From the NCBI GenBank assembly GCA_016650215.1, contig JAENWF010000033.1, positions 1 to 57,561 of the forward strand: DNA of 57,561 bases. Direction: 5' to 3'. Positions 1 to 57,561 of the stretch are shown piece by piece. The notes beneath the pieces are model-generated. The model did no database searches, had not been told where the DNA came from, and worked only from the letters and a program-made list of their open reading frames with translations. Numbering within the stretch: position 1 is the first letter of the stretch; each line of letters begins with the position of its first letter. The stretch comes from Thermoanaerobaculia bacterium. Its GTDB lineage: Bacteria > Acidobacteriota > Thermoanaerobaculia > Gp7-AA8. A program made the position numbers and the translations under genes.

Positions 1-1
1 G

Positions 2-408
2 GCTACACTCGGTGCCGTGCTCACCGGCCGGCGCACCTTCGACGTGGCCGAAGGCTGGGGCGGAAACCACTGGTGGGGACCAGCATTCGTACTGACTCAC
101 CACATCCCCGCTGGATGGCCGCGACCCAACTCGACGGTACACTTCGCGACCGCATCGAAAGCGCCGTGAACCAGGCCAAAACCGCAGCCGCCGGGAAGTC
201 CGTTGGCGTCCACGGCGCCGACACCATCCAGCAATTGCTGAATGCTGGGCTCCTCGACGAAATCTACGTCGACATCGCGGCGGTTCTTCTTGGCTCCGGA
301 GTTCGACTCTTCGACCGCCTCGCCGGCACGCCATCCGTCCTTGGCAACCCGACGGTGATCCAGGGCGTCGGCGTTACCCACCTGCGCTACCCGGTACGCA
401 AGGCGTAG
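2..408 (+). pseudogene. RibD C-terminal domain / dihydrofolate reductase-family protein, cut by the window edge and frameshifted
   Basis: Frame 2 (2..169, TGA at 167-169) reads TLGAVLTGRRTFDVAEGWGGNHWWGPAFVLTHHIPAGWPRPNSTVHFA. Frame 1 (ORF 73..408) continues DRIESAVNQAKTAAAGKSVGVHGADTIQQLLNAGLLDEIYVDIAAVLLGSGVRLFD. The two parts join into one RibD_C-like sequence if 1 nt is added near 146-150. Confidence 0.6.
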
Positions 409-866
409 TCGGACCCCACACCCTTTCTCGCCCGGCGGTGAGCTTCAGCTCGGTGAGACGTTCACACGCGAGGGCCCCAACGACGTCTTCGACAAGTAGC
501 GCGCCGCCCAACTTGGATATTGGATATCAGCCGCATCTCACAGCCCACGGAAGAGGACCACGCCCGCATCAAAGTGTATGAAGAAGTCCGAACGATTCTC
601 CTTTCCAAAGATACGCGCTGGTCGTCGTCATGAACCGCCCCGCGTTACCTGGCCGAGTATCGCGCCCTGAGGGCCGCGATGACATCAACACACCAGTGCG
701 TGGCGCGCGCCCCAATCCCGGTCGCACCTGACGCGGCCCGCTCGTGCCCCGGCGCTTCCGCGCCCCGCTTCCGCTCGCGGACACAATCTATCCTGCCACG
801 GGGAACCGGCCGCGCGGGTGAACGCGTGGTACGTTGGGCCGACATGAAGGCGAAGGGGGAGGGCCG

Positions 867-1199
867 ATGCCGTTCTACTTGACCCGGTTCAGTTACACGC
901 CAGCAACATGGGCGAAGCTCATCAAGAACCCCGAGGACCGCCGAACGGCAGCCAAGCAGTACATCGAAGCGGTCGGCGGAAAGTCGCACGGTTTCTGGTA
1001 TGCCTTCGGCGATCATGACGCATACAACTTGTGGGAGGCTCCGGACAACGTCTCGATGGCAGCCGCGGCGCTCGCGATCACCGCCGGTGGAGCGCTGAGC
1101 TCTTTTCAAACGACTGTCTTGATGACCGTTGAGGAGACGCTCGCAGCCATGCAAAAGGCCTCGAAGATCAGCTACCGGCCACCGGGCGAAAAAGGATAG
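867..1199 (+). CDS. GYD domain-containing protein
   Basis: MPFYLTRFSYTPATWAKLIKNPEDRR...GFWYAFGDHDAYNLWEAPDN is typical of the GYD family. ATG at 867 is preceded by GAAGGGGGAGGG (RBS). The ORF-track start at 834 is probably too far upstream. Confidence 0.8.
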   Translation: MPFYLTRFSYTPATWAKLIKNPEDRRTAAKQYIEAVGGKSHGFWYAFGDHDAYNLWEAPDNVSMAAAALAITAGGALSSFQTTVLMTVEETLAAMQKASKISYRPPGEKG

Positions 1200-1260
1200 G
1201 AAAGCCTCGAGTCGATATAATGAAAACGGCACAAGAAAAAACGAAGCGGAGGAACTTCAG

Positions 1261-1455
1261 ATGAAACGCCCGATCCGAATGGTCGTCGGTACAACTCTTT
1301 TTGCTGTGGCCCTGATCTCCTCTTCGTGGGCACTGAAGGGACATCCTGCGGGAGACTGGGTTGACGCCGCTATCTACATTGGGCTTGGCTCTTTCCTGGC
1401 AGGCCAATCAGTTCTGGCTCCAGGGGTTTGCGCTCCCGCTCGCCGCGATTCTTAG
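1261..1455 (+). CDS. small hypothetical membrane protein (64 aa)
   Basis: ATG at 1261 follows GGAGGA. It encodes two hydrophobic segments (VVGTTLFAVALISSSWAL, AAIYIGLGSFLAGQSVLA). No family recognised. Confidence 0.45.
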   Translation: MKRPIRMVVGTTLFAVALISSSWALKGHPAGDWVDAAIYIGLGSFLAGQSVLAPGVCAPARRDS

Positions 1456-1598
1456 GCGAAGTGTCACTGCCTCTTCCGTTGCCTCAGCCGGTGAACTGCG
1501 GTCCGTTAGACCGACCCGCAGTTTCGTGAATGGGGCGCTGAGTTCAGGCTGTCGAACTCGGACGCGAATCTCGGAATCGTCGCGCCTTTTCACGTCCC

Positions 1599-2417
1599 TC
1601 AGCCATACACCTCGGGCACGAATGTCTGGTCTTCGATCGGCGTCCGTTTGTAACGGCTGGTCGTGCGGCGCCGCGCGAGCTTCGGGGGCGGCGGCGTCAG
1701 ATCGACATAAGGGATCACCGACAGCATGTGGTGGATGCAGTTGAGCCGCGCGGCCTTCTTGTTGTCCGCATTGACCACGTACCACGGCGATTTCTTTTTG
1801 TCGGTGGCGACAAACATGTCATCTTTCGCCTTCGAAAACTCGTCCCACCGGCCGCGTGACTCGAGGTCCATCGGGCTCAACTTCCACCGTTTCGTCGGCC
1901 GTTCCAGCCGTTGCTGAAATCGTTTTTCCTGCTGCTCGTCACTCACCGAGAACCAGTACTTGATCAGAATGATCCCCGAACGAATCAGCATCTGCTCGAG
2001 CTCCGGACAGGAGCGCAGAAATTCCTCGTACTCCTCGTCGGTGCAGAAGCCCATCACGCGCTCGACACCGGCGCGGTTGTACCAACTCCGATCGAAGAGA
2101 ACCATCTCGCCCGCGGCGGGCAGCTGCTCGACGTAGCGCTGGTAGTACCACTGCGTGCGCTGCCGCTCGGTCGGCGTCGCCAGAGCCACGACGCGGCAGA
2201 TGCGGGGATTCATGGCGTCAGCGATCCTCTTGATCACGCCGCCCTTTCCGGCCGCGTCGCGACCCTCGAAGATGACCACGACGGTCTTCTTCTCGGCCTT
2301 GATCCACTCCTGAAGTTTGATCAGCTCGAGGTGCAGCTTGGCAAGTTCCTTCTCGTATTGCTTCGTCGTGAGTTTCTTTTCGCCACGTGCTTCTTTCTTC
2401 TTTTTCTTGTCTTTCAT
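1599..2417 (-). CDS. ppk2: polyphosphate kinase 2
   Basis: FEGRDAAGKGGVIKRI (Walker A-like), FDRSWYNRAGVERVMGF and SPWYVVNADNKK are hallmark PPK2 blocks. Lys-rich N-terminus MKDKKKKKE. Confidence 0.93.
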   Translation of the reverse strand: MKDKKKKKEARGEKKLTTKQYEKELAKLHLELIKLQEWIKAEKKTVVVIFEGRDAAGKGGVIKRIADAMNPRICRVVALATPTERQRTQWYYQRYVEQLPAAGEMVLFDRSWYNRAGVERVMGFCTDEEYEEFLRSCPELEQMLIRSGIILIKYWFSVSDEQQEKRFQQRLERPTKRWKLSPMDLESRGRWDEFSKAKDDMFVATDKKKSPWYVVNADNKKAARLNCIHHMLSVIPYVDLTPPPPKLARRRTTSRYKRTPIEDQTFVPEVYG

Positions 2418-2590
2418 GGTCCGCCCGTCCGATGCGCGGGAATGCTAGCACCGGAGCTGAACAGCTCCCACCACTACGACGTCTCTGGCGGCCTGCGCGC
2501 TTCTTCATATCATCCTCGGTCGCCATCGGGATTTGGACGGACTCAGAGCAGGTGCCCGAGGTTTCTCTGGCCTCGGTACAATGACCGGCC

Positions 2591-4024
2591 ATGAAGAACG
2601 CTTTCCTTCTCCTCGCCTTCATTTCGCTCACGGCTTCCGCGGCTACCGTTCCGAATGTTCCGGAGAAGAAGCTGGCCTCCGCCACGATCGAGAAGAACGC
2701 GGATCAGCTGACCGCGCTCAGCGATGAGGTGTGGCGGTATGCCGAGACCGCACTGAAGGAGACGCGCTCGTCGAAAGCGCTCGCTGACTTTGCCGAGAAG
2801 AATGGTTTCAAGGTCACGCGCGGTGTGGCGAGCATGCCGACCGCGTTCGTCGCGGAGTACGGATCGGGAAAGCCGGTCATCGGGATCATGGGTGAGTACG
2901 ACGCGCTCCCCGGGATCTCGCAGAAAGCGGAGTCATCGCGCGCGGCGCTCGAAACAGGCGCCCCCGGTCACGGCTGCGGGCACAATCTCTTCGGCGCCGG
3001 CAGCCTCGGCGCGGCAGTCGCGGTCAAGGAACTGATCGCCTCCGGGCAACTCAAAGGAACGATCCGATTCTTCGGCACCCCCGCGGAAGAAGCGGTCGGG
3101 GGAAAGCTCTACATGCTCCGCGAGGGCGTGATGGACGGCGTCGACGTAATGGTCGTGTGGCATCCGGCCGACAAGACCGAGGCGGAGACGAGGAGCTCGC
3201 AGGCACTACTCGATCTCGAGGTCGAATTTCGCGGACGCTCCGCGCACGCCGCGTACGATCCGTGGAACGGCCGCAGCGCCGTCGACGGGCTCGAGATCTT
3301 CACCCATGCGGTGAATCTGATGCGCGAGCACGTCAAGCCGACTGCCCGGATGCACTACGCGATCGTCAGCGGCGGGGACGTGCCGAACGTGATTCCCGAA
3401 TACGCGAAGGTCTGGATCTGGCTGCGCGATCTCGAGATGAGCTCCGTCGAGGAAATGCTCGCGCGCATCCGCAAGATGGCCGAGGGAGCAGCGCTCGCGG
3501 CTGACGTGCAGTCGAAGGTGACGCTCCGCGGCGGCGACTGGAACATCAACGTCAACATGGCCGGCCAGCAGCTCATGCACTCCAACCTCACGTGGCTCGG
3601 ACCGCCACAGTTCACGAGCGCTGAGCAGGAGTTCGCGAAGGAGATTCAGCGCGCGACGAATGTTCCCGCAAAGGGTTTGAGCACGGAGGTGAGTCCGTTC
3701 GAGCCGAAGCCGGGACCGGCCGAGGGAGGATCGACCGATGTCGGCGACGTGAGCTGGAAGATTCCGACGATCAACCTGTCGGTGACGACTGCTCCGATCG
3801 ACGCTCCGTGGCACGGCTGGCCCGTCGTCGCATGCGGCGGCATGTCGATCGGACACAAGGGGTTGATCTACGCAGCAAAGGCGCTCGCTGCGACGATGAT
3901 CGACCTCTATAAGAGTCCGAAGACGATTGACGAGATCCGAAAGGAGTTCGCCGCGGATGTAAAGGACAGCAAATTCAAGTCGTATATCCCCGACGGGCCG
4001 CCTGTGATGCCGCCGTCGAAGTAG
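2591..4024 (+). CDS. secreted M20-family amidohydrolase/peptidase (AbgB-like)
   Basis: Signal peptide MKNAFLLLAFISLTASAA. Metal-site block GHGCGHNLFG, FFGTPAEE and the dimerisation-domain layout are typical of the M20 amidohydrolase family. Confidence 0.85.
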   Translation: MKNAFLLLAFISLTASAATVPNVPEKKLASATIEKNADQLTALSDEVWRYAETALKETRSSKALADFAEKNGFKVTRGVASMPTAFVAEYGSGKPVIGIMGEYDALPGISQKAESSRAALETGAPGHGCGHNLFGAGSLGAAVAVKELIASGQLKGTIRFFGTPAEEAVGGKLYMLREGVMDGVDVMVVWHPADKTEAETRSSQALLDLEVEFRGRSAHAAYDPWNGRSAVDGLEIFTHAVNLMREHVKPTARMHYAIVSGGDVPNVIPEYAKVWIWLRDLEMSSVEEMLARIRKMAEGAALAADVQSKVTLRGGDWNINVNMAGQQLMHSNLTWLGPPQFTSAEQEFAKEIQRATNVPAKGLSTEVSPFEPKPGPAEGGSTDVGDVSWKIPTINLSVTTAPIDAPWHGWPVVACGGMSIGHKGLIYAAKALAATMIDLYKSPKTIDEIRKEFAADVKDSKFKSYIPDGPPVMPPSK

Positions 4025-4097
4025 TTCGAGCGTCTGTAACTTGCTGTAGTGAAAGCCTGTGCTAGGCTTCTCGCCTTCCCATAAGGAGGCCAAGGTT

Positions 4098-5429
4098 ATG
4101 GACGTGCACAGCGCGCGTGGCAAGTCTTCTGCTCCTTCGACCACCACAGAGAACCTCAACCCATACGACATCGCGCAGCAGCAGTTCGATCTGGCGGCGC
4201 AGTATGTCGTCGATCTGCCTGACGGACTGCGAACGTTTCTTCGCGGGTGTGGGCGCCTGCTCAAGGTGGAGTTCCCAGTCGAGTGCGAAGACGGAACGGT
4301 CCGAGTATTCTCCGGATACCGCGCGCTGCATTCGCGCGTGCGCGGGCCGGGAAAGGGCGGCATCCGCTATCACCCTGAAGTGAACGCGGATGAAGTGCGC
4401 GCACTCGCATCGTGGATGACCTGGAAGTGCGCAGTCGTGGACATTCCGTTCGGCGGCGCGAAGGGCGGGATCATCTGCGATCCAAAAAAGCTGTCGCGGA
4501 ACGACCTGCGGAAAATCACGCGGCGCTTCGTCGTGGAGCTCGGCGACTCGATCGGACCGCACAGCGACATCCCGGCGCCCGACGTGAACACCGACGCCGA
4601 GATGATGGCGTGGATCTACGACACGTACGACATGATGCATCCAGGGAAGAACAATCTCCCGGTCGTCACCGGCAAGCCGGTCGCGATGGGTGGTTCCCTC
4701 GGGCGCAACGAAGCGACCGCACGCGGATGTCTCTTCGTCACCGCGCGTGCGATCGAAGAAGGAGCCGCTCCGGGAGTGCGGTCGATCCGCGGAACGCGCG
4801 TGGCCATCCAGGGATATGGAAACGCGGGAGCGATCGCGGCGCGTCTCTTCACGGAGGCGGGCGCCGTCGTGGTCGCAATCAGCGACTCAACCGGCGGCGT
4901 CGCTTCGGAAAATGGAATCGACGTCGAGGCTGCGTCGAGGCACAAGAAGCAAACAGGCTCGGTCGTCGGACTTTCCGGAACGAAGAACATTTCCAACGAT
5001 GACTTGCTGCACATCGAGTGTGACGTGCTGATTCCCGCGGCGTTCGAGAATCAGATCCGGAACGACAATGTCGCCGGCGTGAAAGCAAAGCTGATCGCCG
5101 AAGCGGCGAACGGACCTACGACGCCCGCAGCCGACAAAGCGCTCTTCCAGCGCGGGATTCCGGTCCTCCCTGACATCCTCACGAATGCAGGCGGCGTGAC
5201 GGTCAGCTACTTCGAGTGGGTGCAGAACATTGAAAACGAGCACTGGACCGAAGCGCACGTCAACGGCGATCTGAAGCAGAAGATGGAAGCCGCAACCGAC
5301 GCGGTGCTTCAGATGCAAATCGAGATCAAGGATCGCCATGACGCCTCCGTCGATTTGCGCACGGCCGCGTTTGCGCTCGCGATCAAGCGCGTAGGAGCGA
5401 TAGCGAAGACGAGGGGAATCTGGCCGTAG
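4098..5429 (+). CDS. gdhA: Glu/Leu/Phe/Val dehydrogenase family, glutamate dehydrogenase
   Basis: DIPFGGAKGGIICDP (catalytic Lys motif), Rossmann IQGYGNAGA, GGVTVSYFEWVQN. ATG at 4098 follows AAGGAGG. Confidence 0.92.
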   Translation: MDVHSARGKSSAPSTTTENLNPYDIAQQQFDLAAQYVVDLPDGLRTFLRGCGRLLKVEFPVECEDGTVRVFSGYRALHSRVRGPGKGGIRYHPEVNADEVRALASWMTWKCAVVDIPFGGAKGGIICDPKKLSRNDLRKITRRFVVELGDSIGPHSDIPAPDVNTDAEMMAWIYDTYDMMHPGKNNLPVVTGKPVAMGGSLGRNEATARGCLFVTARAIEEGAAPGVRSIRGTRVAIQGYGNAGAIAARLFTEAGAVVVAISDSTGGVASENGIDVEAASRHKKQTGSVVGLSGTKNISNDDLLHIECDVLIPAAFENQIRNDNVAGVKAKLIAEAANGPTTPAADKALFQRGIPVLPDILTNAGGVTVSYFEWVQNIENEHWTEAHVNGDLKQKMEAATDAVLQMQIEIKDRHDASVDLRTAAFALAIKRVGAIAKTRGIWP

Positions 5430-5495
5430 ATCGCAGAGAAGACGACTGAGGATGTCGCACAGATTCTGCATGGAGATTCCAATCAGGAGGCTCTG

Positions 5496-5978
5496 ATGCG
5501 CATAGCTTCGGCAGTCTTGATGGTTTCTCTTCTTCTGATCGGCTGTTCGTCGTCCTCTGCCGGGAATGGTGTGTCCACCAACGAAGGCAGAACAGGATCC
5601 GCGGAGTTGCGCGATCTGGAGAAGCAGTGGATCAGCGCTCTCATCCGCGTCGAGCGTCCTCTGATCGACCGGTTGCGTGGAAGCGGATTCGCGAGCGAGG
5701 TGGCCGGCGATCAATCGGATCCCGTTCCGCCATGGCTTCTTGCCTCCGCGGCACTCCCCGGCCGCGGAACGTGGATCGAATCAAACCTGATTGTTGATGA
5801 CGTCACGGTGCGCGCCGAGGGCGACGCGGCGGTCGTTACCTCCATGCAGACCTACCACCCCCCGCCGAGCGGGCAGCCCTCGTTGGAGCCAAGGCAGCGT
5901 TTCTACGAGGTGGAGGATCACTGGCAGAAGCGCGCAGGGCGCTGGCAGGTAGTTCGCCGCGTGGTCCGGCCGATCTAG
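5496..5978 (+). CDS. lipoprotein, NTF2-like (DUF4440/SnoaL-like) fold suspected
   Basis: Lipobox LLLIGC. The C-terminal pattern DHWQKRAGRWQVV resembles NTF2-like proteins. The family assignment is by eye only. Confidence 0.55.
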   Translation: MRIASAVLMVSLLLIGCSSSSAGNGVSTNEGRTGSAELRDLEKQWISALIRVERPLIDRLRGSGFASEVAGDQSDPVPPWLLASAALPGRGTWIESNLIVDDVTVRAEGDAAVVTSMQTYHPPPSGQPSLEPRQRFYEVEDHWQKRAGRWQVVRRVVRPI

Positions 5979-6055
5979 GCAAACCGCAGCCCAGAGATTC
6001 GACTCCGAACGCCGTTCTGCGGTCTACTTCGTCATTACGTAGATGGAGGAATGAC

Positions 6056-6571
6056 ATGACCGCTCAAACATCGTCTCGCAAGAAGGTTTTCCTCGAGACA
6101 TTCGACCGCGAGTTCGCGACGACTCTCAAACTGCTTCGCGCGTTTCCGGCGGATCAGCCCGATTTCAAACCGCATCCGAAAACCAAGAGCGCGCGCGAGC
6201 TCGCATGGACATTCGTAATGGAGCGCGGCCTCGGCCTCAAAGTCTGGAACGACGAGCTCGCGAAGGGCGTCCCCTCTGGCAGCAAGCCGCCATCCGCGCC
6301 CGAGAAGTGGAGCGACATCATCGCTGCCCTCGAGAAGGCGAACGCGGATTACCGCGCGGTCATCGCCGCTGCATCCGACGAAGATCTTGCGAAGAACGTC
6401 CACTTCTTCACGGCGCCGAAGACGATGGGGGAGCTGTCACGCTTCAACTGGATCTGGTTCCTGCTCCACGACGAGATTCACCATCGTGGACAGCTGTCCG
6501 TGTACGTCCGCGCTTCGGGGGCGAAGGTTCCTTCCATCTACGGGCCGACCGCCGACGAGCCGTGGATGTAG
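6056..6571 (+). CDS. DinB-family protein
   Basis: FLLHDEIHHRGQLSVYVRASG is the characteristic DinB/YfiT His-triad helix. Size is 171 aa. Confidence 0.8.
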   Translation: MTAQTSSRKKVFLETFDREFATTLKLLRAFPADQPDFKPHPKTKSARELAWTFVMERGLGLKVWNDELAKGVPSGSKPPSAPEKWSDIIAALEKANADYRAVIAAASDEDLAKNVHFFTAPKTMGELSRFNWIWFLLHDEIHHRGQLSVYVRASGAKVPSIYGPTADEPWM

Positions 6572-6609
6572 GCGCGATTGGGCCGGGGGACGAGTACCGC
6601 GCACAACTG

Positions 6610-6945
6610 GTGACCGAGCTCGTCGTTCCGAGTCTCGATGAAACGCTCGCGTTTCTGACGGCACTCGGCTTTCGCATCACGCGCAGGAGCGGAGGGTTTG
6701 CCGTTCTGATGTGGGAGGACGCGTACCTCTTCGTGGCAGAGGATTCGAAGGCGCGCGTTGAGGCTCGGTGGACGAATGTCCGCGTGATCGTCGGAGACGT
6801 CGATCGCATGTGGGCCGCCGCCGCAAGCCTCGGCGCGCACGTCGTGAACCCGATTGGAGATCGAAGCCACGGCCTGCGCGACTTCACGATCGCCGGGCCG
6901 GGGAACATCGAGATCCGGTTTGCAGAGGTTCTGGGCGGGAAGTGA
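6610..6945 (+). CDS. VOC (glyoxalase/bleomycin-resistance) family protein
   Basis: TELVVPSLDETLAFLTALGFRI...HGLRDFTIAGPGNIEIRFAE has a VOC beta-alpha-beta-beta-beta pattern. The start is ambiguous: GTG 6610, or GTG 6562 overlapping the dinB stop. Confidence 0.7.
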   Translation: MTELVVPSLDETLAFLTALGFRITRRSGGFAVLMWEDAYLFVAEDSKARVEARWTNVRVIVGDVDRMWAAAASLGAHVVNPIGDRSHGLRDFTIAGPGNIEIRFAEVLGGK

Positions 6946-6990
6946 TCGTTCCCGGTGAAGTCGCCGCCACGAGGAGTCTGGAGTGCAGCT

Positions 6991-7020
6991 CAGCGGGTGC
7001 TGCCTCAGCGAGTGCTGCCT
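6991..7020. repeat. 15-nt direct repeat x2 (CAGCGGGTGCTGCCT / CAGCGAGTGCTGCCT), with a partial third copy upstream
   Basis: Read directly from the sequence between the convergent VOC and symporter genes. Confidence 0.7.
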
Positions 7021-7021
7021 C

Positions 7022-7098
7022 TGTGTGGGAGCGGGCGCCTCGCCCGCTCGCTAGTGCGGGGCGGAAACGCGGCGGGCGAGGGCGCCCGCCGCCACACA
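7022..7098. terminator. long GC-rich hairpin (about 25-bp stem) between convergent genes, a candidate bidirectional terminator or REP-like element
   Basis: The left arm TGTGTGGGAGCGGGCGCCTCGCCCGC pairs with the right arm GCGGGCGAGGGCGCCCGCCGCCACACA (about 24 of 27 positions). No U-tract. Confidence 0.5.
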
Positions 7099-7155
7099 AA
7101 CAGGACGCGCCGAATCTTTCGTGCCGCTCGCACCGGCCGCAGGGCGTGAATTGGA

Positions 7156-8853
7156 TTAGACCGATGCCCTCTTCCGCGGCGACATCATTTCGATGACGAT
7201 CGCCGCCCCCACTCCCACACCGCACCCGATCACGTTCCACCAGAGGTACGCCATCGGCGTGAAGAGCCAGCAGTAGACCACGGCGGCTTCGCCGAGGATG
7301 GCGCCGAGGAATGTGGCGCGGCCTCCGACTCGCGGGACGTAGAAGGCGAGCAGGAAAATGCCGAGGATCGTGCCGTAGAAGAGCGATCCGAGGATGTTGA
7401 CGGCTTCGATGAGGGAGCCGAGACGGCCGGCGAAAACGGCGAAGCCGATGGCGAAGACGCCCCAGAAGACGGTCATCAGCTTCGAGACTCGCACATAGTC
7501 GTGATCGGTCGCGTCGCGCGCGATGAAGCGGCGATAGATATCCACGACGGTTGTCGAGCCGAGGGAGTTGAGACCGGACGCGGTGGCGGACATCGCGGCG
7601 CAGAAGATTGCCGCGAGAACGAGTCCGACGAGTCCCGGCGGCAGATTTCCCATCACGAACGAGAGGAAGACAAAGTTCGCATCGCTGGTGTCGGCGAGAG
7701 GGTCGTTCTTCCGGATCAGCGCCGCCGCCGACTTTTTCGTCTCGGCGTCACGCTTCTGCAGACCTCGTACGGTCTCCGTAGCGGAAGCGGACCGCGCTGT
7801 GTCGCCGGAGTGCATCGCTTCGGCGAGCTCCGACACGCTCGCGCGCTTCGCCTCGAAATTCGCGCGATAGTTTTCCTCGAGCCTCTCGAAGTCGCGCGCG
7901 TGCGGGCTCGCGGCGATCTTCGCCCGTTCGACCGGGTTGAAGAAGAGCGGCGGCGCGTTGAACTGATAGAAGACGAAGACCATCGCGCCGACGAAGAGAA
8001 TGAAAAACTGCATCGGCACTTTCACGAGACCGTTGAACAGCAGGCCGAGGCGGCTCTGCGCGATCGTCTCGCCGGTCAGGTACCGCTGCACCTGCGACTG
8101 GTCGGTGCCAAAGTACGAGAGCGCGACGAAGAGTCCGCCGACGAGCCCCGACCAGAAGTTGTAGCGGTTGGTGAGATCGAACGAGAAGTCGATCGCGTTG
8201 AGACGTCCCATCCGCCCCGCGATGCGCGCCGCGTCGATGAACGTGACGCCGTCGGGGAGCTTGTTCACCGCGATGAAGAGCGCGATCGCCATCCCGCTCA
8301 GCGCGATTACGAGCTGATGCATGTGCGTCCAGCTAACCGCTTTCGTCCCGCCGCTCGCGGTGTAGATGATGACGAGCACCCCGATCACGACGCTCGTGAT
8401 CTGAATGTTCCAGCCGAGAATTACCGAGACGATGAGCGCGGGAGCGTAGAGCGTGATCCCGGTTGAGAGGCCTCGCTGGATGAGAAAGAGCGAGGCGGTG
8501 AGCGTCCGCGTTCCGACGCCGAAACGAGTCTCGAGGTACTCGTACGCGGTGAAGACTTTGAGGTTGTGATAGATCGGCACCGCGGTGATCGAGAGGATGA
8601 CCATCGCGATCGGCAGGCCCAGGTAGAACTGCACGAAGCGCATGCCGTCCGCGTACGCCTGGCCGGGCGTCGAAAGGAACGTGATCGCGCTCGCCTGCGT
8701 CGCCATGATCGAGAGCGCGATCGTGTACCACTGCAGCTCGCGCCCTGCGAGCAGGTAGCCTTCGAGGCTCTTCTGCTTGCGCCCCTTCCAGACGCCATAC
8801 GCCACGATGACGAGCAGCGTCGTGACGAGCACCACCCAGTCGATCAACCTCAT
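7156..8853 (-). CDS. sodium:solute symporter (SSS/SLC5) family transporter
   Basis: 565 aa with many TM segments. The N-terminal block GYLLAGRELQWYTIALSIMATQASAITFLSTPG is typical of the SSS family. Confidence 0.9.
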   Translation of the reverse strand: MRLIDWVVLVTTLLVIVAYGVWKGRKQKSLEGYLLAGRELQWYTIALSIMATQASAITFLSTPGQAYADGMRFVQFYLGLPIAMVILSITAVPIYHNLKVFTAYEYLETRFGVGTRTLTASLFLIQRGLSTGITLYAPALIVSVILGWNIQITSVVIGVLVIIYTASGGTKAVSWTHMHQLVIALSGMAIALFIAVNKLPDGVTFIDAARIAGRMGRLNAIDFSFDLTNRYNFWSGLVGGLFVALSYFGTDQSQVQRYLTGETIAQSRLGLLFNGLVKVPMQFFILFVGAMVFVFYQFNAPPLFFNPVERAKIAASPHARDFERLEENYRANFEAKRASVSELAEAMHSGDTARSASATETVRGLQKRDAETKKSAAALIRKNDPLADTSDANFVFLSFVMGNLPPGLVGLVLAAIFCAAMSATASGLNSLGSTTVVDIYRRFIARDATDHDYVRVSKLMTVFWGVFAIGFAVFAGRLGSLIEAVNILGSLFYGTILGIFLLAFYVPRVGGRATFLGAILGEAAVVYCWLFTPMAYLWWNVIGCGVGVGAAIVIEMMSPRKRASV

Positions 8854-8963
8854 TCAAACGCTTTCGTGAACGCGTAGAAGATCGCGATCATCACGACGAG
8901 ATTGATGAGAACCACGGCGTAGAGGCGGTTCCATGTGCGGCCGATGGGTGGCGGTGTTTCCAT
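8850..8963 (-). CDS. unlisted 37-aa single-TM ORF translationally coupled to the SSS symporter
   Basis: Hand translation gives METPPPIGRTWNRLYAVVLINLVVMIAIFYAFTKAFE*. Its TGA (8852-8850) overlaps the symporter ATG (8853-8851) as ATGA. It is too short for the ORF track. Confidence 0.55.
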   Translation of the reverse strand: METPPPIGRTWNRLYAVVLINLVVMIAIFYAFTKAFE

Positions 8964-8980
8964 AGTGCTGAGTTGATCAC

Positions 8981-9112
8981 AACCCTGAGCGAAGCGAAGG
9001 GTCTACTGAGAGCACAAGCGCTGCGCGTGCACGTCTCGAAGAACGTGTCGCGTGCAGATAGCGACCTATCGCTCGTGCGATCAGAAGATCCTTCGCTTCG
9101 CTCAGGATGACA
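8981..9112. repeat. family-A repeat, inverted pair
   Basis: Left arm CCTGAGCGAAGCGAAGGGTC (8984-9003). Right arm GATCAGAAGATCCTTCGCTTCGCTCAGGATGAC (about 9079-9111). The same core recurs at 9 or more sites in the window. Confidence 0.85.
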
Positions 9113-9119
9113 TGAGGAC

Positions 9120-11549
9120 TTACCTGGCCGAAACCAGATTCGCAAACAATCGATACGCTCCCGGCACGCCAGCGGGCAGTTGCCGGAACCAGGAGTAGCT
9201 CGTGTAAATGAAGACGCCTTTGCCGTGGCGGACGTAGATCTGGCCACCCTCGCGCTCCGGCTCGTCTGGATCGTTCGACGCGAGCGTCGTCGCGTACTTT
9301 TTGTCGTACTCCGACGTGAAGTAAAGGCCGCGCTCCTGCACCCAGTTGTCGAAGTCCTGAGGTGTGATTTTGTTCGGTGTCGTGAGCAGCGGGTGTTTCG
9401 GATCCACGAGGCGCACCGGCGCGTTCTCGACCGTCACGCGGTCGCGTGAGATTTTGAACGGATACGGGCCGGGAACGGCGGCCGCGAGGTCATCGCCGCT
9501 CGTGTTGTACTGAGTGACGACGGTCCCGCCGTTCTCGACGTACTGCATCAGCTTCGCATGCGCGAGCTTGAGGCGCTTGCGCGTGTTGTAGGCGCGTACG
9601 CCGAGGACGACCGCGCTATAGCGCGAGAAATCGCCGCGGTCGAGATCGTCGTCGCTCAGCAGCTCGACCTGATAGCCGATTTGACGGAGCGCGGCTGGGA
9701 CATCGTCACCCGAGCCCATGATGTAGCCGATACGCTGGCCGAGTTTCTTCACATCGGCGCGCACAAGCCGCGTCGTCGATGGGCGGACGATCCGCTGCGC
9801 CGGAATGTGCGCGTAGTCAATCTCGGTCAGCGAAGAGAAAATCTTCTTCCCGTTCGCGAGCTCGACCTCGATCGCCGCCTGCACGCTCTCCGTTGCCGTC
9901 GGAGGCGTGACCGTGAACGCAACGCGCGTCTCGTCGCCAATCGCGTCGAGCTTCACCGGCGCGGATGCGGGCACCGCTTTCCATCCGGCGGGGAGCGCGA
10001 GCCGCACGGTCGCCGACTGCGCGGCCGCGAAACTCTTCAACTGCACGCTGATCTCCCTCGGCTTTGCATCCGGGAACAGATACACGCCCTCGGCGGCATT
10101 CGCTGCCACTTCCGGCACGACCTGCACGGGCCGCGTTTTCTCTCCGGCAACCGGATCGGTCCAGCGATAGATCAGCTCCGGCCTGAAGACGAGCGTCCGC
10201 AGTTGCGGATCCTGCAGGGTGACTGACAGTGATAGCGCCGCGGCGTCCTCATTTGCCTGGGCGTACGGGTAATCGTCGGGCAGCTTGATCGAGATGTCGG
10301 TCTTGACCGGCTGATTGTTCTTCAGCGCGGTGCCTGGCGCTTTGCCAGGATTCGCGTACGGCGAAACGACGACCGAGAGCGTGAATGGATAGTCCGAACG
10401 GTTCACAACAGTGACGCTGACCGGGATCTCACCGCCGGGTACGATGAAGCTCTGCGATGCGGCGACATCGATCGCGATGCCGGCTGCTGCGCGGATCACT
10501 TCCTTCAACTCATCCTGCTTGGTCGCGATCCATGAATTGCGTTTCGGCGCCCACTCATCGGATGCGCCGAGGCGTTGAAGCTCGTCGTAGGCCTCGAAGA
10601 GGACCGGAATCGACTTCTGCGGATCTGCGGGATCGAATGTCGCGTCGGCGCGCGCGAGAATCTGCGACAGCCGTTCGCCGCCGGGATAGCGCGACCAGGT
10701 GAGATCGACTCCTTCGAACAGGTCCTTCTGCGCCGGCGCGCCGCCGGTCTGTTTGAAATAGTTGATCAGCGATCCGCGGCGCTCGGCCGATCCGAATCCC
10801 TGGCTCTTGTGCTGGCTTCTGCTCTCCGCAGCGACTTCGGTGTACGCGCGGCCGAGGAGCGGGTTGTAGGCGCCGATGTCGACGCGGATGTCGTTCGCGA
10901 CTTCAGGCGCGTTCGGATCGATTCGCTGCCACGAGAACCGATTCCAGAAAATCCGTTTCGGTGTCCATGGCGCGAGCGTCTGCAGTTGCTCGGGAAACTT
11001 CGTCGGATCGCCCGCGGCGGTGAATGCTTCCTGCGCAAGGATCGCGGAGGCGGTGTGGTGACCGTGGCCGCCTTCGCCTGTCGTCGGAAAACGGGTCACG
11101 ATGACGTCAGGCTGAAGCGTGCGGATGACGCGGACGACGTCGGCGAGAACTGCGTCGTGATTCCAGATGGTGAGCGTCTCACCGGGCGTTTTCGAGTATC
11201 CGAAGTCTGGCGCGCGCGTGAAGAACTGTTCGGCGCGATCGATGCGGCGCGCCGCGAGCAGCTCCTGCGTGCGGATCACGCCGAGGAGCTCACCCTTCTC
11301 GTTGCCGATCAGGTTCTGGCCCCCTTCACCGCGCGTCACGGACAGATATGCGGCGCGAACGAGCCGCTCGTTACCGAACCACGCCAGCAGCGCGGTGTTC
11401 TCGTCGTCGGGATGCGCCGCGATGTAGAGCGCGCTGCCGACGACATTGAGCTTGCGGATCGCGAGCTGCAGATCGGCCGCGGTCCGTGCTGAGGCGAAGA
11501 TGGGTAGTGCGAGCGCGACGAGCGCGACCGCGATTCGAATCCGGCGCAT
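9120..11549 (-). CDS. PIG-L (LmbE-like) family deacetylase, large secreted form with a ThuA/GATase1-like C-terminal domain
   Basis: Signal peptide MRRIRIAVALVALALPIFASA. PIG-L motif YIAAHPDDENTALLAW...TRGEGGQN. ATG at 11549 follows AAGGAG. The ORF-track extension to 12218 overlaps the divergent gene and is rejected. Confidence 0.85.
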   Translation of the reverse strand: MRRIRIAVALVALALPIFASARTAADLQLAIRKLNVVGSALYIAAHPDDENTALLAWFGNERLVRAAYLSVTRGEGGQNLIGNEKGELLGVIRTQELLAARRIDRAEQFFTRAPDFGYSKTPGETLTIWNHDAVLADVVRVIRTLQPDVIVTRFPTTGEGGHGHHTASAILAQEAFTAAGDPTKFPEQLQTLAPWTPKRIFWNRFSWQRIDPNAPEVANDIRVDIGAYNPLLGRAYTEVAAESRSQHKSQGFGSAERRGSLINYFKQTGGAPAQKDLFEGVDLTWSRYPGGERLSQILARADATFDPADPQKSIPVLFEAYDELQRLGASDEWAPKRNSWIATKQDELKEVIRAAAGIAIDVAASQSFIVPGGEIPVSVTVVNRSDYPFTLSVVVSPYANPGKAPGTALKNNQPVKTDISIKLPDDYPYAQANEDAAALSLSVTLQDPQLRTLVFRPELIYRWTDPVAGEKTRPVQVVPEVAANAAEGVYLFPDAKPREISVQLKSFAAAQSATVRLALPAGWKAVPASAPVKLDAIGDETRVAFTVTPPTATESVQAAIEVELANGKKIFSSLTEIDYAHIPAQRIVRPSTTRLVRADVKKLGQRIGYIMGSGDDVPAALRQIGYQVELLSDDDLDRGDFSRYSAVVLGVRAYNTRKRLKLAHAKLMQYVENGGTVVTQYNTSGDDLAAAVPGPYPFKISRDRVTVENAPVRLVDPKHPLLTTPNKITPQDFDNWVQERGLYFTSEYDKKYATTLASNDPDEPEREGGQIYVRHGKGVFIYTSYSWFRQLPAGVPGAYRLFANLVSAR

Positions 11550-11630
11550 GAGGCTCCTTTTAGACAGGTGACGAGTAACAGTGACGCGGCAGGATAGCGT
11601 GAGGTTCTGTCGTCGTAAACTCCGCTTCGG

Positions 11631-12839
11631 ATGACCTACGACGTCGTGATTGCGGGCGCGGGAGCCGCGGGACTGATGGCGGCGATCTTCGCGGCGCGCG
11701 GCGGAGCGAAGGTGGCCGCTCTCGACGGAGCGCCGAGACTCGGCGCGAAAATTCTCATCGCCGGAGGGGGGCGCTGCAACGTCACGCACGACATCGTCCG
11801 CCCTGAAGACTTCAACGGCAGTCGCAATGCGATTGCGAAAGTTTTGCGGACATTCACCGTCGAGGAGACGATCCACTTCTTCGGAGACCTCGGCGTCGTT
11901 CTCAAACGCGAGGAAACGGGAAAGCTTTTTCCCGTGACTGATCGTGCGAGAACGGTCCTCGATGCACTGACGAATGCCGCGCGCGAGGCAGGGGCGGAGC
12001 TGTTCACGAACGCGCGCGTCGAGAGCGTGCGCGCAGGATTCGTCGTGGAGACCCCGTCGCGAACGCTCTCGGCCGCGAGGCTCATCCTCGCGACCGGCGG
12101 GCGAAGCGTGCCGAAGACCGGCAGCGACGGGCATGGTTACGAGCTTGTGCGCAGCCTCGGCCATACGGTCAGCGAGACCTTCCCCGCGCTGGTCCCGCTC
12201 GTCATCAGAGAAGAGCATTGGCTGAAGGAGCTGAGCGGAACTGCCGCAGAGGCGGAGATGATGGTGACGACCGCAACGGGGAGGGTCATCGCTCGCGACC
12301 GCGGCTCATTGCTCTTGACGCACTTTGGTTTGAGCGGACCGCTCGCGCTCGATCTGAGCCGGCACTGGATCGCCGCGCGCCGCGACGATCCGCAGTCGAA
12401 GCTGCTGCTGAACTTTCTTCCGGGCGTGCGATTCGAGCAGTGCGAGGAGATGCTGCTCGATGCGGCGGATTTGAATCCGCGGGCGACGATCGCGAGCGCG
12501 TTGCGCGGGCAGGTGCCCGAGCGCGTGCTGGCTCGCGTGTCGGAGTCAATTCCGATCGCGAAGATGACGCGCGAGGCTCGGCGCGAAGCGATTCGGATGC
12601 TGACTTCGCTCGAAGTCCCAGTGTCACGCGACCGCGGATTCGACTACGCCGAGGTGACGGCGGGCGGCGTGCCGCTCACCGAGATCGATCTTGCCAGCAT
12701 GGAGTCGCGAAAGTGCCCTGGGCTCTATCTCTGCGGCGAGATCCTCGACGTCGACGGAAAGATCGGCGGCTACAACTTTCAGTGGGCATGGGCGAGCGGG
12801 CGGCTCGCGGGGATGGCGGCGGCGGGGGTTAACTGTTAA
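11631..12839 (+). CDS. HI0933-like FAD-dependent oxidoreductase (aminoacetone-oxidase family flavoprotein)
   Basis: YDVVIAGAGAAGLMAA (GxGxxG), GGGRCNVTH and C-terminal GYNFQWAWASG are typical of this family. Confidence 0.88.
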   Translation: MTYDVVIAGAGAAGLMAAIFAARGGAKVAALDGAPRLGAKILIAGGGRCNVTHDIVRPEDFNGSRNAIAKVLRTFTVEETIHFFGDLGVVLKREETGKLFPVTDRARTVLDALTNAAREAGAELFTNARVESVRAGFVVETPSRTLSAARLILATGGRSVPKTGSDGHGYELVRSLGHTVSETFPALVPLVIREEHWLKELSGTAAEAEMMVTTATGRVIARDRGSLLLTHFGLSGPLALDLSRHWIAARRDDPQSKLLLNFLPGVRFEQCEEMLLDAADLNPRATIASALRGQVPERVLARVSESIPIAKMTREARREAIRMLTSLEVPVSRDRGFDYAEVTAGGVPLTEIDLASMESRKCPGLYLCGEILDVDGKIGGYNFQWAWASGRLAGMAAAGVNC

Positions 12840-12873
12840 CCGTTAGACCGTTGTACCGGTAGACCGCTCGACG
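12828..12873. repeat. short tandem array (2 x 7 nt then 4 x 8 nt) overlapping the oxidoreductase stop codon
   Basis: Units are GTTAACT GTTAACC GTTAGACC GTTGTACC GGTAGACC GCTCGACG. TAA at 12837-12839 lies in unit 2. Confidence 0.7.
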
Positions 12874-12886
12874 TTCTCGCGCCTTT

Positions 12887-12980
12887 GTCATCCTGAGCGC
12901 AAGCGAAGGATCCCCCGCGTCCGGGCGATGATCGTATCTGCGCTGGGGATCCTTCGCCGTCTTCCCGGGCTCAGGATGAC
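12887..12980. repeat. family-A palindromic element (94 bp), homologous to 32190..32281
   Basis: GTCATCCTGAGCGCAAGCGAAGGATCCCCCGCGTCCGGGCGATG...GGGGATCCTTCGCCGTCTTCCCGGGCTCAGGATGAC. The centre is nearly identical to the copy at 32190. Confidence 0.85.
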
Positions 12981-12997
12981 AAGGCCCTGGAATTTAC

Positions 12998-13026
12998 TTG
13001 ACCAGTCAACCATTGACAGGTACAGT
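12998..13026 (+). promoter_or_regulatory. candidate sigma-70-type promoter plus TTGAC-N2-GTCAA inverted repeat upstream of marR
   Basis: TTGACC (12998-13003), a 17-nt spacer, then TACAGT (13021-13026). TTGACCAGTCAA is a perfect inverted repeat. Caveat: the same stretch also reads as four degenerate heptamers (TTGACCA GTCAACC ATTGACA GGTACAG). Confidence 0.4.
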
Positions 13027-13035
13027 TTCGCCGCC

Positions 13036-13569
13036 GTGAGAAAGCCCGTGACCGACATCCAGCACGACATCAAACAAAGCAAGCCGTTCCGCTCGAAGGC
13101 GGAGGAGGCGGCAGTGTCGCTCATGCGGACAGCCGATCTCGTTCGCCGTTCGGTTGCGCGCGTCGTCGAGCCGCAGGGGATCACGACCCAGCAATACAAC
13201 GTCCTGCGGATTCTGCGCGGGGCGGGGGAGCGGGGGCTTCCCACGCTCGACATCGCCGAAAGGATGATCGAAGAGACTCCCGGCATCACACGGCTCATCG
13301 ACCGTCTCGAGGCAAAGAAGCTCGTCTCGCGCGAGCGCTGTCCGACCGATCGCCGTCAGGTGTTCTGCCGCATTACGACTGAAGGTCTCGCGCTGCTTGA
13401 CCGTCTCGACGAGCCTGTGCGGGACGCTGACGCGAACGCGCTGGCGACCCTTTCGAAGAAAGACCTCACGAGTCTCGTCGTGCTGCTCGACAAAACCCGT
13501 CATCTGCTCACCGCTTCGCTTACCGCGGAGCGGATCGATCTACGTACCATCAACAGGAGGAAGCCATGA
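13036..13569 (+). CDS. MarR-family transcriptional regulator
   Basis: Winged-HTH block QQYNVLRILRGAGERGLPTLDIAERMIEETPGITRLIDRLEAKKLVSRERCPTDRRQV. The start is uncertain: GTG 13036, GTG 13048, or ATG 12976, which lies inside the repeat element. Confidence 0.8.
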   Translation: MRKPVTDIQHDIKQSKPFRSKAEEAAVSLMRTADLVRRSVARVVEPQGITTQQYNVLRILRGAGERGLPTLDIAERMIEETPGITRLIDRLEAKKLVSRERCPTDRRQVFCRITTEGLALLDRLDEPVRDADANALATLSKKDLTSLVVLLDKTRHLLTASLTAERIDLRTINRRKP

Positions 13570-14156
13570 AGTCGTTCAGAAACATTGTTCTCGCCGCGGT
13601 TGTCGCGGCACTCCCGGTCATCGCCTCGGCGGAGACTTTCAACATCGATCCGGCGCACTCGGAGGCAAAGTTCCGCGTCAAGCACATGATGTCGAACGTG
13701 ACCGGCGGATTCTCGGAGGTTGCCGGCACCGTCGAAGTCGACCGAAAGAATCCTGCGGCCTCGTCGGTCGACTTTACGATCAAGACGTCGAGCGTCGATA
13801 CCAACAATGACAACCGCGACAAGCACCTTCGCAGCGCCGAGTTCTTCGACGCGGAGAAGTATCCTCAGATCACCTTCAAGAGCGCGAAGATCGCTCCCAC
13901 CAAGAGCAAGGACGTGTACAGCGTCACCGGCGACCTCACGATCCGCGGCGTCACCAAGCAGGTGACACTCCCGGTCGTCTTTCTCGGCTTCGGGAAAGAT
14001 CCGTGGGGCAACGAGCGCGCAGGATTCGAGATCGAGACCACGCTCAACCGCAAAGACTACGGCGTGAACTGGAACAAGGCGCTCGACCAGGGCGGCTTTC
14101 TGCTCGGCGACGATGTGAAAATCACGCTCGCGATCGAAGCAGTCGTGAAGAAGTGA
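13566..14156 (+). CDS. YceI-family periplasmic (polyisoprenoid-binding-like) protein
   Basis: Signal peptide MKSFRNIVLAAVVAALPVIASA. FNIDPAHSEAKFRVKHMMSNVTGGF and LTIRGVTKQVTLPV are YceI hallmarks. The ATG overlaps the marR TGA (ATGA). Confidence 0.9.
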   Translation: MKSFRNIVLAAVVAALPVIASAETFNIDPAHSEAKFRVKHMMSNVTGGFSEVAGTVEVDRKNPAASSVDFTIKTSSVDTNNDNRDKHLRSAEFFDAEKYPQITFKSAKIAPTKSKDVYSVTGDLTIRGVTKQVTLPVVFLGFGKDPWGNERAGFEIETTLNRKDYGVNWNKALDQGGFLLGDDVKITLAIEAVVKK

Positions 14157-14161
14157 TTTCA

Positions 14162-14193
14162 ATGAGGCGCCGCCCCGTCCGGCGGCGCCTCAT
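14162..14193. terminator. perfect 13-bp GC-rich hairpin between convergent genes
   Basis: ATGAGGCGCCGCC-CCGTCC-GGCGGCGCCTCAT. It sits 6 nt after the yceI stop and 6 nt before the peptidase stop. No clear U-tract. Confidence 0.6.
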
Positions 14194-14198
14194 CTCTA

Positions 14199-16244
14199 TC
14201 AATCCGATTTTGCCTTGAGGGGCTTTTTCGCTGCGGCGGCCAGCGCCTTCTCGGTCGCGTGCAGCAATGCATCGGCGCCAACCGGCGCGCCGGTCGCGGC
14301 TTTCATCCACTGATCGGGCGTCACGCTTCCAATCCGCGACATCCTCTCGAACTCCGGGCCGATCTTGCCGCTCTTCTCGATCCGCTCCTCGATCTGATGC
14401 GCGATCAGGTGTCCGATCGGATAGTCGGGGAGATAGAGGAAGTTGTTGACCATGTGAGCGTAGACACCGAGAAGCGTCACGTCGCGTTTGCCGAACACCG
14501 GCGCGTAGTACTTGTTCCAGAGATCCTTCGAAATCTGCACGACGGCGCTCTTCAGCTCAGACGGCGTTGCGTTCGGATGCGCATACATCCAGCGCCACAT
14601 CTCCATGTCGACGAGCGCAACGCCGGCGATCTCGTACGTTCCCCAGAAATCGTTCAGGGTCTGCAGCGCGCGGCTCTCCGCCGATGGAGTCGCCAGGCCG
14701 AGCAGCTCGAGGTCCTTCGCTTGAAACACGAACGCAAGCGCCTCGGTGAATGCGGTGTTCGGAACGCTCGAGAGCATGTAGTGATCGATTTCCTTGAGCG
14801 AGAAGACCTGCTCCACGTTGTGGCCCATCTCGTGGACTGCGATGTTGAAGCCCTTGTAGTCCATGCCGTCGGCGCCTACGCGCGTGCGGAGGCGCGGGTT
14901 GTCGCCGCGCCGCGCGGCCGGCATCGCGTGCCCTGATCCACGAGCGGCATCGACTTCGATGTTGTCGGCGAGATACTTCGCCCGCTCGGGTGTGAAGCCG
15001 AGGCCGGTGAGAAGATTCGGCATGTCGCGCTTGTACGCCTGCGCGTTCGGATAGCGCTTGCGCACGATCTCGTCGAGCTGCGCCTCGGTGTACTGGCCGC
15101 GGGGGCGGAAGCCGTTGTACCAGATGTCGAACGGCTCGAGCTTGCGGCCGAGACGCTGCTCGATCAGTTTCGCGACGCGCGGGACGAAGGGGGAGGAGAG
15201 CACTTGCTCGAGCATCGCGCGGACGCGTGGCTCGGGAATCTGGCGATCTTCGTCGAATCGCCGCGCGATGTGCGTCGGCGCAGTCGGGGCGTACGGATCG
15301 ACCAGCTTCGCCGCGCGGAACGTGCGGAGGATGATGTCGTAGCGTCCGTCGGACGCCTTCGACGATCCGCCTTTCACTTCATTCGAGTAGGGACTCCAGT
15401 CGACGTCCGGGTTGTCCACCACGACATCGGGGATACTGCCGTCGACGATCCGCTCCATCACTCGCTGGATCATCCGCTGCTTCGGCAGTCCGACCTTCGG
15501 GTCGAGGCTGTAGTTCGCCTTGATCTCGTCGCGCAGATTCCAGTGCTCGAGCAGGCGCAGTTTCGGCGGGAAGAGACGGTTGCCTTTCTCGTCGAGGAGC
15601 TGATTCATCCAGATGTTGTAGGTGGCGACGAACTGATCGGCATCGCCGCGCGCCCTGGAGATCGCGAGGTTCACGTCGGCTGGAAGACGACGGGAGAACC
15701 GCAGTGCGAGTTTCGATTCTGCCCATTGGCGGCGCGACCACTTCTCACCATCGTTGAGACGCTGCTCGAGCGTGGTGAGCGGAAAGTTCAGCAGCACGAC
15801 GAACGCGAGCTTGTTCGCGAACAGATCCTCGCTGACGTGCGCCGAAGGGTCCCACGCCGCCATCGTTTCGTCGAAGGGGTAGACGGTGCCGAGGTCGAGA
15901 TCGGATTGCCAGCGCCAGTCGCGCCCGATCTCGTTCATGTGACCGTCGAGCGACTCGAACGCGAACTGCAGGCGATTGAAGAGGGCGTCGAGCGTCTGCT
16001 GATCGCCGGCAAAGCTGCTGCGCGCGAACTCCTGGAAAGTGTTCGCGTCGCCGTCTTCGGCGCGCCAGAACTGCGCAGCCTGGTTGAGTCCGCGCGAAGT
16101 CCGCTCACGCTCGCGCTCGCCGTACTTTGCCGTCAGTTCGGTTTCCAGCGCTTTGATCGATTCGCTCATTGCAGGTGCCTGTTGCTGTGCAAGTCCAGCG
16201 GTTGCCACGAGTAGTGCGGCGGCCGCGACCATTGTTCTCAGCAT
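14199..16244 (-). CDS. secreted gluzincin metallopeptidase (HEXXH...E), family unassigned (M2/M3-like)
   Basis: Signal peptide MLRTMVAAAALLVATAGLA after GGAGG. Zinc motif VHEMGHNVEQ, with TEALAF about 25 aa downstream. Confidence 0.7.
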   Translation of the reverse strand: MLRTMVAAAALLVATAGLAQQQAPAMSESIKALETELTAKYGERERERTSRGLNQAAQFWRAEDGDANTFQEFARSSFAGDQQTLDALFNRLQFAFESLDGHMNEIGRDWRWQSDLDLGTVYPFDETMAAWDPSAHVSEDLFANKLAFVVLLNFPLTTLEQRLNDGEKWSRRQWAESKLALRFSRRLPADVNLAISRARGDADQFVATYNIWMNQLLDEKGNRLFPPKLRLLEHWNLRDEIKANYSLDPKVGLPKQRMIQRVMERIVDGSIPDVVVDNPDVDWSPYSNEVKGGSSKASDGRYDIILRTFRAAKLVDPYAPTAPTHIARRFDEDRQIPEPRVRAMLEQVLSSPFVPRVAKLIEQRLGRKLEPFDIWYNGFRPRGQYTEAQLDEIVRKRYPNAQAYKRDMPNLLTGLGFTPERAKYLADNIEVDAARGSGHAMPAARRGDNPRLRTRVGADGMDYKGFNIAVHEMGHNVEQVFSLKEIDHYMLSSVPNTAFTEALAFVFQAKDLELLGLATPSAESRALQTLNDFWGTYEIAGVALVDMEMWRWMYAHPNATPSELKSAVVQISKDLWNKYYAPVFGKRDVTLLGVYAHMVNNFLYLPDYPIGHLIAHQIEERIEKSGKIGPEFERMSRIGSVTPDQWMKAATGAPVGADALLHATEKALAAAAKKPLKAKSD

Positions 16245-16346
16245 GGTTGCCTCCGCCGCGCATTGTATGTCCCACCCGGACGGGTGGGATCGCACCCGTC
16301 TAGTCATGTCGGCACGCCACTCCGCCCGCACGTGTACTGATGCCCT

Positions 16347-16376
16347 GTGATGAACGACACTGACCGCGGTGATGAA
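16347..16376 (+). promoter_or_regulatory. direct repeat GTGATGAA x2 (22-nt period) upstream of the crp/fnr gene
   Basis: GTGATGAA occurs at 16347-16354 and 16369-16376. Function is unknown. Confidence 0.25.
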
Positions 16377-16395
16377 GCATGACGGAGGAACCCAA

Positions 16396-17112
16396 ATGAG
16401 AACGCCCTACAACCTTTCAGCAAGCCACGACTGCACGATCTGCCCGGAGCGCGAGAACCGCCGCTTCTGCGACATGCCCAAGGACACGGTCACGCGGATG
16501 AACGAGATTACGTTCACGAGCTTCTATCCGAAAGGATCGCTCCTGTTCGTTGAGGGAGAAAAGGCGCGTGGCGTTTTCATTCTCTGCTCCGGCCGTGTGA
16601 AGCTCACGACGTCGTCGGCCGAAGGACGAACACTGATTCTTCGCAACGCTCAAGCGGGCGAGCTCCTCGGCAGCAGTGCCGTCATCAGCGGCAAGCCGTA
16701 CGAGACGTCCATCGAGACAGTCGAACCGTGCCAGGTAAACTTCATCCGTGCCGATCACTTCATGACACTGATCGAAAACGACCGGGTAGCGATGCTCGCC
16801 GTCGCGCGCCAGCTCAGCGAGGACTACCACGCTGCCCAGCGCGAAGTCAGAACGTTCGGTCTCGCGCAGACGACCGGCGAAAAGCTCGCGCGCCTTGTGC
16901 TCGACTGGTGCACGACCGGCGAGAAGACCGACCAGGGCGTGCGCCTCAAAGTGCTCATGACTCACGAAGAGATCGCGCAGATGATCGGAACCACGCGCGA
17001 AACCGTCACGCGTCTGCTCAGCCAGCTCCGGCGGAAAAAGATTCTCGAGATCAAAGGCTCCACGTTCCTCGTGCCCCATGTGGAGATGCTCGAAAGCATG
17101 GTCAGCGTCTGA
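16396..17112 (+). CDS. Crp/Fnr-family transcriptional regulator with an N-terminal Cys cluster
   Basis: cNMP-binding-like barrel (FVEGEKARGVFILCSGRVKL) and C-terminal HTH (THEEIAQMIGTTRETVTRLLSQL). N-terminus has C13-x2-C16-x8-C25. ATG at 16396 follows GGAGGA. Confidence 0.88.
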   Translation: MRTPYNLSASHDCTICPERENRRFCDMPKDTVTRMNEITFTSFYPKGSLLFVEGEKARGVFILCSGRVKLTTSSAEGRTLILRNAQAGELLGSSAVISGKPYETSIETVEPCQVNFIRADHFMTLIENDRVAMLAVARQLSEDYHAAQREVRTFGLAQTTGEKLARLVLDWCTTGEKTDQGVRLKVLMTHEEIAQMIGTTRETVTRLLSQLRRKKILEIKGSTFLVPHVEMLESMVSV

Positions 17113-17175
17113 CGGGAGTCACCCGGACGCGGACGATCCTTCTGAGGATGTGAAGAAGTCCGCCAGTGACTCAAG

Positions 17176-17370
17176 GGGCGCCGCCGCGGGTCGGCGGCAC
17201 CACACAGAACCGGCGCCACATCGCTCGCGAATGCTGCCACGAGCCATGCTGGATGTGGCGCCGGCTCTCAAGCCGGCGGTCTTCCGTCCTGCCGAGCTTA
17301 TTCACGTGCGAATGGCGCCACGAGCCATGCTCGACGTGGCGCCGGCTTCAGCCGGCGGTCTTTCGTCCTC
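17176..17370. repeat. family-B repeats (one inverted copy plus two direct copies)
   Basis: CCACGAGCCATGCTGGATGTGGCGCCGGCTCTCAAGCCGGCGGTCTTCCGTCC and GCCACGAGCCATGCTCGACGTGGCGCCGGCTTCAGCCGGCGGTCTTTCGTCCTC, plus a degenerate inverted copy at about 17176-17235. Confidence 0.8.
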
Positions 17371-17377
17371 TTTTGAG

Positions 17378-19525
17378 TTACGTCCGCCGTTTCGTTCTAT
17401 GCGTCGGTTGCGCCGTCCATGGATCATCCGGCCATGGATGCTTCGGGTATCGCCCGCGTAGTTCCTTTCGCACTTCGGCGTACGTCGTGTTCCAGAAGTT
17501 GCGCAGATCCTGGGTCACCTGCACCGGTCGTCCGTTTGGCGCGAGAAGCTCGAATGTGATCGGCGTGCGCCGCGGACCGATGCGCGGCGTTTCGGCCAGG
17601 CCGAACAGCTCCTGCAGTTTTGCCGAGGCGACGACCGAGCCATTCTCGCGATAGTCGAGCCTCGTGCTCCGTCCGCTCGGAAGCGTGAACGATGCTGGAG
17701 CGAGTTGCGAGAGATTTCGCGGCAGATGAGGCTCGAGGCGGATCTCGCTCAATCGCGACTGTCCCATCGCCGCCTGCTCCGCGACTGCATCCCAGTCGAC
17801 ATCGAGTCCGGCGAACTCGACGCGATGCAACAGCTCGGGATCGATCGCCGACCGCAACGCGCGAGCGAGAATCACGCGCGTCTCCCCCGGATCCGCCGGC
17901 ACCTGCTGCTGACGCAGCGGCAGCTCGCCGTAGTAGGAGCGCTCGAGCGCTCGAACGCGATCGCCGTCCAACTCATGCGTCACCACACGGCGGTCCGCCG
18001 CGATCCACTCGCGCTCGATCGGAAGCACGCGATGCGCGTACTCGCCACGCACCTCGAGCACGACAAAGAAATCGCCGGGTGTGTGCTCGATTTCTCTCGC
18101 GAGCGTGACGCCTGTGCCGGTCGCGAGGAGGAGTCGCGGCGATCCGGACTCGCGCCTCATCGCGACGCGATCGGGGTAACCGGCCAGCGCGGCGCGCGCG
18201 AGCGCCGGTCCTCCACCAGCGATCCGTCTCCTCCCGCCTTCCGCGATTTCGGTCGCGAGATCGAGAGCCTCCTGCGATCCGCCGGCCGCGATCACCATCC
18301 GCGCGAGACGCGGATGCATGGGCATTGCGCGCATCTCGGCGCCGAGAGTCGTGATGCGGCGGCCGTCGATCGCGCCGAGGCGCTCGAGGAGGCGGAGAGC
18401 ATCTCCGAGGCGCCTCGTGTCCGGCTTCTCGAACCAATCGAACGTTTCGGGCTCGCCGCCCCACGCGATGATGTCGAGCGCAGGGCCTGCGAGATCGATC
18501 CGGCGCACTTCGGGTTCGCGCTGAGGCTCGAGTATCGCGCGCGCGTCCCAGAGCCGCGTTGCGCGACCCGGCCCGGTGCGCCCTGCGCGGCCTGCGCGCT
18601 GATCTGCCGAATCTCGTGAGATCTGCTCGGTGACGAGATGATCGACCGCCGTCTCGCTGTCGTAGCGGAGGATCTTCTGCAGGCCGGAGTCGACGACGTC
18701 GGTGACCCCTTCGACCGTGAGCGAGGTCTCCGCGACGTTCGTCGCGAGGATCACCTTCCGCCGCCGCGAGGGCGCGAGCGCGCGCTCCTGCGCGTCGATG
18801 TCGAGCGTGCCGTGCAGCGGAAGAACGTCGGCGTCGATGTCCGCAAGACCCGCCGCGGTGCGCTCGATCTCCCGCACACCGGGAAGAAAGCAGAGGATGT
18901 CGCCGCGCGCGGAATGCATCAGCTCGCGCACGGCCGCGGCCATCGAGGTCTCCCGGTACTCGATCTCGATCGGGTGTACGCGCGTCGGAATCTCGATGAT
19001 CTTCGCGTTGATGAATTCCGCGACCGGCCGCGCGTCGATCGTGGCGGACATGACGACGATCGCGAGGTCGTCGCGCGAAGCAGCCGCCTGTTTGACCAGC
19101 GCGAGCGCGACATCCGCATGAATGCTCCGCTCGTGAAACTCGTCGAGGACGACGACGGAGAAATCGCTCAACAACGGGTCGGACTGGAGTCGCGCGGTCA
19201 GAATCCCCTCGGTCGCAACAAGCAGTTGTGTGCGCGACGAGAAGCGGCGCTCGAGCCGGATCTGCCAGCCGATCTCTTCGCCCACGGTCCAGCCGCGCTC
19301 CGCGGCAATGCGCCGCGCGAGCGTACGAGCGGCAACGCGGCGAGGCTGGAGAACGATCGTCCTGCCGAGGACTGTGAGTGCCGGTGGGATGCGCGTCGTC
19401 TTGCCGGAGCCGGGTGGAGCGACGATGACCGCGGCTCGCCTCTCGCGCACGGTTGCAACGATTGCGTCAATGTGCGCGTCGACCGGCAGGGCCGCGAGAT
19501 CGATCGCTTTCGATTTCTGGTTCAA
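17378..19525 (-). CDS. hrpB: ATP-dependent helicase HrpB
   Basis: APPGSGKTTR (Walker A), LDEFHERS (DExH box), SATID, and the HrpB C-terminal block RKELRGRYPKHPWPDDP. The start is uncertain: TTG 19525 chosen, and the ORF-track start at 19621 would overlap the divergent gene by about 100 nt. Confidence 0.85.
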   Translation of the reverse strand: MNQKSKAIDLAALPVDAHIDAIVATVRERRAAVIVAPPGSGKTTRIPPALTVLGRTIVLQPRRVAARTLARRIAAERGWTVGEEIGWQIRLERRFSSRTQLLVATEGILTARLQSDPLLSDFSVVVLDEFHERSIHADVALALVKQAAASRDDLAIVVMSATIDARPVAEFINAKIIEIPTRVHPIEIEYRETSMAAAVRELMHSARGDILCFLPGVREIERTAAGLADIDADVLPLHGTLDIDAQERALAPSRRRKVILATNVAETSLTVEGVTDVVDSGLQKILRYDSETAVDHLVTEQISRDSADQRAGRAGRTGPGRATRLWDARAILEPQREPEVRRIDLAGPALDIIAWGGEPETFDWFEKPDTRRLGDALRLLERLGAIDGRRITTLGAEMRAMPMHPRLARMVIAAGGSQEALDLATEIAEGGRRRIAGGGPALARAALAGYPDRVAMRRESGSPRLLLATGTGVTLAREIEHTPGDFFVVLEVRGEYAHRVLPIEREWIAADRRVVTHELDGDRVRALERSYYGELPLRQQQVPADPGETRVILARALRSAIDPELLHRVEFAGLDVDWDAVAEQAAMGQSRLSEIRLEPHLPRNLSQLAPASFTLPSGRSTRLDYRENGSVVASAKLQELFGLAETPRIGPRRTPITFELLAPNGRPVQVTQDLRNFWNTTYAEVRKELRGRYPKHPWPDDPWTAQPTHRTKRRT

Positions 19526-21636
19526 TGCGTCGTCCGATGAAGTCGCTGCGCCCGCTGATTCTGCTCGCGTTTCTCGCCGCCTGCGCGAAGCGGGAGAGTG
19601 ACGTCCCGAGCATTGTCGCAACGAATGCGCCGGTCATCGTGATTTCGATCGACACCCTCCGTGCCGATCACCTCCCGGCGTATGGCTACAAAGGGGTGGA
19701 GACCCCGAACTTCGACACGTTCCGCCGCGATGCGATTCTCTATCGAAACGCCTACTCGCACGTGCCGCTCACGCTGCCGTCGCATGTCTCGCTGCTCACC
19801 GGGCTGCTGCCACCCGATCACGGAGTGCGCAACAACATCGGCTTCACGTTTGATGGGTCGAAGCACGAGACGATTCCCTCGCTCCTGAAGAAGAACGGCT
19901 ATGCGACCGGTGCGGCGGTCTCGTCGTGGGTGCTGCGCGGCAGCACAGGTATCGGGTCCGTCTTCGACTCTTACGACGACCGGATCGCGGTCAACGAGAC
20001 CGTTGCGGCCGGGCTCGTGCAGCGCGACGGCGCGAAAACGATTGCGATTGCGGAGCAGTGGATCGCGCAGCGCAACGATGCACCGTTCTTCTTTCTGCTG
20101 CATCTCTTCGAACCGCATTCGCCGTACACGCCGCCCGAGCCCTTCCGCAGCCGCTACACGCCGTATGACGGCGAGATTGCCGTTACCGATGCGCTTCTCG
20201 GCCGTTTCTTCGAATCGTTGCGAACGGCCGGTGTGTACGACCGCGCTCTCATCATTCTCCTCTCCGATCATGGTGAAGGTCTCGGCGATCACGGCGAGGA
20301 CGAGCATGGGATCTTTCTTTACCGCGAAGCGCTCCACGTCCCGCTGCTCCTGAAACTGCCGGGGAAGGCGCTCGCGAACACGAGCGTCGACGCACCGGCG
20401 CAGCTCATCGACGTCCTGCCGACGATCGCTTCGATCACCGGCGCGAGGATCCCGCCCGCGATTCAGGGAACATCGTTACTCGAGATTGCGAAGAAACCGG
20501 CACGCCGGATCTTCAGCGAGTCTCTCTACCCGCGCATCCACCTCGGCTGGAGCGATCTTCGTTCGCTGGTTGACGACGAGTTCCACTACATCGACGCGCC
20601 GCGCGCTGAGCTATTCGCCGCGAGCGACACCGCTGAGCGCGCGAACGTCGTCGACGGCAACCGGCGCGTGGTTGCGGGCATGAGAAACGATCTCGCGATC
20701 TTCAGCCGCGAGATGCCGGTGATTGGGACCATCGATCCGGAAGAGGCGAAGAAGCTCGCCGCGTTGGGATACCTCAGCTCGAGCAGTTCCGGGACTTCAG
20801 GCCCGCTTCCCGATCCGAAGGACCACATCACCGAGCTGACGATGATGAAAGAGGCGGCGGGGCTGGAGGGCGCAGGGCGGATCGCGGAGGCGCGCGCGAA
20901 ATATCTCGCGATCATCGAGCGCAATCCGCGCCTGACGGATGCCTGGACGATGCTCGGGCGGCTCTACGAGATGTCGGGACAGCTCGACGATGCGGTGAGG
21001 ACGTATCGCCGCGCGATCCAGATTGCGCCGTCGCTCGCGGGCGAGTTCGCGCTGTCGCTCGCGAATGTGTTCCTGATGATGAACAAGCCGGACGATGCCG
21101 CGGCACATGCTCGAGTCGGGCTGGCCACGAATCGGGGGAACGCGCACATCCTGCTCGGACGCGCCGCGCTGGCAAAGAATGATCTTGCTGATGCGCTGCG
21201 CGAGGCGAAGCTGGCGAAGGAGTCGTTCAGCTACGAGCCGGCAGCGATGGTGCTCGAGGCGCAGATCTTGACAAAGCAGCAGAAGCTGAGCGAAGCGCTC
21301 GCGGAAGTGAATCGCGCGCTCGAGACTGCGCGAGCTGGCGGCATCGCGGTCCCTGCGCTGCTGCACTACGTCCGCGGCGACCTGCTCGCGCGGATGAACC
21401 GCATCGATGACGCGATCGCCGCGTTCAACGAAGAGATCCGCCTCTACCCGCGCGATCGGCAGGCGTACGCAAATCTTGCCGTCATCTATCTTCTGACCGG
21501 TCGCCGCGACGAGGCGCAGGCGACGATGAGACGGCTCGTTGCCGCGAATCCGTCGCCCGCGAGTTACGAGCTTGCCGCGAAGACGTTCGCCGAGCTCGGC
21601 GATGCAAAAGGCGCAGCAGAATGGCGCAGGAAGTAG
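19525..21636 (+). CDS. lipoprotein: alkaline-phosphatase-superfamily (sulfatase/NPP-like) hydrolase fused to C-terminal TPR repeats
   Basis: Lipobox LAFLAAC. VISIDTLRADHLP, PLTLPSHVSLLTGLLPPDHGVRNN, LLSDHGEGLGDHGE. The C-terminal about 250 aa is TPR-like (AWTMLGRLYEMSGQLDDAVRTYRRAIQIAP). Confidence 0.85.
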   Translation: MRRPMKSLRPLILLAFLAACAKRESDVPSIVATNAPVIVISIDTLRADHLPAYGYKGVETPNFDTFRRDAILYRNAYSHVPLTLPSHVSLLTGLLPPDHGVRNNIGFTFDGSKHETIPSLLKKNGYATGAAVSSWVLRGSTGIGSVFDSYDDRIAVNETVAAGLVQRDGAKTIAIAEQWIAQRNDAPFFFLLHLFEPHSPYTPPEPFRSRYTPYDGEIAVTDALLGRFFESLRTAGVYDRALIILLSDHGEGLGDHGEDEHGIFLYREALHVPLLLKLPGKALANTSVDAPAQLIDVLPTIASITGARIPPAIQGTSLLEIAKKPARRIFSESLYPRIHLGWSDLRSLVDDEFHYIDAPRAELFAASDTAERANVVDGNRRVVAGMRNDLAIFSREMPVIGTIDPEEAKKLAALGYLSSSSSGTSGPLPDPKDHITELTMMKEAAGLEGAGRIAEARAKYLAIIERNPRLTDAWTMLGRLYEMSGQLDDAVRTYRRAIQIAPSLAGEFALSLANVFLMMNKPDDAAAHARVGLATNRGNAHILLGRAALAKNDLADALREAKLAKESFSYEPAAMVLEAQILTKQQKLSEALAEVNRALETARAGGIAVPALLHYVRGDLLARMNRIDDAIAAFNEEIRLYPRDRQAYANLAVIYLLTGRRDEAQATMRRLVAANPSPASYELAAKTFAELGDAKGAAEWRRK

Positions 21637-21649
21637 CCCTTGTCATGAC

Positions 21650-22081
21650 ATGGGGCATACTTCCCCTTCGAATGCTTCCGAGACCTTCATGAGCTGGGAC
21701 GTTTTCATCCAGCATCTGCCTATGTCGGCGCGGCGTGTGGCCGACATTCCCGATGAATACGAGGGAAAAGTTCTCGGAACGCGCGATGAGGTCATCGCAA
21801 AGATCCGCGCGAAATTTCCGGATGCCGATTTCTCCGATCCCTCATGGGGAACGCTCGTGCGCGACGGTTATTCGATCGACATCTGCGTGAATGGCGACGA
21901 CATTGCGACTGCGATCACGCTGCACGTACGTGGCGCGGATGGGGCGGTCGACGCGGTCAACACCCTGATCGCTGCGCTCGGCGCGAGGGCGCTCGATAGC
22001 TGGACGAGCGAGATCTACGAGCCGGCAATCGCGCTGCATTCGATCCGTCGCTGGCGCGCCTACCTCCAAGAGATGGAATGA
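21650..22081 (+). CDS. hypothetical protein
   Basis: MSWDVFIQHLPMSARRVADIPDEYEGKVLGTRDEVIAKIRAKFPDADFSDPSWG... No family named. The stop overlaps the prmA ATG (ATGA). Alternative start at ATG 21689. Confidence 0.6.
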   Translation: MGHTSPSNASETFMSWDVFIQHLPMSARRVADIPDEYEGKVLGTRDEVIAKIRAKFPDADFSDPSWGTLVRDGYSIDICVNGDDIATAITLHVRGADGAVDAVNTLIAALGARALDSWTSEIYEPAIALHSIRRWRAYLQEME

Positions 22082-22956
22082 CCCCCCGTCAGATCGACCG
22101 CGTCCTGGAGATCGCCTTCGATTCCTCAGACGCCGAGCTCGATGAGGTGATTCAGACCCGGCTTTTTCTGGTGCCGAACCGCGGAAGCTCCTCGTGCGAG
22201 GTGAACGGGGTGACCGTACTCTCGGTCTTTTTCGACGATGCGCTCGAACGCGAGAACGCCAGGGTAGCTCTCGAGAACCTCGATGTCGTGTTGAACGCCT
22301 TCGACGCCGAGAGAACGAACTGGCTGGAAAAGTACGAGCAGTCGCTCGAGGCGATCGAGATCGGCGAGCGGTTCATCGTCGCGCCCGACCGTCGTCTGGT
22401 TGCTGTGGCGTCGCTGCGATTACCGATTGTCGTGCCGCAGGAGCAGGCGTTCGGAACCGGCTCGCATGAGACTACGGCGCTTTGCATGACGCTGCTGGAG
22501 ACGCTCGATGTTGATGGCAGGCGCGGGCTCGACGTCGGATCGGGGAGTGGCATTCTCGCTATTGCGATGCATCTCCTCGGCGCGCGCAAGGTCATCGCGT
22601 TCGACAACGATACCGATGCCTATGGAGCGCTTCGCGATAATCGTGTTCGCAACGACGTTCCCGAGCAATCACTTCCGATCTTCATCGGCGGTGTCGAGGC
22701 GCTCCGCGGCGGCACATTCGACGTGATCACGATGAACATCATTCCCGAAGTGATCCTCCCTCTCCTCAGCGATGTCGTCGCGCGCCTCGCCGCCGGCGGT
22801 GTCCTGATCCTGAGCGGAATCCTCGTGATCACGTCGGAAGAGGTGATCGCCGCGGCAGCCGCGCAGAGGTTGCGGCTGACCGATTCGCGCACGCGCGGGG
22901 AGTGGTGGGCTGGGACGTTTCAGATGCGTCCCGTTAATCCGGAGACGCGTCAGTGA
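22078..22956 (+). CDS. prmA: ribosomal protein L11 methyltransferase
   Basis: FGTGSHETTALCMTLLE, GLDVGSGSGILAIA (SAM motif I), AFDNDTDA, ITMNII. Confidence 0.88.
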   Translation: MTPRQIDRVLEIAFDSSDAELDEVIQTRLFLVPNRGSSSCEVNGVTVLSVFFDDALERENARVALENLDVVLNAFDAERTNWLEKYEQSLEAIEIGERFIVAPDRRLVAVASLRLPIVVPQEQAFGTGSHETTALCMTLLETLDVDGRRGLDVGSGSGILAIAMHLLGARKVIAFDNDTDAYGALRDNRVRNDVPEQSLPIFIGGVEALRGGTFDVITMNIIPEVILPLLSDVVARLAAGGVLILSGILVITSEEVIAAAAAQRLRLTDSRTRGEWWAGTFQMRPVNPETRQ

Positions 22957-22969
22957 AAGCGGCGGGAAA

Positions 22970-23509
22970 TCAAACCTCTTTCACCATCACTGCCGTCTCA
23001 AGCTTCACGCCATCCGGCAACTCGATGTGCGAGCGTTCGCGCACGCGATAGCCGGCTTTGGCGTAGAGCGGTTCGCCGGGGAGGAGCGCCATCAGCTCGA
23101 AGCGGCGAAATCCGTACGCGATGGCGGCCGCTTCCGACGCGGCGAGAATCGCCTGGCCGATGCCGCGCCGTCCCCACGCCCCCTCGACGAACATCGCACG
23201 GATCCGCGCCGGCTCCGTTTTCGGATCGAGAGCGCGCGACTTTCCTTCGCCTTCCTGCTCGCTGGTTCCCGTGTAGAGCTTCGCGCGGCGGCTCCATCCA
23301 CCGCACGCGACGACGCGTTCATCGGCGACGGCGACGAAATACGTTTCGTCGTCGATGAGTTGGTGGTCCGCGGTCGTGATGTAGCGGACCGAGCTCGCGA
23401 CCTGCCGATCGTCGTACGCGAAGCGCCCGATGGTCTCCATCGATTCGCGCATGACGCGCTCGATCGAGGGGATGTCGTCCGCCGTCGCAAGCCGGATCGA
23501 GTACGTCAT
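22970..23509 (-). CDS. GNAT-family N-acetyltransferase
   Basis: The acetyl-CoA binding block WGRRGIGQAILAASEAAA (R/Q-x-x-G-x-G/A) and a size of 179 aa. Confidence 0.8.
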   Translation of the reverse strand: MTYSIRLATADDIPSIERVMRESMETIGRFAYDDRQVASSVRYITTADHQLIDDETYFVAVADERVVACGGWSRRAKLYTGTSEQEGEGKSRALDPKTEPARIRAMFVEGAWGRRGIGQAILAASEAAAIAYGFRRFELMALLPGEPLYAKAGYRVRERSHIELPDGVKLETAVMVKEV

Positions 23510-23520
23510 CGCGAACGCGA

Positions 23521-24810
23521 TCAGCCGCGCTTCTTCAAATCCACGTAGTCACGGCGCTCTGAGCCGGTGAAGATCTGGCGCGGGCGCGAGATCTTCAGAT
23601 CGGGATCGCTCAGCATCTCGTTCCACTGCGCCAGCCAGCCCGAAACGCGCGGGATCGCAAAAAGCACGGTGAACATCTCCATCGGAATCGCCATCGCCTG
23701 GTAGATGAGGCCCGAGTAAAAGTCGACGTTCGGATAGAGCTTCCGTTTGACGAAGTAGTCGTCGGAGAGCGCGATCCGCTCCAGCTCGAGCGCGATATCG
23801 AGCAGCGGGTTGCGACCCGTGACGTCGAACACCTCGTCGGCAACCTTCTTGATGATCTTCGCGCGCGGGTCGTAGTTCTTGTAGACGCGGTGTCCGAACC
23901 CCATGAGCTTCACGCCTTCGCCGGCTTTGACGCGCTTGATGAAGTCGGGGACATGCGCGACCGAGCCGATCTCATTGAGCATGTGGATCACTGCTTCGTT
24001 CGCTCCGCCGTGCAGCGGGCCGTACAGGGCGGCGGCAGCGGCGGCGACGGCCGAGTAGGGATCGACTTCGGAGCTGCCGACCGAGCGCATGGCGGCCGTG
24101 GAGCAGTTCTGCTCGTGATCCGCGTGCAGGATGAAGAGCACGTCGAGCGCGTGCTCGAGCGCCGGGTTCGGCTTGTACTTCGTCTCCGTCATCCGGAACA
24201 TCATGTTGAGGAAGTTGCCCGGGTAGGAGAGGTCGTTATCGGGGTAGGCGTAGGGCATCCCGATGCGGTGGCGGTAGTTGAATGCAGCGATGGTGATGAC
24301 CTTCGCGATGATTCGCTGGATCTGTTTCTGTCGCATCTCGTTGTCGGAGATGTCTTTTGCCTCGGGATAGAAAGTCCCAAGCGCCGCGACCGTCGAGATC
24401 AGCCGCGCCATCGGATGCGCGTTGTAGCGGAACGCGTCGAGCAGCGACTTTAAATTCTCATTGAGGATCGTGTGGTACGTGATGTCGTGGTTCCACTGCT
24501 CGAGCTGAGGCTTCGTCGGCAGGTCGCCGTAAAGCAGCAGATAGGCCGTCTCGATGTAGGTCGACTTCTCCGCGAGTTGTTCGATTGGATAGCCGCGGTA
24601 CTCGAGGATGCCTTTGTCGCCGTCGATGAACGTGATCGCGCTGCGGCAAGCTGCCGTGTTCAGGAAGGCGGGGTCGTAGGTCATCAGACCGAAATCGTCG
24701 TCGCTGACCTTGATCTTCCGCAGGTCGATCGCTTTGATCGTCCCGTCGTTGATGGGAACTTCGTACGATTTTCCGGTCCGGTTATCGGTGATGGTGAGGC
24801 TGTCGGCCAA
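23521..24810 (-). CDS. gltA: citrate synthase
   Basis: LFILHADHEQNCST and MGFGHRVYKNYDPRA are signature blocks. 429 aa. Confidence 0.95.
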   Translation of the reverse strand: MADSLTITDNRTGKSYEVPINDGTIKAIDLRKIKVSDDDFGLMTYDPAFLNTAACRSAITFIDGDKGILEYRGYPIEQLAEKSTYIETAYLLLYGDLPTKPQLEQWNHDITYHTILNENLKSLLDAFRYNAHPMARLISTVAALGTFYPEAKDISDNEMRQKQIQRIIAKVITIAAFNYRHRIGMPYAYPDNDLSYPGNFLNMMFRMTETKYKPNPALEHALDVLFILHADHEQNCSTAAMRSVGSSEVDPYSAVAAAAAALYGPLHGGANEAVIHMLNEIGSVAHVPDFIKRVKAGEGVKLMGFGHRVYKNYDPRAKIIKKVADEVFDVTGRNPLLDIALELERIALSDDYFVKRKLYPNVDFYSGLIYQAMAIPMEMFTVLFAIPRVSGWLAQWNEMLSDPDLKISRPRQIFTGSERRDYVDLKKRG

Positions 24811-24841
24811 GGGAAACTACCTCCGCAGGCAGTGGAATCTA

Positions 24842-25540
24842 TCAGATGTCTCCGTAGCGTGCAGTGATGATTGCAACTGCGCAAATCGCGGCGGTTTCGG
24901 CGCGAAGCCGGCGAGGCCCGAGGCGGCGGAAAAGGCAGCTGCTCGCGCGGGCCGATGCGATCTCCTCTTCCGACCATCCCCCCTCGGGGCCGATGAGCAG
25001 TGTGGCGGTGTTTACCGGCTCTTCCAATGACGGTTGACTGTCGGCGTCGAAGAGCAGGCGTGTGCCGTCGCGGCGGATCACGTCGTTGAACGGGGTGGGG
25101 ACTTCGATGCGAGGTGTGACGGCGCGCCCCGACTGTTTGACTGCCTCGAAGACGATCTTCTCCCATCGCTCCGACTTGCCGCGATAACGTTCCGGGCGAA
25201 GCTCCACCCGCTCGGTCACCATCGGTATGAACGCGACGACTCCGAGCTCGGTCGCTTTCTGCAGCACGATCTCGAACTTTTCGAGATTGATGATCGACAT
25301 TGCGAGCGTGAGGCTGAGCGGGCTCTCGCGCGAAGGAATCGTCGACTCAATGATCACACTCATCGAGCTGGACGCAATGCTCTTCACTCGTCCCGCCGCG
25401 CTTCCTCCGCGTCCGTCGAATACTTCGACCGCTTCGCCATCCCGCACGCGGACGACCCGCGACGCGTGATGGAACTCTTCGCCGGCGATCGTGATCTCGC
25501 CAGGCGCGATCGGCTGGTCCGTGAAAATGCGATGGTGCAC
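24842..25540 (-). CDS. rsmE: 16S rRNA (uracil1498-N3)-methyltransferase
   Basis: LLIGPEGGWSEEE plus LGPRRLRAETAAI are RsmE hallmarks. GTG at 25540 gives 232 aa. The longer ORF-track start at 25639 runs through a family-B repeat. Confidence 0.85.
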   Translation of the reverse strand: MHHRIFTDQPIAPGEITIAGEEFHHASRVVRVRDGEAVEVFDGRGGSAAGRVKSIASSSMSVIIESTIPSRESPLSLTLAMSIINLEKFEIVLQKATELGVVAFIPMVTERVELRPERYRGKSERWEKIVFEAVKQSGRAVTPRIEVPTPFNDVIRRDGTRLLFDADSQPSLEEPVNTATLLIGPEGGWSEEEIASARASSCLFRRLGPRRLRAETAAICAVAIITARYGDI

Positions 25541-25560
25541 GCGGAGATGAGTTTGGCACA

Positions 25561-25706
25561 GGAGGACGAAAGGCCGCCGGCTGAAGCCGGCGCCACGTCG
25601 AGCATGGATGGTGGTGTTAGCCAGGCCGTGGAACATCAAGGCCTTGCTGATGACGGTATTCGCGCATGACGTAGCGCCGGCTTCAGCCGGTGGTTTTTCG
25701 TCCTCC
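25561..25706. repeat. family-B repeat, inverted pair
   Basis: GGAGGACGAAAGGCCGCCGGCTGAAGCCGGCGCCACGTCGAGCATGG (25561-25607) and its inverted partner CATGACGTAGCGCCGGCTTCAGCCGGTGGTTTTTCGTCCTCC (about 25665-25706). Confidence 0.85.
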
Positions 25707-25712
25707 CGGCGC

Positions 25713-26957
25713 TCACACCTCCGCGACCACGCTTGCTTCGGGTGCCATCAGCTCCGTATTCCGAATGAATGGCAGGAGAAGCAGCCCCGGGATGCCGAGT
25801 ACAAGTGTCAGCCAGAAGTACGGTGCGTAGCCCATGCTCTGCGCGAACACGCCGCTGAAGGAGCCGATCAGGAATCTTGTGAAGGCGAATGCGGCGCTCA
25901 GCATCGCGTACTGGGTCGCCGCATGCTCGCGATCGCTGATCGCCATGAGAAACGATAGAAAGGCCGCGGTGCCCAGGCCGCCGCAGAAGTTCTCGACAAC
26001 TACGACCGCGTAGAACATCGTTTGCGAAGGTTCAGCCGCGGCGGCGATCGCGTAGCCGGCGTTGGAGATGACCTGGAGAACGCCGAGCCAGAGCAGCGCG
26101 CGCCAGACGCCGAATTTTGACAGGAACGCGCCGCCGATGAACGCGCCTGCGATCAGGAACGAGAGACCGATGACCGTCGTGACGGTGCCGATCTCGGCAG
26201 TCGAGAACCCTTGATCGACCCAGAACGGCTTGACCATTGGCGTGAGCGCCGCGTCGCCGAGGCGGTAGATGAAGGCGAGAGCGAGAAAGATTGCGGCGGA
26301 GGGGCGGCGGAGCCACAGCCTGACTCCGGCGAACGGACTCTGATGCTGAGCAATGGCGCCCGCCTCGCGCGGGAGGAAGAATGTCGTGACGAACGAGAGC
26401 GCCATGATCGCGGCGGCCGTGAAGAACGCGCCGCGCCATCCGACGACCGCGGTGAGCGCAGCGAGCGCTCCGCCGGCGACGATCATCGCGCCGCGGTATG
26501 CCGTCACGCGCACCGAGTTCACGTAGCCGAGCTGCTCCTTCGGCGTGATGCGCACCGCCATCGCGTCGATCGCGATGTCCTGCGTTGCCGATGCGAACGC
26601 GAGAATCGCCACGATTGCGAAGAAGAGCGTCGTCATCTGCGGCGGAATCACCGCGAACGCGAACATCGTCGCGGTCAGAACGACGAGAGCGCCCGCCATC
26701 CATTGCCGGTACGAGCCGTAGCGGTCGATCAGCGGAGACCAGAGAAACTTCCACGTCCACGCTGAGCTGACCGCACTGATGAGCCCGATCTGCGCGAGCG
26801 AGATGTTCTGCGTCCGGAGATACAGCGGTAGCAGCTCATTGACGATGCCGAACGGGAATCCCTGCGAAAAGTAGAGCACGCCTGCGATCGCCGGCGCGAA
26901 CCACGCCGGCCGCCGAAGCGTCGTGAGAGGGCTCAATCCTTGCTCTTGCACGGTCAT
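25713..26957 (-). CDS. ampG: AmpG-family muropeptide MFS transporter
   Basis: FSQGFPFGIVNELLPLYLRTQNISLAQIGLISAVSSAWTWKFLWSPLIDRYG is the characteristic AmpG N-terminal block. 12 or more TM segments. Start at ATG 26957. Confidence 0.85.
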   Translation of the reverse strand: MTVQEQGLSPLTTLRRPAWFAPAIAGVLYFSQGFPFGIVNELLPLYLRTQNISLAQIGLISAVSSAWTWKFLWSPLIDRYGSYRQWMAGALVVLTATMFAFAVIPPQMTTLFFAIVAILAFASATQDIAIDAMAVRITPKEQLGYVNSVRVTAYRGAMIVAGGALAALTAVVGWRGAFFTAAAIMALSFVTTFFLPREAGAIAQHQSPFAGVRLWLRRPSAAIFLALAFIYRLGDAALTPMVKPFWVDQGFSTAEIGTVTTVIGLSFLIAGAFIGGAFLSKFGVWRALLWLGVLQVISNAGYAIAAAAEPSQTMFYAVVVVENFCGGLGTAAFLSFLMAISDREHAATQYAMLSAAFAFTRFLIGSFSGVFAQSMGYAPYFWLTLVLGIPGLLLLPFIRNTELMAPEASVVAEV

Positions 26958-26970
26958 CAGGAGGAACGAT

Positions 26971-27348
26971 ATGCGAAGAGCATCGTTTGCATTGGCAGTA
27001 ATTCTTCTCGCCGGAGCCTGCGGGTCCGCCGGTGGCATTCTCGGCGGCCTCGGCGGAATCCTCGGCAGTCCGTCGGCCGATCAACCCTCGGACGTTCGCG
27101 GCGTGGTCAGCGGAATCGACACGGGCGCGCAGCGCATCGACCTCGACGTCCAGTACGTGAACAACCTGCGCCAGAGCAGCTCGACGGGAGCGGTCTACTA
27201 CGACTCGCGCACCACGGTCGAGTATCAGGGGAACACGTACCGCGTCGAAGATCTCGAGCGTGGAGACGAGATCTCGGTCCGCGGCCACAACGACAGTAAC
27301 CGCTACGTCGCGGAAGTCATCACCGTGACGCGGAACGCGCGGAGCTGA
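26971..27348 (+). CDS. hypothetical lipoprotein (125 aa)
   Basis: ATG at 26971 follows AGGAGGA. Lipobox ILLAGAC. No family recognised. Confidence 0.65.
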   Translation: MRRASFALAVILLAGACGSAGGILGGLGGILGSPSADQPSDVRGVVSGIDTGAQRIDLDVQYVNNLRQSSSTGAVYYDSRTTVEYQGNTYRVEDLERGDEISVRGHNDSNRYVAEVITVTRNARS

Positions 27349-27363
27349 TCGTCATTTCGGCGA

Positions 27364-27399
27364 GTCATTCCGAGCGGCTAAACGCCGGCCCGGAATGAC
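27364..27399. repeat. short family-A-like hairpin between convergent genes (candidate terminator)
   Basis: GTCATTCCGAGCGGCTAAACGCCGGCCCGGAATGAC. It abuts the TAA of the minus-strand gene at 27400. Confidence 0.65.
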
Positions 27400-27918
27400 T
27401 TATCGGCGGTTGTCGCTGTTTCCCGTCGAGTAGACGGTCACAGGGAACTTCAGGCGTCCCACCGGCGTGTCGTACCACGCGTTGCCGCGGATCTCGTAGC
27501 GTGCGCGATCTCCGCGAATCAGGTCGGCGATCTCCGTGAAGAGCGTGCGGACCTGCTGATAGCCGAATCGTGTGCTGAGCCGGACGTCACCGTGACCGTT
27601 TGCGGGGATGTTGATCCGTTGCCGGCTGACGCCGTCGAGAATCCGCTGGTCGTTGATGAAAAGGTTGAAGTCGATCTGATCGAGTTTCAGCCCGACGCGG
27701 TTCGGGTTGTTGACCGCGATCGTGAAGTCGAGGTCGATGCTCGAGGACGAGAGCGGCAGCGCGATGTCGACTCGAGGCCGGATGTCGCGGATCGAGTAGC
27801 TCGGATTGACGATATCGAGCGTCTTCGCCAGCGAGCAACCGGTCAGGGCGACCGTCGCCAGGGCGAGCACGATGCAGAGGCCCGCGAGAACTGCTCCAAA
27901 GGTCAGTCGCTGTTTCAT
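27400..27918 (-). CDS. LEA_2 (WHy/late-embryogenesis-abundant type 2) domain lipoprotein
   Basis: Lipobox VALTGC. The pattern IDLDFTIAVNNPNRVGLKLDQIDFNLFINDQRI...ARYEIRGNAWYDTPVGRLKFP is typical of the LEA_2 domain. Start at ATG 27918. Confidence 0.75.
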   Translation of the reverse strand: MKQRLTFGAVLAGLCIVLALATVALTGCSLAKTLDIVNPSYSIRDIRPRVDIALPLSSSSIDLDFTIAVNNPNRVGLKLDQIDFNLFINDQRILDGVSRQRINIPANGHGDVRLSTRFGYQQVRTLFTEIADLIRGDRARYEIRGNAWYDTPVGRLKFPVTVYSTGNSDNRR

Positions 27919-27952
27919 GCTCGGGGACGGGTGCAAGGGGAGGGCCATTCGG

Positions 27953-28050
27953 GGCCGAGGGCCGAGGGAGGATCTGCGCGTCGCGTTTTGGGCACAACGT
28001 GTCCTGATCCGGTGCCTCACACTCGGCCCTTTGCTCTCAGCCCTCGGCCC
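27953..28050. repeat. inverted heptamer arrays (GGCCGAG type) flanking a spacer of about 50 bp
   Basis: Left units are GGCCGAG GGCCGAG GGAGGAT (27953-27973). Right units are CTCGGCC CTTTGCT CTCAGCC CTCGGCC (28023-28050), the reverse complement of the left unit. Confidence 0.75.
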
Positions 28051-28052
28051 TT

Positions 28053-28808
28053 ATGTTATGGTCTGCCGGTTGCACTCCCCATGACGACTATCGAGGTGAC
28101 GAATTGGCTGCAACCGCGATCATTGCGGCTTACAACGAAGAAGCGACCCTGGCCGAGGTTCTAACGGCTTTGAGCAGCAGCCCGCTCATCCACGAGATCA
28201 TCGTGGTCAGCGACGGCTCCACCGACCGCACGGTCGAGATCGCGCGCGGCTTCGATGTCACGACCATCGCATTGAAGGAAAATCGCGGCAAGGGCTATGC
28301 GATGCGCGTTGGCGTCGACTACGCGTCGAACGACGTCCTCTTCTTCGTCGATGGCGACATGTACAACGTCACCCAGCAGCACATTGACGATCTCATGCTG
28401 CCGGTCATGAACGGCGAATGCGACATGAACATCGGCGTGCGCCATCGCGGGCCGGTGCTCGATTTCATGCATCTGAAGTTGAAATGCGGGCCGGTGCTGT
28501 CGGGCATTCGCGTGATGCGGCGCAAGGTGTTCGAAACTGTGCCCCAGCAGTATCAGGAGCGCTTCAAGATCGAGGCAGCGCTCAACTGCTTCTGCGCGAA
28601 AGCTGGCTACCGGCAGCGCGAAACGATCATCTACAACCTCGGACACGTGATCAAAGAATCGAAGCGCGGCGTCAGGAGCGGACTCCTCAGCCGCTGGGAC
28701 ATGAGCCGCGAAGTGTTCCTGCTCCTCTTCGATCTCTACCTCTTCGAAACCTGGCGCTGGAACTCTCCGCAGGACGAGCCGGTCGCGGATTTCGATTTGT
28801 TCGAGTAG
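28053..28808 (+). CDS. glycosyltransferase family 2
   Basis: AIIAAYNEEATLAEVL, VVSDGSTDRT, ENRGKGYA and FFVDGDM are GT-A/GT2 motifs. The exact start is uncertain: ATG 28053 abuts the heptamer array. Confidence 0.82.
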   Translation: MLWSAGCTPHDDYRGDELAATAIIAAYNEEATLAEVLTALSSSPLIHEIIVVSDGSTDRTVEIARGFDVTTIALKENRGKGYAMRVGVDYASNDVLFFVDGDMYNVTQQHIDDLMLPVMNGECDMNIGVRHRGPVLDFMHLKLKCGPVLSGIRVMRRKVFETVPQQYQERFKIEAALNCFCAKAGYRQRETIIYNLGHVIKESKRGVRSGLLSRWDMSREVFLLLFDLYLFETWRWNSPQDEPVADFDLFE

Positions 28809-28815
28809 GCCCACA

Positions 28816-28850
28816 CATTCAACACTCAATGTTGAACGTTGAATGTTGAA
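28816..28850. repeat. abutting inverted heptamers, AT-rich (CATTCAA/TTGAATG type)
   Basis: CATTCAA CACTCAA | TGTTGAA CGTTGAA TGTTGAA. CATTCAAC pairs with GTTGAATG, and TTCAACA pairs with TGTTGAA. Confidence 0.7.
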
Positions 28851-28862
28851 GGTGTCGTCTGA

Positions 28863-29618
28863 ATGCGCGATCTCATCGACCGGACTTCTCCTTCCCTCGA
28901 ACCAAAGCAGCAGGTGGTGATGCATCAGAACTGGCATCACCTTCTGTTCCTGCATTGGGAGATTCCGGTCGCCGATCTTCAGAAGCTGGTGCCGCCCGGT
29001 TTGACGGTCGACACCTTCGATCGGAAAGCGTACGTAGGATTGATTCCGTTCACGATGACGGGCGTGCGGCCGGTGCTGATGCCGGCGCTGCCGGGCATCT
29101 CGAGTTTTCACGAGGTCAACGTTCGAACCTACGTGCATCGCAATGGCGCCGATCCGGGCGTCTGGTTTTTCAGTCTTGACGCCGCGAGCATGATCGCGGT
29201 CGAGGCAGCGCGCGCGGCGTACAAGCTTCCGTACTTTCAGTCGCGCATCGACCTCACAGTCGGCCGCGGAATGTTTCCGGAGATCGAGTTCACGAGTCAT
29301 CGCGAAGATCCGCGCGGCGCGATGCCGGCACACGCGCACATCCGCTACGCCGCGGTTGAAGGCCCCGTCGCACCGGCGAGGGAGAAAACCCTGGAGCACT
29401 TCCTCGTCGAGCGCTACATCCTTTACGCGAAGGATTCCGATCACGACCTCTACCGCGCGCGAGTCCATCACCAGCCGTACCCACTCCAGAAGGCCGATGT
29501 GCTGCAGCTCGACGAGACGCTCATCTGGGCCGCGGGTCTCCGTCGCTCCGACGCTGCGCCGATCCGCCACTACGCGCGCGAAGTGAACGTGAAGATCTAC
29601 GCGATCGAAAAGGTCTAG
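28863..29618 (+). CDS. DUF2071 (YqjF-like) domain protein
   Basis: QNWHHLLFLHWEIPVADLQKLVPPGLTVDTFDRKAYVGLIPFTM...SFHEVNVRTYV matches the DUF2071 pattern as I recall it. Confidence 0.75.
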   Translation: MRDLIDRTSPSLEPKQQVVMHQNWHHLLFLHWEIPVADLQKLVPPGLTVDTFDRKAYVGLIPFTMTGVRPVLMPALPGISSFHEVNVRTYVHRNGADPGVWFFSLDAASMIAVEAARAAYKLPYFQSRIDLTVGRGMFPEIEFTSHREDPRGAMPAHAHIRYAAVEGPVAPAREKTLEHFLVERYILYAKDSDHDLYRARVHHQPYPLQKADVLQLDETLIWAAGLRRSDAAPIRHYAREVNVKIYAIEKV

Positions 29619-29637
29619 CGGATCCTCACAACGGCTC

Positions 29638-31026
29638 TCAGATCCTGCCGTGGATGGACAGCGTCACCGCTCGACCCGGCGCCTGCGCGGCGTTTGCGTC
29701 GGACGAACCGGCATAGCGCTCGTCGAGGATGTTTCGTGCCGACAGCCTGAGATCGGCGCTCTCGTGGATCTTCCAGCCGGCGCCGAAGTCGATGACGGTG
29801 TGTGATGGACGCGCAGTCTCGACGGGTCCCGGACGATTGTCGGTGCCGAACCATGTCGCGCTCGTGAACACCGAACAGCGGCGGAGTGCCCATCGCAGCT
29901 CGAGATGACTCTTGAGCGGAGTGATGTCATCGAGCGCCTGGTCCCCGCTGTCCCCTCGCGCCGCACTGATGCTGCCTTGCATTGCGAGGTGACGTCCCAG
30001 CGGTGTCGCGAGCTCGAGCTCGACTCCGCGGATCTCCGCTTCACCGCGGTTGCGAAATGCGAAGTCGGTTCCGGACGCATAACGTTCGACGAGGTCATGA
30101 ATCCGATACTCGTACGCGAAGAACGCGATGGATCGCTGACCGCGCTGCCATCGAGCGGCATAGTCGCCCTGGAAACTTCGCTCCGGCTCGAGGTCCGGAT
30201 TTCCGACGACGAACCCGCGGCCGCTCACTCCGCGAAAGTAGCGGTCGGAGAGCGTCGGCTCGCGGAATCCGCTGCCGAGTTGCAGCGTCGTGCTGAACGC
30301 GCCAGCGGCCCATGTAAGTGCGGCGTGACCGGAGACCGCCTGATCCGATCGCGACCTGTTGCCGAAGGAACCACCTGCGTTGCGGACCCTCAGCGCGTCG
30401 ACGCGAGCACCGCCGCTGAACGTGAGCGCCGGGGTCAAGGGAAGGTCGGCGATGGCGAAGACTCCGATGTCGTGACGCGAGGCCTCACCAATGGAGACTT
30501 CATCGCGCCGCGTGAGTATTTTGTCCTGGGCGTCGAAGGCGATGATCGATCCGAGCGCGTGGACGTCAAAACGGCTCGTGACATCAACACCGGTGTGGAA
30601 CAAGGCGTTTGCCGTGGGCGTCTCCGCCGTCATCCGGAGCGATGCGTCTTTTGCCGTGACGTCAGCACTGGAGATCTGCCTTCGTGTGGTGGCATTGGGC
30701 AGCCGCTCACGACGAGTGATGATGTCGTACGTGCTCACGGCCGCGCGCAATTCGATCCGCGTAGCCCCAATCCCCTGGTCTACGCCGACCGTCAACCGAT
30801 TCGCATCCTCCTCGGGGTAGTACGTTCGCGTCACGTTCGAGTCGGCGCCGGGGGCTCCGATGTCACGGCCCCGATCGACGGAGACGGCGGCGCGTACGAC
30901 GGCGCTGCGGACTGGGAGTACCAGGCGGAACGCGCCTCCGGTGCCACTGAACTGTGAGTTCGCGATTGGCACTCCGCCACCGCCTCCTGGCTGGGACGTC
31001 GACGACATCGTCGTCACAGGACTCAC
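29638..31026 (-). pseudogene. TonB-dependent receptor, C-terminal beta-barrel only (no signal peptide or plug)
   Basis: Barrel blocks TDFAFRNRGEAEIRGVELELA and the C-terminal NILDERYAGSS...PGRAVTLSIHGRI. The in-frame stop lies only 66 nt upstream of the GTG at 31026, and there is no room for a plug before the neighbouring gene. Confidence 0.6.
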
Positions 31027-31104
31027 GGATACTCCGTTCGCAGGCTTGATCGGCGAAACGGGAGTTTGCGCTCCATAACGTCCGCGTTTTCAGCGTTCAA
31101 CAAG

Positions 31105-31140
31105 AGGGGCTTCGCATCTGCGAAGCCCCTTTTTCTTTTT
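31105..31140 (+). terminator. strong intrinsic terminator (12-bp stem plus T-tract) with no plus-strand gene to terminate
   Basis: AGGGGCTTCGCA-TC-TGCGAAGCCCCT followed by TTTTCTTTTT. Confidence 0.7.
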
Positions 31141-31257
31141 GCGGCGTCCCACCTTTGATCCCTCTCCCGTCGCATTCGACTTCGGCGTCTGTAGACTGTG
31201 CAGCCAGGTCAAGCTCGTGGGGCGATACGGCCTGTCGAGCGGATACAAGGAGAACTC

Positions 31258-32112
31258 GTGAACCTCGTCGTCGGATCGACTGGATTGCTGGGACGGATGA
31301 TCACCCTCGGTCTCCTCGAACGCGGGCTGCCCGTTCGATCACTGTTGCGCGGAGACGCTTCTATTGCGGGAGTCGAAAGCGTTCGCGGGGACTTGAAGGA
31401 TCCTTCCTCACTCGAGAAGGCGATGCATGGCATCACGACCGTCATCACGTCGGCCACCTCGGCGCAGCGCGGTGGCGACGACAATGTCAGCTCGGTCGAC
31501 GATGCCGGGAATCGCAGTCTCATCGACGCTGCGAAGCGGGCGGGCGTCAGCCGCTTCATCTTCATCTCCGCGGCCGCGGTCGATGAAGCCAGCCCGGTTC
31601 CGCTCTTCGCAGCGAAAGCGCGAGTCGAGAAGCACCTGCGCGACAGCGGGATGGAATGGACGATCGTCGCTCCTCACGCATTCATGGATGTCTGGTTTCC
31701 GCTGCTCATCGGCAGCGCGATCGGTTCAGGACAACCGGTTTCTCTCATCGGAGGGGGAAAGCGGCGGCATTCGTTCATTGCCGTCGAGGATGTCGCGCGG
31801 TTTGCGGTCGCGGCGGTCGGGAATCCGGCTGCCAGGAATCTGAGGATCGTGATCGGCGGTCCGGAGGCGCTCTCGTTTCAAGATGTCGTTCGCCAGAGCT
31901 CTGAGATTCTCCGTCGGGAAATACCCACGCGCGTGATCGAGCCAGGCGAGCCCATCCCGCATCTCCCCCCGCCTCTGAACCAGGTGATCGGCCAGCTCGC
32001 CGCCGGACTCGAACAGCAGGACGTCATTCTCGACACGCAAGCGACTGCCAGAACGTTCGGAATAACGTTGACGCCCGCCGCGACGGTGCTCCGGCGGATG
32101 TTCGCCGGCTGA
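31258..32112 (+). CDS. NmrA-like / atypical SDR NAD(P)-binding protein
   Basis: VNLVVGSTGLLGRMI (GxxGxxG), RFIFISAA, WTIVAPHAFMD. GTG at 31258 follows AAGGAG. Confidence 0.8.
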   Translation: MNLVVGSTGLLGRMITLGLLERGLPVRSLLRGDASIAGVESVRGDLKDPSSLEKAMHGITTVITSATSAQRGGDDNVSSVDDAGNRSLIDAAKRAGVSRFIFISAAAVDEASPVPLFAAKARVEKHLRDSGMEWTIVAPHAFMDVWFPLLIGSAIGSGQPVSLIGGGKRRHSFIAVEDVARFAVAAVGNPAARNLRIVIGGPEALSFQDVVRQSSEILRREIPTRVIEPGEPIPHLPPPLNQVIGQLAAGLEQQDVILDTQATARTFGITLTPAATVLRRMFAG

Positions 32113-32118
32113 TTACCC

Positions 32119-32167
32119 AGGACTGGGTGCTGAGTGCTGAGTGCTGAGGACTGAGGACTGAGTGAGT
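32119..32167. repeat. heptamer tandem array, left arm (AGGACTG / AGTGCTG units, 7 units)
   Basis: AGGACTG GGTGCTG AGTGCTG AGTGCTG AGGACTG AGGACTG AGTGAGT. Confidence 0.9.
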
Positions 32168-32189
32168 CCTCGTCGAGCCGGGCATTCAT

Positions 32190-32281
32190 GTCATCCCGAG
32201 CGAAGCGAGGGATCCCCCGCGTCCGGGCGATGTTCGCATTAGCGCGGGGGGTCCTTCGCCGTCTTCGCGGCTCAGGATGAC
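32190..32281. repeat. family-A palindromic element (92 bp), homologous to 12887..12980
   Basis: GTCATCCCGAGCGAAGCGAGGGATCCCCCGCGTCCGGGCGATGTTCGCATTAGCGCGGGGGGTCCTTCGCCGTCTTCGCGGCTCAGGATGAC. Confidence 0.88.
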
Positions 32282-32305
32282 AAGAGCCTTGGGCGATGCT
32301 TGACT

Positions 32306-32368
32306 CAGTCCTCAGCACTCAGTCCTCAGTCCTCAGCACTCAGCACTCAGCACTCAGTCCTCAGTCCT
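32306..32368. repeat. heptamer tandem array, right arm (CAGTCCT / CAGCACT units, 9 units), reverse complement of 32119..32167
   Basis: CAGTCCT CAGCACT CAGTCCT CAGTCCT CAGCACT CAGCACT CAGCACT CAGTCCT CAGTCCT. Units 3-8 are complementary to left units 1-6 (42 bp, 1 mismatch). Confidence 0.9.
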
Positions 32369-32426
32369 TAATCCCGCCACAACCTTTCCTCATTTGACGT
32401 CAAGCGCGCGTCATAGACTTGCTTTC

Positions 32427-35400
32427 ATGAAGCGTTTCTTTTTTCCTGCGCTCTTTCTGATTGCCACGTATGCATCGGCGGCGAACACGCTCCGCGTTAC
32501 GACCGCAGGCCCTGTCGGCGAAGTCGCCACGCTGCGCGAGGCGAACGAGGTGCGAGTCGTCTTCTCCGAGCCGATGGTCGCGCTCGGAAAGATTCCTGAG
32601 CCGGTCACGGCGCCGTTCTTACGGATCGATCCGCCGGTCGCGGGAACGTTCCGGTGGTCCGGGACGACGACGCTGATCTTCACGCCGAAAGCGCCGCTGC
32701 CATTCTCGAAACGCTTCGAGGTCACAGTCGATGCGAGCGCAAAGTCCGTCGCCGGAAACACGCTCGACCGCGTTTACCGCTTCGCGTTCATGACGCCTTC
32801 GATTCGTCTGACGAGCACCGAGTGGTATCGCAAGGGCGGCCGCGCGGACGCGCCGGTCATCATTGCGCTCCGTTTCAATCAGCCGGTTGATGTCGCGGCG
32901 ATCGTCCAGCATCTGCAGCTTCGCACGGCCGCGCACGACGTGCAGGTGCCGCAGATCATGGCCCCTGCGAAGGCGGGCGCCGATTTCAGTGCAAAGCAGG
33001 CGCGCGCGGTCGCGGCAGGCGCGGCCGGCGGCGTCAACGTTTTTGCGAATCTCGCACAGCAATGGGACAAGGAACGTTTCCCTCCCGCGAACGATCTAGT
33101 CGTACTCGAGACGAAGCCCGGAATCGTGTCGGACACATGGATCGAAGTACTACTCGACGACAAGCTCGCCGGCCGTTCGCAGCAGTACACCGTCCAGCTC
33201 GAGCCGATGTTCTTCGTCAACGGAATGGGATGCCGCTACGAATGCGATCCCGATTCTTCGAATCCGATCGACTTTCGCTCGATGGGAGGAGTTCGCTTCG
33301 ATGACGTGAGCAAGGTCGTCACAGTCACCGACATCACCGATCCCGCGAAAGAAGTGAAGCTGATCCCGAAGACTCAACCGCGCGAGTACGACTACCCATC
33401 GACCTCCTACACGCTCGACGAGCTCGGTTACACAACTCAGCCTGCGCGAACGTACCGCGTGCGAGTCGAACCGTCGCTCCCCTCGATCGATGGACAGCGT
33501 CTCGACTACGTCTGGACAGGGGTAGTCGAGTACTGGCACCGCACCGCGTTCATCAGCTTCGGGGACGGCCACGGCGTGTGGGAATCATCCGGCGGATCGA
33601 TTCTCCCGTTCCACGCGCGCAATGTCCGCAGCGTTCAGCAGTGGCTCGCCCCACTCTCGCTGGACGAGCTCGTTCCCACGATTGTGGCGCTGCAGAACAA
33701 CGGTTACCGCTCCGCGCCGCCGAAGACCCAGCCGAAATCGCGGGCGCTGGAGGTCGTTCCCGACAAGACGCAGTCAATCGGCCTCGACATCGCCCCGGCG
33801 ATCGGAAGCGACAACAAAGGTCTTCTCTGGGCCGCGATGAAGCCGGCAAACCCGATCGCGAAGTCACGCCTCAACGATCCGTCGACGCGTGCCTCGATCG
33901 TCCAGGCGACGAACCTCGGCATCAGCGTCAAAGACAGCCCGCTCAACACACTCGTTCTCGTTACTCGTCTTGACGACGGCGCGCCGGTCGCCGCCGCGAA
34001 CGTCACGATCCGAACTGTCGACAACAAAGTCTTCTGGAGCGGAACGACCGACGCGCACGGCATCGCAATCGCCGAAGGAACGCGCCTTCGCATCAAAAAG
34101 CGCGACAAACCGCAGAAGCCGGCCGCTCCAAACATGATGCAGGAGGATCAGTCGGACTACGAGTGGTGGCGCGTCTTCAACGACCTTCACTTCGTCGTCA
34201 CCGCCGAGAAAGACGGCGACATCGCCTACGTCGGCAGCGACTGGAACGAAGGGATCACTCCATGGGAGTTCAACGCGAACTTCACTCCCGACGAGGCTCT
34301 CCCGCTGCTGCGCGGCACGATCTTCACCGACCGCGGCGTCTACAAGCTCGGTGAGGAAGTGAACGCGAAACTCGTTGTCCGCAGCGACACGCCGACCGGT
34401 ATGCAGCTTCTGCCATCCGGCACGAAGATCAGCGTCGCGCTGCGCGACAGCCAGAACAAGGAGATCGCTAAAAAAGAGCTTTCCCTCAACGACTGGAGCA
34501 GCAGCGAATGGCAGTTTCGCGTCCCCGCCGACGCACCGCTCGGGACGTGGACGATGTTCGCGCGCATCGAAGGGCAGGAGCGCCAGATCAACGGTGACTT
34601 TCTTGTCGCCGCCTATCGGCGTCCCGACTTTCGCGTCGACGTCACGCTCGACGCCCCGACCTCGATCGCCGGAACCAATGTCACCGGACGCACCGCCGGC
34701 CGCTATCTCTACGGCGGCGCGATGGCGAACCGCGATGCGCGATGGACCTGGTCGAAAATGCCTTCGTGGGACGTCCCGCAATCAATCCGCGAACGCTGGC
34801 CCGCCGACCGTTACACCTTCCTCGGCTGGGACGACGACCGTCCGTCGGATCGAGTCACCGTCACATCCGAAGAGCCGGAGCTCGATGCGCAGGGGAATCT
34901 CACGCTCACTCTTCCGACCGAGAAGTCGGACGGTTGGCCCTACGACTATCGTCTCGAAACCGAAGTGACGGACGTGACGCGGCAACGCATCGCGAACCGC
35001 GCGACGTTCCGCGTCGACCCGGCCCCGTGGTACATCGGCGTGAAGACGCCGCCGTATTTTGGGGAAGCGAAAAACGGCATCGACACGGAGATCGTCGCGG
35101 CAGGAGTCGACGGACTCGGTGTCGCCGGCGTGCGCGTTCAGGTCTCGCTTCTGAAAGTTCAGTACAACAGTGTTCGCCGCGCATCGGGCAACGGCTTCTA
35201 CGAATGGGAAACCGAGCGGAAAGACGTGCCGTCGGGCGAGTGGACGATCACGACGCAGTCGCAGCCAGTCCCGCTCCGCATTCCGATCGCCGAAGGTGGG
35301 CAGTATCGGCTCATTGCGACGGCGAACGATGGTGATGGGCGCACGACCACGACACGCCTCTGGTTCTACGCGAGTGGTCCCGGCTATTCGGCGTGGGAAC

Positions 35401-38165
35401 GCTACGACCACAACCGCATCGATCTAATCCCGGAGAAGAAGAACTACAAACCGGGTGACACGGCGCGGATCATGATCAAGTCGCCGTGGGAGCGCGCGAC
35501 CGCGCTGCTTACGACCGAGCGCGAAGGCGTCCGCACGTGGACGCCGTTCGAGCTGACATCGACGCAGCAGACGATCACCGTTCCGATCACCGAGCGCGAC
35601 ATCCCGAACGTCTTCATCTCCGTCCTTCTGATCAAAGGACGGACGCAGCAGCCGGTGACCGAGGATGCAGGCGATCCCGGCAAGCCGGCGTTCCGCCTCG
35701 GCTATGTCGAATTGAAGGTCGAGGACGCGCTCAAGCGACTCAAGGTCGACGTTGACGCCGACCGCGACGAGTTCCGTCCCGGCTCGAAAGCGCGCGTCGA
35801 CGTGAACGTGAAGGACGCGAGCGGTAAACCCTCGCAGTCTGAGGTCACGTTGTGGGCAGTCGATTACGGCGTGCTTTCGCTGACCGCGTACCAGACGCCC
35901 GATGTGCTCGACTCGATCTATCTCGACAAGGCGCTGCAGGTGCTCAACGAAGACTCGCGCCAGCGGATCGTCAGCCGCCGCGTGCTCACTCCGAAAGGGG
36001 CGAGCGACGGCGGAGGCGGCGGACGCGACGCGGGACCGGGGACGATGCGGAAAGATTTCCGCGTGCTCGCGTTCTGGCTCGGCTCGATCGTCACCGACGC
36101 GAGCGGCAAGGCCCGAACCGAGGTGAAGCTGCCGGAATCGCTGACGACGTACCGGATCATGGCGGTTGCTGGCGACCGCACGTCGCGGTTCGGATGGGCG
36201 CAGGACGAGATCAAGGTCAACAAACCGCTGATGCTGACGCCGGCGTTCCCGCGATTCCTGACGCCGGGAGACACCGCGACGTTCGGCGCCGCGGTTCACA
36301 ACCAGCTCAAGCGCGGCGGGAAGGCGACGGTCACCATCAAGTCGCTCGACCCGAGTGTCATCACGATCAACGGATCCGATCGCGCGACGATCGAGATCAA
36401 GCCGGGCGCCGCATCGGAAGTCCGATTCGATGCAGTCGCGCGTTCGGTCGGGATCGCACGCATTCAGATGAGCGTGAAGATGGGACGCGAGAGCGATTCA
36501 TTCGAAGATGTGATTCCGGTGCGCGTGCTGGTCAGTCCCGAGACTGTTGCCGCATACGGCGAGGCGAAACCGAAGGCGAGCGAGAAACTCGAGCTGCCTA
36601 CGAATGTGGTTCCTGGATTTGGCGGGCTGCGACTCGAGCTCTCGTCGACCGCCATGGTCGGCCTAGGCGAAGGGGCGCGGTACCTGGTCGAGTATCCGTA
36701 CGGCTGCGCCGAACAGCGCGCGTCGACAGGACTCGCGTTGATGCTCGCGGCCGACCTCGGCGAAGCATTTGACCTGCCGGGCGTCGATGCCGCGAATGCG
36801 CGGCCGATGGCGCAGTCGAATCTCACACGTCTCGAGCAGTTCCAGTGCGGCAACGGCGGGTTCGCATTCTGGCCGGGCCAGTGCACCAGCGTCTCGCCGT
36901 ATCTATCGAGTTACGTGATGCATGTCCTGCAGCGTGGCAAGAAGCTTGGCTACAACGTCAGTGATGACACGCTCAATCGCGGCTACGAGTACCTCACGCG
37001 CAATTTGAGCGAGACACCGGGGCCGGTGAACGAAGGCTGGTGGCCTGCGTACACCGCGTGGCAGGCCTTCGCGGTGAAGGTGCTGGCCGAGGGCGGACGC
37101 AATGCTGACTCGCACATCAATCGGCTCTTTGGATACGCCGATCGGATGCCGATCTTCGGCATCTCGCATCTCGCCGACGCACTGATCGCGAAAGGCGAGA
37201 AGGGTGAGCGGCTCGACGATCTGCTGCGCCGCATCCGCAACGCGATGCTGCCTGAAGCGGGATTCGCGCATGTGGGCGAGCTGTCGGATCCTTACCTTCT
37301 CTGGTTCTGGAACTCGAACGTCCGCTCGACCGCGATCGCGATGGGGACGCTCGTCCGCAACGGCTCGGATGAAGAGCTCGTGAAGCGGATGGTGCGCTGG
37401 CTCATGCGTGTCCGGAAGGATGGGCGATGGGGCAACACGCAGGAAAACGCGTGGGCGATGGGCTCACTCGTGGACTATTACCGCAAGTACGAATCGGAGG
37501 CGCCCGACTTTGCCGGCATCGTGACACTCGGTGCGGCGACGATCGCGCAGGAAGAGTTCCGCGGCCGCTCGACCGAGGCGAAAACGAAAGAGATTCCGAT
37601 CGGACAGCTCTCCTCGGGAACGATCACGTTCGACCGGCAGGGGAGCGGGACACTCTTCTATCTGATGCGGCTGCGCTACGCATCGCTCGAGCGCAATCTC
37701 GGCGCGATGAATCAGGGATTCGTCGTGGAGCGTCGTTACGACGTGAACGACGCCGTGGCGTCGCAGTTCAAGGCAGGCGACCTGGTGCGCGTCACGCTGA
37801 CCATCCGCAACACCAAGGAGCGGCGCTTCGTCGCGGTGACCGATCCGATTCCAGCGGGGACGGAGCCGGTCGACACGCTCTTCGCGACGACAGCAAGCGA
37901 CGCCAACGAGCAGCGGCGAGAAAGCGCGCGGGCGAGCGACTGGACGGCGTGGTGGCAGCGCGGAGGGTGGGATCACGAGGAGCGTCACGACGATCGCATC
38001 AACGTCTTCGCGACGCGTCTCAGCGAGGGCGAGCACACGTACACATACCTGCTGCGCGCGACGACATCGGGCACCTTCATGACCGCGCCGGCGCATGTCG
38101 AAGAGATGTACGAGCCTGAAGTCTTCGGGCGAACCGCCTCGAGCATCATCGAGGTCAGTAAGTGA
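32427..38165 (+). CDS. bacterial alpha-2-macroglobulin family protein (YfhM/ECAM type), 1912 aa
   Basis: Signal peptide MKRFFFPALFLIATYASA. Intact thioester motif YPYGCAEQRAS (CAEQ at 36705-36716). Its size and the immediately downstream pbpC match the known A2M-PBP1C gene pairing. Confidence 0.9.
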   Translation: MKRFFFPALFLIATYASAANTLRVTTAGPVGEVATLREANEVRVVFSEPMVALGKIPEPVTAPFLRIDPPVAGTFRWSGTTTLIFTPKAPLPFSKRFEVTVDASAKSVAGNTLDRVYRFAFMTPSIRLTSTEWYRKGGRADAPVIIALRFNQPVDVAAIVQHLQLRTAAHDVQVPQIMAPAKAGADFSAKQARAVAAGAAGGVNVFANLAQQWDKERFPPANDLVVLETKPGIVSDTWIEVLLDDKLAGRSQQYTVQLEPMFFVNGMGCRYECDPDSSNPIDFRSMGGVRFDDVSKVVTVTDITDPAKEVKLIPKTQPREYDYPSTSYTLDELGYTTQPARTYRVRVEPSLPSIDGQRLDYVWTGVVEYWHRTAFISFGDGHGVWESSGGSILPFHARNVRSVQQWLAPLSLDELVPTIVALQNNGYRSAPPKTQPKSRALEVVPDKTQSIGLDIAPAIGSDNKGLLWAAMKPANPIAKSRLNDPSTRASIVQATNLGISVKDSPLNTLVLVTRLDDGAPVAAANVTIRTVDNKVFWSGTTDAHGIAIAEGTRLRIKKRDKPQKPAAPNMMQEDQSDYEWWRVFNDLHFVVTAEKDGDIAYVGSDWNEGITPWEFNANFTPDEALPLLRGTIFTDRGVYKLGEEVNAKLVVRSDTPTGMQLLPSGTKISVALRDSQNKEIAKKELSLNDWSSSEWQFRVPADAPLGTWTMFARIEGQERQINGDFLVAAYRRPDFRVDVTLDAPTSIAGTNVTGRTAGRYLYGGAMANRDARWTWSKMPSWDVPQSIRERWPADRYTFLGWDDDRPSDRVTVTSEEPELDAQGNLTLTLPTEKSDGWPYDYRLETEVTDVTRQRIANRATFRVDPAPWYIGVKTPPYFGEAKNGIDTEIVAAGVDGLGVAGVRVQVSLLKVQYNSVRRASGNGFYEWETERKDVPSGEWTITTQSQPVPLRIPIAEGGQYRLIATANDGDGRTTTTRLWFYASGPGYSAWERYDHNRIDLIPEKKNYKPGDTARIMIKSPWERATALLTTEREGVRTWTPFELTSTQQTITVPITERDIPNVFISVLLIKGRTQQPVTEDAGDPGKPAFRLGYVELKVEDALKRLKVDVDADRDEFRPGSKARVDVNVKDASGKPSQSEVTLWAVDYGVLSLTAYQTPDVLDSIYLDKALQVLNEDSRQRIVSRRVLTPKGASDGGGGGRDAGPGTMRKDFRVLAFWLGSIVTDASGKARTEVKLPESLTTYRIMAVAGDRTSRFGWAQDEIKVNKPLMLTPAFPRFLTPGDTATFGAAVHNQLKRGGKATVTIKSLDPSVITINGSDRATIEIKPGAASEVRFDAVARSVGIARIQMSVKMGRESDSFEDVIPVRVLVSPETVAAYGEAKPKASEKLELPTNVVPGFGGLRLELSSTAMVGLGEGARYLVEYPYGCAEQRASTGLALMLAADLGEAFDLPGVDAANARPMAQSNLTRLEQFQCGNGGFAFWPGQCTSVSPYLSSYVMHVLQRGKKLGYNVSDDTLNRGYEYLTRNLSETPGPVNEGWWPAYTAWQAFAVKVLAEGGRNADSHINRLFGYADRMPIFGISHLADALIAKGEKGERLDDLLRRIRNAMLPEAGFAHVGELSDPYLLWFWNSNVRSTAIAMGTLVRNGSDEELVKRMVRWLMRVRKDGRWGNTQENAWAMGSLVDYYRKYESEAPDFAGIVTLGAATIAQEEFRGRSTEAKTKEIPIGQLSSGTITFDRQGSGTLFYLMRLRYASLERNLGAMNQGFVVERRYDVNDAVASQFKAGDLVRVTLTIRNTKERRFVAVTDPIPAGTEPVDTLFATTASDANEQRRESARASDWTAWWQRGGWDHEERHDDRINVFATRLSEGEHTYTYLLRATTSGTFMTAPAHVEEMYEPEVFGRTASSIIEVSK

Positions 38166-40390
38166 ATCCTCGCGAACTCATTCGGACTCTGTGTGGCGCC
38201 GCCGTGATTCTCATCGCGGTCGCGGCCTGGATCCGACTCGGGCCGATCGCGCCGGAGGTGCTCGATCAGCGGCGATTCATCTCGTCGACGATCGTCGATC
38301 GGAATGGTGTCGTTCTGTACGAGCCGCTTTCGGCGAGCGGGGGCCGCGGTATCGCGCTGACATCAACGTCGTTGCCGCTGCGCGTGGTCGACGCGACGCT
38401 CGCGGCGGAGGATCGGCGCTTTTTTCGCCATCCCGGCGTCGATCCGATCGCGGTCGCGCGCGCAGCGTGGCACAACGTGAAGAACGCGGGCCTCGTCGAG
38501 GGAGGCTCGACACTGTCGCAGCAGACCGCAAAGCTGCTGCTCGGCTCGCGCGATCGCGGCGTCGCGACGAAGGTCCGCGAGACGTTGCTGGCACTGAGGA
38601 TCGAGCATCGATTCAGCAAGCGCGAGATCCTCGCGATGTATCTGAATCTCGCGCCATACGGCAACCGGATTCACGGCATCTCGCGCGCAAGCCGAGTCTA
38701 CTTTGGCTGCGCGCCGGAAGATCTGACGCACGCGCAGGCGGCGTTTCTTGCGTCACTGCCGCAGAGACCCGGCGCGTTCAACCCGCTGCGCGATGCGACG
38801 CGCGCGGTGCCGAGGCAGCGATACGTGCTCTCGCGGATGAAGATGCCGGCGAATGAGCGCGCACAGGCGCTGCGCGAGCGTCTCGAGCTCTCGGGCGGCG
38901 GCGAGCCGCTCGTCGCCCAGCATTTCGTCGAGAGGGTGCTCGAGCGGAGCAACACGCCCGTCATCAGGACGACGCTCGACGTCGGGTTGCAGCGCGAAGT
39001 TCTCGGCATCATCGCCGCGCAGCGGCAAAGACTCATCGCTCACGGCGCGACGAGCGTCGCAGTGGCTGTGCTCGACAACCGCACGGGCGACTGGCTCGCG
39101 TGGGAAGGTTCGGGCGATTACTTCGGCGACGGCTTCGGCGGCGCGATCGATGCGGTCGTGACGCCGCGTCAGCCCGGCTCGACGCTCAAGCCCTTCACGT
39201 ACGCGCTCGCATTCGAGAGGGGATACTCGCCGGCGACGGTGCTCCCCGATGTTGTCTCGAATTTTCCGACCGCGGAGGAAGGCGTCGTCTATTCGCCGCG
39301 CAACTACGATGGCCGCTATCGCGGGCCGCTGCGCGTGCGAAGCGCGCTCGCCGGATCGCAGAACGTGCCGGCAGTCGCCATGCTCGCGCAGCTCGGCACG
39401 CCGTCGCTCCATCGCCTTCTCCGCAACGCCGGCTTCACAAACCTCACGAAGACCGCCGACTACTACGGCCTCGGCCTCACCCTCGGCGACGCCGAGGTAA
39501 GACTCGACCAGTTGATCGCTGCCTACGCAGCGTTCGCGCGCGGAGGACGCCCGATCACGCCGCGGTTTCGATTCGATGACCCTCGACCCTCGACTCTCGA
39601 CCCTCGACCCTTGTTTTCCAAAACGACCTCCTTCTGGATCGCCGACATCCTCTCCGACCGTGCCGCGCGCGAGTACGCCTTCGGCAGCGGCGGCAGTCTC
39701 GACTTTCCGTTCCGCGTCGCGGTCAAGACCGGAACCTCGCAGGCGTATCGCGACAACTGGACGATCGGCTTTACGCGCGACGTCACCGTCGGCGTCTGGG
39801 TAGGAAACTTCGATCGAGAAGAGCTGCGCAACTCGACAGGCGTGACCGGCGCAGCGCCAATCTTCAACGCGGTCATGCTCGCGGCAGTGAAGCGCGTGCG
39901 CGGCTCGTTGCCGATCGGCGACGAAGAGCCGATCGTCGCTCCGCCGGATGATCTCGAGGAGGTTGCGATCTGCGCGTTGTCCGGCCTCCGGCCTTCGACG
40001 TTCTGCGAGTCGACGGAGCGCGAGTGGGCGCGAAAGGATGCGCCGGCCGAATTCTGCTCGTGGCATCACGATGAGTATGTCGACTGGCCGCCTGAATATC
40101 GCGCGTGGGCTCGCGCAGCGTTGCCACCCGCGCCGCAACCGCGGCGCCCGCCCGCGCAAAGAATGGCTGCTCTGCGCGTCGTCAATCCGCCGGACGGCGC
40201 GACGTATCTAATCGATCCGACCCTGCGCAGCGGATTTCAGACGCTGAAGTTCCGCGCGACCGCGAGTGCGCGATGGGAAATCAACGGCCGCGCCGTCCCC
40301 TCGTCATGGCCGCTCCAACGCGGCAAACACACGATCGCCGCCGTCGATGGGCGCGGGAATCGGGACGAGGTCGAGATTTACGTAAAGTAG
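38162..40390 (+). CDS. pbpC: penicillin-binding protein 1C (bifunctional glycosyltransferase/transpeptidase)
   Basis: GT51 motifs EDRRFFRHPGVD and GGSTLSQQ. Transpeptidase motifs STLK, SQN and KTGTS. PBP1C-type C-terminal domain. GTG at 38162 overlaps the A2M TGA (GTGA). Confidence 0.9.
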   Translation: MNPRELIRTLCGAAVILIAVAAWIRLGPIAPEVLDQRRFISSTIVDRNGVVLYEPLSASGGRGIALTSTSLPLRVVDATLAAEDRRFFRHPGVDPIAVARAAWHNVKNAGLVEGGSTLSQQTAKLLLGSRDRGVATKVRETLLALRIEHRFSKREILAMYLNLAPYGNRIHGISRASRVYFGCAPEDLTHAQAAFLASLPQRPGAFNPLRDATRAVPRQRYVLSRMKMPANERAQALRERLELSGGGEPLVAQHFVERVLERSNTPVIRTTLDVGLQREVLGIIAAQRQRLIAHGATSVAVAVLDNRTGDWLAWEGSGDYFGDGFGGAIDAVVTPRQPGSTLKPFTYALAFERGYSPATVLPDVVSNFPTAEEGVVYSPRNYDGRYRGPLRVRSALAGSQNVPAVAMLAQLGTPSLHRLLRNAGFTNLTKTADYYGLGLTLGDAEVRLDQLIAAYAAFARGGRPITPRFRFDDPRPSTLDPRPLFSKTTSFWIADILSDRAAREYAFGSGGSLDFPFRVAVKTGTSQAYRDNWTIGFTRDVTVGVWVGNFDREELRNSTGVTGAAPIFNAVMLAAVKRVRGSLPIGDEEPIVAPPDDLEEVAICALSGLRPSTFCESTEREWARKDAPAEFCSWHHDEYVDWPPEYRAWARAALPPAPQPRRPPAQRMAALRVVNPPDGATYLIDPTLRSGFQTLKFRATASARWEINGRAVPSSWPLQRGKHTIAAVDGRGNRDEVEIYVK
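39578..39612 (+). repeat. 5-unit heptamer tandem array inside the pbpC CDS
   Basis: GACCCTC GACCCTC GACTCTC GACCCTC GACCCTT, which encodes DDPRPSTLDPRPL. Confidence 0.9.
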
Positions 40391-40423
40391 TCATTCCGAG
40401 CCGAAAAGACGGCGAGGAATCGC
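40390..40423. repeat. solo family-A half element just after the pbpC stop
   Basis: GTCATTCCGAGCCGAAAAGACGGCGAGGAATCGC. Compare GTCATCCTGAGCCCGGGAAGACGGCGAAGGATC (reverse complement at 12945-12980) and CCTGAGCCGCGAAGACGGCGAAGGATC at 44706. Confidence 0.7.
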
Positions 40424-40511
40424 TCGAACTCGTGATACTCGCACGGGTCGTCCTCGCTCGATCCAGTATCCCTTCGGAACCGACGGTGCGCCCGTGCGAC
40501 TGCGCCATCGT

Positions 40512-40898
40512 CTACACCTTCCGCACTGGTCCGCCGTAACGGGCCAGTTGTGCGTCCGCCGTGAGCAGAGTGATCCCCTCGACGAGGGCCTGCGCGAGCA
40601 GCATGCGGTCGAATGGGTCTCTATGCAGCGGAGGCAAGGTGTCGGTGCTCACGGCGTGCTGGCTGGTGATCGGCAGCTCGGTGTAACCGTTGTCGAGCAG
40701 TCCTCGGCGCAGCAGGCGAGGCTCGACGCGGAAGTCGTCGCGCCCGAGACCATTCTTGATGGCGATCTCCCAGATGCTCGCAGCGCTGAAGAGGAGCTCG
40801 TTGCCGGGATTGTCGAGCTGCTTTCGCGCCGGGGCGGAGAGCCGCTCGGGCTGACCGGCCGCCCAGAGCAGAATCTGCGTGTCGAGCAGCAGCTTCAC
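40512..40898 (-). CDS. vapC: type II toxin, PIN-domain VapC
   Basis: MKLLLDTQILLW...ASIWEIAIK...DPFDRMLLAQA has the PIN acidic residues in the usual spacing. It overlaps the upstream antitoxin gene by 4 nt. Confidence 0.88.
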   Translation of the reverse strand: MKLLLDTQILLWAAGQPERLSAPARKQLDNPGNELLFSAASIWEIAIKNGLGRDDFRVEPRLLRRGLLDNGYTELPITSQHAVSTDTLPPLHRDPFDRMLLAQALVEGITLLTADAQLARYGGPVRKV

Positions 40899-41134
40899 GC
40901 CCGAGCCCCAAACAGCGCTTCGATCTCGCTCTCGCCCATCCGATCAAAGTCTTTCGGAACTGCGATCTCTCCGGCCATAAAGCCGAGGCGTTGCGGCGAA
41001 GAAGGCGCATCGAGCGCCGCTACTCTAACCAGCGGCTTCCCGGCTTTCGCAATGACGAACGACTCGCCCTTCGCAGCCTGATCGACCAGCTTGGAGAGCT
41101 GCGTCTTGGCTTCGTGGATGTTGACTGTAACCAA
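40895..41134 (-). CDS. type II antitoxin, Phd/YefM-type
   Basis: VTVNIHEAKTQLSKLVDQAAKGESFVIAKAGKPLVRV. No ATG is available. TTG at 41134 has GGAG 6 nt upstream, and the ORF-track TTG at 41146 has none. Confidence 0.8.
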   Translation of the reverse strand: MVTVNIHEAKTQLSKLVDQAAKGESFVIAKAGKPLVRVAALDAPSSPQRLGFMAGEIAVPKDFDRMGESEIEALFGARA

Positions 41135-41149
41135 TGCTGGCTCCAATAA

Positions 41150-41171
41150 ACTAAGTTGAGAGGACTAAGTT
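41150..41171 (-). promoter_or_regulatory. direct repeat ACTAAGTT-N6-ACTAAGTT upstream of the antitoxin, a candidate TA operator
   Basis: Copies at 41150-41157 and 41164-41171 in an AT-rich patch adjacent to the RBS. Confidence 0.4.
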
Positions 41172-41342
41172 CTACACGGTCATCGCCGGCGCGTCAACCG
41201 GCAAACGGATCGCGCCGGTGAGCAACTCCGGCGTCATCCCTTGTTTGATTGCAGGAGACTTGGCCAGCTTCGTTTCCAACGCCGCCACACAAACTTCAAG
41301 CGCGGAATGACGCGCTACACTGATTCTGAAATGGAGCGACAA

Positions 41343-42101
41343 ATGACGAAGCCTCTTATCGGCATTGGAGCCGACGTCAAAGTGACGGCAGGCAAGCGCG
41401 ACCGCGCGTTCGGGTACATGACCTACATCGAGGCGCTGCGGAGCGCGGGCGCGATTCCGGTTCTGCTCCCGCCGCAGCCTGAGAACGCGGCGGCTGTCAT
41501 GGCTGCGCTCGACGGGCTCGTGCTCGCAGGTGGATTCGATTGCGACCCTTCGATCTGGGGCGAAGAGGCGCATCCGAAATGCGAGCGGATGGATCCGCGG
41601 AGGCAGAGCAATGATCTTGCGCTCGCGCGGGCAGCGCACGAACAGCGAGTTCCCGCGCTCGGCGTCTGTCTCGGGCTGCAGATCATGAATGTCGCCAACG
41701 GCGGCACGCTGATGCAGGACATCGACTCCGAAGTGAAGACCGACATCCGCCACGGGAGCGATCCGAGCGACCGCGCGCGCCACGACATCGCGATCGAAAG
41801 CGGGACGCAACTCGCCTCCATCCTCGGCGCCGGCACCTTCAACGTGAATTCTTCGCACCATCAGGCCGTCCGAAACGTTGCGAAGGGCTTCCGCGTCACA
41901 GCGTATGCGCCCGATGGAATCGTTGAAGGTCTCGAGGATCCGAAGCATCCGTTCTATCTCGGCGTGCAGTGGCATCCCGAGGATATGGGCGGGGATGAAT
42001 CGGCGACGGGACTCTTCGCCGCGTTCATCGAGGCGGCGCGCGCACATGCACTGCGCCGGCTCGGTACTCTGTCACCGGCCGGTGTCAGCGTCTCGGAATA
42101 G
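41343..42101 (+). CDS. gamma-glutamyl-GABA hydrolase-like class I glutamine amidotransferase (peptidase C26)
   Basis: LGVCLGLQIMNVANGG (nucleophile Cys), NSSHHQAV, GVQWHPE. ATG at 41343 follows GGAG. Confidence 0.85.
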   Translation: MTKPLIGIGADVKVTAGKRDRAFGYMTYIEALRSAGAIPVLLPPQPENAAAVMAALDGLVLAGGFDCDPSIWGEEAHPKCERMDPRRQSNDLALARAAHEQRVPALGVCLGLQIMNVANGGTLMQDIDSEVKTDIRHGSDPSDRARHDIAIESGTQLASILGAGTFNVNSSHHQAVRNVAKGFRVTAYAPDGIVEGLEDPKHPFYLGVQWHPEDMGGDESATGLFAAFIEAARAHALRRLGTLSPAGVSVSE

Positions 42102-42146
42102 CGGGAGAATGCTTCGCAGTTTGCGAATTCGACGGAGGGTCCCTTC

Positions 42147-42992
42147 TTGAAACGTACCGCAACGCTGTTGGCGCTGATCGCGCTGACGATCGTGCCACAG
42201 GCTCAGGCCGGCACGGGATTCATCAAATCGCTCGCTGCCGCCGAGAAAGAGGCGAAAGCGAAGAAGCAGATGATCTTCGTCGACATGTTCGCGCAGTGGT
42301 GCGGATGGTGCCATCGCTTCGACAAGGAAGTGGTTCCGTCGGAAGTGTTTCAGAAGGCCACCGCGAACATGGTGCTTCTGCGCCTCGACACCGAGGATGC
42401 CGCGGAGGGGACGCGATTCGCGCAGAAGTACAAGATCTCGTCGCTTCCGACGTTTCTGGTTCTCAATTCCGATCTCAGCCTCGCGGCGGTGATCCGCGGC
42501 TACGCCCCGGCCCCGCAGTTCGTACAGATGCTCAACGGCGCACTCGAGCGGGACCTGGCCTTCAAGAAACTCGTCGCGTCCGAAAAACTGCTCCAGAAGG
42601 AATACGGCAAGCGGCTGGAGATCGCCGGGCAGTTCCGCGAGCGGCAGGCGTACGGTGAGAGTGAGACGCGGCTCAAGAAGCTGGTTGCGGAGAAGAACGT
42701 CCCGGCCGAGTTTCGCGACAAGGCCTTTCTCGAGCTCGCGACGCTATACATGCAGCAAAACCACTTCGAGAAGGTCTTCTCGACTGTCGCGGAGTTCGGC
42801 AAAGTGCAGACCAAGGGCGACTCACTCGAGCGGGCGAAGCTGATGATCAGCGAGGTTTATCTGGCCCAGGGCAACATGAAGGCGGCGATGCGCGAGCTGC
42901 GCAGCTTCAAGAACTCGTATCCAAACTCGAAGATGGCGAGTGAAGTCGCCGGTCTCCTCGTCAGCCTCGAGCGGCAGTACCCGCAGCAGTAG
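42147..42992 (+). CDS. secreted thioredoxin-fold protein with a TPR-like C-terminal half
   Basis: Signal peptide MKRTATLLALIALTIVPQAQA. FVDMFAQWCGWCHRFDKE (CxxC). TTG start after GGAGGG. Confidence 0.8.
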   Translation: MKRTATLLALIALTIVPQAQAGTGFIKSLAAAEKEAKAKKQMIFVDMFAQWCGWCHRFDKEVVPSEVFQKATANMVLLRLDTEDAAEGTRFAQKYKISSLPTFLVLNSDLSLAAVIRGYAPAPQFVQMLNGALERDLAFKKLVASEKLLQKEYGKRLEIAGQFRERQAYGESETRLKKLVAEKNVPAEFRDKAFLELATLYMQQNHFEKVFSTVAEFGKVQTKGDSLERAKLMISEVYLAQGNMKAAMRELRSFKNSYPNSKMASEVAGLLVSLERQYPQQ

Positions 42993-42998
42993 TCGACG

Positions 42999-44213
42999 AT
43001 GATCGCCCGCCTTTTTGTCGTACTCCTCCTCCTGGCTCCGGCCACGTTCGCGCAGAGCGGATTCAGCGCGGCCGACGCGCTGCCGAAAGTCACAATCGAA
43101 GGTGCCGTACACAAACGCACCGGCGACGCGGTCGAGGGAACGATCACCGCGAAGATCGCCGACGGCTGGCACATCAACTCCGCGAAGCCGCTCGATGAGT
43201 ATGCGATCCCGACGGCCCTGACGCTCGACGGCTTGACCGCTACGCTCGTCAACGCTACCTATCCGCAGCACGAGATGCATGCGTTCACATTCAGCGGCGG
43301 CCGCGAGATCGCGGTGTACGCCAGAACGATCTCGATCCCGTTCACGGCGACGCTGAAGGCGGGCGCGGCGGCAATCAATGCGTCGCTTCGCTATCAGGCG
43401 TGCAACGACAGCGTCTGCCTTCCGCCGAAGGACGCGATCGCGACGATCAGTTCGACGCCGGTCGCCGGAGCTCCTGCGACCACCGAAGGATTCGTCCCGC
43501 TGTCGGCCGCTCCCAAAAACTACAAGCCGGTTCCGCAGGACCGTCTTGCCAGGACGTTCGCATCCAGCGGTCTTCCGCTGACGCTCGGCATTCTGTTTCT
43601 CGGCGGACTCGCGCTGAACCTCACGCCGTGCGTCTTCCCGCTGATCCCGATCACGCTCGGCTTCTTCGCAATGCAGAGCGACGGCCGCCGCTCGCGACGA
43701 TTCGCGCTCTCGGCGATGTACGTCCTCGGCATCGTCATCATGTATTCGGCGCTCGGCGTCGCGGCAGCCCTCGGCGGAAAGATGTTTGGCGCGTGGCTGC
43801 AGCTTCCCGCGGTACTCGCGGGCTTCGCGCTGCTCATGCTCGTGCTCGCATCGTCGATGTTCGGCGCGTTCGATATCCAGCCGCCGCGCTGGATTGCGAA
43901 CCGCTCGCAGGGGCGCGCGGGACTTCTCGGCGCGCTGACGATGGGACTCGTGATCGGGATCGTTGCGGCGCCATGCGTCGGACCGGTCGTGATCTCGCTG
44001 CTGACACTCGTGGCGGCGATCGGCAAACCGGTCATCGGCGGCGCGATGTTCGCCGCGCTCGCATTCGGACTCGGCTTCCCGTATCTCGCGCTGCTCAACG
44101 TGCTGCCGCGGCCCGGCGAGTGGATGGTGCAGGTCAAGAAGGCGATGGGCTTCGTGCTCGTCGCGATGGCGTTCTACTTTCTTCGCCCGCTGACCGGCGA
44201 CGTGATCTTCTAG
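42999..44213 (+). CDS. dsbD: DsbD-type thiol:disulfide reductase, alpha domain plus TM1-6, ending at an in-frame TAG
   Basis: Alpha-domain YQACNDSVCLPP. TM cysteines NLTPCVFPLIP and VAAPCVGPV. TAG at 44211-44213 is in the same frame as the next ORF. Confidence 0.8.
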   Translation: MIARLFVVLLLLAPATFAQSGFSAADALPKVTIEGAVHKRTGDAVEGTITAKIADGWHINSAKPLDEYAIPTALTLDGLTATLVNATYPQHEMHAFTFSGGREIAVYARTISIPFTATLKAGAAAINASLRYQACNDSVCLPPKDAIATISSTPVAGAPATTEGFVPLSAAPKNYKPVPQDRLARTFASSGLPLTLGILFLGGLALNLTPCVFPLIPITLGFFAMQSDGRRSRRFALSAMYVLGIVIMYSALGVAAALGGKMFGAWLQLPAVLAGFALLMLVLASSMFGAFDIQPPRWIANRSQGRAGLLGALTMGLVIGIVAAPCVGPVVISLLTLVAAIGKPVIGGAMFAALAFGLGFPYLALLNVLPRPGEWMVQVKKAMGFVLVAMAFYFLRPLTGDVIF

Positions 44214-44219
44214 TGGGGA

Positions 44220-44705
44220 GTGGTCGCGAGCCTGCTGATCGGCGCAGGATTCCTCTTCCTGTCGCGCGGAGCGGCAGGGCGGGCCATGCGGCTCGCGTGC
44301 GCGTTCCTGCTCCTCATCGCCGGTGCCGCGTTCGCGCTTCCTCGCGGAGAGTCGGCGGTCACCTGGCAGAAGTACGACACGAAGACGCTCGCCGCCGCTT
44401 CAGCGGCGGGGAAGCCGGTCGTGATCGACTTCTTCGCCGACTGGTGTCTGCCGTGCAAGGAGCTCGACGCGAAGACGTTCGGAGACCAGCGCGTCGCCAG
44501 AGAGATGGATCGCTTCGTACGGGTGAAGGCCGATCTCACGCTCGCTGACGATCCCGCTACGCTGGCGCTGTCGAAGCAGTACGGAATCATCGGAGTCCCC
44601 GCGGTCGTCTTTCTCGACGCGAAAGGCGAGGAACTGCGAGAGCTGCGCCTCAATCAATTCGAGTCCGCGGATCCGTTCCTCGCGAGACTCAAACAGGCGC
44701 GCTAA
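44220..44705 (+). CDS. two TM helices plus a thioredoxin domain (equivalent to DsbD TM7-8 and the gamma domain)
   Basis: VVASLLIGAGFLFL, LACAFLLLIAGAAFAL, then KPVVIDFFADWCLPCKELD (CxxC). GTG at 44220 is 6 nt after the TAG, in the same frame. Confidence 0.75.
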   Translation: MVASLLIGAGFLFLSRGAAGRAMRLACAFLLLIAGAAFALPRGESAVTWQKYDTKTLAAASAAGKPVVIDFFADWCLPCKELDAKTFGDQRVAREMDRFVRVKADLTLADDPATLALSKQYGIIGVPAVVFLDAKGEELRELRLNQFESADPFLARLKQAR

Positions 44706-44945
44706 TCCTGAGCCGCGAAGACGGCGAAGGATCTTCTGATGTAAGGACGATGCACGTGGCTGCGTCCCTCCCAGCGCTATCAGAAGATCCTTCGCTTCGC
44801 TCAGGATGACAGGACGATGCACGTGGCTGCGTCCCTCCCAGCGCTATCAGAAGATCCTTCGCTTCGCTCAGGATGACGGGACGATGCACGTGGCTGCGTC
44901 CCTCCCAGCGCTATCAGTAGATCCTTCGCTTCGCTCAGGATGCGG
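44706..44945. repeat. family-A long form: one inverted half plus 3 tandem copies of a 67-bp unit
   Basis: The unit GGACGATGCACGTGGCTGCGTCCCTCCCAGCGCTATCAGAAGATCCTTCGCTTCGCTCAGGATGACA occurs at 44745, 44812 and 44879, with 0-4 differences between copies. Confidence 0.92.
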
Positions 44946-44954
44946 GGGGGGCCG

Positions 44955-45695
44955 CTACCTCGGGAACTGGTAAACGAAATTCACGAACACGCGGTTCGTC
45001 TCGAGCTTGATGGTGGACTGCGCGTCGAGGTACTCATACTCGAGCCCTGGCACCGCGCTCCACTGGCTCTCGCCGATCGGAATGATGAAGCCTCCCTCGG
45101 CGCGCCAGCCAGTCATGTCCGCCTGCGAGTTGAATCCGCTGCCGCCAAAGTCCACCGTGCCGGTGTAGCCACGCAGCACGCCGTAGACGCCGAACGGGCG
45201 GTTCGTTGCCGAATGCACGCGCACGCCGCCGAAGATCGCCTGGTAGTCGAAGTCCTCGCCGTCGAACAAGCCGCCACCGAACGCGCTGCCCCCGACCGAA
45301 ATGGTGTCCATCCGGACGCCGCCCTGCAGGTCGAGATAGGGAATCGCGGCCCAACCGACCGACGCCTCGCCACGGTCGCGCGAATACTGGCCGAACTCGA
45401 TCGGGAGAAAGTCGCTGATCTGCAGACCGTTCTCCGGATCGTGGTCGTAGTTGAAATCGATGACGAACGCGCCCGCACGGTACTCGCCTACGAGTCCGAA
45501 GCCGATCTGCCGGCCCGACTCGATCGTGAAGAGATCGATGTCGATGTCGGTCGAGTAACTCGAGAGTCGAGGCCCGATGCGGAAGCCGTCCATCGATGAG
45601 CTGCTGCCTCCGCGCGGTGTCGGTGTGATCATCGACTGCGCTGCGGCGGTGGATGCTGTGGTGAGGATGATGACTGCGATCAGAATCTTCTTCAT
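44955..45695 (-). CDS. outer-membrane beta-barrel protein (porin-family fold)
   Basis: Signal peptide MKKILIAVIILTTASTAAAQS. Alternating beta-strand pattern with Gly/aromatic residues, ending NFVYQFPR. Confidence 0.7.
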   Translation of the reverse strand: MKKILIAVIILTTASTAAAQSMITPTPRGGSSSSMDGFRIGPRLSSYSTDIDIDLFTIESGRQIGFGLVGEYRAGAFVIDFNYDHDPENGLQISDFLPIEFGQYSRDRGEASVGWAAIPYLDLQGGVRMDTISVGGSAFGGGLFDGEDFDYQAIFGGVRVHSATNRPFGVYGVLRGYTGTVDFGGSGFNSQADMTGWRAEGGFIIPIGESQWSAVPGLEYEYLDAQSTIKLETNRVFVNFVYQFPR

Positions 45696-45748
45696 TCGAT
45701 TGACTCCCGCTGGCTCCGCTTGCACACGAATTGCCATATCGTGTCGTC

Positions 45749-46051
45749 ATGACGTTGACACCGAAACAGCGGCAGTACCTGAGAGGCCTCGCGCACCCCT
45801 TTGAACCCGTCGTCCGCGTCGGAAAGGGTGGCGTCAGCCCCAGTGTCATCGCTGAGACGAAAAAGGCGCTGGACTCACACGAGCTGATCAAGATCCGTGT
45901 CGAAGGCGAGGAGCGGAAGACCCTTGTCGAAAAACTCGCGGCTGAGACCGCCTCGGAAATCGCGGGGATCGTCGGAAAGACAGCGATCCTCTATCGGGCG
46001 CGCGAAGATGATCCGGAGATCGAGTTGCCAGAAGCCTCTACCCGATCCTGA
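45749..46051 (+). CDS. yhbY: YhbY/CRS1-type RNA-binding ribosome assembly protein
   Basis: LTPKQRQYLRGLAHPFEPVVRVGKGGVSPSVIAETKKALDSHELIKIRV. The stop codon lies inside a family-A repeat. Confidence 0.85.
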   Translation: MTLTPKQRQYLRGLAHPFEPVVRVGKGGVSPSVIAETKKALDSHELIKIRVEGEERKTLVEKLAAETASEIAGIVGKTAILYRAREDDPEIELPEASTRS

Positions 46052-46106
46052 GCGAAGCGAAGGATCTTCTGATCGCGCCTGGGAGGACGCAGCCACAGCG
46101 GCCGTG
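46044..46106. repeat. family-A long-form copy (inverted orientation) filling a convergent intergenic gap
   Basis: GATCCTGAGCGAAGCGAAGGATCTTCTGATCGCGCCTGGGAGGACGCAGCCACAGCGGCCGTG is the reverse complement of the 67-bp unit at 44745. Confidence 0.85.
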
Positions 46107-47099
46107 TCATTTCTTCACGATCATGACCGGCTGAAGCCAGGCCGTCTTTCCGTTCGAGTCCACGACCCTGGCGCGCACGTAGCCCTCATCACCGCGGACG
46201 AGGTACTCGGATTCATTGGTCAGTGCAGTCTGCAGGATCGCGCCACCGCGGCCGATGTAGGTGGTGCGGTACTTCGTATCGCCGCTCGCTTTGATGGATA
46301 TGCGAAAGGATCTGGCGCTGACGGAAACCTCTGTAATCTCGACACCGGTGGACGCATAAAAATCGCCCCGCTCCATTGCTGCCAGCAGCTCCGGAGCGGC
46401 CAGCTTCTCCGCCCGCACCACCACCCAGCCCTGGCCGGGACGGGCCGCATCTGCGCTCCAGGGCCGCTTGAAGTGATGGGCGTCGTCGACGGCGATCCCG
46501 TACAGCAGCTTCCCCCCCGTCAACAGGATGTCCCAGACCTCTTCCATCGATGGCGCGCCCCCGCCTCCCATGTTGTTGACCAGGGGATGGCCGTTGTAGA
46601 TCTCGAACAGCCGGTCGCGTTCGATCTTCGACAGATCTTCGGCGCTGATCGCCCACCCGTAGTTCGGGTGATTGATGTGCGGGACACCGGACGCTTCGCG
46701 AACGGCGTCAACATTGCGCTGCAGTACGTCGGCCACGCTCGTGCCGCCCTGGGGTTTGACCAGGCGCTGCACATTCAGACCGTTGACGTGAATCGGTTTC
46801 TTGCCGAACCAGTCCGACACTTCCTCACCTCGTATCACCAGGAACTTCTCGTCGGCGGCATGCAGCGCATTCAAGCCGTCGACGCTGGTGAGGAAGTTGT
46901 GGTCCGTCAGGACCAGGAAGTCGTAGTTGTGCTCGCGGTACCAGCGCACCACCTCGTCGGGCGTGCTGTCGCCGTCGCTGTTGAGCGTGTGGGTGTGCGT
47001 GTTCCCCTTGTACCAGCGCCTGGTTGGAGGGGCGTCCTGTGCGGCCGCCACGGCGGCGAATGCCAGAAGGATTACAAGAGTGGCGCGGACTTTCATCAT
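46107..47099 (-). CDS. secreted PHP-domain (CehA/McbA-like) metallohydrolase
   Basis: Signal peptide MMKVRATLVILLAFAAVAAA. YKGNTHTHTLNSDGD, DFLVLTDHN, PHINHPNY, DDAHH. Confidence 0.8.
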   Translation of the reverse strand: MMKVRATLVILLAFAAVAAAQDAPPTRRWYKGNTHTHTLNSDGDSTPDEVVRWYREHNYDFLVLTDHNFLTSVDGLNALHAADEKFLVIRGEEVSDWFGKKPIHVNGLNVQRLVKPQGGTSVADVLQRNVDAVREASGVPHINHPNYGWAISAEDLSKIERDRLFEIYNGHPLVNNMGGGGAPSMEEVWDILLTGGKLLYGIAVDDAHHFKRPWSADAARPGQGWVVVRAEKLAAPELLAAMERGDFYASTGVEITEVSVSARSFRISIKASGDTKYRTTYIGRGGAILQTALTNESEYLVRGDEGYVRARVVDSNGKTAWLQPVMIVKK

Positions 47100-47104
47100 T
47101 GCCG

Positions 47105-47182
47105 CCTCCCAGCGCACCGCGCGACGATCAGGCTTTGCCGCGACGCCAGACTTCCTCCTTCCTTCGCTTCGCTCAGGATGAC
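47105..47182. repeat. family-A related copy
   Basis: CCTCCCAGCGC...GATCAG...CCTTCGCTTCGCTCAGGATGAC. Its CCTCCC, read on the minus strand, is the GGGAGG RBS of the PHP gene. Confidence 0.7.
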
Positions 47183-47192
47183 GAGGGCGACA

Positions 47193-48383
47193 CTACTTCC
47201 GCTGCGTTCTGCCGATCGCGAGCATCGCGCCGGTCGAGCGGCCGAGGGCGGAGGCGGCGACGACTTTGTTCGAGACCGGGGCGGGAGGCGTGGGTATCAC
47301 GACCGGCTCGGGCTCGGGAATCTTGAATGTCCAGCTTCCTTCAACGCGGCGGCCGCTCTTGCTCTCGGTGGCCCAGACGACGGCGCGGTAGTACTTGCCT
47401 TTGATCATTTTCGCGGCGTCATCGAGCAGGAGGGAGATCGCCCCGGTGCGCGCGTCGTATGAGTATGGCGCGATGGATCCGAGGCTCATGAGGGCCATGC
47501 CGACGGTCTGCGGATCGAGAGACTCGTAGTTCGGAATGCGCGCCGAGACGACCGTCGTCGGGCCGTCGATGGCGCCGCCGGAAAGAGGCGTCATGTCGGC
47601 GAGTTGCATCGAGCTCGCGCCCATGTACTTGCGGAATCCGGCGAAGTCCATCCGCTTGTCGATGACCAGGCGTTTCATCTTCAGCGGATCGCTACCGCGT
47701 TTGACCCGGCCAAAATCGCAGGTGAGCGCAGCGCTGTAGCCCGTCTTTGCCGCCATCCGCGCGACACGGTTGTCGTAGTCGCCATACGGATAGGCGAGGA
47801 ACTGGACCTTCTTTCCAGTGTGCTTCTCCAGGATCCTGCGGCTGTCGGCGAGCTCGCTGTAGAGCCACTTCGAATAGCCAACCTCATCGAGCGAGCCGTT
47901 ACGGCGGCGAGTGAGGAACGGATGCGAGAGCGAGTGGCTCTGAATGTCGGCGCCGGCGTCCGACATCTCGCGGATCTGATTCCAGTTCAGTGCGATCGTC
48001 GTGTTACCGATGATCCTCGGATAGATGAAGAGAGTGAACGGAAGGTTGCGCTTCTGCAGCTCCGGAAACGCCTCGGTGTACGCGCTGCGCCAGCCGTCGT
48101 CGAGGGTGATCACGACAGCGTTCTTCGGAATCGTAGCGCGCTTGCCGGTCACGTACTCCTGCAGATGTGCGAGTGGAATCACGTTGTAGCCGGTCATCGC
48201 GAGGTAATCGAGATGCTGGCGGAACGTCTCGCGCGTGATCTGCATCCGGTCGTCGCTGGGAGCTTCGACGATGTGGTAGCAGAGAACGGTTGCAGTCGGA
48301 GCCTCGTCGAGCGAGGCCGTTTGAGCCAGGGAGGTGAGTGGAATGAGTATGGCGACGATCGCCATCAACGCCCGCGCGGTCAT
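47193..48383 (-). CDS. polysaccharide deacetylase (NodB homology) family protein
   Basis: VITLDDGWRSAY, FTLFIYP, IQSHSLSHP. Signal peptide MTARALMAIVAILIPLTSLAQ. Confidence 0.85.
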   Translation of the reverse strand: MTARALMAIVAILIPLTSLAQTASLDEAPTATVLCYHIVEAPSDDRMQITRETFRQHLDYLAMTGYNVIPLAHLQEYVTGKRATIPKNAVVITLDDGWRSAYTEAFPELQKRNLPFTLFIYPRIIGNTTIALNWNQIREMSDAGADIQSHSLSHPFLTRRRNGSLDEVGYSKWLYSELADSRRILEKHTGKKVQFLAYPYGDYDNRVARMAAKTGYSAALTCDFGRVKRGSDPLKMKRLVIDKRMDFAGFRKYMGASSMQLADMTPLSGGAIDGPTTVVSARIPNYESLDPQTVGMALMSLGSIAPYSYDARTGAISLLLDDAAKMIKGKYYRAVVWATESKSGRRVEGSWTFKIPEPEPVVIPTPPAPVSNKVVAASALGRSTGAMLAIGRTQRK

Positions 48384-48484
48384 GTTGCTCCCCGTGAAGA
48401 GATCAGTCAGTTGCGGAAATAGCCACTGCAATCCGGATGCTAGGTTTTGGAATTGTAGCTCCTTGCTGGAATCCCCGCCCCTCG

Positions 48485-48513
48485 TTGACGGTTCCGGGCG
48501 GCTGCATTAGAGT
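48485..48513 (+). promoter_or_regulatory. candidate sigma-70-type promoter
   Basis: TTGACG (48485-48490), a 17-nt spacer, then TAGAGT (48508-48513). It lies 34 nt upstream of the ATG at 48548, with GGAGG in between. Confidence 0.45.
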
Positions 48514-48547
48514 CTCGCATCTTCAATTCCCGGAGGCAGTTCCCTAT

Positions 48548-49261
48548 ATGGACCGGCAGCATCGCAGAGACCTGAAACACGACAAATTCGTCGACGAAGT
48601 CGGCATCCTGACGGACAAGGCGCGCGCCAACCAGCGCGTGCTGATCCTGATTGCGGTGGCAGCGATTGCCATCGCCGCGCTCAGCTACGGCTGGTTCTTC
48701 TACCGCGGCAACCAGGAGACAAAGGCGCAGGAGGTGCTGGCGAGCGCGATCGACACGATCGAGTCGCCGCTGATCGATGCAACTGCCACCGCGCCGAATC
48801 CCGCCGCGAAGTTCAAGACCGCGGCCGAGCGGACCGCCGCCGCCGAGAAGCAGTTCAAGGATGTCGAGACGAAGTACTCAGGCAGCGATGCGGCCGATGT
48901 CGCAGGACTCTACGTCGCGCGCATCCACGCCGGCCGCGGCGATGTCGCGACGGCACGGAAGAAACTCGAGGCGTTCATCGGCGAGCATTCCGATCATCTG
49001 CTCGTCGGCGGCGCCCGCTACAGCCTCTATCAGATGAGGATCGACGGCGGCGAGGCACAGAAGGTCGCGACCGAGATCAACGCGGAGCTCGCGAAGACGA
49101 ACGACACGGTTCTCCCGGCCGACTCTCTGCTCGTTCTTCTCGCGCACGCCTACGAAGTGCAGGGCGATAGCGTGAAGTCGCGCGAGACCTACCGCAGGAT
49201 CACGACCGAGTATCCCGACTCGCCGTTCGTCCTCGAGGCGCAGCGTCGCGTTGGAGCGTAA
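48548..49261 (+). CDS. membrane-anchored TPR-like protein (YfgM-like architecture)
   Basis: MDRQHRRDLKHDKFVDEV, then one TM segment (VLILIAVAAIAIAALSYGWFF), then a helical TPR-like domain. Confidence 0.65.
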   Translation: MDRQHRRDLKHDKFVDEVGILTDKARANQRVLILIAVAAIAIAALSYGWFFYRGNQETKAQEVLASAIDTIESPLIDATATAPNPAAKFKTAAERTAAAEKQFKDVETKYSGSDAADVAGLYVARIHAGRGDVATARKKLEAFIGEHSDHLLVGGARYSLYQMRIDGGEAQKVATEINAELAKTNDTVLPADSLLVLLAHAYEVQGDSVKSRETYRRITTEYPDSPFVLEAQRRVGA

Positions 49262-49270
49262 TCGACGAAG

Positions 49271-49319
49271 GTGACGAGTGACGCGTTACGCGTGACGAGT
49301 CCTGAGTGGTGAGTCTCTC
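49271..49319. repeat. heptamer tandem array (GTGACGA type) running into the GT2 start codon
   Basis: GTGACGA GTGACGC GTTACGC GTGACGA GTCCTGA GTGGTGA GTCTCTC. The GTG start at 49306 is the first triplet of unit 6. Confidence 0.85.
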
Positions 49320-50436
49320 ACTCGTCGTCCTCGTCGCGTGGGTCGTTGCTTTCGTTCAGACGCTTCTCAATCTCTTTCTGATCCGTTCGTTGCGCGGTGC
49401 CGCCTCCGTCGAGGGTCCGCGCGTGTCGGTCATCGTCCCTGCGCGCAATGAAGAGCGATCGATTGCGCGGACCGTTCGTGCGCTACTGGCCCAGACATAT
49501 CGCGACCTCGAAATCATCGTCGTCGACGACCGGTCGAGCGACTCGACGGGACCTCTGCTGCAAGAAATCGCTCTCGGGGATCCGCGCCTCATCGTGATCT
49601 CCGGTGAAGAGCCGCCGGCAGGGTGGCTCGGCAAGCCGTGGGCGCTGCATCAGGGGAGTCTGCGTGCGAGCGGCGACCTGCTGCTGTTCGTCGATGCCGA
49701 CATCCACTACCAGCCCGCGGGTATTGCGGCGGCGGTTGCAGAGTTGCAGCAATGTAAAGCGGAGATGCTCACGCTCTTTCCTCACGTCGAAATGCGCGGA
49801 TTCTGGGAGAACGTGGCGATGCCGCAGCTCTCGGTGGTCGTCTTTACGTTTCTGCCGACGTTCCTCTCCAACCGCACGATGAATCCGCGTATGGCTCTCG
49901 GCGGGGGCACCGGGAATCTCGTGCGGCGCGACGCCTACGACAAAGCAGGCGGGCATGAGGCGCTCCGAAGCGCCGTTGTGGATGACATCGGCCTCGCACG
50001 TCTATTCCGCAGCCGTGGTTTCCGCACGCAAACCGTGCTGGCCGGCGATTTTGTATCCGTCCGCATGTACGAAGGGGGACGCCAGATCGTCGAGGGGTTC
50101 ACCAAGAACCTCTTCGCGGCATTGGGCCGGAGTTACGTGCTGACGATCACTCTCGCGATTCTCGGCGTACTCTTCCACGTCTGGCCCTACCTGGCCGCGA
50201 TCCTCGGCGATCCACTAGCGGTCGCGACTGTCACGCTCATCACGCTGTCGCGCCTGTTGGTTTTCGCGAGGTTGCGGTACAGCCTCGTGGCGGCGCTCTT
50301 CGCGCACCCGCTGATGGTGCTCGTGTTCACCTGGATCTCGCTCCGGTCGATGTGGCTCACAGGCGTGAAGCGTCAGCTCACGTGGCGCGGCCGCGTGTAC
50401 GACGCGTCCCATACGCGCTTCGGCGGGGAGCGGTGA
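49306..50436 (+). CDS. membrane glycosyltransferase family 2 (HpnB/CrtQ-like, non-processive type)
   Basis: VSVIVPARNEERSI, VVDDRSSDST, GKPWAL, FVDADI, GGGTGNLVRRDAYDKAGG, VVDDIGLA. C-terminal TM helices. Confidence 0.82.
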   Translation: MVSLSLVVLVAWVVAFVQTLLNLFLIRSLRGAASVEGPRVSVIVPARNEERSIARTVRALLAQTYRDLEIIVVDDRSSDSTGPLLQEIALGDPRLIVISGEEPPAGWLGKPWALHQGSLRASGDLLLFVDADIHYQPAGIAAAVAELQQCKAEMLTLFPHVEMRGFWENVAMPQLSVVVFTFLPTFLSNRTMNPRMALGGGTGNLVRRDAYDKAGGHEALRSAVVDDIGLARLFRSRGFRTQTVLAGDFVSVRMYEGGRQIVEGFTKNLFAALGRSYVLTITLAILGVLFHVWPYLAAILGDPLAVATVTLITLSRLLVFARLRYSLVAALFAHPLMVLVFTWISLRSMWLTGVKRQLTWRGRVYDASHTRFGGER

Positions 50437-50462
50437 TACTTTATCGCCGCTAAGGAGAACCA

Positions 50463-51032
50463 ATGACCGACAAACCTTTCCTCACTGACGTTGCAGAGCT
50501 GCGCCGCCGCGCGCGCAAACACATCGAGGACGGCGCAGTGACCGACGGCTACCGCGGCGACCGCGAGACCGTGATCAAACTTCTGAACGAGGCGCTGGCG
50601 ACTGAGATCGTCTGTGTCCTTCGCTACAAACGTCACTACTTCATGGCGCAGGGCATCCACGCCGATCCGATCGCGCAGGAGTTCCTGCAGCACGCGAACG
50701 AAGAGCAGGGCCATGCCGACGAGCTCGCAGGGCGCATCGTCCAGCTCGGCGGATCGCCGAACTTCAGCCCCGAGGGGTTGCTGAGCCGCTCGCACTCCGA
50801 ATATGTGGAAGGGCTGACGCTGCTCGACATGATTCGCGAGGATCTCGTCGCCGAGCGCGTCGCGATCGACTCGTACACCGAGATGATCCGCTACGTCGGA
50901 GATAACGACATCACGACACGCCGGATGCTCGAAGGAATTCTCGCGGTCGAAGAGGAGCACGCGGACGATCTCGCGAGCTTTCTCGCGGACCTCGACAAGG
51001 ATTGGAAAACCAGAGATCGCACAGCGGGCTGA
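50463..51032 (+). CDS. bacterioferritin-like / ferritin-like four-helix-bundle protein
   Basis: LNEALATEIVCVLRY, EEQGHADELAGRI, ERVAIDSY and EEEHADDL are the di-iron ExxH pairs. Confidence 0.8.
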   Translation: MTDKPFLTDVAELRRRARKHIEDGAVTDGYRGDRETVIKLLNEALATEIVCVLRYKRHYFMAQGIHADPIAQEFLQHANEEQGHADELAGRIVQLGGSPNFSPEGLLSRSHSEYVEGLTLLDMIREDLVAERVAIDSYTEMIRYVGDNDITTRRMLEGILAVEEEHADDLASFLADLDKDWKTRDRTAG

Positions 51033-51090
51033 GGGTCCCGGGACGCTCTCGGAAATATGGTAGATTCTTGAGGGTTGTAGCGCCCTGCCT

Positions 51091-51858
51091 ATGTCACGTC
51101 CAGCCGAGCGTCACGCACAGATCCTCGACGAGCTCATCGCCCCCTTCGACCTCAGCCACGACTTTGGCCGGAAGGCGGCTTACGAGGCGGCGATCGACTA
51201 CGCGCGTCAAAATCTGATCGACGACCCGCACTGCAACGATTTCCTCGGGGCCGCCGCGAAACGCCTCGGCTTCGCCGCCGTGAATTTCGACACGCTCGAG
51301 AGCCGCGTCAAAATGCCCAAGAACGCGTGGCTCGACCTCTGGATCTCCGACGAGGATGAAGAGGTCTCGCTCACCGGCACGCGCGAGGGCATTCAGTATC
51401 TGATCGACCTGCTCTCGCAGCTCCGCGACGTAGGCGATCCCGAGCAGCACATCCATCTCGACCGCGGTCTTCTGCCGATGACGGAGAACTCGGCGAACCT
51501 CGTGCTCTTCAAGGAAGAGGAGAACTGGTTCACCGGCGCCGCCACCGAGGGCGTGCTGGACTTTCCGCGGCGCGAGATCGACCCCAAGTCGATCTACGCG
51601 ATCCAGTTCATCCACTATCCGCCGGAGGATCTCCCGATCAGCGCGCACAAGTTGTACCGGGTGCTGAAGGTGGAGGAAGAGAGTGGGACGCCGGCGAGCG
51701 TCAAGGAATTCGGCGACGGCGGTGACGGCCGCTACTACCGCTTCACGTTCGTCGCTGACAATGACGACAAGTTCACCTACAGCTTCCATCTCGACGATCC
51801 CGCGGTGAACTACTTCACGCATCGAGAGATTCTCAAGCTCGCGATGAGAAGCGTCTAA
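51091..51858 (+). CDS. hypothetical protein (255 aa)
   Basis: Clean ORF with typical codon usage. The central block EVSLTGTREGIQYLIDLLSQLRDVGDPEQHIHLD loosely recalls Imm32-type immunity proteins. That is unverified. Confidence 0.6.
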   Translation: MSRPAERHAQILDELIAPFDLSHDFGRKAAYEAAIDYARQNLIDDPHCNDFLGAAAKRLGFAAVNFDTLESRVKMPKNAWLDLWISDEDEEVSLTGTREGIQYLIDLLSQLRDVGDPEQHIHLDRGLLPMTENSANLVLFKEEENWFTGAATEGVLDFPRREIDPKSIYAIQFIHYPPEDLPISAHKLYRVLKVEEESGTPASVKEFGDGGDGRYYRFTFVADNDDKFTYSFHLDDPAVNYFTHREILKLAMRSV

Positions 51859-51865
51859 TTGAGGG

Positions 51866-51959
51866 AGTGACGCGTGACGAGCATTGGCCGATGACCTGCT
51901 CGAACCGAATCACAGATCTCGACTTGTAACTCGTCACTCGTAACGCGTCACTCGATACG
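51866..51959. repeat. inverted heptamer arrays (GTGACG type) around a 38-nt spacer
   Basis: Left units AGTGACG CGTGACG AGCATTG (51866-51886). Right units TGTAACT CGTCACT CGTAACG CGTCACT CGATACG (51925-51959). Confidence 0.8.
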
Positions 51960-51983
51960 GCATCCTCATATAAACTCCGACCG

Positions 51984-52835
51984 ATGATCCGCCAGGTTTC
52001 CGTTCTCGGCAGCGGCACGATGGGCCGCGGGATTGCGTATCTCACCGCGCTCTCCGGCTTTGACACGGTCGTCTACGACGTCGAGTCGTCAGCGCTCGAT
52101 ACGGCGAGAGCGTCGATCGAGTCGATGTTGCTCAAGGGAGTCGAGAAGGGAAAGGTCGCGAGCGATGCGGCGACGCAGACGATGGCGCGTCTGCAGCTCG
52201 CGACCGATCTCGAAGCAGCAGTCCGAACCGCGGATCTCATCATCGAGGCGGTGCCGGAAAATCTCGAGCTGAAGCAGGATCTCTTCGCGCAGGTAGATCT
52301 CTTCTGCGGCGAGGAGACGATTCTCGCGTCGAACACATCGTCGATCTCGATTTCCACGCTCGCCTCGAACGTGGAGCGCCGCGATCGTTTCGTCGGCCTC
52401 CACTTCTTCAATCCGCCGCACGCGATGAAACTGGTCGAAATCGTGCGCGGCGAGCGGACGTCCGACGCCACCATGGACGAGGCGCGCGCCTTCGCGGTGA
52501 AGCTCGGCAAGGAGGCGATCGTCGTTCATGACACGCCCGGCTTCGCGACGTCCCGGCTCGGCGTCGCGATCGGCCTCGAAGCGATCCGCATGCTCCAAGA
52601 GAACGTTGCATCCGCGACGGATATCGATCGGGCGATGGAGCTCGGCTACAACCACCCGATGGGCCCGCTGCGTCTCACTGATCTCGTCGGCCTCGACGTC
52701 CGCCTTGGCATCGCCGAGTACCTCGCGGCGACCCTTGGGCCGCGCTTCGAGCCCCCGGCGCTTCTGCGCGAAATGGTCGCCGAAGGGCGGCTGGGAAAAA
52801 AGACCGGCCGCGGATTCTTCGATTGGAACGAGTAA
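51984..52835 (+). CDS. hbd: 3-hydroxybutyryl-CoA / 3-hydroxyacyl-CoA dehydrogenase
   Basis: VSVLGSGTMGRGIA (Rossmann), NTSSISI, GLHFFNPP, GFATSRL, MGPLRLTDLVGLD. Confidence 0.9.
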   Translation: MIRQVSVLGSGTMGRGIAYLTALSGFDTVVYDVESSALDTARASIESMLLKGVEKGKVASDAATQTMARLQLATDLEAAVRTADLIIEAVPENLELKQDLFAQVDLFCGEETILASNTSSISISTLASNVERRDRFVGLHFFNPPHAMKLVEIVRGERTSDATMDEARAFAVKLGKEAIVVHDTPGFATSRLGVAIGLEAIRMLQENVASATDIDRAMELGYNHPMGPLRLTDLVGLDVRLGIAEYLAATLGPRFEPPALLREMVAEGRLGKKTGRGFFDWNE

Positions 52836-52840
52836 GCGCA

Positions 52841-52878
52841 GTGTCATCCTGAGCCGTCTACGCGGCTCAGAATGACAC
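52841..52878. repeat. short family-A hairpin downstream of hbd (candidate terminator)
   Basis: GTGTCATCCTGAGCCG-TCTAC-GCGGCTCAGAATGACAC. Confidence 0.7.
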
Positions 52879-52898
52879 GCGCCGCAGAGTGACAACAG

Positions 52899-53654
52899 AT
52901 GACAATCCCTTCTGCATATGGCGCGTTTGCGTACGCGTACGACAAGGCGCTCGGCGAGCGATTCTTCAAAGCGGCCCAGCGCGTGCTCGATGATGTGATG
53001 CGGCGGCATCCCACGCACGAGAGAACGCATCTCGATCTCGCATGCGGGACGGGTCTCGCCATTGCGTATTTTGCGTCGCAAGGCTGGAGCTCGATCGGCG
53101 TCGATGCGTCGATGTCGATGCTGGGGGCGGCGCGAGAGCGCGCGCCGCGGCGTCTCGTCTGCGGCGACATCCGTGCGCTTCCAATGCGAACCACCTTTTC
53201 GCGCGTCACCTGTCTCTACGACAGCCTCAATCATCTGAAGAATCGGGCGGACCTCGTCGCGGCGTTCCGTGCGGCACGAAGCGTCATGCGCCCCGACTCG
53301 CTTTTTCTCTTCGACATGAATCATCCCGACGTCTACCCGGCGATCTGGGGGATGAAGGATCCTTATGTCGCGGAGGGAACGGGATGGCGGCTCGAGATCG
53401 CGACGCTCTACCGCAAGCGCGATGCGACCGGTATTGCGCGCGTGAGCGGATTTGCGACGCTCGCCGGCGGCGTGAAGGAGCCGATCCGCGAGCGCCACGA
53501 GCAGCGCGCCTACAGCGAGCGCGAGATCACTGACTCTCTCGCCGAAGCGGGGCTCGCGGCGATCGAGGTGCGCGACTTCGATCCGTACAACGAGTCCGAC
53601 ACTCTCGCCGCGGAGGGTGTCAAGTTGTTTTTCGTATGTCGTGCAGTCTCTTGA
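52899..53654 (+). CDS. class I SAM-dependent methyltransferase
   Basis: HLDLACGTGLA (motif I), GVDASMSML, VTCLYDSLNHL. Confidence 0.82.
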   Translation: MTIPSAYGAFAYAYDKALGERFFKAAQRVLDDVMRRHPTHERTHLDLACGTGLAIAYFASQGWSSIGVDASMSMLGAARERAPRRLVCGDIRALPMRTTFSRVTCLYDSLNHLKNRADLVAAFRAARSVMRPDSLFLFDMNHPDVYPAIWGMKDPYVAEGTGWRLEIATLYRKRDATGIARVSGFATLAGGVKEPIRERHEQRAYSEREITDSLAEAGLAAIEVRDFDPYNESDTLAAEGVKLFFVCRAVS

Positions 53655-53736
53655 CCGGCCTCCGTCACGAGCATATCGTCTCATCCAATCGGTTCCCACA
53701 ATTGAAATTGCCGCAAGGCAGAAATGGAGTTCGGTA

Positions 53737-56700
53737 ATGCGCCGTTCGATCCTCGTTCTACTGGTTCTTGCGCTGAGTCTCGTCAGCGCCCCTCTTGTCT
53801 TCGCTCAGTCCCAGGCAACCACCGGAGTCATCGAAGGGGTCGTTGCCGACTCGAGCGGAGGCGCGCTTCCGGGCGTGACCGTCACGCTTCGCAACGTCGA
53901 GACGAACTACACGCAGACCCTCGTCACCGATTCTGGTGGACGCTATCGGGGCGTGCTTCTGCCGCTCGGTCGTTACGAGGTGACCGCGTCGCTTTCCGGA
54001 TTTGCAAATCGCCTGACGCGCGGCCTCGAGCTCGCTGTCGGACAGACGCTCACCGTCAACGTGACGTTGTCACAGGCGGCCGTCGCGGAAGAGATCGTCG
54101 TGACCGCTGCCGCACCGCTGATCGAAACGGCGCGCACCGAGGGATCGACGCGCATCGACCAGAAGTCAGTCGAAGGGTTGCCCAACAACGGCCGTAACTT
54201 CCTCGACTACACGAAGCTCACGCCGGGCGTGGCGATCGTGCAGGGCCCCGACGGCGACGAGCTTTCGATCAACGGCCAGAAGGGCATCTCGAACAACGTG
54301 TCGGTGGACGGCGCCGACTTCAACAATCCGTTCTTCGGCGAACAGCGTGGCGGCCAGCGCCCCGCGTTCACCTTCAACCTCGATGCCGTGAAGGAAATGG
54401 TCGTCATCGCCGACGGCGCGAACGCCGAGTTCGGCCGCTCGCAGTCGGGCTTCGTGAACGTCATCACGAAGTCAGGCACGAACGAGATGAAGGGAACCGC
54501 GCATCTCGTGCTCAAGAACGATGCGTTCAGCTCGAACGCCAAGAACCCCGACGGCAGCGAGCAGCCGAAGTTCGACTCGAATCAGTACCAGACCGGATTC
54601 ACTCTCGGTGGTCCGCTCCGCCGCGATCACCTCTTCTACTTCCTCGCCTTCGACATGCAGGAGGGGGAGACAACCAAGCAGACCGATCCCAACCGCATCG
54701 AGCCGCGTGTGGTCGCGGCCCTCGCTGCCCTCGGCTATCCGGACGAGAACGGACCGATCACGCGCACCAACGATGCGCGCGTCTTCCTCGCGAAAGCCGA
54801 CTGGAACGTCAGCTCACGCAATCTCGCGACTCTCCGCTACAACTACACGTGGTCGGAGCAGGTCAATGGAACGTTCGACGTCGATTCGTGGGGTCGCAGC
54901 GCGAACGCGAGCGAGAAGAACGACTCGAACTCACTCACCGGATCATTCATCTCCACCTTCACGAACAACCTGCTCAACGAGTTCCGTTTCCAGACCGCGA
55001 AAGAGAATCGCCCGCGGCCCTACAACGGACCGAACATCACCGGCCAGAGCCGCCCGCTGCCCGATACCGCGTTCGATTTCGGACGCAGCTACCGGTTCGG
55101 CATGCCGTTCTTCATCCCGGTCGAGTACTACGACACGCGCGTCCAGCTCAACAACAACGTCACCTACATCCGCGGTGCGCACTCGTTCAAGGTCGGTGCG
55201 GAGTTCAACCGCGTCAACTCCGCGCAGACGTTTCTTGGATTCGCGAACGGCCGCTACGTCTTCGGCTCGACTGACGGCTTCCTCAACTACGTGCGGAACC
55301 CGAGCTACGTCGAATGCGCGCAGGGAAGTCTCTTCACGACTTCCGAAACGGGCTCGTGCCCCGCGGGGTACGACATCGTCGGACCGGTCCTCCTCTATCT
55401 CCAGCAGGCAGGTGTCGGCGGCCTCTCGGTCGAAGATGCAGGAACGCAGAGCATCGGACAGGACGAGCCCTCAGTATTCGTCCAGGACTCCTGGCAGGCG
55501 ACTTCGAATCTGAACCTGCAGTACGGCCTCCGCTGGGAAGCGCAGATCCAGGCTGACCCGATCACGCCGGCAAGCGAGGTTTACTACGCGCCATTCATTG
55601 GCGCCACCCGCAATGGCCAGACGTTCCCGGGCAATGGCGAGATTCCGTCTGACAAGACCATGATTCAGCCGCGCCTGGGAATGGCGTGGACTCCGGGCGG
55701 CGACGGCAAGAAGGTCTTCCGCGCGAACGCCGGCCTCTTCTACGGGCGCATCCCCGGTCTCTCGCTCGCGTCTTCGCGATCGACCAACGGCAGCCGCGGT
55801 CAGACGATCTTCCGCAACAGCGCTGCGGCTCCGTTCCTCGGTCCCGTGCCCGCGTATCCGAACATCATCCCGCAGTCGCAGATCAGCGATCCTTCACTCC
55901 CGGACGTCTTCGTCTTCGACAAAGACTTTCAGAATCCGCGGACTCTTTCCGCGAGTGTTTCGTGGGAGCAGGAGCTGATCCCGAACTACGCGTTCCTCGT
56001 CAAGTACAACTACGCGAAGGGCGACCACATCACCCGTTTCGTAAACCGCAACGATCCTCTTCTCGGATCGCCGTGGTCGACGGGGCTGGGGCCGACCGGC
56101 ACGAGCGGCATCGCTGCGCTCACGACGGTCGAATCGTCGGCCAGGAGCCAGTACGACGGAGTGACGCTCGGCGTCACGCGGCGTCCTGTGAACAACCTCC
56201 AGTTCCAGGCCTACTACACGTACTCGAAGGACAAGTCCGATGACGACAACGAGCGCGATCCGTTCACGTTCCGCTATGCGAAGGTCACCGACCTCGATGC
56301 CGAGTATGCGTATTCGGACCGCGACCAGCGCCATCGTTTCAATGGATGGCTGCTCTGGAGCGCGCCGGCTGAAGTCGACGTGAACTTCCGTTACGCCTAC
56401 CGCTCGGCGCAGCCGAAGTCCCTCTCATGCGTCGTAAGCGCACAGTTCTGCGGAACCGATGCATTCGGCGGCTCGCGCTTCAATGCCGATGCGGCGGCGC
56501 CGACGGACCGCATCAATCCTGACGGCTCGGTGACTCAACGCAACCTCGGTCGTAAAGACAATCAGTACTCGTCGCTCGATCTCCGTCTGTCGCGGCCGTT
56601 CGTGTTCGGAAACTACACGATCGAACCGGCGCTCGACATCTTCAATCTCTTCAACAGCAAGAATCTTCGCCGCCCCGAAGTCACGAGTCTCGTGTTCAAT

Positions 56701-56772
56701 TTCGACGGCACGGTGCAGAGTGGCGCGGGTGATCCGCGTCAGATGCAGCTGGCAGTCCGTCTGATCTGGTGA
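53737..56772 (+). CDS. TonB-dependent receptor with an N-terminal carboxypeptidase-regulatory-like domain
   Basis: Signal peptide MRRSILVLLVLALSLVSAPLVFAQ. GVIEGVVADSSGGALPGVTVTLRNVETN. Plug block LPNNGRNFLDYTKLTPGV. C-terminal MQLAVRLIW. Confidence 0.9.
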   Translation: MRRSILVLLVLALSLVSAPLVFAQSQATTGVIEGVVADSSGGALPGVTVTLRNVETNYTQTLVTDSGGRYRGVLLPLGRYEVTASLSGFANRLTRGLELAVGQTLTVNVTLSQAAVAEEIVVTAAAPLIETARTEGSTRIDQKSVEGLPNNGRNFLDYTKLTPGVAIVQGPDGDELSINGQKGISNNVSVDGADFNNPFFGEQRGGQRPAFTFNLDAVKEMVVIADGANAEFGRSQSGFVNVITKSGTNEMKGTAHLVLKNDAFSSNAKNPDGSEQPKFDSNQYQTGFTLGGPLRRDHLFYFLAFDMQEGETTKQTDPNRIEPRVVAALAALGYPDENGPITRTNDARVFLAKADWNVSSRNLATLRYNYTWSEQVNGTFDVDSWGRSANASEKNDSNSLTGSFISTFTNNLLNEFRFQTAKENRPRPYNGPNITGQSRPLPDTAFDFGRSYRFGMPFFIPVEYYDTRVQLNNNVTYIRGAHSFKVGAEFNRVNSAQTFLGFANGRYVFGSTDGFLNYVRNPSYVECAQGSLFTTSETGSCPAGYDIVGPVLLYLQQAGVGGLSVEDAGTQSIGQDEPSVFVQDSWQATSNLNLQYGLRWEAQIQADPITPASEVYYAPFIGATRNGQTFPGNGEIPSDKTMIQPRLGMAWTPGGDGKKVFRANAGLFYGRIPGLSLASSRSTNGSRGQTIFRNSAAAPFLGPVPAYPNIIPQSQISDPSLPDVFVFDKDFQNPRTLSASVSWEQELIPNYAFLVKYNYAKGDHITRFVNRNDPLLGSPWSTGLGPTGTSGIAALTTVESSARSQYDGVTLGVTRRPVNNLQFQAYYTYSKDKSDDDNERDPFTFRYAKVTDLDAEYAYSDRDQRHRFNGWLLWSAPAEVDVNFRYAYRSAQPKSLSCVVSAQFCGTDAFGGSRFNADAAAPTDRINPDGSVTQRNLGRKDNQYSSLDLRLSRPFVFGNYTIEPALDIFNLFNSKNLRRPEVTSLVFNFDGTVQSGAGDPRQMQLAVRLIW

Positions 56773-57416
56773 CGTCTTCCCGATCGTGGCGTGCCGTCCT
56801 GTTCGATTGGGACGGCACGCTCGTCGATACGGCGGAGGCGAGCTTTCGCTCGTACGTGCGGATGTTCGAGACGTTCGGCATTCCGTTCGATCGTGCGCGC
56901 TACGCCGAGACGTATTCGCCCGACTGGCACCACACCTATCGGAGCGTCGGACTGCCCGGCAATCGGTGGAGTGATGCGGACCGCGTGTGGCTCGATTTCT
57001 TTGCCGGAGAAGAAGCGGCGTTGATCGAAGGGGCGGCCGACGCGCTGCGTGCGCTTACAAACCGCGGGATCATCGTCGGCCTCGTCACGAGTGGTGGCCG
57101 CGAACGCGTGTCGCGTGAGCTGACGCTGCTTGAAGTTGCCGCGCACTTTGCTCACGTGGTCTGCGGCGATGATGGTCCGCGCCGCAAGCCGCATCCCGAT
57201 GCACTGCAGCACGCGCTCGAAAAGCTTTCAGTTGCGCCGGACGAAGCGGCGTACGTGGGGGATAGCCCTGAGGACGTGCAGATGGCGAAAGCCGCGAACG
57301 TGTTTGCCGTGGCGGTCCCCGGCGCCTACCCGAACGCGGAAGCCCTCAGAGCTGCGTCGCCGGATTTGATCGCGAGCGATTTGGCCGACGCCGTGCGGCA
57401 GCTGATCGGGGAGTGA
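56769..57416 (+). CDS. HAD-IA family hydrolase (phosphoglycolate phosphatase-like)
   Basis: AVLFDWDGTLVDT (DxDxT), VGLVTSG, YVGDSPEDVQMA. The GTG overlaps the receptor TGA (GTGA). Confidence 0.85.
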   Translation: MTSSRSWRAVLFDWDGTLVDTAEASFRSYVRMFETFGIPFDRARYAETYSPDWHHTYRSVGLPGNRWSDADRVWLDFFAGEEAALIEGAADALRALTNRGIIVGLVTSGGRERVSRELTLLEVAAHFAHVVCGDDGPRRKPHPDALQHALEKLSVAPDEAAYVGDSPEDVQMAKAANVFAVAVPGAYPNAEALRAASPDLIASDLADAVRQLIGE

Positions 57417-57420
57417 GAGA

Positions 57421-57525
57421 GAGACGAAAGACCGCCGGCTGAAGCCGGCCCCACATCGAGCGCGGATAGAGCCTCGAGCGATGCTTGATGTGGCGCCGGT
57501 CCTCTGACCGGCGGGTTTCCGTCCC
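57421..57525. repeat. family-B repeat, inverted pair
   Basis: GAGACGAAAGACCGCCGGCTGAAGCCGGCCCCACATCGAGCGCGG and the inverted partner GCTTGATGTGGCGCCGGTCCTCTGACCGGCGGGTTTCCGTCCC. Confidence 0.8.
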
Positions 57526-57561
57526 TGTGATCTTGAACTCAGGGAGCTGGATGTTTGTACC

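What the first reader, a model, noticed from the sequence alone, without database searches (positions are those of the whole stretch)
11568..51959. Window-wide pattern: same short-tandem-repeat architecture at eight loci, unit sequence differing between most loci
Short tandem arrays occur at the following sites.
- 11568-11587: GTGACGA type, degenerate.
- 12828-12873, with a possible partner at 12998-13025.
- 27953-27973 with 28023-28050: GGCCGAG.
- 28816-28850: CATTCAA.
- 32119-32167 with 32306-32368: AGGACTG/AGTGCTG.
- 39578-39612: GACCCTC, inside a CDS.
- 49271-49319: GTGACGA.
- 51866-51886 with 51925-51959: GTGACG.
The period is 7 nt in nearly all, and four or five loci are inverted pairs. 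A conserved architecture with non-conserved sequence argues for a generating process (slippage at hairpin-prone sites, or an enzyme acting on structure rather than sequence). It argues against spread of a single repeat family. Arrays lie at gene ends, starts or divergent promoter regions.
Basis: partly seen in the sequence, partly recalled or inferred. Interest (0 to 1): 0.75.

Follow-up and report, generated by a model that had tools for sequence, protein, structure and literature searches.

The report
Heptamer-repeat hairpins in an acidobacterial genome
The short 7-base tandem repeats are real and form part of a lineage-wide habit of soil Acidobacteriota, whose intergenic DNA is peppered with hairpins built from heptamer repeats that grow and shrink by slippage, a little-described relative of the heptamer repeats known in Xanthomonas and cyanobacteria.

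Summary
Period-7 arrays are far commoner in the window than in shuffles or at other periods. Six of the eight listed sites are solid. 49271 is a real array with a weak partner, and 11568 is near chance.

The window comes from an uncultured Acidobacteriota genome, close to Thermoanaerobaculia. In about 1.7 Mb from roughly 130 related contigs, period 7 dominates every other non-coding period. Arrays are about 33-fold enriched in intergenic DNA, and about two thirds have an inverted partner 10-45 nt away, forming long stem-loops.

Three results point to slippage with concerted evolution:
- Two 98.5%-identical strains differ by exactly two units.
- Orthologous sites carry graded unit variants with complementary changes in both arms.
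- Arrays also sit in frame in variable loops of PbpC.

Sites within one genome share units and variant order.

Array density is equal in tandem, convergent and divergent spacers, and most hairpins lack U-tracts. They are therefore not ordinary terminators.

The closest known cases are the Xanthomonas GGGAATC inverted heptamer repeats, cyanobacterial STRRs and REPINs. I rate this a new variant of a known kind. The sharp preference for 7 nt remains unexplained.

The parts
11568..11587 (.). Degenerate GTGACGA-like stretch (GTGACGA GTAACA GTGACGC) in the 81-nt divergent spacer between 9120-11549(-) and 11631-12839(+). Weak and near chance level.
   Evidence: Not reported by TRF. No hairpin, z +0.4. 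It matches the GTGACGAGTGACG family only with 2 mismatches.
12828..12873 (+). Left array of 7/8-nt units (GTTAACT GTTAACC GTTAGACC GTTGTACC GGTAGACC). It overlaps the TAA stop (12837-12839) of the HI0933-like gene.
   Evidence: TRF period 7 and period 8 rows, sequence, gene assignments.
12886..12982 (.). Palindromic MITE-like element (TGTCATCCTGAGCG...GCTCAGGATGACA) lying between the array and its weak partner. It is not part of the heptamer system itself.
   Evidence: Repeat family D9/I-series. It dominates the fold of this region.
12998..13025 (+). Weak, degenerate inverted partner (TTGACCAGTCAACCATTGACAGGTACAG) of the 12828 array.
   Evidence: Sequence. Only partial pairing in the MFE structure.
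27952..27973 (+). Left arm, (GGGCCGA)2.4, in the divergent spacer between the LEA_2 gene (-, start about 27918) and the GT2 gene.
   Evidence: Hairpin z -4.3.
28021..28050 (+). Right arm: CTCGGCC CTTTGCT CTCAGCC CTCGGCC CT. It ends 7 nt upstream of the conserved GT2 start ATGGTCTGCCGG (28058).
   Evidence: (D5).
28816..28850 (+). Compact hairpin CATTCAACACTCAA / TGTTGAACGTTGAATGTTGAA. It fills the 54-nt spacer between the GT2 stop (28808) and the DUF2071 start (28863).
   Evidence: Fold z -3.9. Identical in an independent assembly, L081.
32119..32167 (+). Left arm: AGGACTG GGTGCTG AGTGCTG AGTGCTG AGGACTG AGGACTG AGTG. It begins 7 nt after the NmrA-like gene stop (32110-32112).
   Evidence: (I7: 46 nt, 98% complementary).
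32186..32282 (.). A MITE-like palindromic element of the same family as 12886-12982, inserted in the loop of the heptamer hairpin.
   Evidence: D9, 88% identical to the 12901 copy. The orthologous hairpin in L021 has the same unit and a 4-9 nt loop without the element.
32304..32368 (+). Right arm, 9.3 units of CTCAGTC/CTCAGCA. It lies upstream of the conserved GCCACAA promoter-region motif and of the alpha-2-macroglobulin gene start (32427).
39578..39611 (+). Unpaired (GACCCTC)4.9 array in frame inside the PbpC gene (38204-40390). It encodes ...DDPRPSTLDPRPL... in a length-variable loop between the conserved ARGG and RTAFWI(T/A)DILSD motifs.
49271..49300 (+). Array GTGACGA GTGACGC GTTACGC GTGACGA G, starting 10 nt after the stop (49261) of a TPR/YfiO-like gene.
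   Evidence: The 13-mer GTGACGCGTTACG is shared with 51939(-).
49317..49337 (+). Partial inverted partner (CTCACTCGTCGTCCTCGTCGC) overlapping the start of the next ORF (49306-50436).
   Evidence: MFE pairing of 49290-49299 with 49327-49337, overall z -1.3.
51866..51882 (+). Left arm, AGTGACGCGTGACGAG, 8 nt after the stop (51858) of the upstream gene.
51922..51959 (+). Right arm: CTTGTAA CTCGTCA CTCGTAA CGCGTCA CTCGATA. It lies 25 nt upstream of the 3-hydroxyacyl-CoA dehydrogenase start (51984).
   Evidence: TRF period 7 and period 14 rows..

Best explanation
The arrays are heptanucleotide simple-sequence repeats. In this lineage of Acidobacteriota (Thermoanaerobaculia and neighbouring classes) they populate intergenic DNA at roughly one site per 15-20 kb. 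Usually they form the two complementary arms of a long stem-loop, which I call a heptamer-repeat hairpin.

**How they behave.**
- Shown: units are gained and lost in 7-nt steps, and new unit variants are homogenised along an array (concerted evolution).
- Shown: the two arms stay complementary, with the order of unit variants mirrored.
- Inferred: the arms are kept complementary either by intra-hairpin template switching (quasi-palindrome correction) or by selection for the stem.
- Shown: hairpins with the same unit and variant order occur at several spacers of one genome.
- Inferred: these copies spread by copy-and-paste or by inter-locus gene conversion, much as REPINs do.
- Shown: arrays settle wherever they are tolerated. 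That means just after stop codons, just before start codons, in divergent spacers, and in frame in variable surface loops of PbpC.

**Function (inferred).** I read them as largely self-propagating structural DNA. Side effects on the mRNA, such as 3' end stabilisation, intercistronic processing or 5' UTR tuning, are plausible. They are not dedicated terminators.

**The 7-nt period (unexplained).** It is most simply a property of replication or repair: 7 nt may be the shortest slipped loop that escapes correction, with slippage rates falling as units get longer.
For: **The period-7 excess.**
- Window: 6 arrays against 0.2 in shuffles.
- 80 related genome loci: 119 arrays at period 7 against 6-12 at periods 4, 5, 10, 11 and 13.
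- An independent set of 57 metagenome loci: 37 against 0-6.
- Runs of at least 3 perfect copies in 160 kb of spacers: 6, 1, 3, 46, 12 and 1 for unit lengths 4 to 9.
- E. coli control: 0.

**Location and pairing.**
- 92 of 124 arrays lie in the 8% of sequence called intergenic.
- 59 of those 92 have an inverted partner, mostly 10-45 nt away, against 15 with a direct partner.
- I resolved 42 stems of at least 14 net pairs.

**Slippage and concerted evolution.**
- L091 and L103, 98.5% identical, differ by exactly 14 nt at the array.
- In PbpC, (CCGGCAA)n, (ACCGCCA)n and (ACGGACA)n occupy the same loop in different genomes.
- One orthologous spacer in 21 loci runs from no array, to a single array, to inverted pairs. 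Its right-arm units are CTCAGTC, CTCAGGA, CTCGGCA and CTCGGCC, each matched by its complement in the left arm.

**Dispersal within genomes.**
- Same-genome sites share units in 29% of pairs against 5.8% between genomes, p<0.0005.
- Three spacers in L001 share GGTGTCG-GGTGTCA-GGTGTCT-GGGG.
- The window 13-mer GTGACGCGTTACG occurs at 49278(+) and 51939(-), with 0.24 matches expected.
- A complete 78-nt hairpin sits in frame in PbpC of L004 only.

**Not terminator-specific.**
- Density is equal in tandem, convergent and divergent spacers: 0.60, 0.54 and 0.52 per kb.
- Only 5 of 31 stems are followed by a T-tract, and the scan tool does not flag them.
Against: - Gene calls in the related loci come from my own crude codon-usage caller. 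The classes of spacer, and therefore the claim of equal density in divergent spacers, carry error.
- Only one strain pair with a unit-number difference was found. Other near-identical pairs (99.5-100%) had identical arrays, probably because they are the same population.
- There is a weak signal for RNA-level constraint. In co-directional spacers, mismatches compatible with G.U on the sense strand number 31 against 16 compatible with A.C.
- T-tracts are about 3-fold enriched after stems. Some hairpins may therefore be functional at the RNA level.
- Nothing here explains why 7 nt is so sharply preferred over 6. No mechanism of dispersal was identified.
- No whole genome was scanned.
Confidence: 0.62

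Rival explanations
1. They are a class of non-autonomous mobile elements, REPIN- or MITE-like hairpins. A dedicated structure-recognising enzyme, such as a RAYT/IS200-type single-strand transposase encoded elsewhere in the genome, moves them. Slippage only decorates the arms afterwards.
For: - Units and variant order are shared within genomes.
- A whole hairpin is inserted in frame in PbpC of one genome only.
- The architecture of two inverted arms with a short spacer matches REPINs.
- The motif CCAGGCGA occurs in 10 of 40 loops against 2.1 expected.
- Site density is mildly over-dispersed among genomes, p=0.01.
Against: - There are 80-89 distinct units among 115-124 arrays.
- Loops are otherwise unrelated, and no target-site duplications are visible.
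- No transposase is encoded in the window.
- Orthologous sites show gradual change in place, including single-arm states.
- The loop motif is marginal after multiple testing and comes mostly from related genomes.
Confidence: 0.2
2. They are selected RNA elements: unconventional transcription terminators, or mRNA 3' end or intercistronic stabiliser hairpins. REP sequences within about 15 nt of stop codons act this way in E. coli. On this view the heptamer repetition is merely the easiest way to lengthen a stem.
For: - In co-directional spacers the hairpin starts a median of 12 nt after the stop codon.
- The stems are very stable.
- Complementarity is preserved while units change.
- There is a G.U bias on the sense strand, 31 against 16.
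- T-tracts are about 3-fold enriched after stems.
Against: - Density is the same in divergent spacers, where nothing needs terminating.
- 84% of stems lack a U-tract, while the genome has canonical terminators such as 31102-31142.
- Many arrays are unpaired, and some lie inside a CDS.
- Arm lengths are often unequal.
- Selection for a stem does not explain a 7-nt period.
Confidence: 0.12
3. They are contingency or tuning loci. Copy-number change of the heptamer array next to start codons, in promoters or in the PbpC CDS switches or tunes expression, and selection keeps the arrays for that purpose.
For: - The L091/L103 difference of two units lies 5-10 nt upstream of the GT2 start codon.
- Eight of 33 arrays in tandem spacers end within 12 nt of the next start.
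- Arrays occur in frame in PbpC.
Against: - The arrays are spread over housekeeping genes of every kind and over every spacer class.
- Most are paired hairpins downstream of genes.
- The PbpC arrays are short (3-5 units), and no frameshifted alleles were seen among 80 homologues.
Confidence: 0.05
4. They are chance, compositional or assembly artefacts.
For: The weakest listed sites (11568, and the 12998 partner) are at chance level.
Against: - The excess over shuffles and over other periods is very large.
- The same array appears in an independent assembly.
- Contigs whose record names differ in style (k141_, NODE_ and contig_ prefixes, presumably different assemblers) all carry arrays.
Confidence: 0.01

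Closest known systems
Xanthomonas GGGAATC-type heptameric SSRs (Rehm et al. 2015, PMC4692102)
   Same: - Both are tandem 7-nt units strongly over-represented in intergenic DNA of a high-GC genome.
- A large fraction (70-75 of about 185) occur as two nearby arrays on opposite strands that can form stem-loops.
[quoted passage not shown] The single or paired state is usually preserved.
   Different: - Xanthomonas has essentially one G-rich unit family (GGGNATC) able to form G-quadruplexes.
- Here there are 80-89 different units, mostly not G-tract-containing.
- Here several families coexist in one genome, and arrays also occur in frame in a CDS.
General over-representation of heptanucleotide SSRs in prokaryotes (Mrazek et al. 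2007, as summarised in PMC4692102) and cyanobacterial STRR heptamers (Calothrix/Nostoc)
   Same: - In both, period 7 stands out among long SSRs.
- Both are intergenic, with several different unit sequences per genome in cyanobacteria.
- Polymerase slippage is the suggested origin.
   Different: - These were described for other phyla. The held literature contains no report for Acidobacteria.
- In Nostoc, few arrays are paired. Here two thirds are.
REPINs / REP elements (Bertels & Rainey 2011, PMC3116915; details from my own knowledge)
   Same: - Both are two inverted arms separated by a short spacer, forming a hairpin.
- Both are dispersed in spacers close to gene ends.
- Both form genome-specific sequence families.
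   Different: - REP arms are unique 20-25-nt sequences, conserved across hundreds of copies, and are tied to a RAYT transposase.
- Here the arms are tandem heptamers of variable number and many sequences.
- No RAYT link could be tested.
TAACTGA heptamer direct repeats of Beggiatoaceae, cyanobacteria and Bacteroidetes (MacGregor 2015, PMC4679880)
   Same: Both are tandem heptamers in spacers. The TAACTGA repeats often end a few nucleotides upstream of start codons, as at window 28021-28050 and its orthologues.
   Different: - TAACTGA is a single conserved unit, almost always in direct orientation (169 direct sets against one inverted).
- Here the units are diverse and inverted pairs dominate.

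Membership tests
Heptanucleotide simple-sequence repeats (long SSRs) | Head-to-tail copies of a 7-nt unit, at least 2-3 copies | tested here: met
   TRF and lag-match scans. Up to 9.3 copies in the window and up to about 44 in L049.
Heptanucleotide simple-sequence repeats (long SSRs) | Excess over chance and over neighbouring periods | tested here: met
   E. coli control.
Heptanucleotide simple-sequence repeats (long SSRs) | Copy number changes in whole units between close relatives (slippage) | tested here: met
   L091 against L103: a 14-nt difference at 98.5% overall identity. This is a single pair, and no close relative of the window itself was available.
Xanthomonas-type G-quadruplex heptamer repeats | GGGNATC-like unit with G-tracts able to form G4 | tested here: not met
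   Window units are GTGACGA, CTGAGTG, GGCCGAG, GTTGAAC and GACCCTC. There are 80-89 distinct units overall.
Xanthomonas-type G-quadruplex heptamer repeats | Frequent pairing of two arrays on opposite strands within one spacer | tested here: met
   59 of 92 intergenic arrays have an inverted partner.
REP / REPIN | Two inverted arms plus a short spacer forming a hairpin, dispersed in spacers | tested here: met
REP / REPIN | One conserved arm sequence shared by most copies in a genome | tested here: inconclusive
   Units are shared within genomes 5-fold above background and variant order is shared. However, 3-4 families coexist in 57 kb, and only about 20-kb samples of other genomes were available.
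REP / REPIN | Cognate RAYT (Y1 transposase) gene flanked by the repeats | not testable with these tools
   None among the window's 49 genes. Whole genomes could not be fetched.
Intrinsic (Rho-independent) terminator | GC-rich stem followed directly by a U-tract | tested here: not met
   5 of 31 stems have at least 5 T in 8 nt. The scan tool flags 31102-31142 but none of the heptamer hairpins.
Intrinsic (Rho-independent) terminator | Located downstream of transcription units and depleted between divergent genes | tested here: not met
   Densities are 0.60, 0.54 and 0.52 per kb in tandem, convergent and divergent spacers (based on crude gene calls).
MITE | Terminal inverted repeats, a conserved internal sequence and a target-site duplication | tested here: not met
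   Loops are unrelated apart from a marginal 8-mer. No duplications are seen at the flanks.
Known structured RNA families (Rfam 15) | Match at the gathering score | tested here: not met
   0 matches in the whole window.

The most novel reading that the evidence does not exclude
The hairpins are built and spread by an uncharacterised process that works as a molecular ruler. It could be a structure-specific enzyme, or a property of the replisome or repair system, that adds or copies DNA in 7-nt steps at hairpins. The same process would underlie the unexplained heptamer repeats of Xanthomonas and cyanobacteria. In these Acidobacteriota it would yield a new class of self-expanding, REPIN-like mobile hairpins that can even insert into genes.
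Probability: 0.15. Interest if true: 0.8.

Novelty: new variant of a known kind. Interest (0 to 1): 0.55.

Why it matters
- Heptamer SSRs were noted as over-represented in bacteria in 2007. According to Rehm et al. 2015, no detailed literature on them existed by then, and my searches of the held library found nothing later for Acidobacteria.
- This lineage offers an unusually rich natural experiment. The density seen here (about 0.6 sites per 10 kb) would extrapolate to a few hundred sites in a genome of several megabases. Many unit sequences coexist, single and paired states occur at orthologous sites, and some copies lie in frame.
- That variety could show what sets the 7-nt period, and how palindromes are kept symmetrical.
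- On the practical side, the arrays create very stable hairpins next to stop and start codons. They can remodel protein loops, as in PbpC.
- They are also likely break-points for short-read assemblies of abundant soil Acidobacteriota.

Tried and rejected
- **Rfam and tRNA scans.** Rfam at gathering score found nothing, and the tRNA scan found nothing.
- **Strain-level relatives of the window.** An exact-protein look-up gave only an identical 1.4-kb contig or nothing. The metagenome scan reached only 72% amino-acid identity. Unit-number polymorphism therefore had to be shown in another species pair.
- **First greedy gene caller.** It mis-called antisense ORFs, so I replaced it with a dynamic-programming caller.
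- **Stop codons as the reason for the repeats.** TGA/TCA is 2.3-fold enriched in units, but only 34 of 80 units carry any stop. I dropped this as a general explanation.
- **Strand-composition asymmetry of the arms.** None was found.
- **A conserved loop motif.** I found only a marginal CCAGGCGA signal.
- **Target-site duplications.** None were seen around the hairpins or around the GTCATCC element.
- **Synteny upstream of the A2M gene.** It is not conserved, with 0 hits for the NmrA-like gene. So most arrays upstream of A2M in other genomes cannot be called orthologous to the window's.
- **Mrazek 2007.** The paper could not be read, so its content is cited only through Rehm et al. 2015.

Full report

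Tandem Repeats Finder reports period-7 arrays at seven of the eight listed sites. A simple lag-match scan at score >=10 finds 6 period-7 arrays in the window, against 0.2 in dinucleotide-preserving shuffles. Other periods that are not multiples of three give 0-1. A 50-kb stretch of E. coli K-12 run through the same scan gives none.

The strongest case is 32119-32164 with 32316-32361. Its arms are 46 nt and 98% complementary, and the order of the two unit variants (AGGACTG and AGTGCTG) is mirrored. The region folds at -187 kcal/mol, z -15.7.

- Hairpins are also clear at 27952-28050 (z -4.3) and 28816-28850 (z -3.9).
- The arms at 51866-51959 pair across a long loop.
- 49271-49300 is a real array with only a partial partner.
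- 12828-12873 is real, with mixed 7- and 8-nt units, but its proposed partner is weak.
- 39578-39611 is an unpaired array inside a CDS.
- 11568-11587 is at chance level.

**2. Where the window comes from, and its gene context**

The PbpC homologue at 38204-40390 has its best matches (66-68% amino-acid identity) in soil metagenome-assembled genomes labelled Thermoanaerobaculia or Acidobacteriota. GC content is 63%. All 49 called genes are ordinary chromosomal genes, with no transposase, reverse transcriptase or RAYT among them.

The arrays sit in these positions:
- overlapping or just after stop codons (12828, 28816, 32119, 49271, 51866);
- in divergent spacers (11568, 27952-28050);
- in the PbpC CDS (39578).

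The right arm at 28021-28050 ends 7 nt before the conserved start ATGGTCTGCCGG of a GT2 gene.

**3. The pattern is lineage-wide**

In 80 related genome loci (1.28 Mb), 119 arrays have period 7. Periods 4, 5, 10, 11 and 13 give 6-12. Using a codon-usage gene caller of my own, 92 of 124 period-7 arrays lie in the 8% of sequence called intergenic, an enrichment of about 33-fold.

An independent set of 57 metagenome loci (445 kb), fetched with a different gene, repeats the result: 37 arrays at period 7 against 0-6.

Counting only runs of at least three perfect copies in 160 kb of spacers gives 6, 1, 3, 46, 12 and 1 for unit lengths 4 to 9, against about 0 expected above length 4. The preference therefore sets in abruptly at 7 and decays through 8 and 9.

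Density is about 0.6 sites per 10 kb, with mild heterogeneity among genomes. Contigs with k141_, NODE_ and contig_ style names, which I take to come from different assemblers, all carry arrays. An independent assembly reproduces the 28816-28850 hairpin exactly.

**4. Architecture**

Fifty-nine of 92 intergenic arrays have an inverted partner, mostly 10-45 nt away. Only 15 have a direct partner. I resolved 42 stems of at least 14 net Watson-Crick pairs, with loops of 4-151 nt.

Loops are not conserved, apart from a marginal CCAGGCGA signal in 10 of 40 loops against 2.1 expected, mostly from related genomes. Arm lengths are often unequal.

In the window, two hairpins carry an unrelated palindromic element (GTCATCCTGAGCG...) between the arms. 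The L021 hairpin upstream of the A2M gene has the same AGTGCTG unit and a very short loop without that element, so the element is a secondary insertion.

**5. How the arrays evolve**

(a) *Slippage.* Two contigs that are 98.5% identical differ at their array by exactly 14 nt, or two units.

(b) *Concerted evolution.* A variable loop of PbpC lies between the conserved ARGG and RTAFWITDILSD motifs. In it, (CCGGCAA)n encodes P-A-T-G-N-R-Q in two genomes. The orthologous arrays are homogenised to (ACCGCCA)n and (ACGGACA)n in others. The window has (GACCCTC)n at the same place.

(c) *A graded series.* One orthologous spacer lies between a LEA_2 gene and the GT2 start. Across 21 loci it shows no array, a single copy, a single array of 3-6 units, or an inverted pair. 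The right-arm units are CTCAGTC, CTCAGGA, CTCGGCA and CTCGGCC, each matched by its exact complement in the left arm. Much of the apparent non-conservation is therefore divergence in place, with compensatory change in both arms.

(d) *Relatedness of sites within a genome.* Pairs of distinct sites in one locus share a unit (at most one difference) in 29% of cases, against 5.8% between loci, permutation p<0.0005. Three spacers of L001 share the variant order GGTGTCG-GGTGTCA-GGTGTCT-GGGG. In the window, the 13-mer GTGACGCGTTACG occurs at 49278(+) and 51939(-), with 0.24 matches expected.

(e) *A whole hairpin in a gene.* A complete 78-nt hairpin lies in frame in the PbpC linker of L004, where all other homologues have nothing.

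**6. Function**

Array density per kb is the same in tandem, convergent and divergent spacers: 0.60, 0.54 and 0.52. Only 5 of 31 stems downstream of genes are followed by a T-tract. The consensus scan flags a canonical terminator at 31102-31142 but none of the heptamer hairpins. They are therefore not ordinary intrinsic terminators.

Some hints of RNA-level constraint remain:
- In co-directional spacers the hairpin starts a median of 12 nt after the stop codon.
- Stem mismatches compatible with G.U on the sense strand outnumber those compatible with A.C by 31 to 16.
- T-tracts are about 3-fold enriched after stems.

From my own knowledge, E. coli REP hairpins close to stop codons stabilise upstream mRNA and can lower translation of the upstream gene. 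Similar side effects are plausible here but untested.

**7. Best explanation and rivals**

I conclude that these are heptanucleotide SSRs that form and maintain palindromic hairpins. I read them as REP-like structural, largely selfish DNA. They grow and shrink by slippage and are homogenised within and between arms. Copies are related across sites by dispersal or gene conversion.

The rivals are an enzyme-mobilised element, a selected RNA element, tuning loci, and artefact. They are weighed in the structured fields above.

The sharp onset at 7 nt is unexplained. Rehm et al. 2015 relay the suggestion of Mrazek et al. 2007 that it reflects the DNA segment held at the polymerase active site. My alternative inference is that 7 nt is the shortest slipped loop that escapes correction.

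**8. Comparison with what is known, and novelty**

The nearest described case is the Xanthomonas GGGAATC heptamer repeats. They are intergenic, 70-75 of about 185 occur as inverted pairs, and both position and single/paired state are conserved between species while length varies. Cyanobacterial STRRs and the TAACTGA repeats are further relatives. REPINs share the inverted-doublet architecture.

This system differs in four ways:
- the units are very diverse;
- several families coexist in one genome;
- copies occur in frame in a CDS;
- the host phylum is different, and the held literature contains no report for it.

I class it as a new variant of a known kind, of moderate interest.

Noticed in passing
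window 8984-9115, 12886-12982, 32186-32282, 44705-44942, 46034-46096, 47160-47185, 52841-52882: A dispersed palindromic MITE-like family with ends TGTCATCCTGAGCGAAGCGAAGGATC...GGATGACA. One site holds three tandem 67-nt copies (44744-44942). Two copies sit in loops of heptamer hairpins. Related copies occur in L009, L078 and L079. No target-site duplication is visible.
   Followed up: partly
window 17210-17375, 25557-25706, 57423-57524: A second repeat family containing the hairpin GCCGGCTTCAGCCGGC followed by GGTCTTTCGTCC. It lies at gene ends in both orientations, sometimes doubled. It looks like a REP- or terminator-like element.
   Followed up: no
window 32370-32426; L001, L002, L008, L010, L021, L052, L057 upstream of the A2M gene: A conserved GCCACAAT(C) motif, sometimes duplicated, and a TACACTGCAC box lie upstream of the alpha-2-macroglobulin/PbpC operon across many genomes. 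These are probably a promoter or regulator site. The heptamer hairpin lies just upstream of them.
   Followed up: no
L004 10754-10833; L060 and L075 PbpC loop: A complete heptamer hairpin (both arms and the loop, 78 nt) is translated in frame as a 26-aa insertion in the PbpC linker of L004. L060 and L075 carry 60-80-aa insertions in the other PbpC loop that contain heptamer arrays, two detected in L060 and one in L075.
   Followed up: partly
L049 7166-7477; L042 14029-14181; L027 1015-1142: Some heptamer arrays are very long: about 44 copies of GTAAGAA (interrupted by an assembly gap of Ns), 22 copies of CCTCTCG, and 18 copies of GAGTGAA.
   Followed up: no
hairpin loops in L001, L010, L014, L015, L019, L038, L039: Loops of hairpins with different heptamer units share a CCAGGCGA / TCGCCTGG-like motif in either orientation, in 10 of 40 loops against 2.1 expected. 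This is marginal after multiple testing, and the genomes are related.
   Followed up: partly
window 31102-31142: A canonical intrinsic-terminator-like hairpin with A- and T-tracts (AAGAGGGGCTTCGCATCTGCGAAGCCCCTTTTTCTTTTT). It shows that the genome also uses ordinary terminators.
   Followed up: no
window 40512-41134: A PIN-domain toxin and Phd/YefM antitoxin pair lies directly downstream of PbpC on the opposite strand.
   Followed up: no
L001 about 4000-4190; L063 about 3900-4150: Another palindromic repeat (TTTGGAGTGCGG..GCCGCAGC..CCGCACTCCAAA) occupies the spacer upstream of the A2M gene in some genomes, in place of a heptamer hairpin.
   Followed up: no

Follow-up and report, generated by a model that had tools for sequence, protein, structure and literature searches.

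The spacer between the stop codon of an NmrA-like gene and the ATG of an alpha-2-macroglobulin (A2M) gene in a member of the Thermoanaerobaculia (Acidobacteriota) is filled by a long hairpin built from heptamer repeats. Is this structure one element or several, has it been described before, and to which of the two neighbouring genes should it be related? The sequence analysed, called the window below, is an entire contig of 57,561 bp from a metagenome-assembled genome (MAG), and the host is an uncultured soil acidobacterium. The A2M protein encoded in the window is 100% identical to P0001 (Thermoanaerobaculia MAG), and the nearest A2M orthologue shows only 73% identity. The following features are present at the locus:

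31261 to 32112, forward strand: NmrA-like NAD(P)-binding gene (Pfam NAD_binding_10, 8e-28; NmrA, 3.5e-25).
32111 to 32115, unstranded: GATTA of the outermost stem, pairing with TAATC at 32369 to 32373 (minimum-energy folds).
32119 to 32164, forward strand: left (5') arm, (CTGAGKR)n (Tandem Repeats Finder, inverted-repeat and pattern searches).
32165 to 32188, forward strand: unique 24-nt spacer AGTCCTCGTCGAGCCGGGCATTCA, presumed original loop of the heptamer hairpin (alignment boundaries, in-silico deletion fold).
32189 to 32304, forward strand: family-A repeat of 116 nt, comprising the palindrome 32190 to 32281 (motif GTCATCCYGAGCGAAGCGARGGATC) and the 3' tail AAGAGCCTTGGGCGATGCTTGAC (alignment to 12885-13006, motif search).
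32304 to 32368, forward strand: right (3') arm, 9.3 heptamers CTCAGTC / CTCAGCA, (CTCAGYM)n (Tandem Repeats Finder, inverted-repeat and pattern searches).
32369 to 32373, unstranded: TAATC of the outermost stem, pairing with GATTA at 32111 to 32115 (minimum-energy folds).
32373 to 32392, forward strand: conserved block CCCGCCACAACCTTTCCTC, outside the hairpin (present in L121, L122 and L123; duplicated in more distant orthologous loci).
32414 to 32419, forward strand: putative -10-like element TAGACT, 7 nt before the A2M ATG (TAnACT-type element in orthologous loci).
32427 to 38165, forward strand: A2M gene (Pfam bMG10, A2M_BRD, A2M, MG2, bMG3).
38162 to 40390, forward strand: pbpC-type penicillin-binding protein gene (Pfam Transgly, Transpeptidase, BiPBP_C).

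The flanking genes named in the initial annotation were recovered by Pfam searches: the NmrA-like reading frame, open from 31198, runs to a TGA at 32110-32112, the A2M gene begins with the ATG at 32427, and pbpC occupies 38162-40390. The heptamer arrays are intergenic, lying between 32112 and 32427. The TGA belongs both to the stem base and to GCTGATT, the degenerate first heptamer. Since the stem reaches GATTA at 32111-32115 and TAATC at 32369-32373, it overlaps the NmrA-like stop codon.

A repeat finder detected inverted arms of 46 nt at 32119-32164 and 32316-32361, which are separated by 151 nt and paired at 45 of 46 positions (98%). Tandem Repeats Finder assigned a period of 7 to both arms and counted 6.0 copies in 32123-32164 and 9.3 in 32304-32368, so that the arms are indeed tandem heptamers and reverse complements of each other, as had been claimed. 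The left arm had been credited with seven units; it is a tandem array, but the seventh unit is partial, the order being AGGACTG, GGTGCTG, AGTGCTG, AGTGCTG, AGGACTG, AGGACTG, AGTG. This order of unit variants is mirrored by units 3 to 8 of the right arm. Pairing in slipped registers, also proposed from the periodicity, was reproduced at 77-90%, for example at 89% between 32119-32162 and 32325-32368. A degenerate pattern of three heptamers matched 12 times in the 57.5-kb window, always at this locus, compared to a chance expectation of 0.01. The locus therefore holds at least three head-to-tail copies of a 7-nt unit, as in STRR-type arrays, and its arrays are convergent, with the same unit on opposite strands at a short distance, pairing at 45/46 positions in a fold with z = -14. 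The arm rich in purines and G is on the left (5') side and contains TGA in three of three frames. The units CTGAGTG and CTGAGGA are free of GGG runs, and without G-tracts no G-quadruplex is possible in (CTGAGKR)n.

Folding of 32100-32390 yielded a hairpin within a hairpin both as RNA (-187 kcal/mol, z = -14.2) and as DNA (-101 kcal/mol, z = -13.6). In the initial annotation this nested structure had been taken to coincide with the intergenic space; the nesting is supported by both folds, but the stem also extends outward into the NmrA-like stop codon. Two further candidates for heptamer hairpins in the window, at 49255-49350 and 51855-51965, were left uncounted because their folds were non-significant (z = -2.0 and -1.5). 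No Rfam family matched the locus at gathering score, and a scan by E-value returned only chance-level miRNA and C/D-box matches. A plasmid database contributed two unannotated 42-nt array matches and nothing else.

The 92-bp palindrome annotated between the arms, 32190-32281, is present, its pairings being 32186-32201 with 32270-32285 and 32205-32221 with 32243-32259. The palindrome forms part of a longer repeat, designated family A, whose 3' tail ends with CTTGAC. When 32189-32304 was aligned with a second copy at 12885-13006, 100 of 118 aligned columns were identical (85%), and the flanks of the two copies matched at only 11 of 40 and 9 of 40 columns, which is chance level. In the 57-kb window the family-A motif was detected eight times, compared to zero expected. 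The motif copies also include a 67-bp tandem triplet at 44744-44942. The copy at 12885-13006 is free-standing and outside any hairpin. Sharp alignment boundaries together with a copy outside a hairpin indicate that family A is a discrete and independent element. The insertion point corresponds to the junction of the loop and the 3' arm. In-silico deletion of 32189-32303 leaves a 46-bp stem with a 24-nt loop (-109 kcal/mol, z = -12), a form resembling the simple hairpins of the loci L035, L037 and L044 in other genomes. Since a simple hairpin remains after removal of the core, family A looks like an insertion into the loop of a pre-existing heptamer hairpin.

Several properties place family A close to REP and REPIN sequences. 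It is a short imperfect palindrome that is repeated, two full-length copies are 85% identical, and the region 32190-32281, with two inverted motifs, folds as an imperfect hairpin. REPINs are likewise repeated extragenic palindromes of about 95 nt made of two inverted motifs (PMC3116915). Unlike REP, BIME or REPIN sequences, the window locus has outer stems that are tandem arrays without a fixed consensus, the unit varying by locus, and no RAYT was seen on the contig: among 30 mid-size ORFs of the window, no Y1_Tnp, RAYT or other transposase domain was found. The predicted insertion into a hairpin loop has a parallel in REP palindromes, which serve as insertion targets of other elements (IS1397, and Tobes & Pareja 2006, both as cited in PMC3116915). 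Whether family-A cores regularly go together with inverted arrays was considered, and the idea was rejected. A search for arrays flanking such cores, suggested in the initial annotation, showed that the second full-length copy, at 12885-13006, has a one-sided 7-8-nt array on the left and no outer hairpin.

One genome per species was scanned with four CTCAGYM units, revealing at least 120 loci across many phyla. Among the matches listed are Nostocales, Blastocatellia, Pyrinomonadaceae, Thermoanaerobaculia, Chloroflexota, Nitrospirota, Planctomycetota, Proteobacteria, Chlorobi, and Firmicutes. The nearest known analogue had been seen in the cyanobacterial STRR heptamers, and this proposal gained support. 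The CTGAGTG/CTGAGGA unit itself occurs in Nostoc, Anabaena, Calothrix, and Fortiea among these matches. For 17 of the loci listed, an inverted partner array is located at most 600 nt away, and 16 of the 17 show the polarity of the window, (CTGAGNN)n followed by (CTCAGNN)n. At each of the 17 partnered loci, the unit variants of one arm match those of the other. The centres, between 13 and about 230 nt in length, are unrelated, and several loci are simple hairpins with loops of 13-21 nt. Even within single genomes (L003, L038), several hairpins with common arms and unrelated centres were found. Sequence beyond the arrays was not conserved, except for a partial unit. A wider detector applied to all fetched DNA gave 72 hairpins with tandem-unit stems, 35 of which fall into the CTNAG unit family and show the arm polarity of the window and unrelated centres. 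Of 43 hairpins whose loops measure 50 nt or more, 8 contain an inner palindrome of at least 12 bp. Arms and inner stem are common to two hairpins of L040, and in L095 a CTGAGTG hairpin is nested inside an AGGGGCG hairpin.

As a sample not chosen for heptamers, A2M-orthologue loci were examined for arrays of at least three copies. Periods of 6, 7, 8, 9 and 10 were represented by 3, 14, 5, 0 and 0 arrays, respectively, and an inverted partner accompanies 8 of the 14 arrays of period 7.

These comparisons bear on two simple explanations. The whole structure of about 265 bp could be a MITE or IS end with the arrays as terminal inverted repeats, an alternative already raised in the initial annotation for the case of a catalogued element. 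Inverted termini are present, and the two copies in L040 share arms and inner palindrome. L040 is the exception, however: in L003 and L038, a common arm sequence goes with centres that are unrelated within the same genome, and the flanks show no conservation beyond the partial unit. The window holds no second copy within its 57 kb and no target-site duplication at 32110 / 32374, where the flanks read GCCGGCT and CCGCCAC, no transposase was detected in the 30 ORFs, and the plasmid database matches were confined to the unannotated 42-nt arrays. A MITE or IS end is therefore highly unlikely. The same results speak against the spacer as one element, the form in which it had been annotated; the core is an independent 116-nt repeat, and elsewhere the same arms enclose unrelated centres.

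An artefact of short-read assembly should also be considered for a MAG contig, for repeats and inverted repeats are error-prone and copy numbers could be collapsed. Each array, however, is 46-65 nt long and shorter than a read, and both flanking genes are intact and joined in frame. The architecture recurs more than 70 times, and the independent assemblies in which it is seen, dozens in number, include the complete genome of Calothrix PCC 7716 (L079). It is hardly conceivable that the structure as such was created by assembly.

Heptamer repeats of the STRR type have been known since 1990, and the over-representation of heptamers was shown in 2007. ACTGAGG is one base off the complement of STRR1 (CCCCAGT). 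Elhai and colleagues reportedly described small dispersed repeats in heptamer arrays in 2008, a parallel to the window locus. The initial annotation held that no described class has this layout and that STRR repeats are not described as inverted pairs; both statements are contradicted by the literature. In cyanobacteria, 7-bp STRR repeats form hairpins between hupS and hupL and also near gene 3' ends, for which roles as stabiliser, in translational coupling or as terminator have been suggested (PMC2670836). Each Xanthomonas genome is reported to contain 70-75 pairs of GGGAATC heptamer arrays in convergent, inverted arrangement (Rehm et al. 2015, PMC4692102). These arrays were described as 'always convergent' and as under-represented between divergent ORFs, and no function was found for them (PMC4692102). 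Heptamers are the over-represented class of bacterial simple repeats, for which polymerase slippage has been blamed (Mrazek 2007, as cited in PMC4692102 and PMC4679880).

The window locus resembles the Xanthomonas pairs in that a single unit forms two neighbouring intergenic arrays, one per strand, with the G-rich arm first. Depletion between divergent ORFs, length variation among relatives and the lack of a known function are also shared. It differs in its CTGAGKR unit without G-tracts, its acidobacterial host and the palindromic repeat nested in the loop. With the cyanobacterial STRR repeats it shares 7-bp tandem units in intergenic regions and the ability to form hairpins, either close to the preceding gene's 3' end or between the genes of operons, but the phylum is another one, the arms are longer and near-perfect mirrors, and the inner family-A element is added. 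TAACTGA repeats of Beggiatoaceae, cyanobacteria and Bacteroidetes are intergenic heptamers with a CTGA core in scattered phyla as well; they are arranged as direct repeats shortly before start codons, apart from a single inverted case (PMC4679880), whereas the arrays of the window are inverted and follow a stop codon. The locus is thus very likely a composite of a heptamer-array hairpin and a REP/MITE-like palindrome, both of kinds already known, and no new class is needed.

The position of the hairpins relative to genes was determined with greedy longest-ORF calls, which are crude and made without a gene finder, for spacers of at least 60 nt and with a control set. A G1-minus-G2 codon score had failed to discriminate shadow ORFs and was replaced by these calls and controls. 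The spacers were distributed as follows:

Spacers with hairpin (n = 41): co-directional 26, convergent 12, divergent 3.
Spacers without hairpin: co-directional 265, convergent 69, divergent 105.

Divergent spacers are depleted among those bearing one of the 41 hairpins (odds ratio 0.25, p = 0.017). Measured from the stop codon, the hairpins lie at a median distance of 14 nt. Errors of the crude procedure would be expected to weaken this pattern, not to generate it. A preference for gene 3' ends and spacers within operons is also known from REP sequences (PMC3116915). The 5' arm contains more G than C in 62 of the 72 hairpins, and the same polarity was observed in unit families outside the search pattern (27 versus 6). 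Stop codons in two or three frames are present in the 5' arm of all 33 CTNAG-family hairpins examined; for the other hairpins, stop codons were found in 23 of 39 5' arms compared to 11 of 39 3' arms.

In being a stable GC-rich hairpin directly 3' of a gene, the window structure is like an intrinsic terminator. Yet its stem is many times longer and symmetric on both strands, and the tail, UCCUUAAUCC, contains no U-tract; a canonical intrinsic terminator was rejected on this ground. A consensus terminator scan of 31900-32600 detected nothing terminator-like. In the class as a whole the tails are weakly T-rich (2.6 versus 1.7 T per 8 nt, with at least five T in 11%). Sense-strand selection on the RNA was rejected as well, since fold stability shows no sense-strand bias: among co-directional cases the sense strand was more stable in 10 and the antisense strand in 16.

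With the A2M gene beginning shortly behind the hairpin, the structure could alternatively be a structured 5' leader or attenuator of the A2M/pbpC operon. It lies directly upstream of A2M, and hairpins of the same type are found at the same position in two orthologous loci, L121 (unit GTAGTCG) and L122 (unit CGCAGAG), although the upstream genes are different, a divergent 151-aa ORF in L121 and a DUF2071 gene in L122 in place of the NmrA-like gene of the window. L122 contains an additional heptamer hairpin between A2M and pbpC. Against a leader stands the arrangement in front of the A2M start codon. A TAnACT-type element precedes the ATG by 7-11 nt at most of 83 orthologous loci, and no Shine-Dalgarno sequence is present, which suggests a leaderless-type promoter with a start at or near the ATG. 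The hairpin, ending 58-65 nt upstream of the ATG and ahead of the conserved CCGCCACA block, would consequently lie upstream of the likely transcription start. The conserved block directly after the hairpin, CCCGCCACAA, marks how far upstream conservation extends in all relatives. No hairpin is present at the orthologous A2M site of L123, where at most 8 nt separate the stop codon from the conserved block, or of the P0002 contig. Of the five nearest orthologous loci, three are occupied and two are empty, the sequences at these loci are unrelated, and no Rfam match was obtained. The empty sites and the differing units indicate that the hairpin has been gained and lost and is dispensable for A2M. 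Occupancy of three in five is above what the background rate would suggest. An A2M leader, a question raised in the initial annotation, is very improbable, and the hairpin does not appear to regulate the A2M/pbpC operon.

Beyond the established anatomy, composite nature, recurrence and gene context of the structure, a role as a 3'-end barrier or stabiliser of the upstream mRNA, insulating the A2M promoter, is plausible. The outer part consists of convergent STRR-like arrays, (CTGAGKR)n ... (CTCAGYM)n, and belongs to a widespread class of hairpins with stems of tandem 7-nt units, which stand just past stop codons, have unrelated centres and nearly always carry the G-/purine-rich arm on the 5' side. 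The inner part is a separate 116-nt family-A palindrome that appears to have landed in the hairpin loop. Growth and shrinkage of the arrays by replication slippage probably produced seven units in one arm and nine in the other, and the mirror image of the arms may be kept by copying from arm to arm, through template switch or repair within a fold-back. The NmrA-like mRNA would end in or cross a structure of -187 kcal/mol, made up of a stem of some 46 bp and the inner hairpin. Such a stem would act as a barrier to 3' exonucleases and, although no U-tract follows, as a site of pausing or termination, and in this way the upstream transcript would be separated from the A2M/pbpC operon, which appears to own a leaderless-type promoter 50 nt beyond the hairpin. 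As a whole, the explanation by a composite repeat with a slippage-generated 3'-end hairpin that possibly acts as barrier or stabiliser of the upstream mRNA is given a probability of roughly 0.6.

The main rival is a neutral origin. Slippage arrays, an inverted copy made by template switching and a palindrome in the loop could all be selfish or neutral repeat DNA that is tolerated on the 3' side of genes. The units are wholly different between orthologous sites, empty sites exist, and neither a sense-strand bias nor a U-tract is seen. The over-representation of heptamers has been ascribed to polymerase slippage (Mrazek 2007, as cited in PMC4692102 and PMC4679880), and published studies report no function (PMC4692102). 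Depletion from divergent spacers and proximity to stop codons would be equally expected if the hairpins are tolerated only where they are harmless. This explanation does not account easily for arms that are 98% complementary with the order of unit variants included, for a non-random polarity (62/72 overall, 27 versus 6 in the unselected families) and for the occupation of three of the five nearest orthologous sites. Complementarity, polarity and occupancy point to some constraint or directed process, for which a function in the host is not required, and a purely neutral origin is regarded as possible but doubtful.

A more far-reaching interpretation, that the hairpins are a polar module of all-frame stops plus hairpin found across phyla and homogenised by arm-to-arm copying, with the window as a member carrying a passenger palindrome, is unlikely on present evidence and is supported by modest statistics. 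On both strands the 5' arm would be rich in purines and G and contain TGA or TAG in two or three frames, so that, whichever side a ribosome or an open reading frame came from, it would meet a stop right in front of a very stable stem.

The stakes of the window locus alone are small; it is a heptamer-repeat hairpin combined with a REP-like palindrome in the genome of an uncultured member of the Thermoanaerobaculia. The class of heptamer repeats as a whole matters more. To it the analysis adds a hairpin form that is present with the same unit in many phyla, with consistent arm polarity and a position at gene 3' ends. It also adds a fast turnover at orthologous sites and a loop that can accept other palindromic repeats. 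Together, these observations provide concrete and testable hypotheses for culturable hosts such as Nostoc or Xanthomonas.

Both full-length copies of family A, the 116-nt REP-like palindromic repeat, adjoin short tandem arrays in the window, where such arrays are otherwise rare. One copy (32189-32304) lies in the loop of the heptamer hairpin at 32119-32368, in the spacer between the NmrA-like gene and the alpha-2-macroglobulin (A2M) gene. Beside the second copy (12885-13006), an array of 7-8-nt units (GTTAACT GTTAACC GTTAGACC GTTGTACC GGTAGACC) is present at a distance of 20 nt, on its left side only, the whole arrangement covering 12828-13006. An insertion preference may be the cause of this closeness. 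Relatives of family A, or its half-motif, were also detected elsewhere in the window:

8975-9113: approximately 135-nt palindromic element whose ends are CCCTGAGCGAAGCGAAGGGTC and GATCCTTCGCTTCGCTCAGGATGAC, bordered on each side by one heptamer-like unit (AGTGCTGAGT to the left, GAGGACT to the right).
44744-44942: 67-bp unit present three times in tandem (98% matches), with the half-motif of family A, GATCCTTCGCTTCGCTCAGGATGAC, in every copy; these repeats are located downstream of a thioredoxin-like gene (44220-44705), and a related half-site is found at 44706-44735.
52841-52878: minimal hairpin, GTGTCATCCTGAGCCG-TCTA-CGCGGCTCAGAATGACAC.

Further short repeats were found in the window. A convergent spacer holds a tandem repeat of a 15-nt unit (GAGTGCTGCCTCAGC, 2.8 copies, 6981-7021), in which the left-arm unit AGTGCTG and the right-arm unit CCTCAGC of the heptamer hairpin are combined, and a long GC-rich hairpin is adjacent (approximately 7023-7097, fold z = -2.75). 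The penicillin-binding protein gene pbpC contains 4.9 copies of the heptamer GACCCTC (39578-39611) in the part matching the transpeptidase domain, where the reading frame continues as ...DDPRPSTLDPRPL.... It is unusual for a coding sequence to contain a heptamer array of 35 nt.

Nested hairpins were also detected in other genomes. One Acidobacteriota contig (L040) carries two of them (733-856 and 2699-2843), with CTGAGTG arms and the inner palindrome GAGTTCAAGCTTTTAGCTTGCT in common; their central loops and flanks are not alike. On a Heliobacteriaceae contig (L095, 6752-6970), inner arms (CTGAGTG)n are nested within outer arms (AGGGGCG)n.

Comparison with two of the nearest orthologous A2M loci, L121 and L122, revealed a common gene order around window region 24842-32112, comprising RNA methyltransferase, MFS, LEA_2, and, further on, A2M, pbpC, and thioredoxin genes. 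Instead of the GT2, 150-aa ORF, and DUF2071 genes preceding A2M in the relatives, the window has a 469-aa ORF, a TonB-dependent receptor barrel, and the NmrA-like gene, and the right-hand breakpoint of this replaced segment coincides with the heptamer hairpin. A2M and pbpC overlap by 4 nt in the window. In L122, the interval from the A2M stop codon to pbpC holds a hairpin with the heptamer arms (GGACCTT)n and (CCAAGGT)n (9758-9866). It would be an intra-operon hairpin, like REP elements inside operons of E. coli and the cyanobacterial STRR hairpin of the hupS-hupL spacer.

Thermoanaerobaculia have a conserved region in front of A2M (window 32373-32429; L121 3940-4003; L122 3930-4003; L123 1283-1350; upstream regions of L138-L190). 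In a more distant clade, a further stretch of about 190 nt is conserved, which possibly contains a small upstream ORF (GGAGACGGCGATG). The region conserved across Thermoanaerobaculia harbors CGCCACAAT / CCCGCCACAW once or twice and a -10-like TAnACT element 7-11 nt 5' of the A2M ATG, and no Shine-Dalgarno sequence was detected in the window, L121-L123, or L138-L190. These sequence features suggest that the A2M mRNA is leaderless and that there is a shared regulator site.

What the first reader, a model, noticed from the sequence alone, without database searches (positions are those of the whole stretch)
39578..39612. Heptamer tandem array inside the pbpC coding sequence: possible slippage-driven frameshift switch
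Five units (GACCCTC x2, GACTCTC, GACCCTC, GACCCTT) encode DDPRPSTLDPRPL. They sit in what looks like a variable loop just before the conserved FWIADILSD block of PBP1C. Because 7 is not a multiple of 3, gain or loss of one unit would shift the frame and truncate the protein before its KTG motif and C-terminal domain. That is the classic logic of contingency loci, but it is not known for pbpC. The array may equally be a fixed, harmless insertion.
Basis: partly seen in the sequence, partly recalled or inferred. Interest (0 to 1): 0.65.

Follow-up and report, generated by a model that had tools for sequence, protein, structure and literature searches.

The report
Heptamer microsatellite in a PBP1C loop
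A real five-unit 7-base tandem repeat sits in frame in a floppy loop of an intact cell-wall enzyme gene (pbpC) of a soil Acidobacterium; it is one allele of a loop that repeatedly carries such repeats in related species, but nothing found here shows that it acts as an on/off switch.

Summary
Window 39578-39612 is an imperfect (GACCCTC)x5 array (TRF score 61; 0 of 100 shuffles match). It lies in frame at residues 473-484 of an intact PBP1C gene, between the SQN and KTG motifs. Gain or loss of 1-2 units would truncate the protein.

The switch interpretation is not supported by the tests available:
- All 13 loop arrays found without bias for frame are in frame.
- A profile of the predicted out-of-frame products found no array-driven OFF allele among 5.8 billion proteins.
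- The tract has at most 2.4 perfect units.
- No same-species sequence exists to test length variation.

The array is not an isolated oddity. In Thermoanaerobaculia, 7-8-nt repeats are the dominant repeat class. pbpC carries them at three unconstrained sites, about 40-fold denser than the adjacent alpha-2-macroglobulin gene. The same loop holds other arrays in other species, homogenised within species. Two genes 94% identical elsewhere carry different octamer arrays of equal length.

Best reading: a slippage-born coding microsatellite in a permissive, hypervariable loop, kept in frame by selection. A true contingency role remains possible (about 0.15).

The parts
39578..39612 (+). Imperfect heptanucleotide array (GACCCTC)x5. 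Units 3 and 5 each carry one C>T change. It encodes residues 473-484 (DPRPSTLDPRPL).
39548..39625 (+). Variable coil loop of the transpeptidase domain (residues 463-488, RPITPRFRFDDPRPSTLDPRPLFSKT). It lies between the AYAAFARGG helix and the TSFWIADIL helix. It is 26 residues here, 24 in the nearest relatives, 23 in the (CGNCAAC)x4 species, and down to 5 in others.
   Evidence: Alignments. In the AF2 model the segment is coil; mean pLDDT of residues 471-480 is 80, against 96 and 94 for the flanking blocks. The loop and the ~30 residues after it (469-517) do not align to PBP1A 4oon.
38162..40390 (+). pbpC (penicillin-binding protein 1C), 742 aa, intact. Transglycosylase domain 38357-38842, transpeptidase domain 39059-39877, BiPBP_C domain 40160-40378.
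39179..39190 (+). STLK (SxxK) active-site motif, residues 340-343, upstream of the array.
39356..39364 (+). SQN (SxN) motif, residues 399-401, upstream of the array.
39725..39733 (+). KTG motif, residues 522-524, downstream of the array. It would be lost from the reading frame by a change of 1 or 2 units.
32427..38165 (+). Bacterial alpha-2-macroglobulin gene. Its stop codon overlaps the pbpC start by 4 nt, so it is the operon partner. It served as the internal control for repeat density.
   Evidence: Pfam domains bMG10, A2M_BRD, A2M, MG2 and bMG3. ORF coordinates.

Best explanation
The array is a coding microsatellite. It is a short 7-nt tandem repeat produced by replication slippage in a structurally permissive coil loop of the PBP1C transpeptidase domain, and purifying selection keeps it in frame, so the enzyme is made intact. 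It has no demonstrated regulatory role.

It is one allele of a loop that is hypervariable across Thermoanaerobaculia. In that clade 7-8-nt repeats are the dominant repeat class. They arise, expand, contract and homogenise in the few unconstrained segments of pbpC. Slips of 1 or 2 units make null alleles. On present evidence these are a mutational liability that is purged, not a switch that is used.

Shown: the array, the frame, the intact gene, the loop's variability, the clade-wide pattern, and the absence of OFF alleles in assemblies.

Inferred: slippage as the origin, purifying selection as the reason for frame maintenance, and a low switching rate for this interrupted tract.
For: 1. The gene is intact with all catalytic motifs, and the array is in frame.

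2. The site is permissive. Loop length ranges from 5 to more than 70 residues among relatives. The AF2 model shows coil with a dip in confidence.

3. The array's codon use is poor. GC3 is 7 of 12 codons in the array against 0.80 for the gene, as expected for slippage-made rather than selected sequence.

4. Period 7 dominates repeats in the clade. It accounts for 63 of 100 arrays with at least 3.5 copies and 80% matches in 1.34 Mb, and period 8 for 14 more. Of the 77 period-7/8 arrays, 49 lie in the 18% of bases outside supported reading frames.

5. The same loop carries other arrays.
   - (CGNCAAC)x4 occurs in L005, L021, L024, L052, L072, L131 and L149.
   - An octamer x3 occurs in L017, and (CTCCTCA)x4.6 in L060 and L075.
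   - L100 has 13.9 units plus an inverted 5.4-unit partner; L089 has an inverted pair.
   - All are in frame.

6. Units are identical within a species and differ between species. For example, CGGCAAC in L024 and CGCCAAC in L072 are each perfect x4, although four-fold sites of the genes are only 48-66% identical. This is concerted evolution, which implies ongoing slippage.

7. L205 and L206 are 94.4% identical over pbpC but 54.5% identical in the 77-nt loop. Their loops hold (CTCGACGA)x4 and (CCGCGCAA)x4 respectively, with equal total length.

8. There are no OFF alleles.
   - All 84 related pbpC loci read through the loop in one frame, except one contig that ends inside the loop.
   - The other frameshifts seen are an N-run or scattered single-base errors away from repeats.
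   - A profile of the two out-of-frame tails from 33 species, searched against 5.8 billion proteins, returned only P0121. P0121 comes from a nanopore contig with at least 4 frameshifts and no repeat at the shift.

9. Loop lengths are equal among the members compared in all 13 clusters at 90% identity.
Against: - pbpC carries 19 period-7/8 arrays in 181 kb, against 1 in 379 kb of the adjacent, co-transcribed A2M gene (naive Fisher p = 7e-9, not corrected for shared ancestry). Such concentration of non-triplet repeats in one gene, including near its start codon, is what comparative screens take as a sign of phase variation.
- Homogenisation of a 4-unit array at constant length is most simply reached through single-unit loss and gain, which means passing through OFF intermediates.
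- The swap of loop sequence between 94%-identical genes suggests recombination or diversifying selection rather than plain neutrality.
- The OFF-product search is well powered only for one shifted frame (tail of 100 aa or more). It is weak for the other frame, whose tail is 34 aa.
- Assemblies report consensus sequence, so minority OFF cells would not be seen.
- No same-species data exist for the window.
Confidence: 0.6

Rival explanations
1. True contingency locus. The non-triplet array makes pbpC reversibly switch ON and OFF by slipped-strand mispairing, and this heritable heterogeneity is selected for, for example to modulate the A2M-PBP1C periplasmic module.
For: - The frameshift arithmetic is correct.
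- 7-8-nt arrays recur at three sites of pbpC across species, about 40-fold denser than in the adjacent A2M gene.
- Concerted evolution and equal-length replacement of arrays imply frequent unit gain and loss.
- One contig (L077) ends inside the loop array, as would happen with strain heterogeneity.
- pbpC is dispensable in E. coli (my own knowledge, Schiffer and Holtje 1999, not checked here).
- Heptanucleotide repeats inside ORFs are accepted candidate phase-variation tracts in H. influenzae (PMC2651432).
Against: - 0 of 13 loop arrays found without bias for frame are OFF. The chance of that is 1e-4 if half were OFF and 0.055 if 20% were.
- No array-driven OFF product was found among 5.8 billion proteins.
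- Loop lengths are equal within clusters at 90% identity.
- The window tract has only 5 units with 2 interruptions, and its longest perfect run is 17 nt. The H. influenzae heptanucleotide tracts proposed as phase-variable mostly have 7-38 units.
- The product is a periplasmic peptidoglycan synthase of a free-living soil bacterium, not a surface or restriction-modification function.
Confidence: 0.15
2. The array is the remnant of an inserted heptamer-array element. Such elements are pairs of inverted 7-nt arrays around a core and litter the intergenic DNA of these genomes. On this reading one landed in the loop and was trimmed to an in-frame stub, rather than the array arising by slippage in place.
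For: - In L100 and L089 the loop holds inverted array pairs like the intergenic ones. L060 and L075 carry a roughly 45-residue insertion ending in an array.
- Intergenic inverted pairs are common in the clade. One lies in the window at 32119-32164 / 32316-32361.
Against: - The window's array has no inverted partner in the loop.
- Its 3' end (RPLFS) overlaps residues conserved in the nearest relatives. In the CGACNNN register it ends exactly 20 nt before TTCTGG, as the (CGNCAAC)x4 arrays of L005, L021 and L072 do. Both facts favour growth in place from resident codons.
- No transposase, target duplication or other sign of mobility was seen.
Confidence: 0.12
3. Protein-level function. The repeat-encoded Pro/Arg/Ser/Thr-rich peptide, or its length, is selected for, for example to tune access to the transpeptidase site or to evade a loop-binding inhibitor. 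The nucleotide repeat is only the means of generating in-frame variants.
For: - The loop is far more divergent than the rest of the gene between close relatives: 54.5% against 94.4% identity.
- The two loop types in the L205/L206/L017/L077 group do not follow overall gene similarity. This is compatible with diversifying or balancing selection, or with recombination.
Against: - The loop is deleted entirely in many orthologues that keep all catalytic motifs.
- Amino-acid changes track unit changes mechanically.
- Codon use in the array is poor.
- No structure or biochemical data bear on the loop.
Confidence: 0.08
4. Assembly artefact or chance periodicity.
For: The window probably comes from a metagenome assembly and is the only copy of this sequence in the collections searched.
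Against: - 0 of 100 shuffles reproduce the array.
- The ORF reads through it in frame into conserved sequence.
- Independent assemblies of other species show comparable arrays at the same codons.
- A 35-nt repeat is well below read and k-mer lengths.
Confidence: 0.03

Closest known systems
Simple-sequence-repeat contingency loci of host-adapted bacteria, such as the tetra-, penta- and heptanucleotide tracts in Haemophilus influenzae ORFs (PMC2651432).
   Same: A non-triplet tandem repeat lies inside an ORF, so gain or loss of a unit shifts the frame and truncates the product. Mismatch repair corrects 7-nt loops poorly (my own knowledge).
   Different: - The tract here is short and interrupted: 5 units, with at most 2.4 perfect. 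Most of the H. influenzae heptanucleotide tracts quoted have 7-38 units.
- It lies mid-gene in a periplasmic housekeeping-type enzyme of a free-living soil bacterium.
- No OFF alleles or repeat-number variants were seen in any related assembly.
Over-represented heptameric repeats of large, high-GC or cyanobacterial genomes: GGGNATC repeats of Xanthomonas and Nostoc (PMC4692102), cyanobacterial STRR heptamers, and TAACTGA repeats of Beggiatoaceae (PMC4679880).
   Same: - Period 7 dominates the repeat spectrum.
- Arrays are spread over the genome, strongly enriched in non-coding DNA, and often have about 4 units.
- The antisense strand of the window's array, (GAGGGTC)n, carries four GGG tracts like those G-rich repeats.
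   Different: - Here the unit sequence differs from array to array, with no single consensus. Many arrays come as inverted pairs.
- This array is inside a coding sequence, where the published repeats are under-represented.
- G-quadruplex formation was not tested, and the (CGNCAAC) arrays at the same site could not form one.
In-frame coding minisatellites (VNTRs) in variable linkers of bacterial proteins.
   Same: A repeat sits in an unstructured, length-tolerant segment. Repeat number differs between lineages (4 to 14 units at this loop). The protein stays functional.
   Different: The unit length is not a multiple of three. Only changes of three units, or compensated changes, keep the frame, and the peptide period is 7 residues read through all three frames.
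The A2M (YfhM)-PBP1C operon of Gram-negative bacteria.
   Same: The same two-gene arrangement with overlapping stop and start codons, the same domain architecture, and intact catalytic motifs.
   Different: No repeat arrays or hypervariable loop have been described for PBP1C in the literature searched. No PBP1C chain is among the 14 PDB sequences matched at E <= 1e-20; the best matches are PBP1A and PBP1B.

Membership tests
PBP1C (TIGR02073, class A penicillin-binding protein 1C) | Scores above the curated cut-off of the equivalog model. | tested here: met
   528.6 bits against a cut-off of 494.2, covering residues 33-741.
PBP1C (TIGR02073, class A penicillin-binding protein 1C) | Domain order: transglycosylase, then transpeptidase, then the C-terminal BiPBP_C domain. 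| tested here: met
   PF00912 at residues 66-227, PF00905 at 300-572, PF06832 at 667-739.
PBP1C (TIGR02073, class A penicillin-binding protein 1C) | Transpeptidase motifs SxxK, SxN and KTG are present and in frame. | tested here: met
   STLK 340, SQN 399, KTG 522.
PBP1C (TIGR02073, class A penicillin-binding protein 1C) | Genomic pairing with a bacterial alpha-2-macroglobulin gene. | tested here: met
   The upstream 1912-aa ORF has bMG10, A2M_BRD, A2M, MG2 and bMG3 domains and overlaps the pbpC start.
SSR contingency (phase-variable) locus | A tandem repeat with a unit length that is not a multiple of three, inside the ORF or promoter. | tested here: met
   7-nt unit, 5 copies, in the ORF.
SSR contingency (phase-variable) locus | A tract long and pure enough to be hypermutable. 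| tested here: not met
   4.9 copies with 2 interruptions; the longest perfect run is 17 nt. Most of the H. influenzae heptanucleotide tracts quoted in PMC2651432 have 7-38 units. No rate was measured.
SSR contingency (phase-variable) locus | Repeat number varies among strains or cells, and OFF alleles exist. | tested here: inconclusive
   - No same-species sequence exists: the nearest protein is 69% identical, and there were 0 hits to the exact flanks.
- In relatives, 0 of 13 loop arrays are OFF and no OFF product was found in 5.8 billion proteins.
- Loop lengths are equal within clusters at 90% identity.
- Read-level data are not available.
SSR contingency (phase-variable) locus | The gene belongs to a class whose variation is adaptive (surface structures, restriction-modification, host interaction). 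| not testable with these tools
   PBP1C is a periplasmic peptidoglycan synthase, and no phenotype data exist for this clade. Enrichment of arrays in pbpC over A2M is only indirect evidence.
G-rich heptameric repeats of the Xanthomonas/Nostoc type (PMC4692102) | GGGNATC-type consensus unit, shared genome-wide. | tested here: not met
   - The antisense unit here is GAGGGTC.
- No other copy occurs in the window: the only matches to two units (up to 2 mismatches) are the array itself, 4 overlapping hits against 1.19 expected by chance.
- Units differ from array to array in the clade.
G-rich heptameric repeats of the Xanthomonas/Nostoc type (PMC4692102) | Preferentially non-coding location close to ORF ends. 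| tested here: not met
   This array is mid-ORF, although the clade's arrays as a whole are enriched in non-coding DNA.

The most novel reading that the evidence does not exclude
pbpC of Thermoanaerobaculia may be a genuine hypervariable or contingency gene. On this reading, non-triplet 7-8-nt microsatellites at three sites (N-terminal tail, interdomain linker, transpeptidase loop) are maintained because they generate reversible null alleles and loop variants of the PBP1C partner of the alpha-2-macroglobulin defence module. The window's (GACCCTC)x5 would be one such switch allele. This would be repeat-mediated phase or 'antigenic' variation of a periplasmic cell-wall synthase in free-living soil bacteria.
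Probability: 0.15. Interest if true: 0.75.

Novelty: new member of a known kind. Interest (0 to 1): 0.45.

Why it matters
For the window itself the result is modest. The gene is intact, and the repeat is best read as a tolerated microsatellite.

The comparative picture is less ordinary. One loop of a conserved cell-wall enzyme is a hot spot for frame-shifting 7-8-nt repeats across a whole class of Acidobacteriota, and their unit sequences turn over while total length stays fixed. Heptameric repeats are known to be over-represented in large high-GC genomes, but they are almost unstudied (PMC4692102).

This locus offers a compact, alignable case for asking two questions: how such arrays arise and homogenise, and whether free-living soil bacteria use them as contingency switches. 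It also gives a practical warning. pbpC in these genomes is prone to apparent frameshifts and contig breaks at these sites.

Tried and rejected
- **Exact-flank search for same-species alleles.** A pattern allowing 2-6 units found 0 hits in metagenome contigs. The nearest protein anywhere is 69% identical. Length variation of this array therefore could not be tested.
- **Search for OFF-allele products.** A profile of out-of-frame tails gave one hit, P0121. I rejected it as evidence because its contig has at least 4 frameshifts and no repeat at the shift.
- **Frameshifts in L039 and L089.** These are an N-run and scattered single-base errors, not arrays.
- **Cluster-member comparison for 7-residue length polymorphism.** None was found. 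It did reveal the loop swap within the P0071 cluster.
- **Reconstructing the array's history from loop lengths.** Models with one extra unit plus compensation were not resolvable at 65-69% identity.
- **Rfam scan of the window.** No matches.
- **Literature searches.** Searches for heptanucleotide repeats in Acidobacteria and for pbpC phase variation found nothing relevant.
- **Programmed ribosomal frameshifting.** Considered and dropped, because the unit is not a slippery X XXY YYZ heptamer.
- **Diversity-generating retroelement.** Considered and dropped, because the variation is in unit identity and number, not adenine-specific.
Full report
**1. The observation**

Window 39578-39612 reads GACCCTC GACCCTC GACTCTC GACCCTC GACCCTT. 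Tandem Repeats Finder lists it as period 7, 4.9 copies, 92% matches, score 61. A five-unit consensus with up to three mismatches matches once in the window and in none of 100 dinucleotide-preserving shuffles.

The array starts at codon position 1 of residue 473 of ORF 38162..40390 (+) and encodes DPRPSTLDPRPL. The ORF is PBP1C:
- TIGR02073 scores 528.6 bits against a curated cut-off of 494.2.
- Transglycosylase, transpeptidase and BiPBP_C domains are all present.
- STLK is at residue 340, SQN at 399 and KTG at 522.

The upstream 1912-residue ORF is a bacterial alpha-2-macroglobulin whose stop codon overlaps the pbpC start. This is the usual A2M-PBP1C pair.

Removing or adding one or two units in silico gives stops at residues 545-599 and takes KTG out of frame. 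Changes of three units stay in frame.

**2. Where the window comes from, and what could not be tested**

The best protein matches are PBP1C of uncultured Thermoanaerobaculia (Acidobacteriota). The closest is only 69% identical, and the window's own 90% cluster has one member. The 80 loci recovered from species-representative genomes are all 68% identical or less. An exact-flank pattern allowing two to six units found nothing in metagenome contigs.

There is therefore no same-species sequence with which to ask whether this array varies in length. That remains the decisive untested point.

**3. The loop**

In 120 homologous proteins and 87 translated loci, the segment between AYAxFARGG and TAFWITDIL ranges from 5 residues (GGQFSPRT) through 12 and 23 to more than 70. 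The flanks are nearly invariant. The window has 26 residues, its three nearest relatives have 24, and the most common long form has 23.

An AlphaFold2 model built on 89 sequences has mean pLDDT 88.5. It shows residues 468-486 as coil between two helices. Mean pLDDT of residues 471-480 is 80, against 96 and 94 for the neighbouring blocks.

The loop and the ~30 residues after it (469-517) are left unaligned against the best solved relative, PBP1A 4oon. No PBP1C chain is among the 14 PDB sequences matched at E <= 1e-20.

The array's codon use is poor: GC3 is 7 of 12 codons, against 0.80 for the gene. The site is structurally permissive, and the sequence looks slippage-made rather than selected.

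**4. The array is lineage-specific, but the phenomenon is not**

The nearest relatives (L202-L204) show no 7-nt periodicity. They share only the terminal RPLFS with the window.

Scanning the same loop in all loci for periodicity gave an unexpected result:

| Loci | Array in the loop |
|---|---|
| L072 | (CGCCAAC)x4, perfect |
| L024 | (CGGCAAC)x4, perfect |
| L131 | (CGGCAAC)x4, one substitution |
| L021 | (GGACAAC)x3 + CGACAAC |
| L005 | (NGGCAAC)x4 |
| L052, L149 | Degraded (CGACAAC)x4 |
| L017 | Octamer (CGCGCAAC)x3 |
| L060, L075 | (CTCCTCA)x4.6 at the end of a roughly 45-residue insertion |
| L100 | (ACAACGG)x13.9, preceded by an inverted (CGTTGTC)x5.4 |
| L089 | (CAGTTGC)x4 followed by the inverted (CGGCAAC)x3 |
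| L030 | Peptide RQAPTANRQ kept, but nucleotide periodicity decayed |

All are in frame. In the CGACNNN register, the window's array ends exactly 20 nt before TTCTGG, as the arrays of L005, L021 and L072 do. The window's array therefore occupies the same slot.

**5. Evidence that these arrays are dynamic**

Four-fold degenerate sites of pbpC are only 48-66% identical between the array-bearing species. Even so, units within a species are identical or nearly so, and they differ between species at the same unit position. This is concerted evolution, and it needs continuing gain and loss of units or conversion between them.

The sharpest case came from one 90% protein cluster. Contigs L205 and L206 are 94.4% identical over pbpC outside the loop (1998 of 2116 nt) but 54.5% identical over the 77-nt loop. 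L205 has (CTCGACGA)x4 and L206 has (CCGCGCAA)x4, with equal length.

Within this group of four roughly 90%-identical genes, loop type does not follow overall similarity. L205 shares its type with L077, and L206 with L017. L017 looks chimeric. This points to recombination of loop alleles or very fast turnover. L077's contig ends inside its array. That would fit strain heterogeneity in the sample, but it proves nothing.

**6. Genome-wide context**

The window plus 80 loci total 1.34 Mb. There, period 7 accounts for 63 of 100 arrays with at least 3.5 copies and 80% matches, and period 8 for 14 more. Periods 2-6 and 9-10 are rare.

Of the 77 period-7/8 arrays, 49 lie in the 18% of bases outside GC3-supported reading frames, often as inverted pairs. 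In the window, every other heptamer-type array is non-coding.

Among coding sequences, pbpC stands out. It has 19 arrays in 181 kb, against 1 in 379 kb of the adjacent A2M gene (naive Fisher p = 7e-9, not corrected for shared ancestry, although most units differ). The arrays fall at three sites:
- the N-terminal tail and membrane anchor;
- the linker after HFVERV;
- the loop studied here.

Published work notes that heptameric repeats are over-represented in large high-GC genomes and cyanobacteria, mostly between genes, and are little studied (PMC4692102). Heptanucleotide tracts inside ORFs are accepted candidates for phase variation in H. influenzae, where most of the tracts quoted have 7-38 units (PMC2651432). 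No paper in the library links pbpC to repeat-mediated phase variation.

**7. Tests of the switch hypothesis**

(a) Every one of the 84 related pbpC loci gives a single in-frame tblastn alignment across the loop, apart from the contig that ends there. The other frame breaks are not at repeats:
- L039 is an N-run.
- L089 has scattered single-base errors.
- L201 is a nanopore contig with at least four shifts.

Thirteen loop arrays were found by methods blind to frame, and all are ON. If half of natural alleles were OFF, as is common for classical contingency genes, the chance of this is about 1e-4. At 20% OFF it is 0.055.

(b) The two out-of-frame translations downstream of the loop are conserved across species. 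I built a profile of both tails from 33 species and searched 5.8 billion proteins with it. The only hit was P0121, from the nanopore contig. That hit shows the method can detect a shifted product even from a distant relative. The method is well powered only for the frame with a long tail, which corresponds to +1 or -2 units. The other frame's tail is 34 residues.

(c) In 13 clusters at 90% identity, the members compared have loops of equal length; they differ in sequence in the P0071 and P0049 clusters.

(d) The window's tract has two interruptions and at most 17 nt of perfect repeat.

Together these results argue against frequent switching. They do not exclude rare switching, or minority OFF cells hidden under consensus assemblies.

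**8. Interpretation**

The best-supported account (confidence 0.6) is a slippage-born coding microsatellite in a permissive, hypervariable loop. Purifying selection holds it in frame, and one- or two-unit slips create null alleles that are normally purged.

The main rival is a true contingency role (0.15). The enrichment of non-triplet arrays in pbpC and the signs of rapid unit turnover keep it alive.

The other rivals are:
- origin from an inserted inverted-array element (0.12);
- selection on the loop peptide or its length (0.08);
- artefact (0.03).

**9. Comparison with known systems and verdict**

The gene passes every PBP1C membership test.

The array shares the defining geometry of a contingency repeat: a non-triplet unit inside an ORF. 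It fails the tract-length and purity criterion, and the variation criterion could not be tested properly. I therefore do not file it as a phase-variable locus.

It belongs to the loosely described class of over-represented heptameric repeats, but it does not match the G-rich consensus type and is coding.

I rate it a new member of a known kind. Interest is 0.45, driven by the clade-wide pattern at this loop rather than by the window's array alone.

Noticed in passing
window 32119-32164 and 32316-32361 (intergenic, upstream of the A2M gene): Two heptamer arrays, (CTGAGTG/CTGAGGA)x6 and (CTCAGTC/CTCAGCA)x9, form 46-nt arms that are 98% complementary. They flank a 151-nt core that contains a dispersed 25-nt motif. 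The whole is a long potential hairpin just before the operon. There is no Rfam match.
   Followed up: partly
window 9087-9111, 32190-32214, 44786-44810, 44853-44877, 44920-44944, 46042-46066, 47158-47182: The dispersed 25-nt motif GTCATCCTGAGCGAAGCGAAGGATC occurs 7 times with up to 3 mismatches (0 expected by chance). Three copies lie in a 67-bp x3 tandem repeat at 44744-44942. A palindromic pair of a related motif sits between A2M and pbpC in L205 and L206 and carries a 24-nt indel. This looks like a REP- or MITE-like element family of the clade.
   Followed up: partly
window plus loci L001-L080 (1.34 Mb): Periods 7 and 8 dominate tandem repeats in Thermoanaerobaculia (63 and 14 of 100 arrays with at least 3.5 copies). 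They lie mostly in non-coding DNA, frequently as inverted pairs 30-100 nt apart, and the unit sequence differs from array to array.
   Followed up: partly
L024 9989-10022, L027 9962-9990, L033 9958-9987, L038 9990-10023, L041 9997-10026, L031 9904-10006; L002 10747-10772, L003 10745-10775, L004 10799-10831, L044 3237-3264: Relatives carry in-frame 7-8-nt arrays at two further pbpC sites: the N-terminal tail/membrane anchor and the linker after HFVERV. Overall pbpC has 19 arrays in 181 kb, against 1 in 379 kb for the adjacent A2M gene. The window's pbpC has none at these two sites.
   Followed up: partly
L205 and L206, alignment columns 1848-1925 (pbpC loop): Two contigs are 94.4% identical across pbpC but carry different octamer arrays of equal length in the loop, (CTCGACGA)x4 and (CCGCGCAA)x4, so the loop is 54.5% identical. 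Loop type is shared with less similar genes (L077 and L017 respectively). This suggests allele exchange or very rapid turnover.
   Followed up: yes
L100 1613-1650 and 1690-1786; L089 (minus strand, loop region): Inverted heptamer-array pairs are read through in frame inside the PBP1C loop. L100 has (CGTTGTC)x5.4 plus (ACAACGG)x13.9. L089 has (CAGTTGC)x4 plus (CGGCAAC)x3. This is the same architecture as the intergenic pairs.
   Followed up: partly
L077 11417-11445 (contig end): A species-representative contig ends inside its loop array, (ACTCGACG)x3.6. This may be an assembly break caused by co-existing loop alleles.
   Followed up: no
window 39578-39612, minus strand: The antisense strand, (GAGGGTC)n, carries four GGG tracts with loops of 4, 11 and 4 nt, which is formally a G-quadruplex motif. 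Every unit junction is a TCGA palindrome. Neither feature was tested, and the (CGNCAAC) arrays at the same site lack both.
   Followed up: no
window 39567-39576: A pentamer duplication, TTCGA TTCGA, lies one base upstream of the heptamer array inside the same loop.
   Followed up: no
window 12828-12866, 28831-28850, 49271-49300, 51922-51954: Four further weak 7-8-nt arrays (GTTAACC, GTTGAAC, GTGACGA, ACTCGTC) all lie outside GC3-supported reading frames.
   Followed up: no

Follow-up and report, generated by a model that had tools for sequence, protein, structure and literature searches.

A DsbD-type thiol:disulfide reductase gene interrupted by one in-frame TAG codon in the genome of an uncultured soil Thermoanaerobaculia bacterium

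The stretch of DNA analyzed here, referred to below as the window, is 57,561 nucleotides long and constitutes contig C33 (JAENWF010000033.1) of the assembly GCA_016650215.1, a metagenome-assembled genome (MAG) of an uncultured soil member of the Thermoanaerobaculia (Acidobacteriota), with 3.19 Mb in 247 contigs, 87.9% completeness and 63% GC. On its forward strand, at 42999..44705, lies a whole gene of 568 codons for a DsbD-type (alpha-beta-gamma) thiol:disulfide reductase, with one TAG inside it. The upstream piece (42999..44210, its open reading frame (ORF) running to 44213, + strand) encodes 404 amino acids, comprising a signal peptide, the DsbD alpha domain with Cys135 and Cys140, and the transmembrane helices TM1-TM6, a CcdA-like core that carries Cys211 and Cys326. 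It is closed by the TAG at codon 405 (44211..44213, + strand), which is the sole stop between two ORFs that share one reading frame. The next two codons, TGG GGA for Trp406 and Gly407 (44214..44219, + strand), are intact in the DNA, and would be absent from both products if translation restarted at the GTG at 44220. Counted from that GTG, the downstream piece (44220..44705, + strand) encodes 161 amino acids with TM7, TM8 and a thioredoxin-fold gamma domain that contains Cys483-x-x-Cys486 (WCLPC). The sequence across the junction is ...GGC GAC GTG ATC TTC TAG TGG GGA GTG GTC GCG AGC....

The two ORFs are one DsbD gene, cut after TM6 by one TAG. This had been proposed in an earlier note on this DNA, namely that a single DsbD-type gene is carried by two same-frame ORFs with only the TAG at 44211-44213 between them, and it is borne out by the sequence, by Pfam and by a collinear family match. 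The upstream ORF (42999..44213) matches Pfam DsbD_N (6.2e-10) and DsbD_TM (5.9e-45, over profile positions 3-218 of 219), the latter match ending at residue 398, and the downstream ORF (44220..44705) matches Thioredoxin_7 (2.9e-13), Thioredoxin_2 and Thioredoxin. When the TAG is read through, positions 64-572 of the 574 in the NCBIfam DsbD model NF001419 align collinearly with the frame; at 288.1 bits the match stays under the curated cut-off of 330, which makes the window's DsbD a distant acidobacterial branch of the family. Searched against PDB sequences, residues 461-566 hit DsbD gamma domains (E 2.5e-19) and residues 194-391 hit CcdA (5vkv). All the modules expected of a DsbD are present, i.e. 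an alpha domain with its Cys pair, a DsbD_TM beta domain with Cys in TM1 and TM4, and a CxxC gamma domain; their linkage in a single polypeptide is broken by the TAG in this assembly and is found in 40 of 40 relatives. Alignment of 118 sequences revealed that the alpha cysteines (C135/C140), the beta cysteines C211 (TPCVFP) and C326 (APCVGP), and Gly407 are invariant, and 115 of 119 homologues have Trp or Tyr as residue 406. The best-scoring NCBIfam model for the read-through frame (42999-44702) is that of the rhodanese/DsbD-fusion selenoprotein TsoB (NF045694), at 372 bits against a cut-off of 805; this match covers the beta-gamma part only and, judged from the sequence, is a family resemblance and not membership.

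A structure model was computed with AlphaFold from the alignment of 118 sequences, Lys being put in place of the TAG solely to obtain the fold, and had a mean pLDDT of 77 overall and of about 90 near the junction. Its predicted TM helices span residues 192-226, 231-267, 270-287, 307-341, 344-368, 374-394, 401-421 and 428-446, which agrees with the eight-helix architecture of DsbD (the CcdA core of six, plus TM7 and TM8). In comparisons with solved DsbD domains (Foldseek), the gamma domain reached TM-scores of 0.83-0.89 and the alpha domain 0.6-0.7. Codon 405 is placed by the model in the first turn of TM7 (401-421, pLDDT about 90), just past TM6 (374-394), and not in a floppy linker.

The gene directly upstream (42147..42992, + strand), which ends 6 nt before the DsbD start, encodes by Pfam a secreted thioredoxin-fold protein (WCGWC) with a TPR tail. 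By tblastn, a thioredoxin-TPR gene directly precedes DsbD in all 19 of the relatives' loci that were fetched; such a gene is recorded at 638-1501 in L027 and at 638-1504 in L028. Its product is likely a dedicated client or partner of DsbD. The order of genes around the junction, i.e. Peptidase_C26/GATase, thioredoxin-TPR, DsbD, an opposite-strand gene of 250 aa and YhbY, is the same on two sister metagenome contigs. Given this conserved gene order and the upstream thioredoxin-TPR gene, the DsbD genes compared below are true orthologues.

Several further features of the window were recorded. Between 41241 and 44213, the Peptidase_C26/GATase-like gene, the thioredoxin-TPR gene and the upstream piece of DsbD share one frame, each ends in TAG, and the gaps are 45, 6 and 6 nt. 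Right after the DsbD stop, at 44738-44942, there are three tandem repeats with a spacing of 67 nt (aligned over 71 nt, 94-100% identical), and an inverted copy, 83-90% complementary to them, is located at the yhbY end (46034-46096); together these look like a genome-wide REP-like element. A scan of 41000-46200 for promoters and terminators returned nothing informative. At the contig edge (2-408), RibD_C/DHFR-like coding runs from frame 2, which has a stop at 167-169, into frame 1 around 150-170. This frameshift represents a second apparently broken gene on the contig, and is compatible both with genuine pseudogenes and with an imperfect consensus.

In order to learn whether the split is shared, we compared the junction with related genomes and with protein databases. 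The 40 relatives represent 24 genera within the same family and, beyond it, other families of the order and class, and a six-frame search found a DsbD orthologue in every one of them, with no stop at the junction in the best match; the sole stop inside any of the 40 best matches was a TAA in one class-level relative (G038). The best 119 homologues from a protein database of 5.8 billion clusters (479-597 aa; those with names are MAGs labelled Thermoanaerobaculia, and many stem from metagenome assemblies, one of them a farmland sample) likewise all cross the junction without a stop, and thioredoxin-family Pfam domains are listed for all of them except P0081. Identity to full-length, fused homologues was 66-77% over 95-100% of the read-through length, and the only split piece listed beside these best 119 was the window's own 404-aa ORF. 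An exact look-up of both ORF products gave no match in the databases, and an exact-flank DNA pattern with a free codon at the junction gave none in metagenome or genome contigs. Full-length relatives in the database reach at most 77% identity, and a single partial sequence reaches 83%, so that none of those found is from the same species.

The 161-aa piece, used as a query against proteins of 89-282 aa only, had 47 short homologues, most of which come from contigs of about 1-3 kb. Two that lie on longer contigs were looked up and both turned out to be at an edge, P0135 starting at base 13 of its locus and P0123 lying within 1 kb of the end. Standalone TM7-TM8-gamma proteins were on these grounds rejected as evidence for a natural split. 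Separately, we noted that in one relative (G009:C61:5695-6876) the DsbD open frame is 406 aa long and covers beta and gamma (query residues 182-568), with alpha absent from the match. Either this DsbD truly lacks alpha, or the contig or masked bases may account for its absence.

These comparisons refute a conserved natural split: none of the 40 relatives and none of the 119 database homologues is split at this point, and there is no usable Shine-Dalgarno (SD) motif before the GTG at 44220. The earlier note had offered a natural split as one possible explanation, and had named two separate genes in related genomes as the pattern that would make it an ordinary one. As a feature of the lineage this has to be given up, and the pattern found was the opposite, with all 40 relatives fused. 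The note had also suggested comparing whether Trp, Gln or Glu sits at the orthologous codon. Column 405 in the best 119 homologues holds Arg (69), Lys (27), Gln (19) and other residues (4), i.e. mostly Arg, Lys or Gln (115 of 119), and not Trp or Glu.

The likely ancestral codon can be read from the closest sequences. In a maximum-likelihood tree, the window's DsbD is sister to P0004 and P0006, whose DNAs both read TTC CAG TGG GG at the junction and have a gene order identical to that of the window; the next clade has Lys, and the closest genome of the species set reads TTC AAG TGG GGC. TAG is one base from either codon, by a C-to-T transition from CAG or by an A-to-T transversion from AAG. 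The reading frame on both sides of it is well preserved. All columns that are at least 95% conserved are kept in the window's sequence (160 of 160 upstream and 45 of 45 downstream, 205 in total), and the Trp406 and invariant Gly407 codons between TAG and GTG are undamaged. With the topology fixed, the ratio of downstream to upstream terminal-branch length is 1.79 for the window and 1.17 tree-wide, and it ranges over 0.27-2.07 in intact homologues, save for one outlier of 9.8 on a near-zero branch. By these two measures (branch ratio and conserved columns), no relaxed selection was detected on the downstream half. With all conserved columns kept and a branch ratio in the range of intact genes, the lesion is too young for decay. 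Taken by itself, the lack of decay would fit a change that is very recent, a change that is not real, or two pieces that are both still under selection.

The change is unique, one base from the codons of the relatives, and recent. Among the explanations weighed, we regard an ordinary DsbD gene with a very young, genome-specific nonsense codon as the leading one, and put its chances at about even. According to this explanation, codon 405 of the captured genotype would have become TAG through a single base change, from an ancestral CAG (Gln) or AAG (Lys). If the base call is right, ribosomes would stop after TM6, and the main product would be the alpha domain plus the six-helix core, without TM7, TM8 and gamma. 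The DsbD relay, from cytoplasmic thioredoxin to beta, gamma and alpha, and on to clients such as CcmG, would then be broken or crippled in that genotype. We infer both the reality of the allele, as opposed to a consensus error, and this functional effect. Of the four options listed in the earlier note, the natural split falls with the fused relatives and read-through has no support, which leaves a nonsense mutation and a sequencing error.

An error is the strongest competitor of the nonsense allele. The TAG could stem from a sequencing, assembly or consensus error, or from a minority strain variant that entered the MAG consensus, and the organism's DsbD would then be intact and fused; we consider this possible, and somewhat unlikely. 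DsbD is universally conserved in the lineage, where it is fused and mostly single-copy (a single DsbD_TM match in 17 of 25 relatives, and more than one in the other 8 of 25), neither half of the window's gene has decayed, and neither split product occurs in any other database assembly, all of which speak for an error. Only one DsbD_TM-family gene was found in the assembly, which is 87.9% complete, such that a paralogue could be unassembled. The same genome carries genes of the Ccm system I for cytochrome c maturation (G000:C44:8244-12008), with a CcmC-like protein of 262 aa, a CcmF-like protein of 676 aa and an adjacent thioredoxin-like gene, and no match to ResB was found in it. System I cytochrome c maturation depends on DsbD or CcdA (PMC4460558). 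With a sole DsbD_TM gene and Ccm present, a null allele should be costly, and this cost puts more weight on an error, a minor allele or residual function. The assembly is also fragmented, and the frameshifted RibD_C-like gene at the end of the same contig means that gene-breaking lesions or errors are not unique to the TAG site. Against an error stands the local sequence, which has no homopolymer or repeat hinting at an error-prone site. Moreover, substitution errors are rare in short-read consensus sequences at normal coverage, and genuine pseudogenes with a single nonsense codon are common in bacterial genomes.

A further explanation accepts the TAG as real and has translation re-initiate 6 nt downstream, at the GTG at 44220, with the TM7-TM8-gamma piece working in trans with alpha-TM1-6. 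This we think unlikely. In such a two-piece protein, TM7-TM8-gamma would insert with its N- and C-terminus both periplasmic, and the loop between TM7 and TM8 (SRGAAGRAMR) is basic, which would fit the native topology for a standalone hairpin. The cut comes right after the six-helix core, which in CcdA is a complete protein (compare the end of the DsbD_TM match at residue 398 and the span of 5vkv, 194-391), the GTG follows two codons past the stop, and the DsbD gene seems indispensable, being the sole DsbD_TM gene in a genome with Ccm and mostly single in relatives. Katzen and Beckwith (2000) reportedly regained activity from E. coli DsbD domains that were expressed separately. The superfamily also includes domain-split relatives (PMC3322552). 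However, no relative or database homologue is split at this point, and a restart at the GTG would lose codon 405 (the K405 of the model), W406 and the invariant G407, residues near the beginning of a helix that is modelled with confidence. The signals for initiation are equally unfavorable, with no GGAG or GAGG at 4-10 nt before either the GTG at 44220 or the internal ATG at codon 430; the sole GGAG overlaps the GTG itself, whereas the SD motifs of this genome sit 4-10 nt upstream of starts. The GTG at 44220 also just encodes Val408, the residue usual in the family (97 of 119), and an ATG, GTG or TTG occurs within the next three codons at 14% of the codon positions of this gene, and its nearness to the stop is therefore no evidence of design. 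A stronger form of the explanation, in which the TAG is real and fixed in the species, the restart at GTG 44220 is SD-independent and the hairpin docks in trans onto alpha-TM1-6, strikes us as improbable.

Full-length DsbD would be the normal product if the TAG were decoded in a programmed way, whether through pyrrolysine, a suppressor tRNA, a reassigned code or regulated read-through. This is the least likely of the explanations. The TAG column holds Lys, Arg and Gln, and pyrrolysine is a derivative of lysine. A tRNA-Gln(CUG) is present in the genome, and a near-cognate tRNA of this kind can misread UAG at low frequency; we infer that such misreading could, in principle, restore the Gln of the sister lineage. 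Yet TAG serves as a normal terminator here, closing about a fifth of the long ORFs genome-wide and at least 10 other probable genes of the window, including the two directly upstream of DsbD. The 36 tRNAs found by ARAGORN in the 87.9% complete genome include none with a CUA, UUA or UCA anticodon, the PylS model has no match in the same 87.9% complete genome, and TAG stands at this position in none of the 40 relatives and none of the best 119 homologues. The base after the TAG is a T, reportedly a strong termination context in E. coli (Poole et al. 1995). Code reassignment, pyrrolysine and a suppressor tRNA were rejected on the normal use of TAG as a stop and on the lack of PylS and of a CUA tRNA, and the read-through raised in the earlier note found no support in any of these features; recoding as a whole is, in our view, highly improbable.

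Compared with known systems, the window's DsbD has the same three modules, six relay cysteines and eight predicted TM helices as the E. coli and Neisseria DsbD proteins (PDB 1vrs, 2fwe, 1l6p, 6dnu), from which it differs in that, as assembled, its polypeptide is cut at the start of TM7. [quoted passage not shown] Naturally split ScsB systems, in which a separate ScsB-alpha occurs with CcdA or with ScsB-beta-gamma (Cho et al. 2012, PMC3322552), show that modules of the DsbD superfamily can be separately encoded. The ScsB splits fall between whole domains and are conserved across species, whereas the split in the window falls inside beta, between TM6 and TM7, and consists of one stop codon in one genome.

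Taken together, the finding is an ordinary one, and nothing found here favors the two-piece protein over a trivial lesion or error. It carries little weight for biology, and somewhat more for annotation, where the locus is best described as a single DsbD gene that contains an internal stop, be it a pseudogene or a low-quality base, rather than as two genes, one for a CcdA-like protein and one for a membrane thioredoxin. If a two-piece DsbD did exist, it would show by a natural example that the beta domain tolerates a break where the CcdA core ends, and would be a snapshot of gene fission, in which the presumed history of fusion from CcdA to DsbD is reversed. If the nonsense allele is real and common, it would be a small natural experiment on how well DsbD tolerates a cut after its CcdA-like core, and such tolerance would bear on the origin of DsbD from CcdA by domain accretion.
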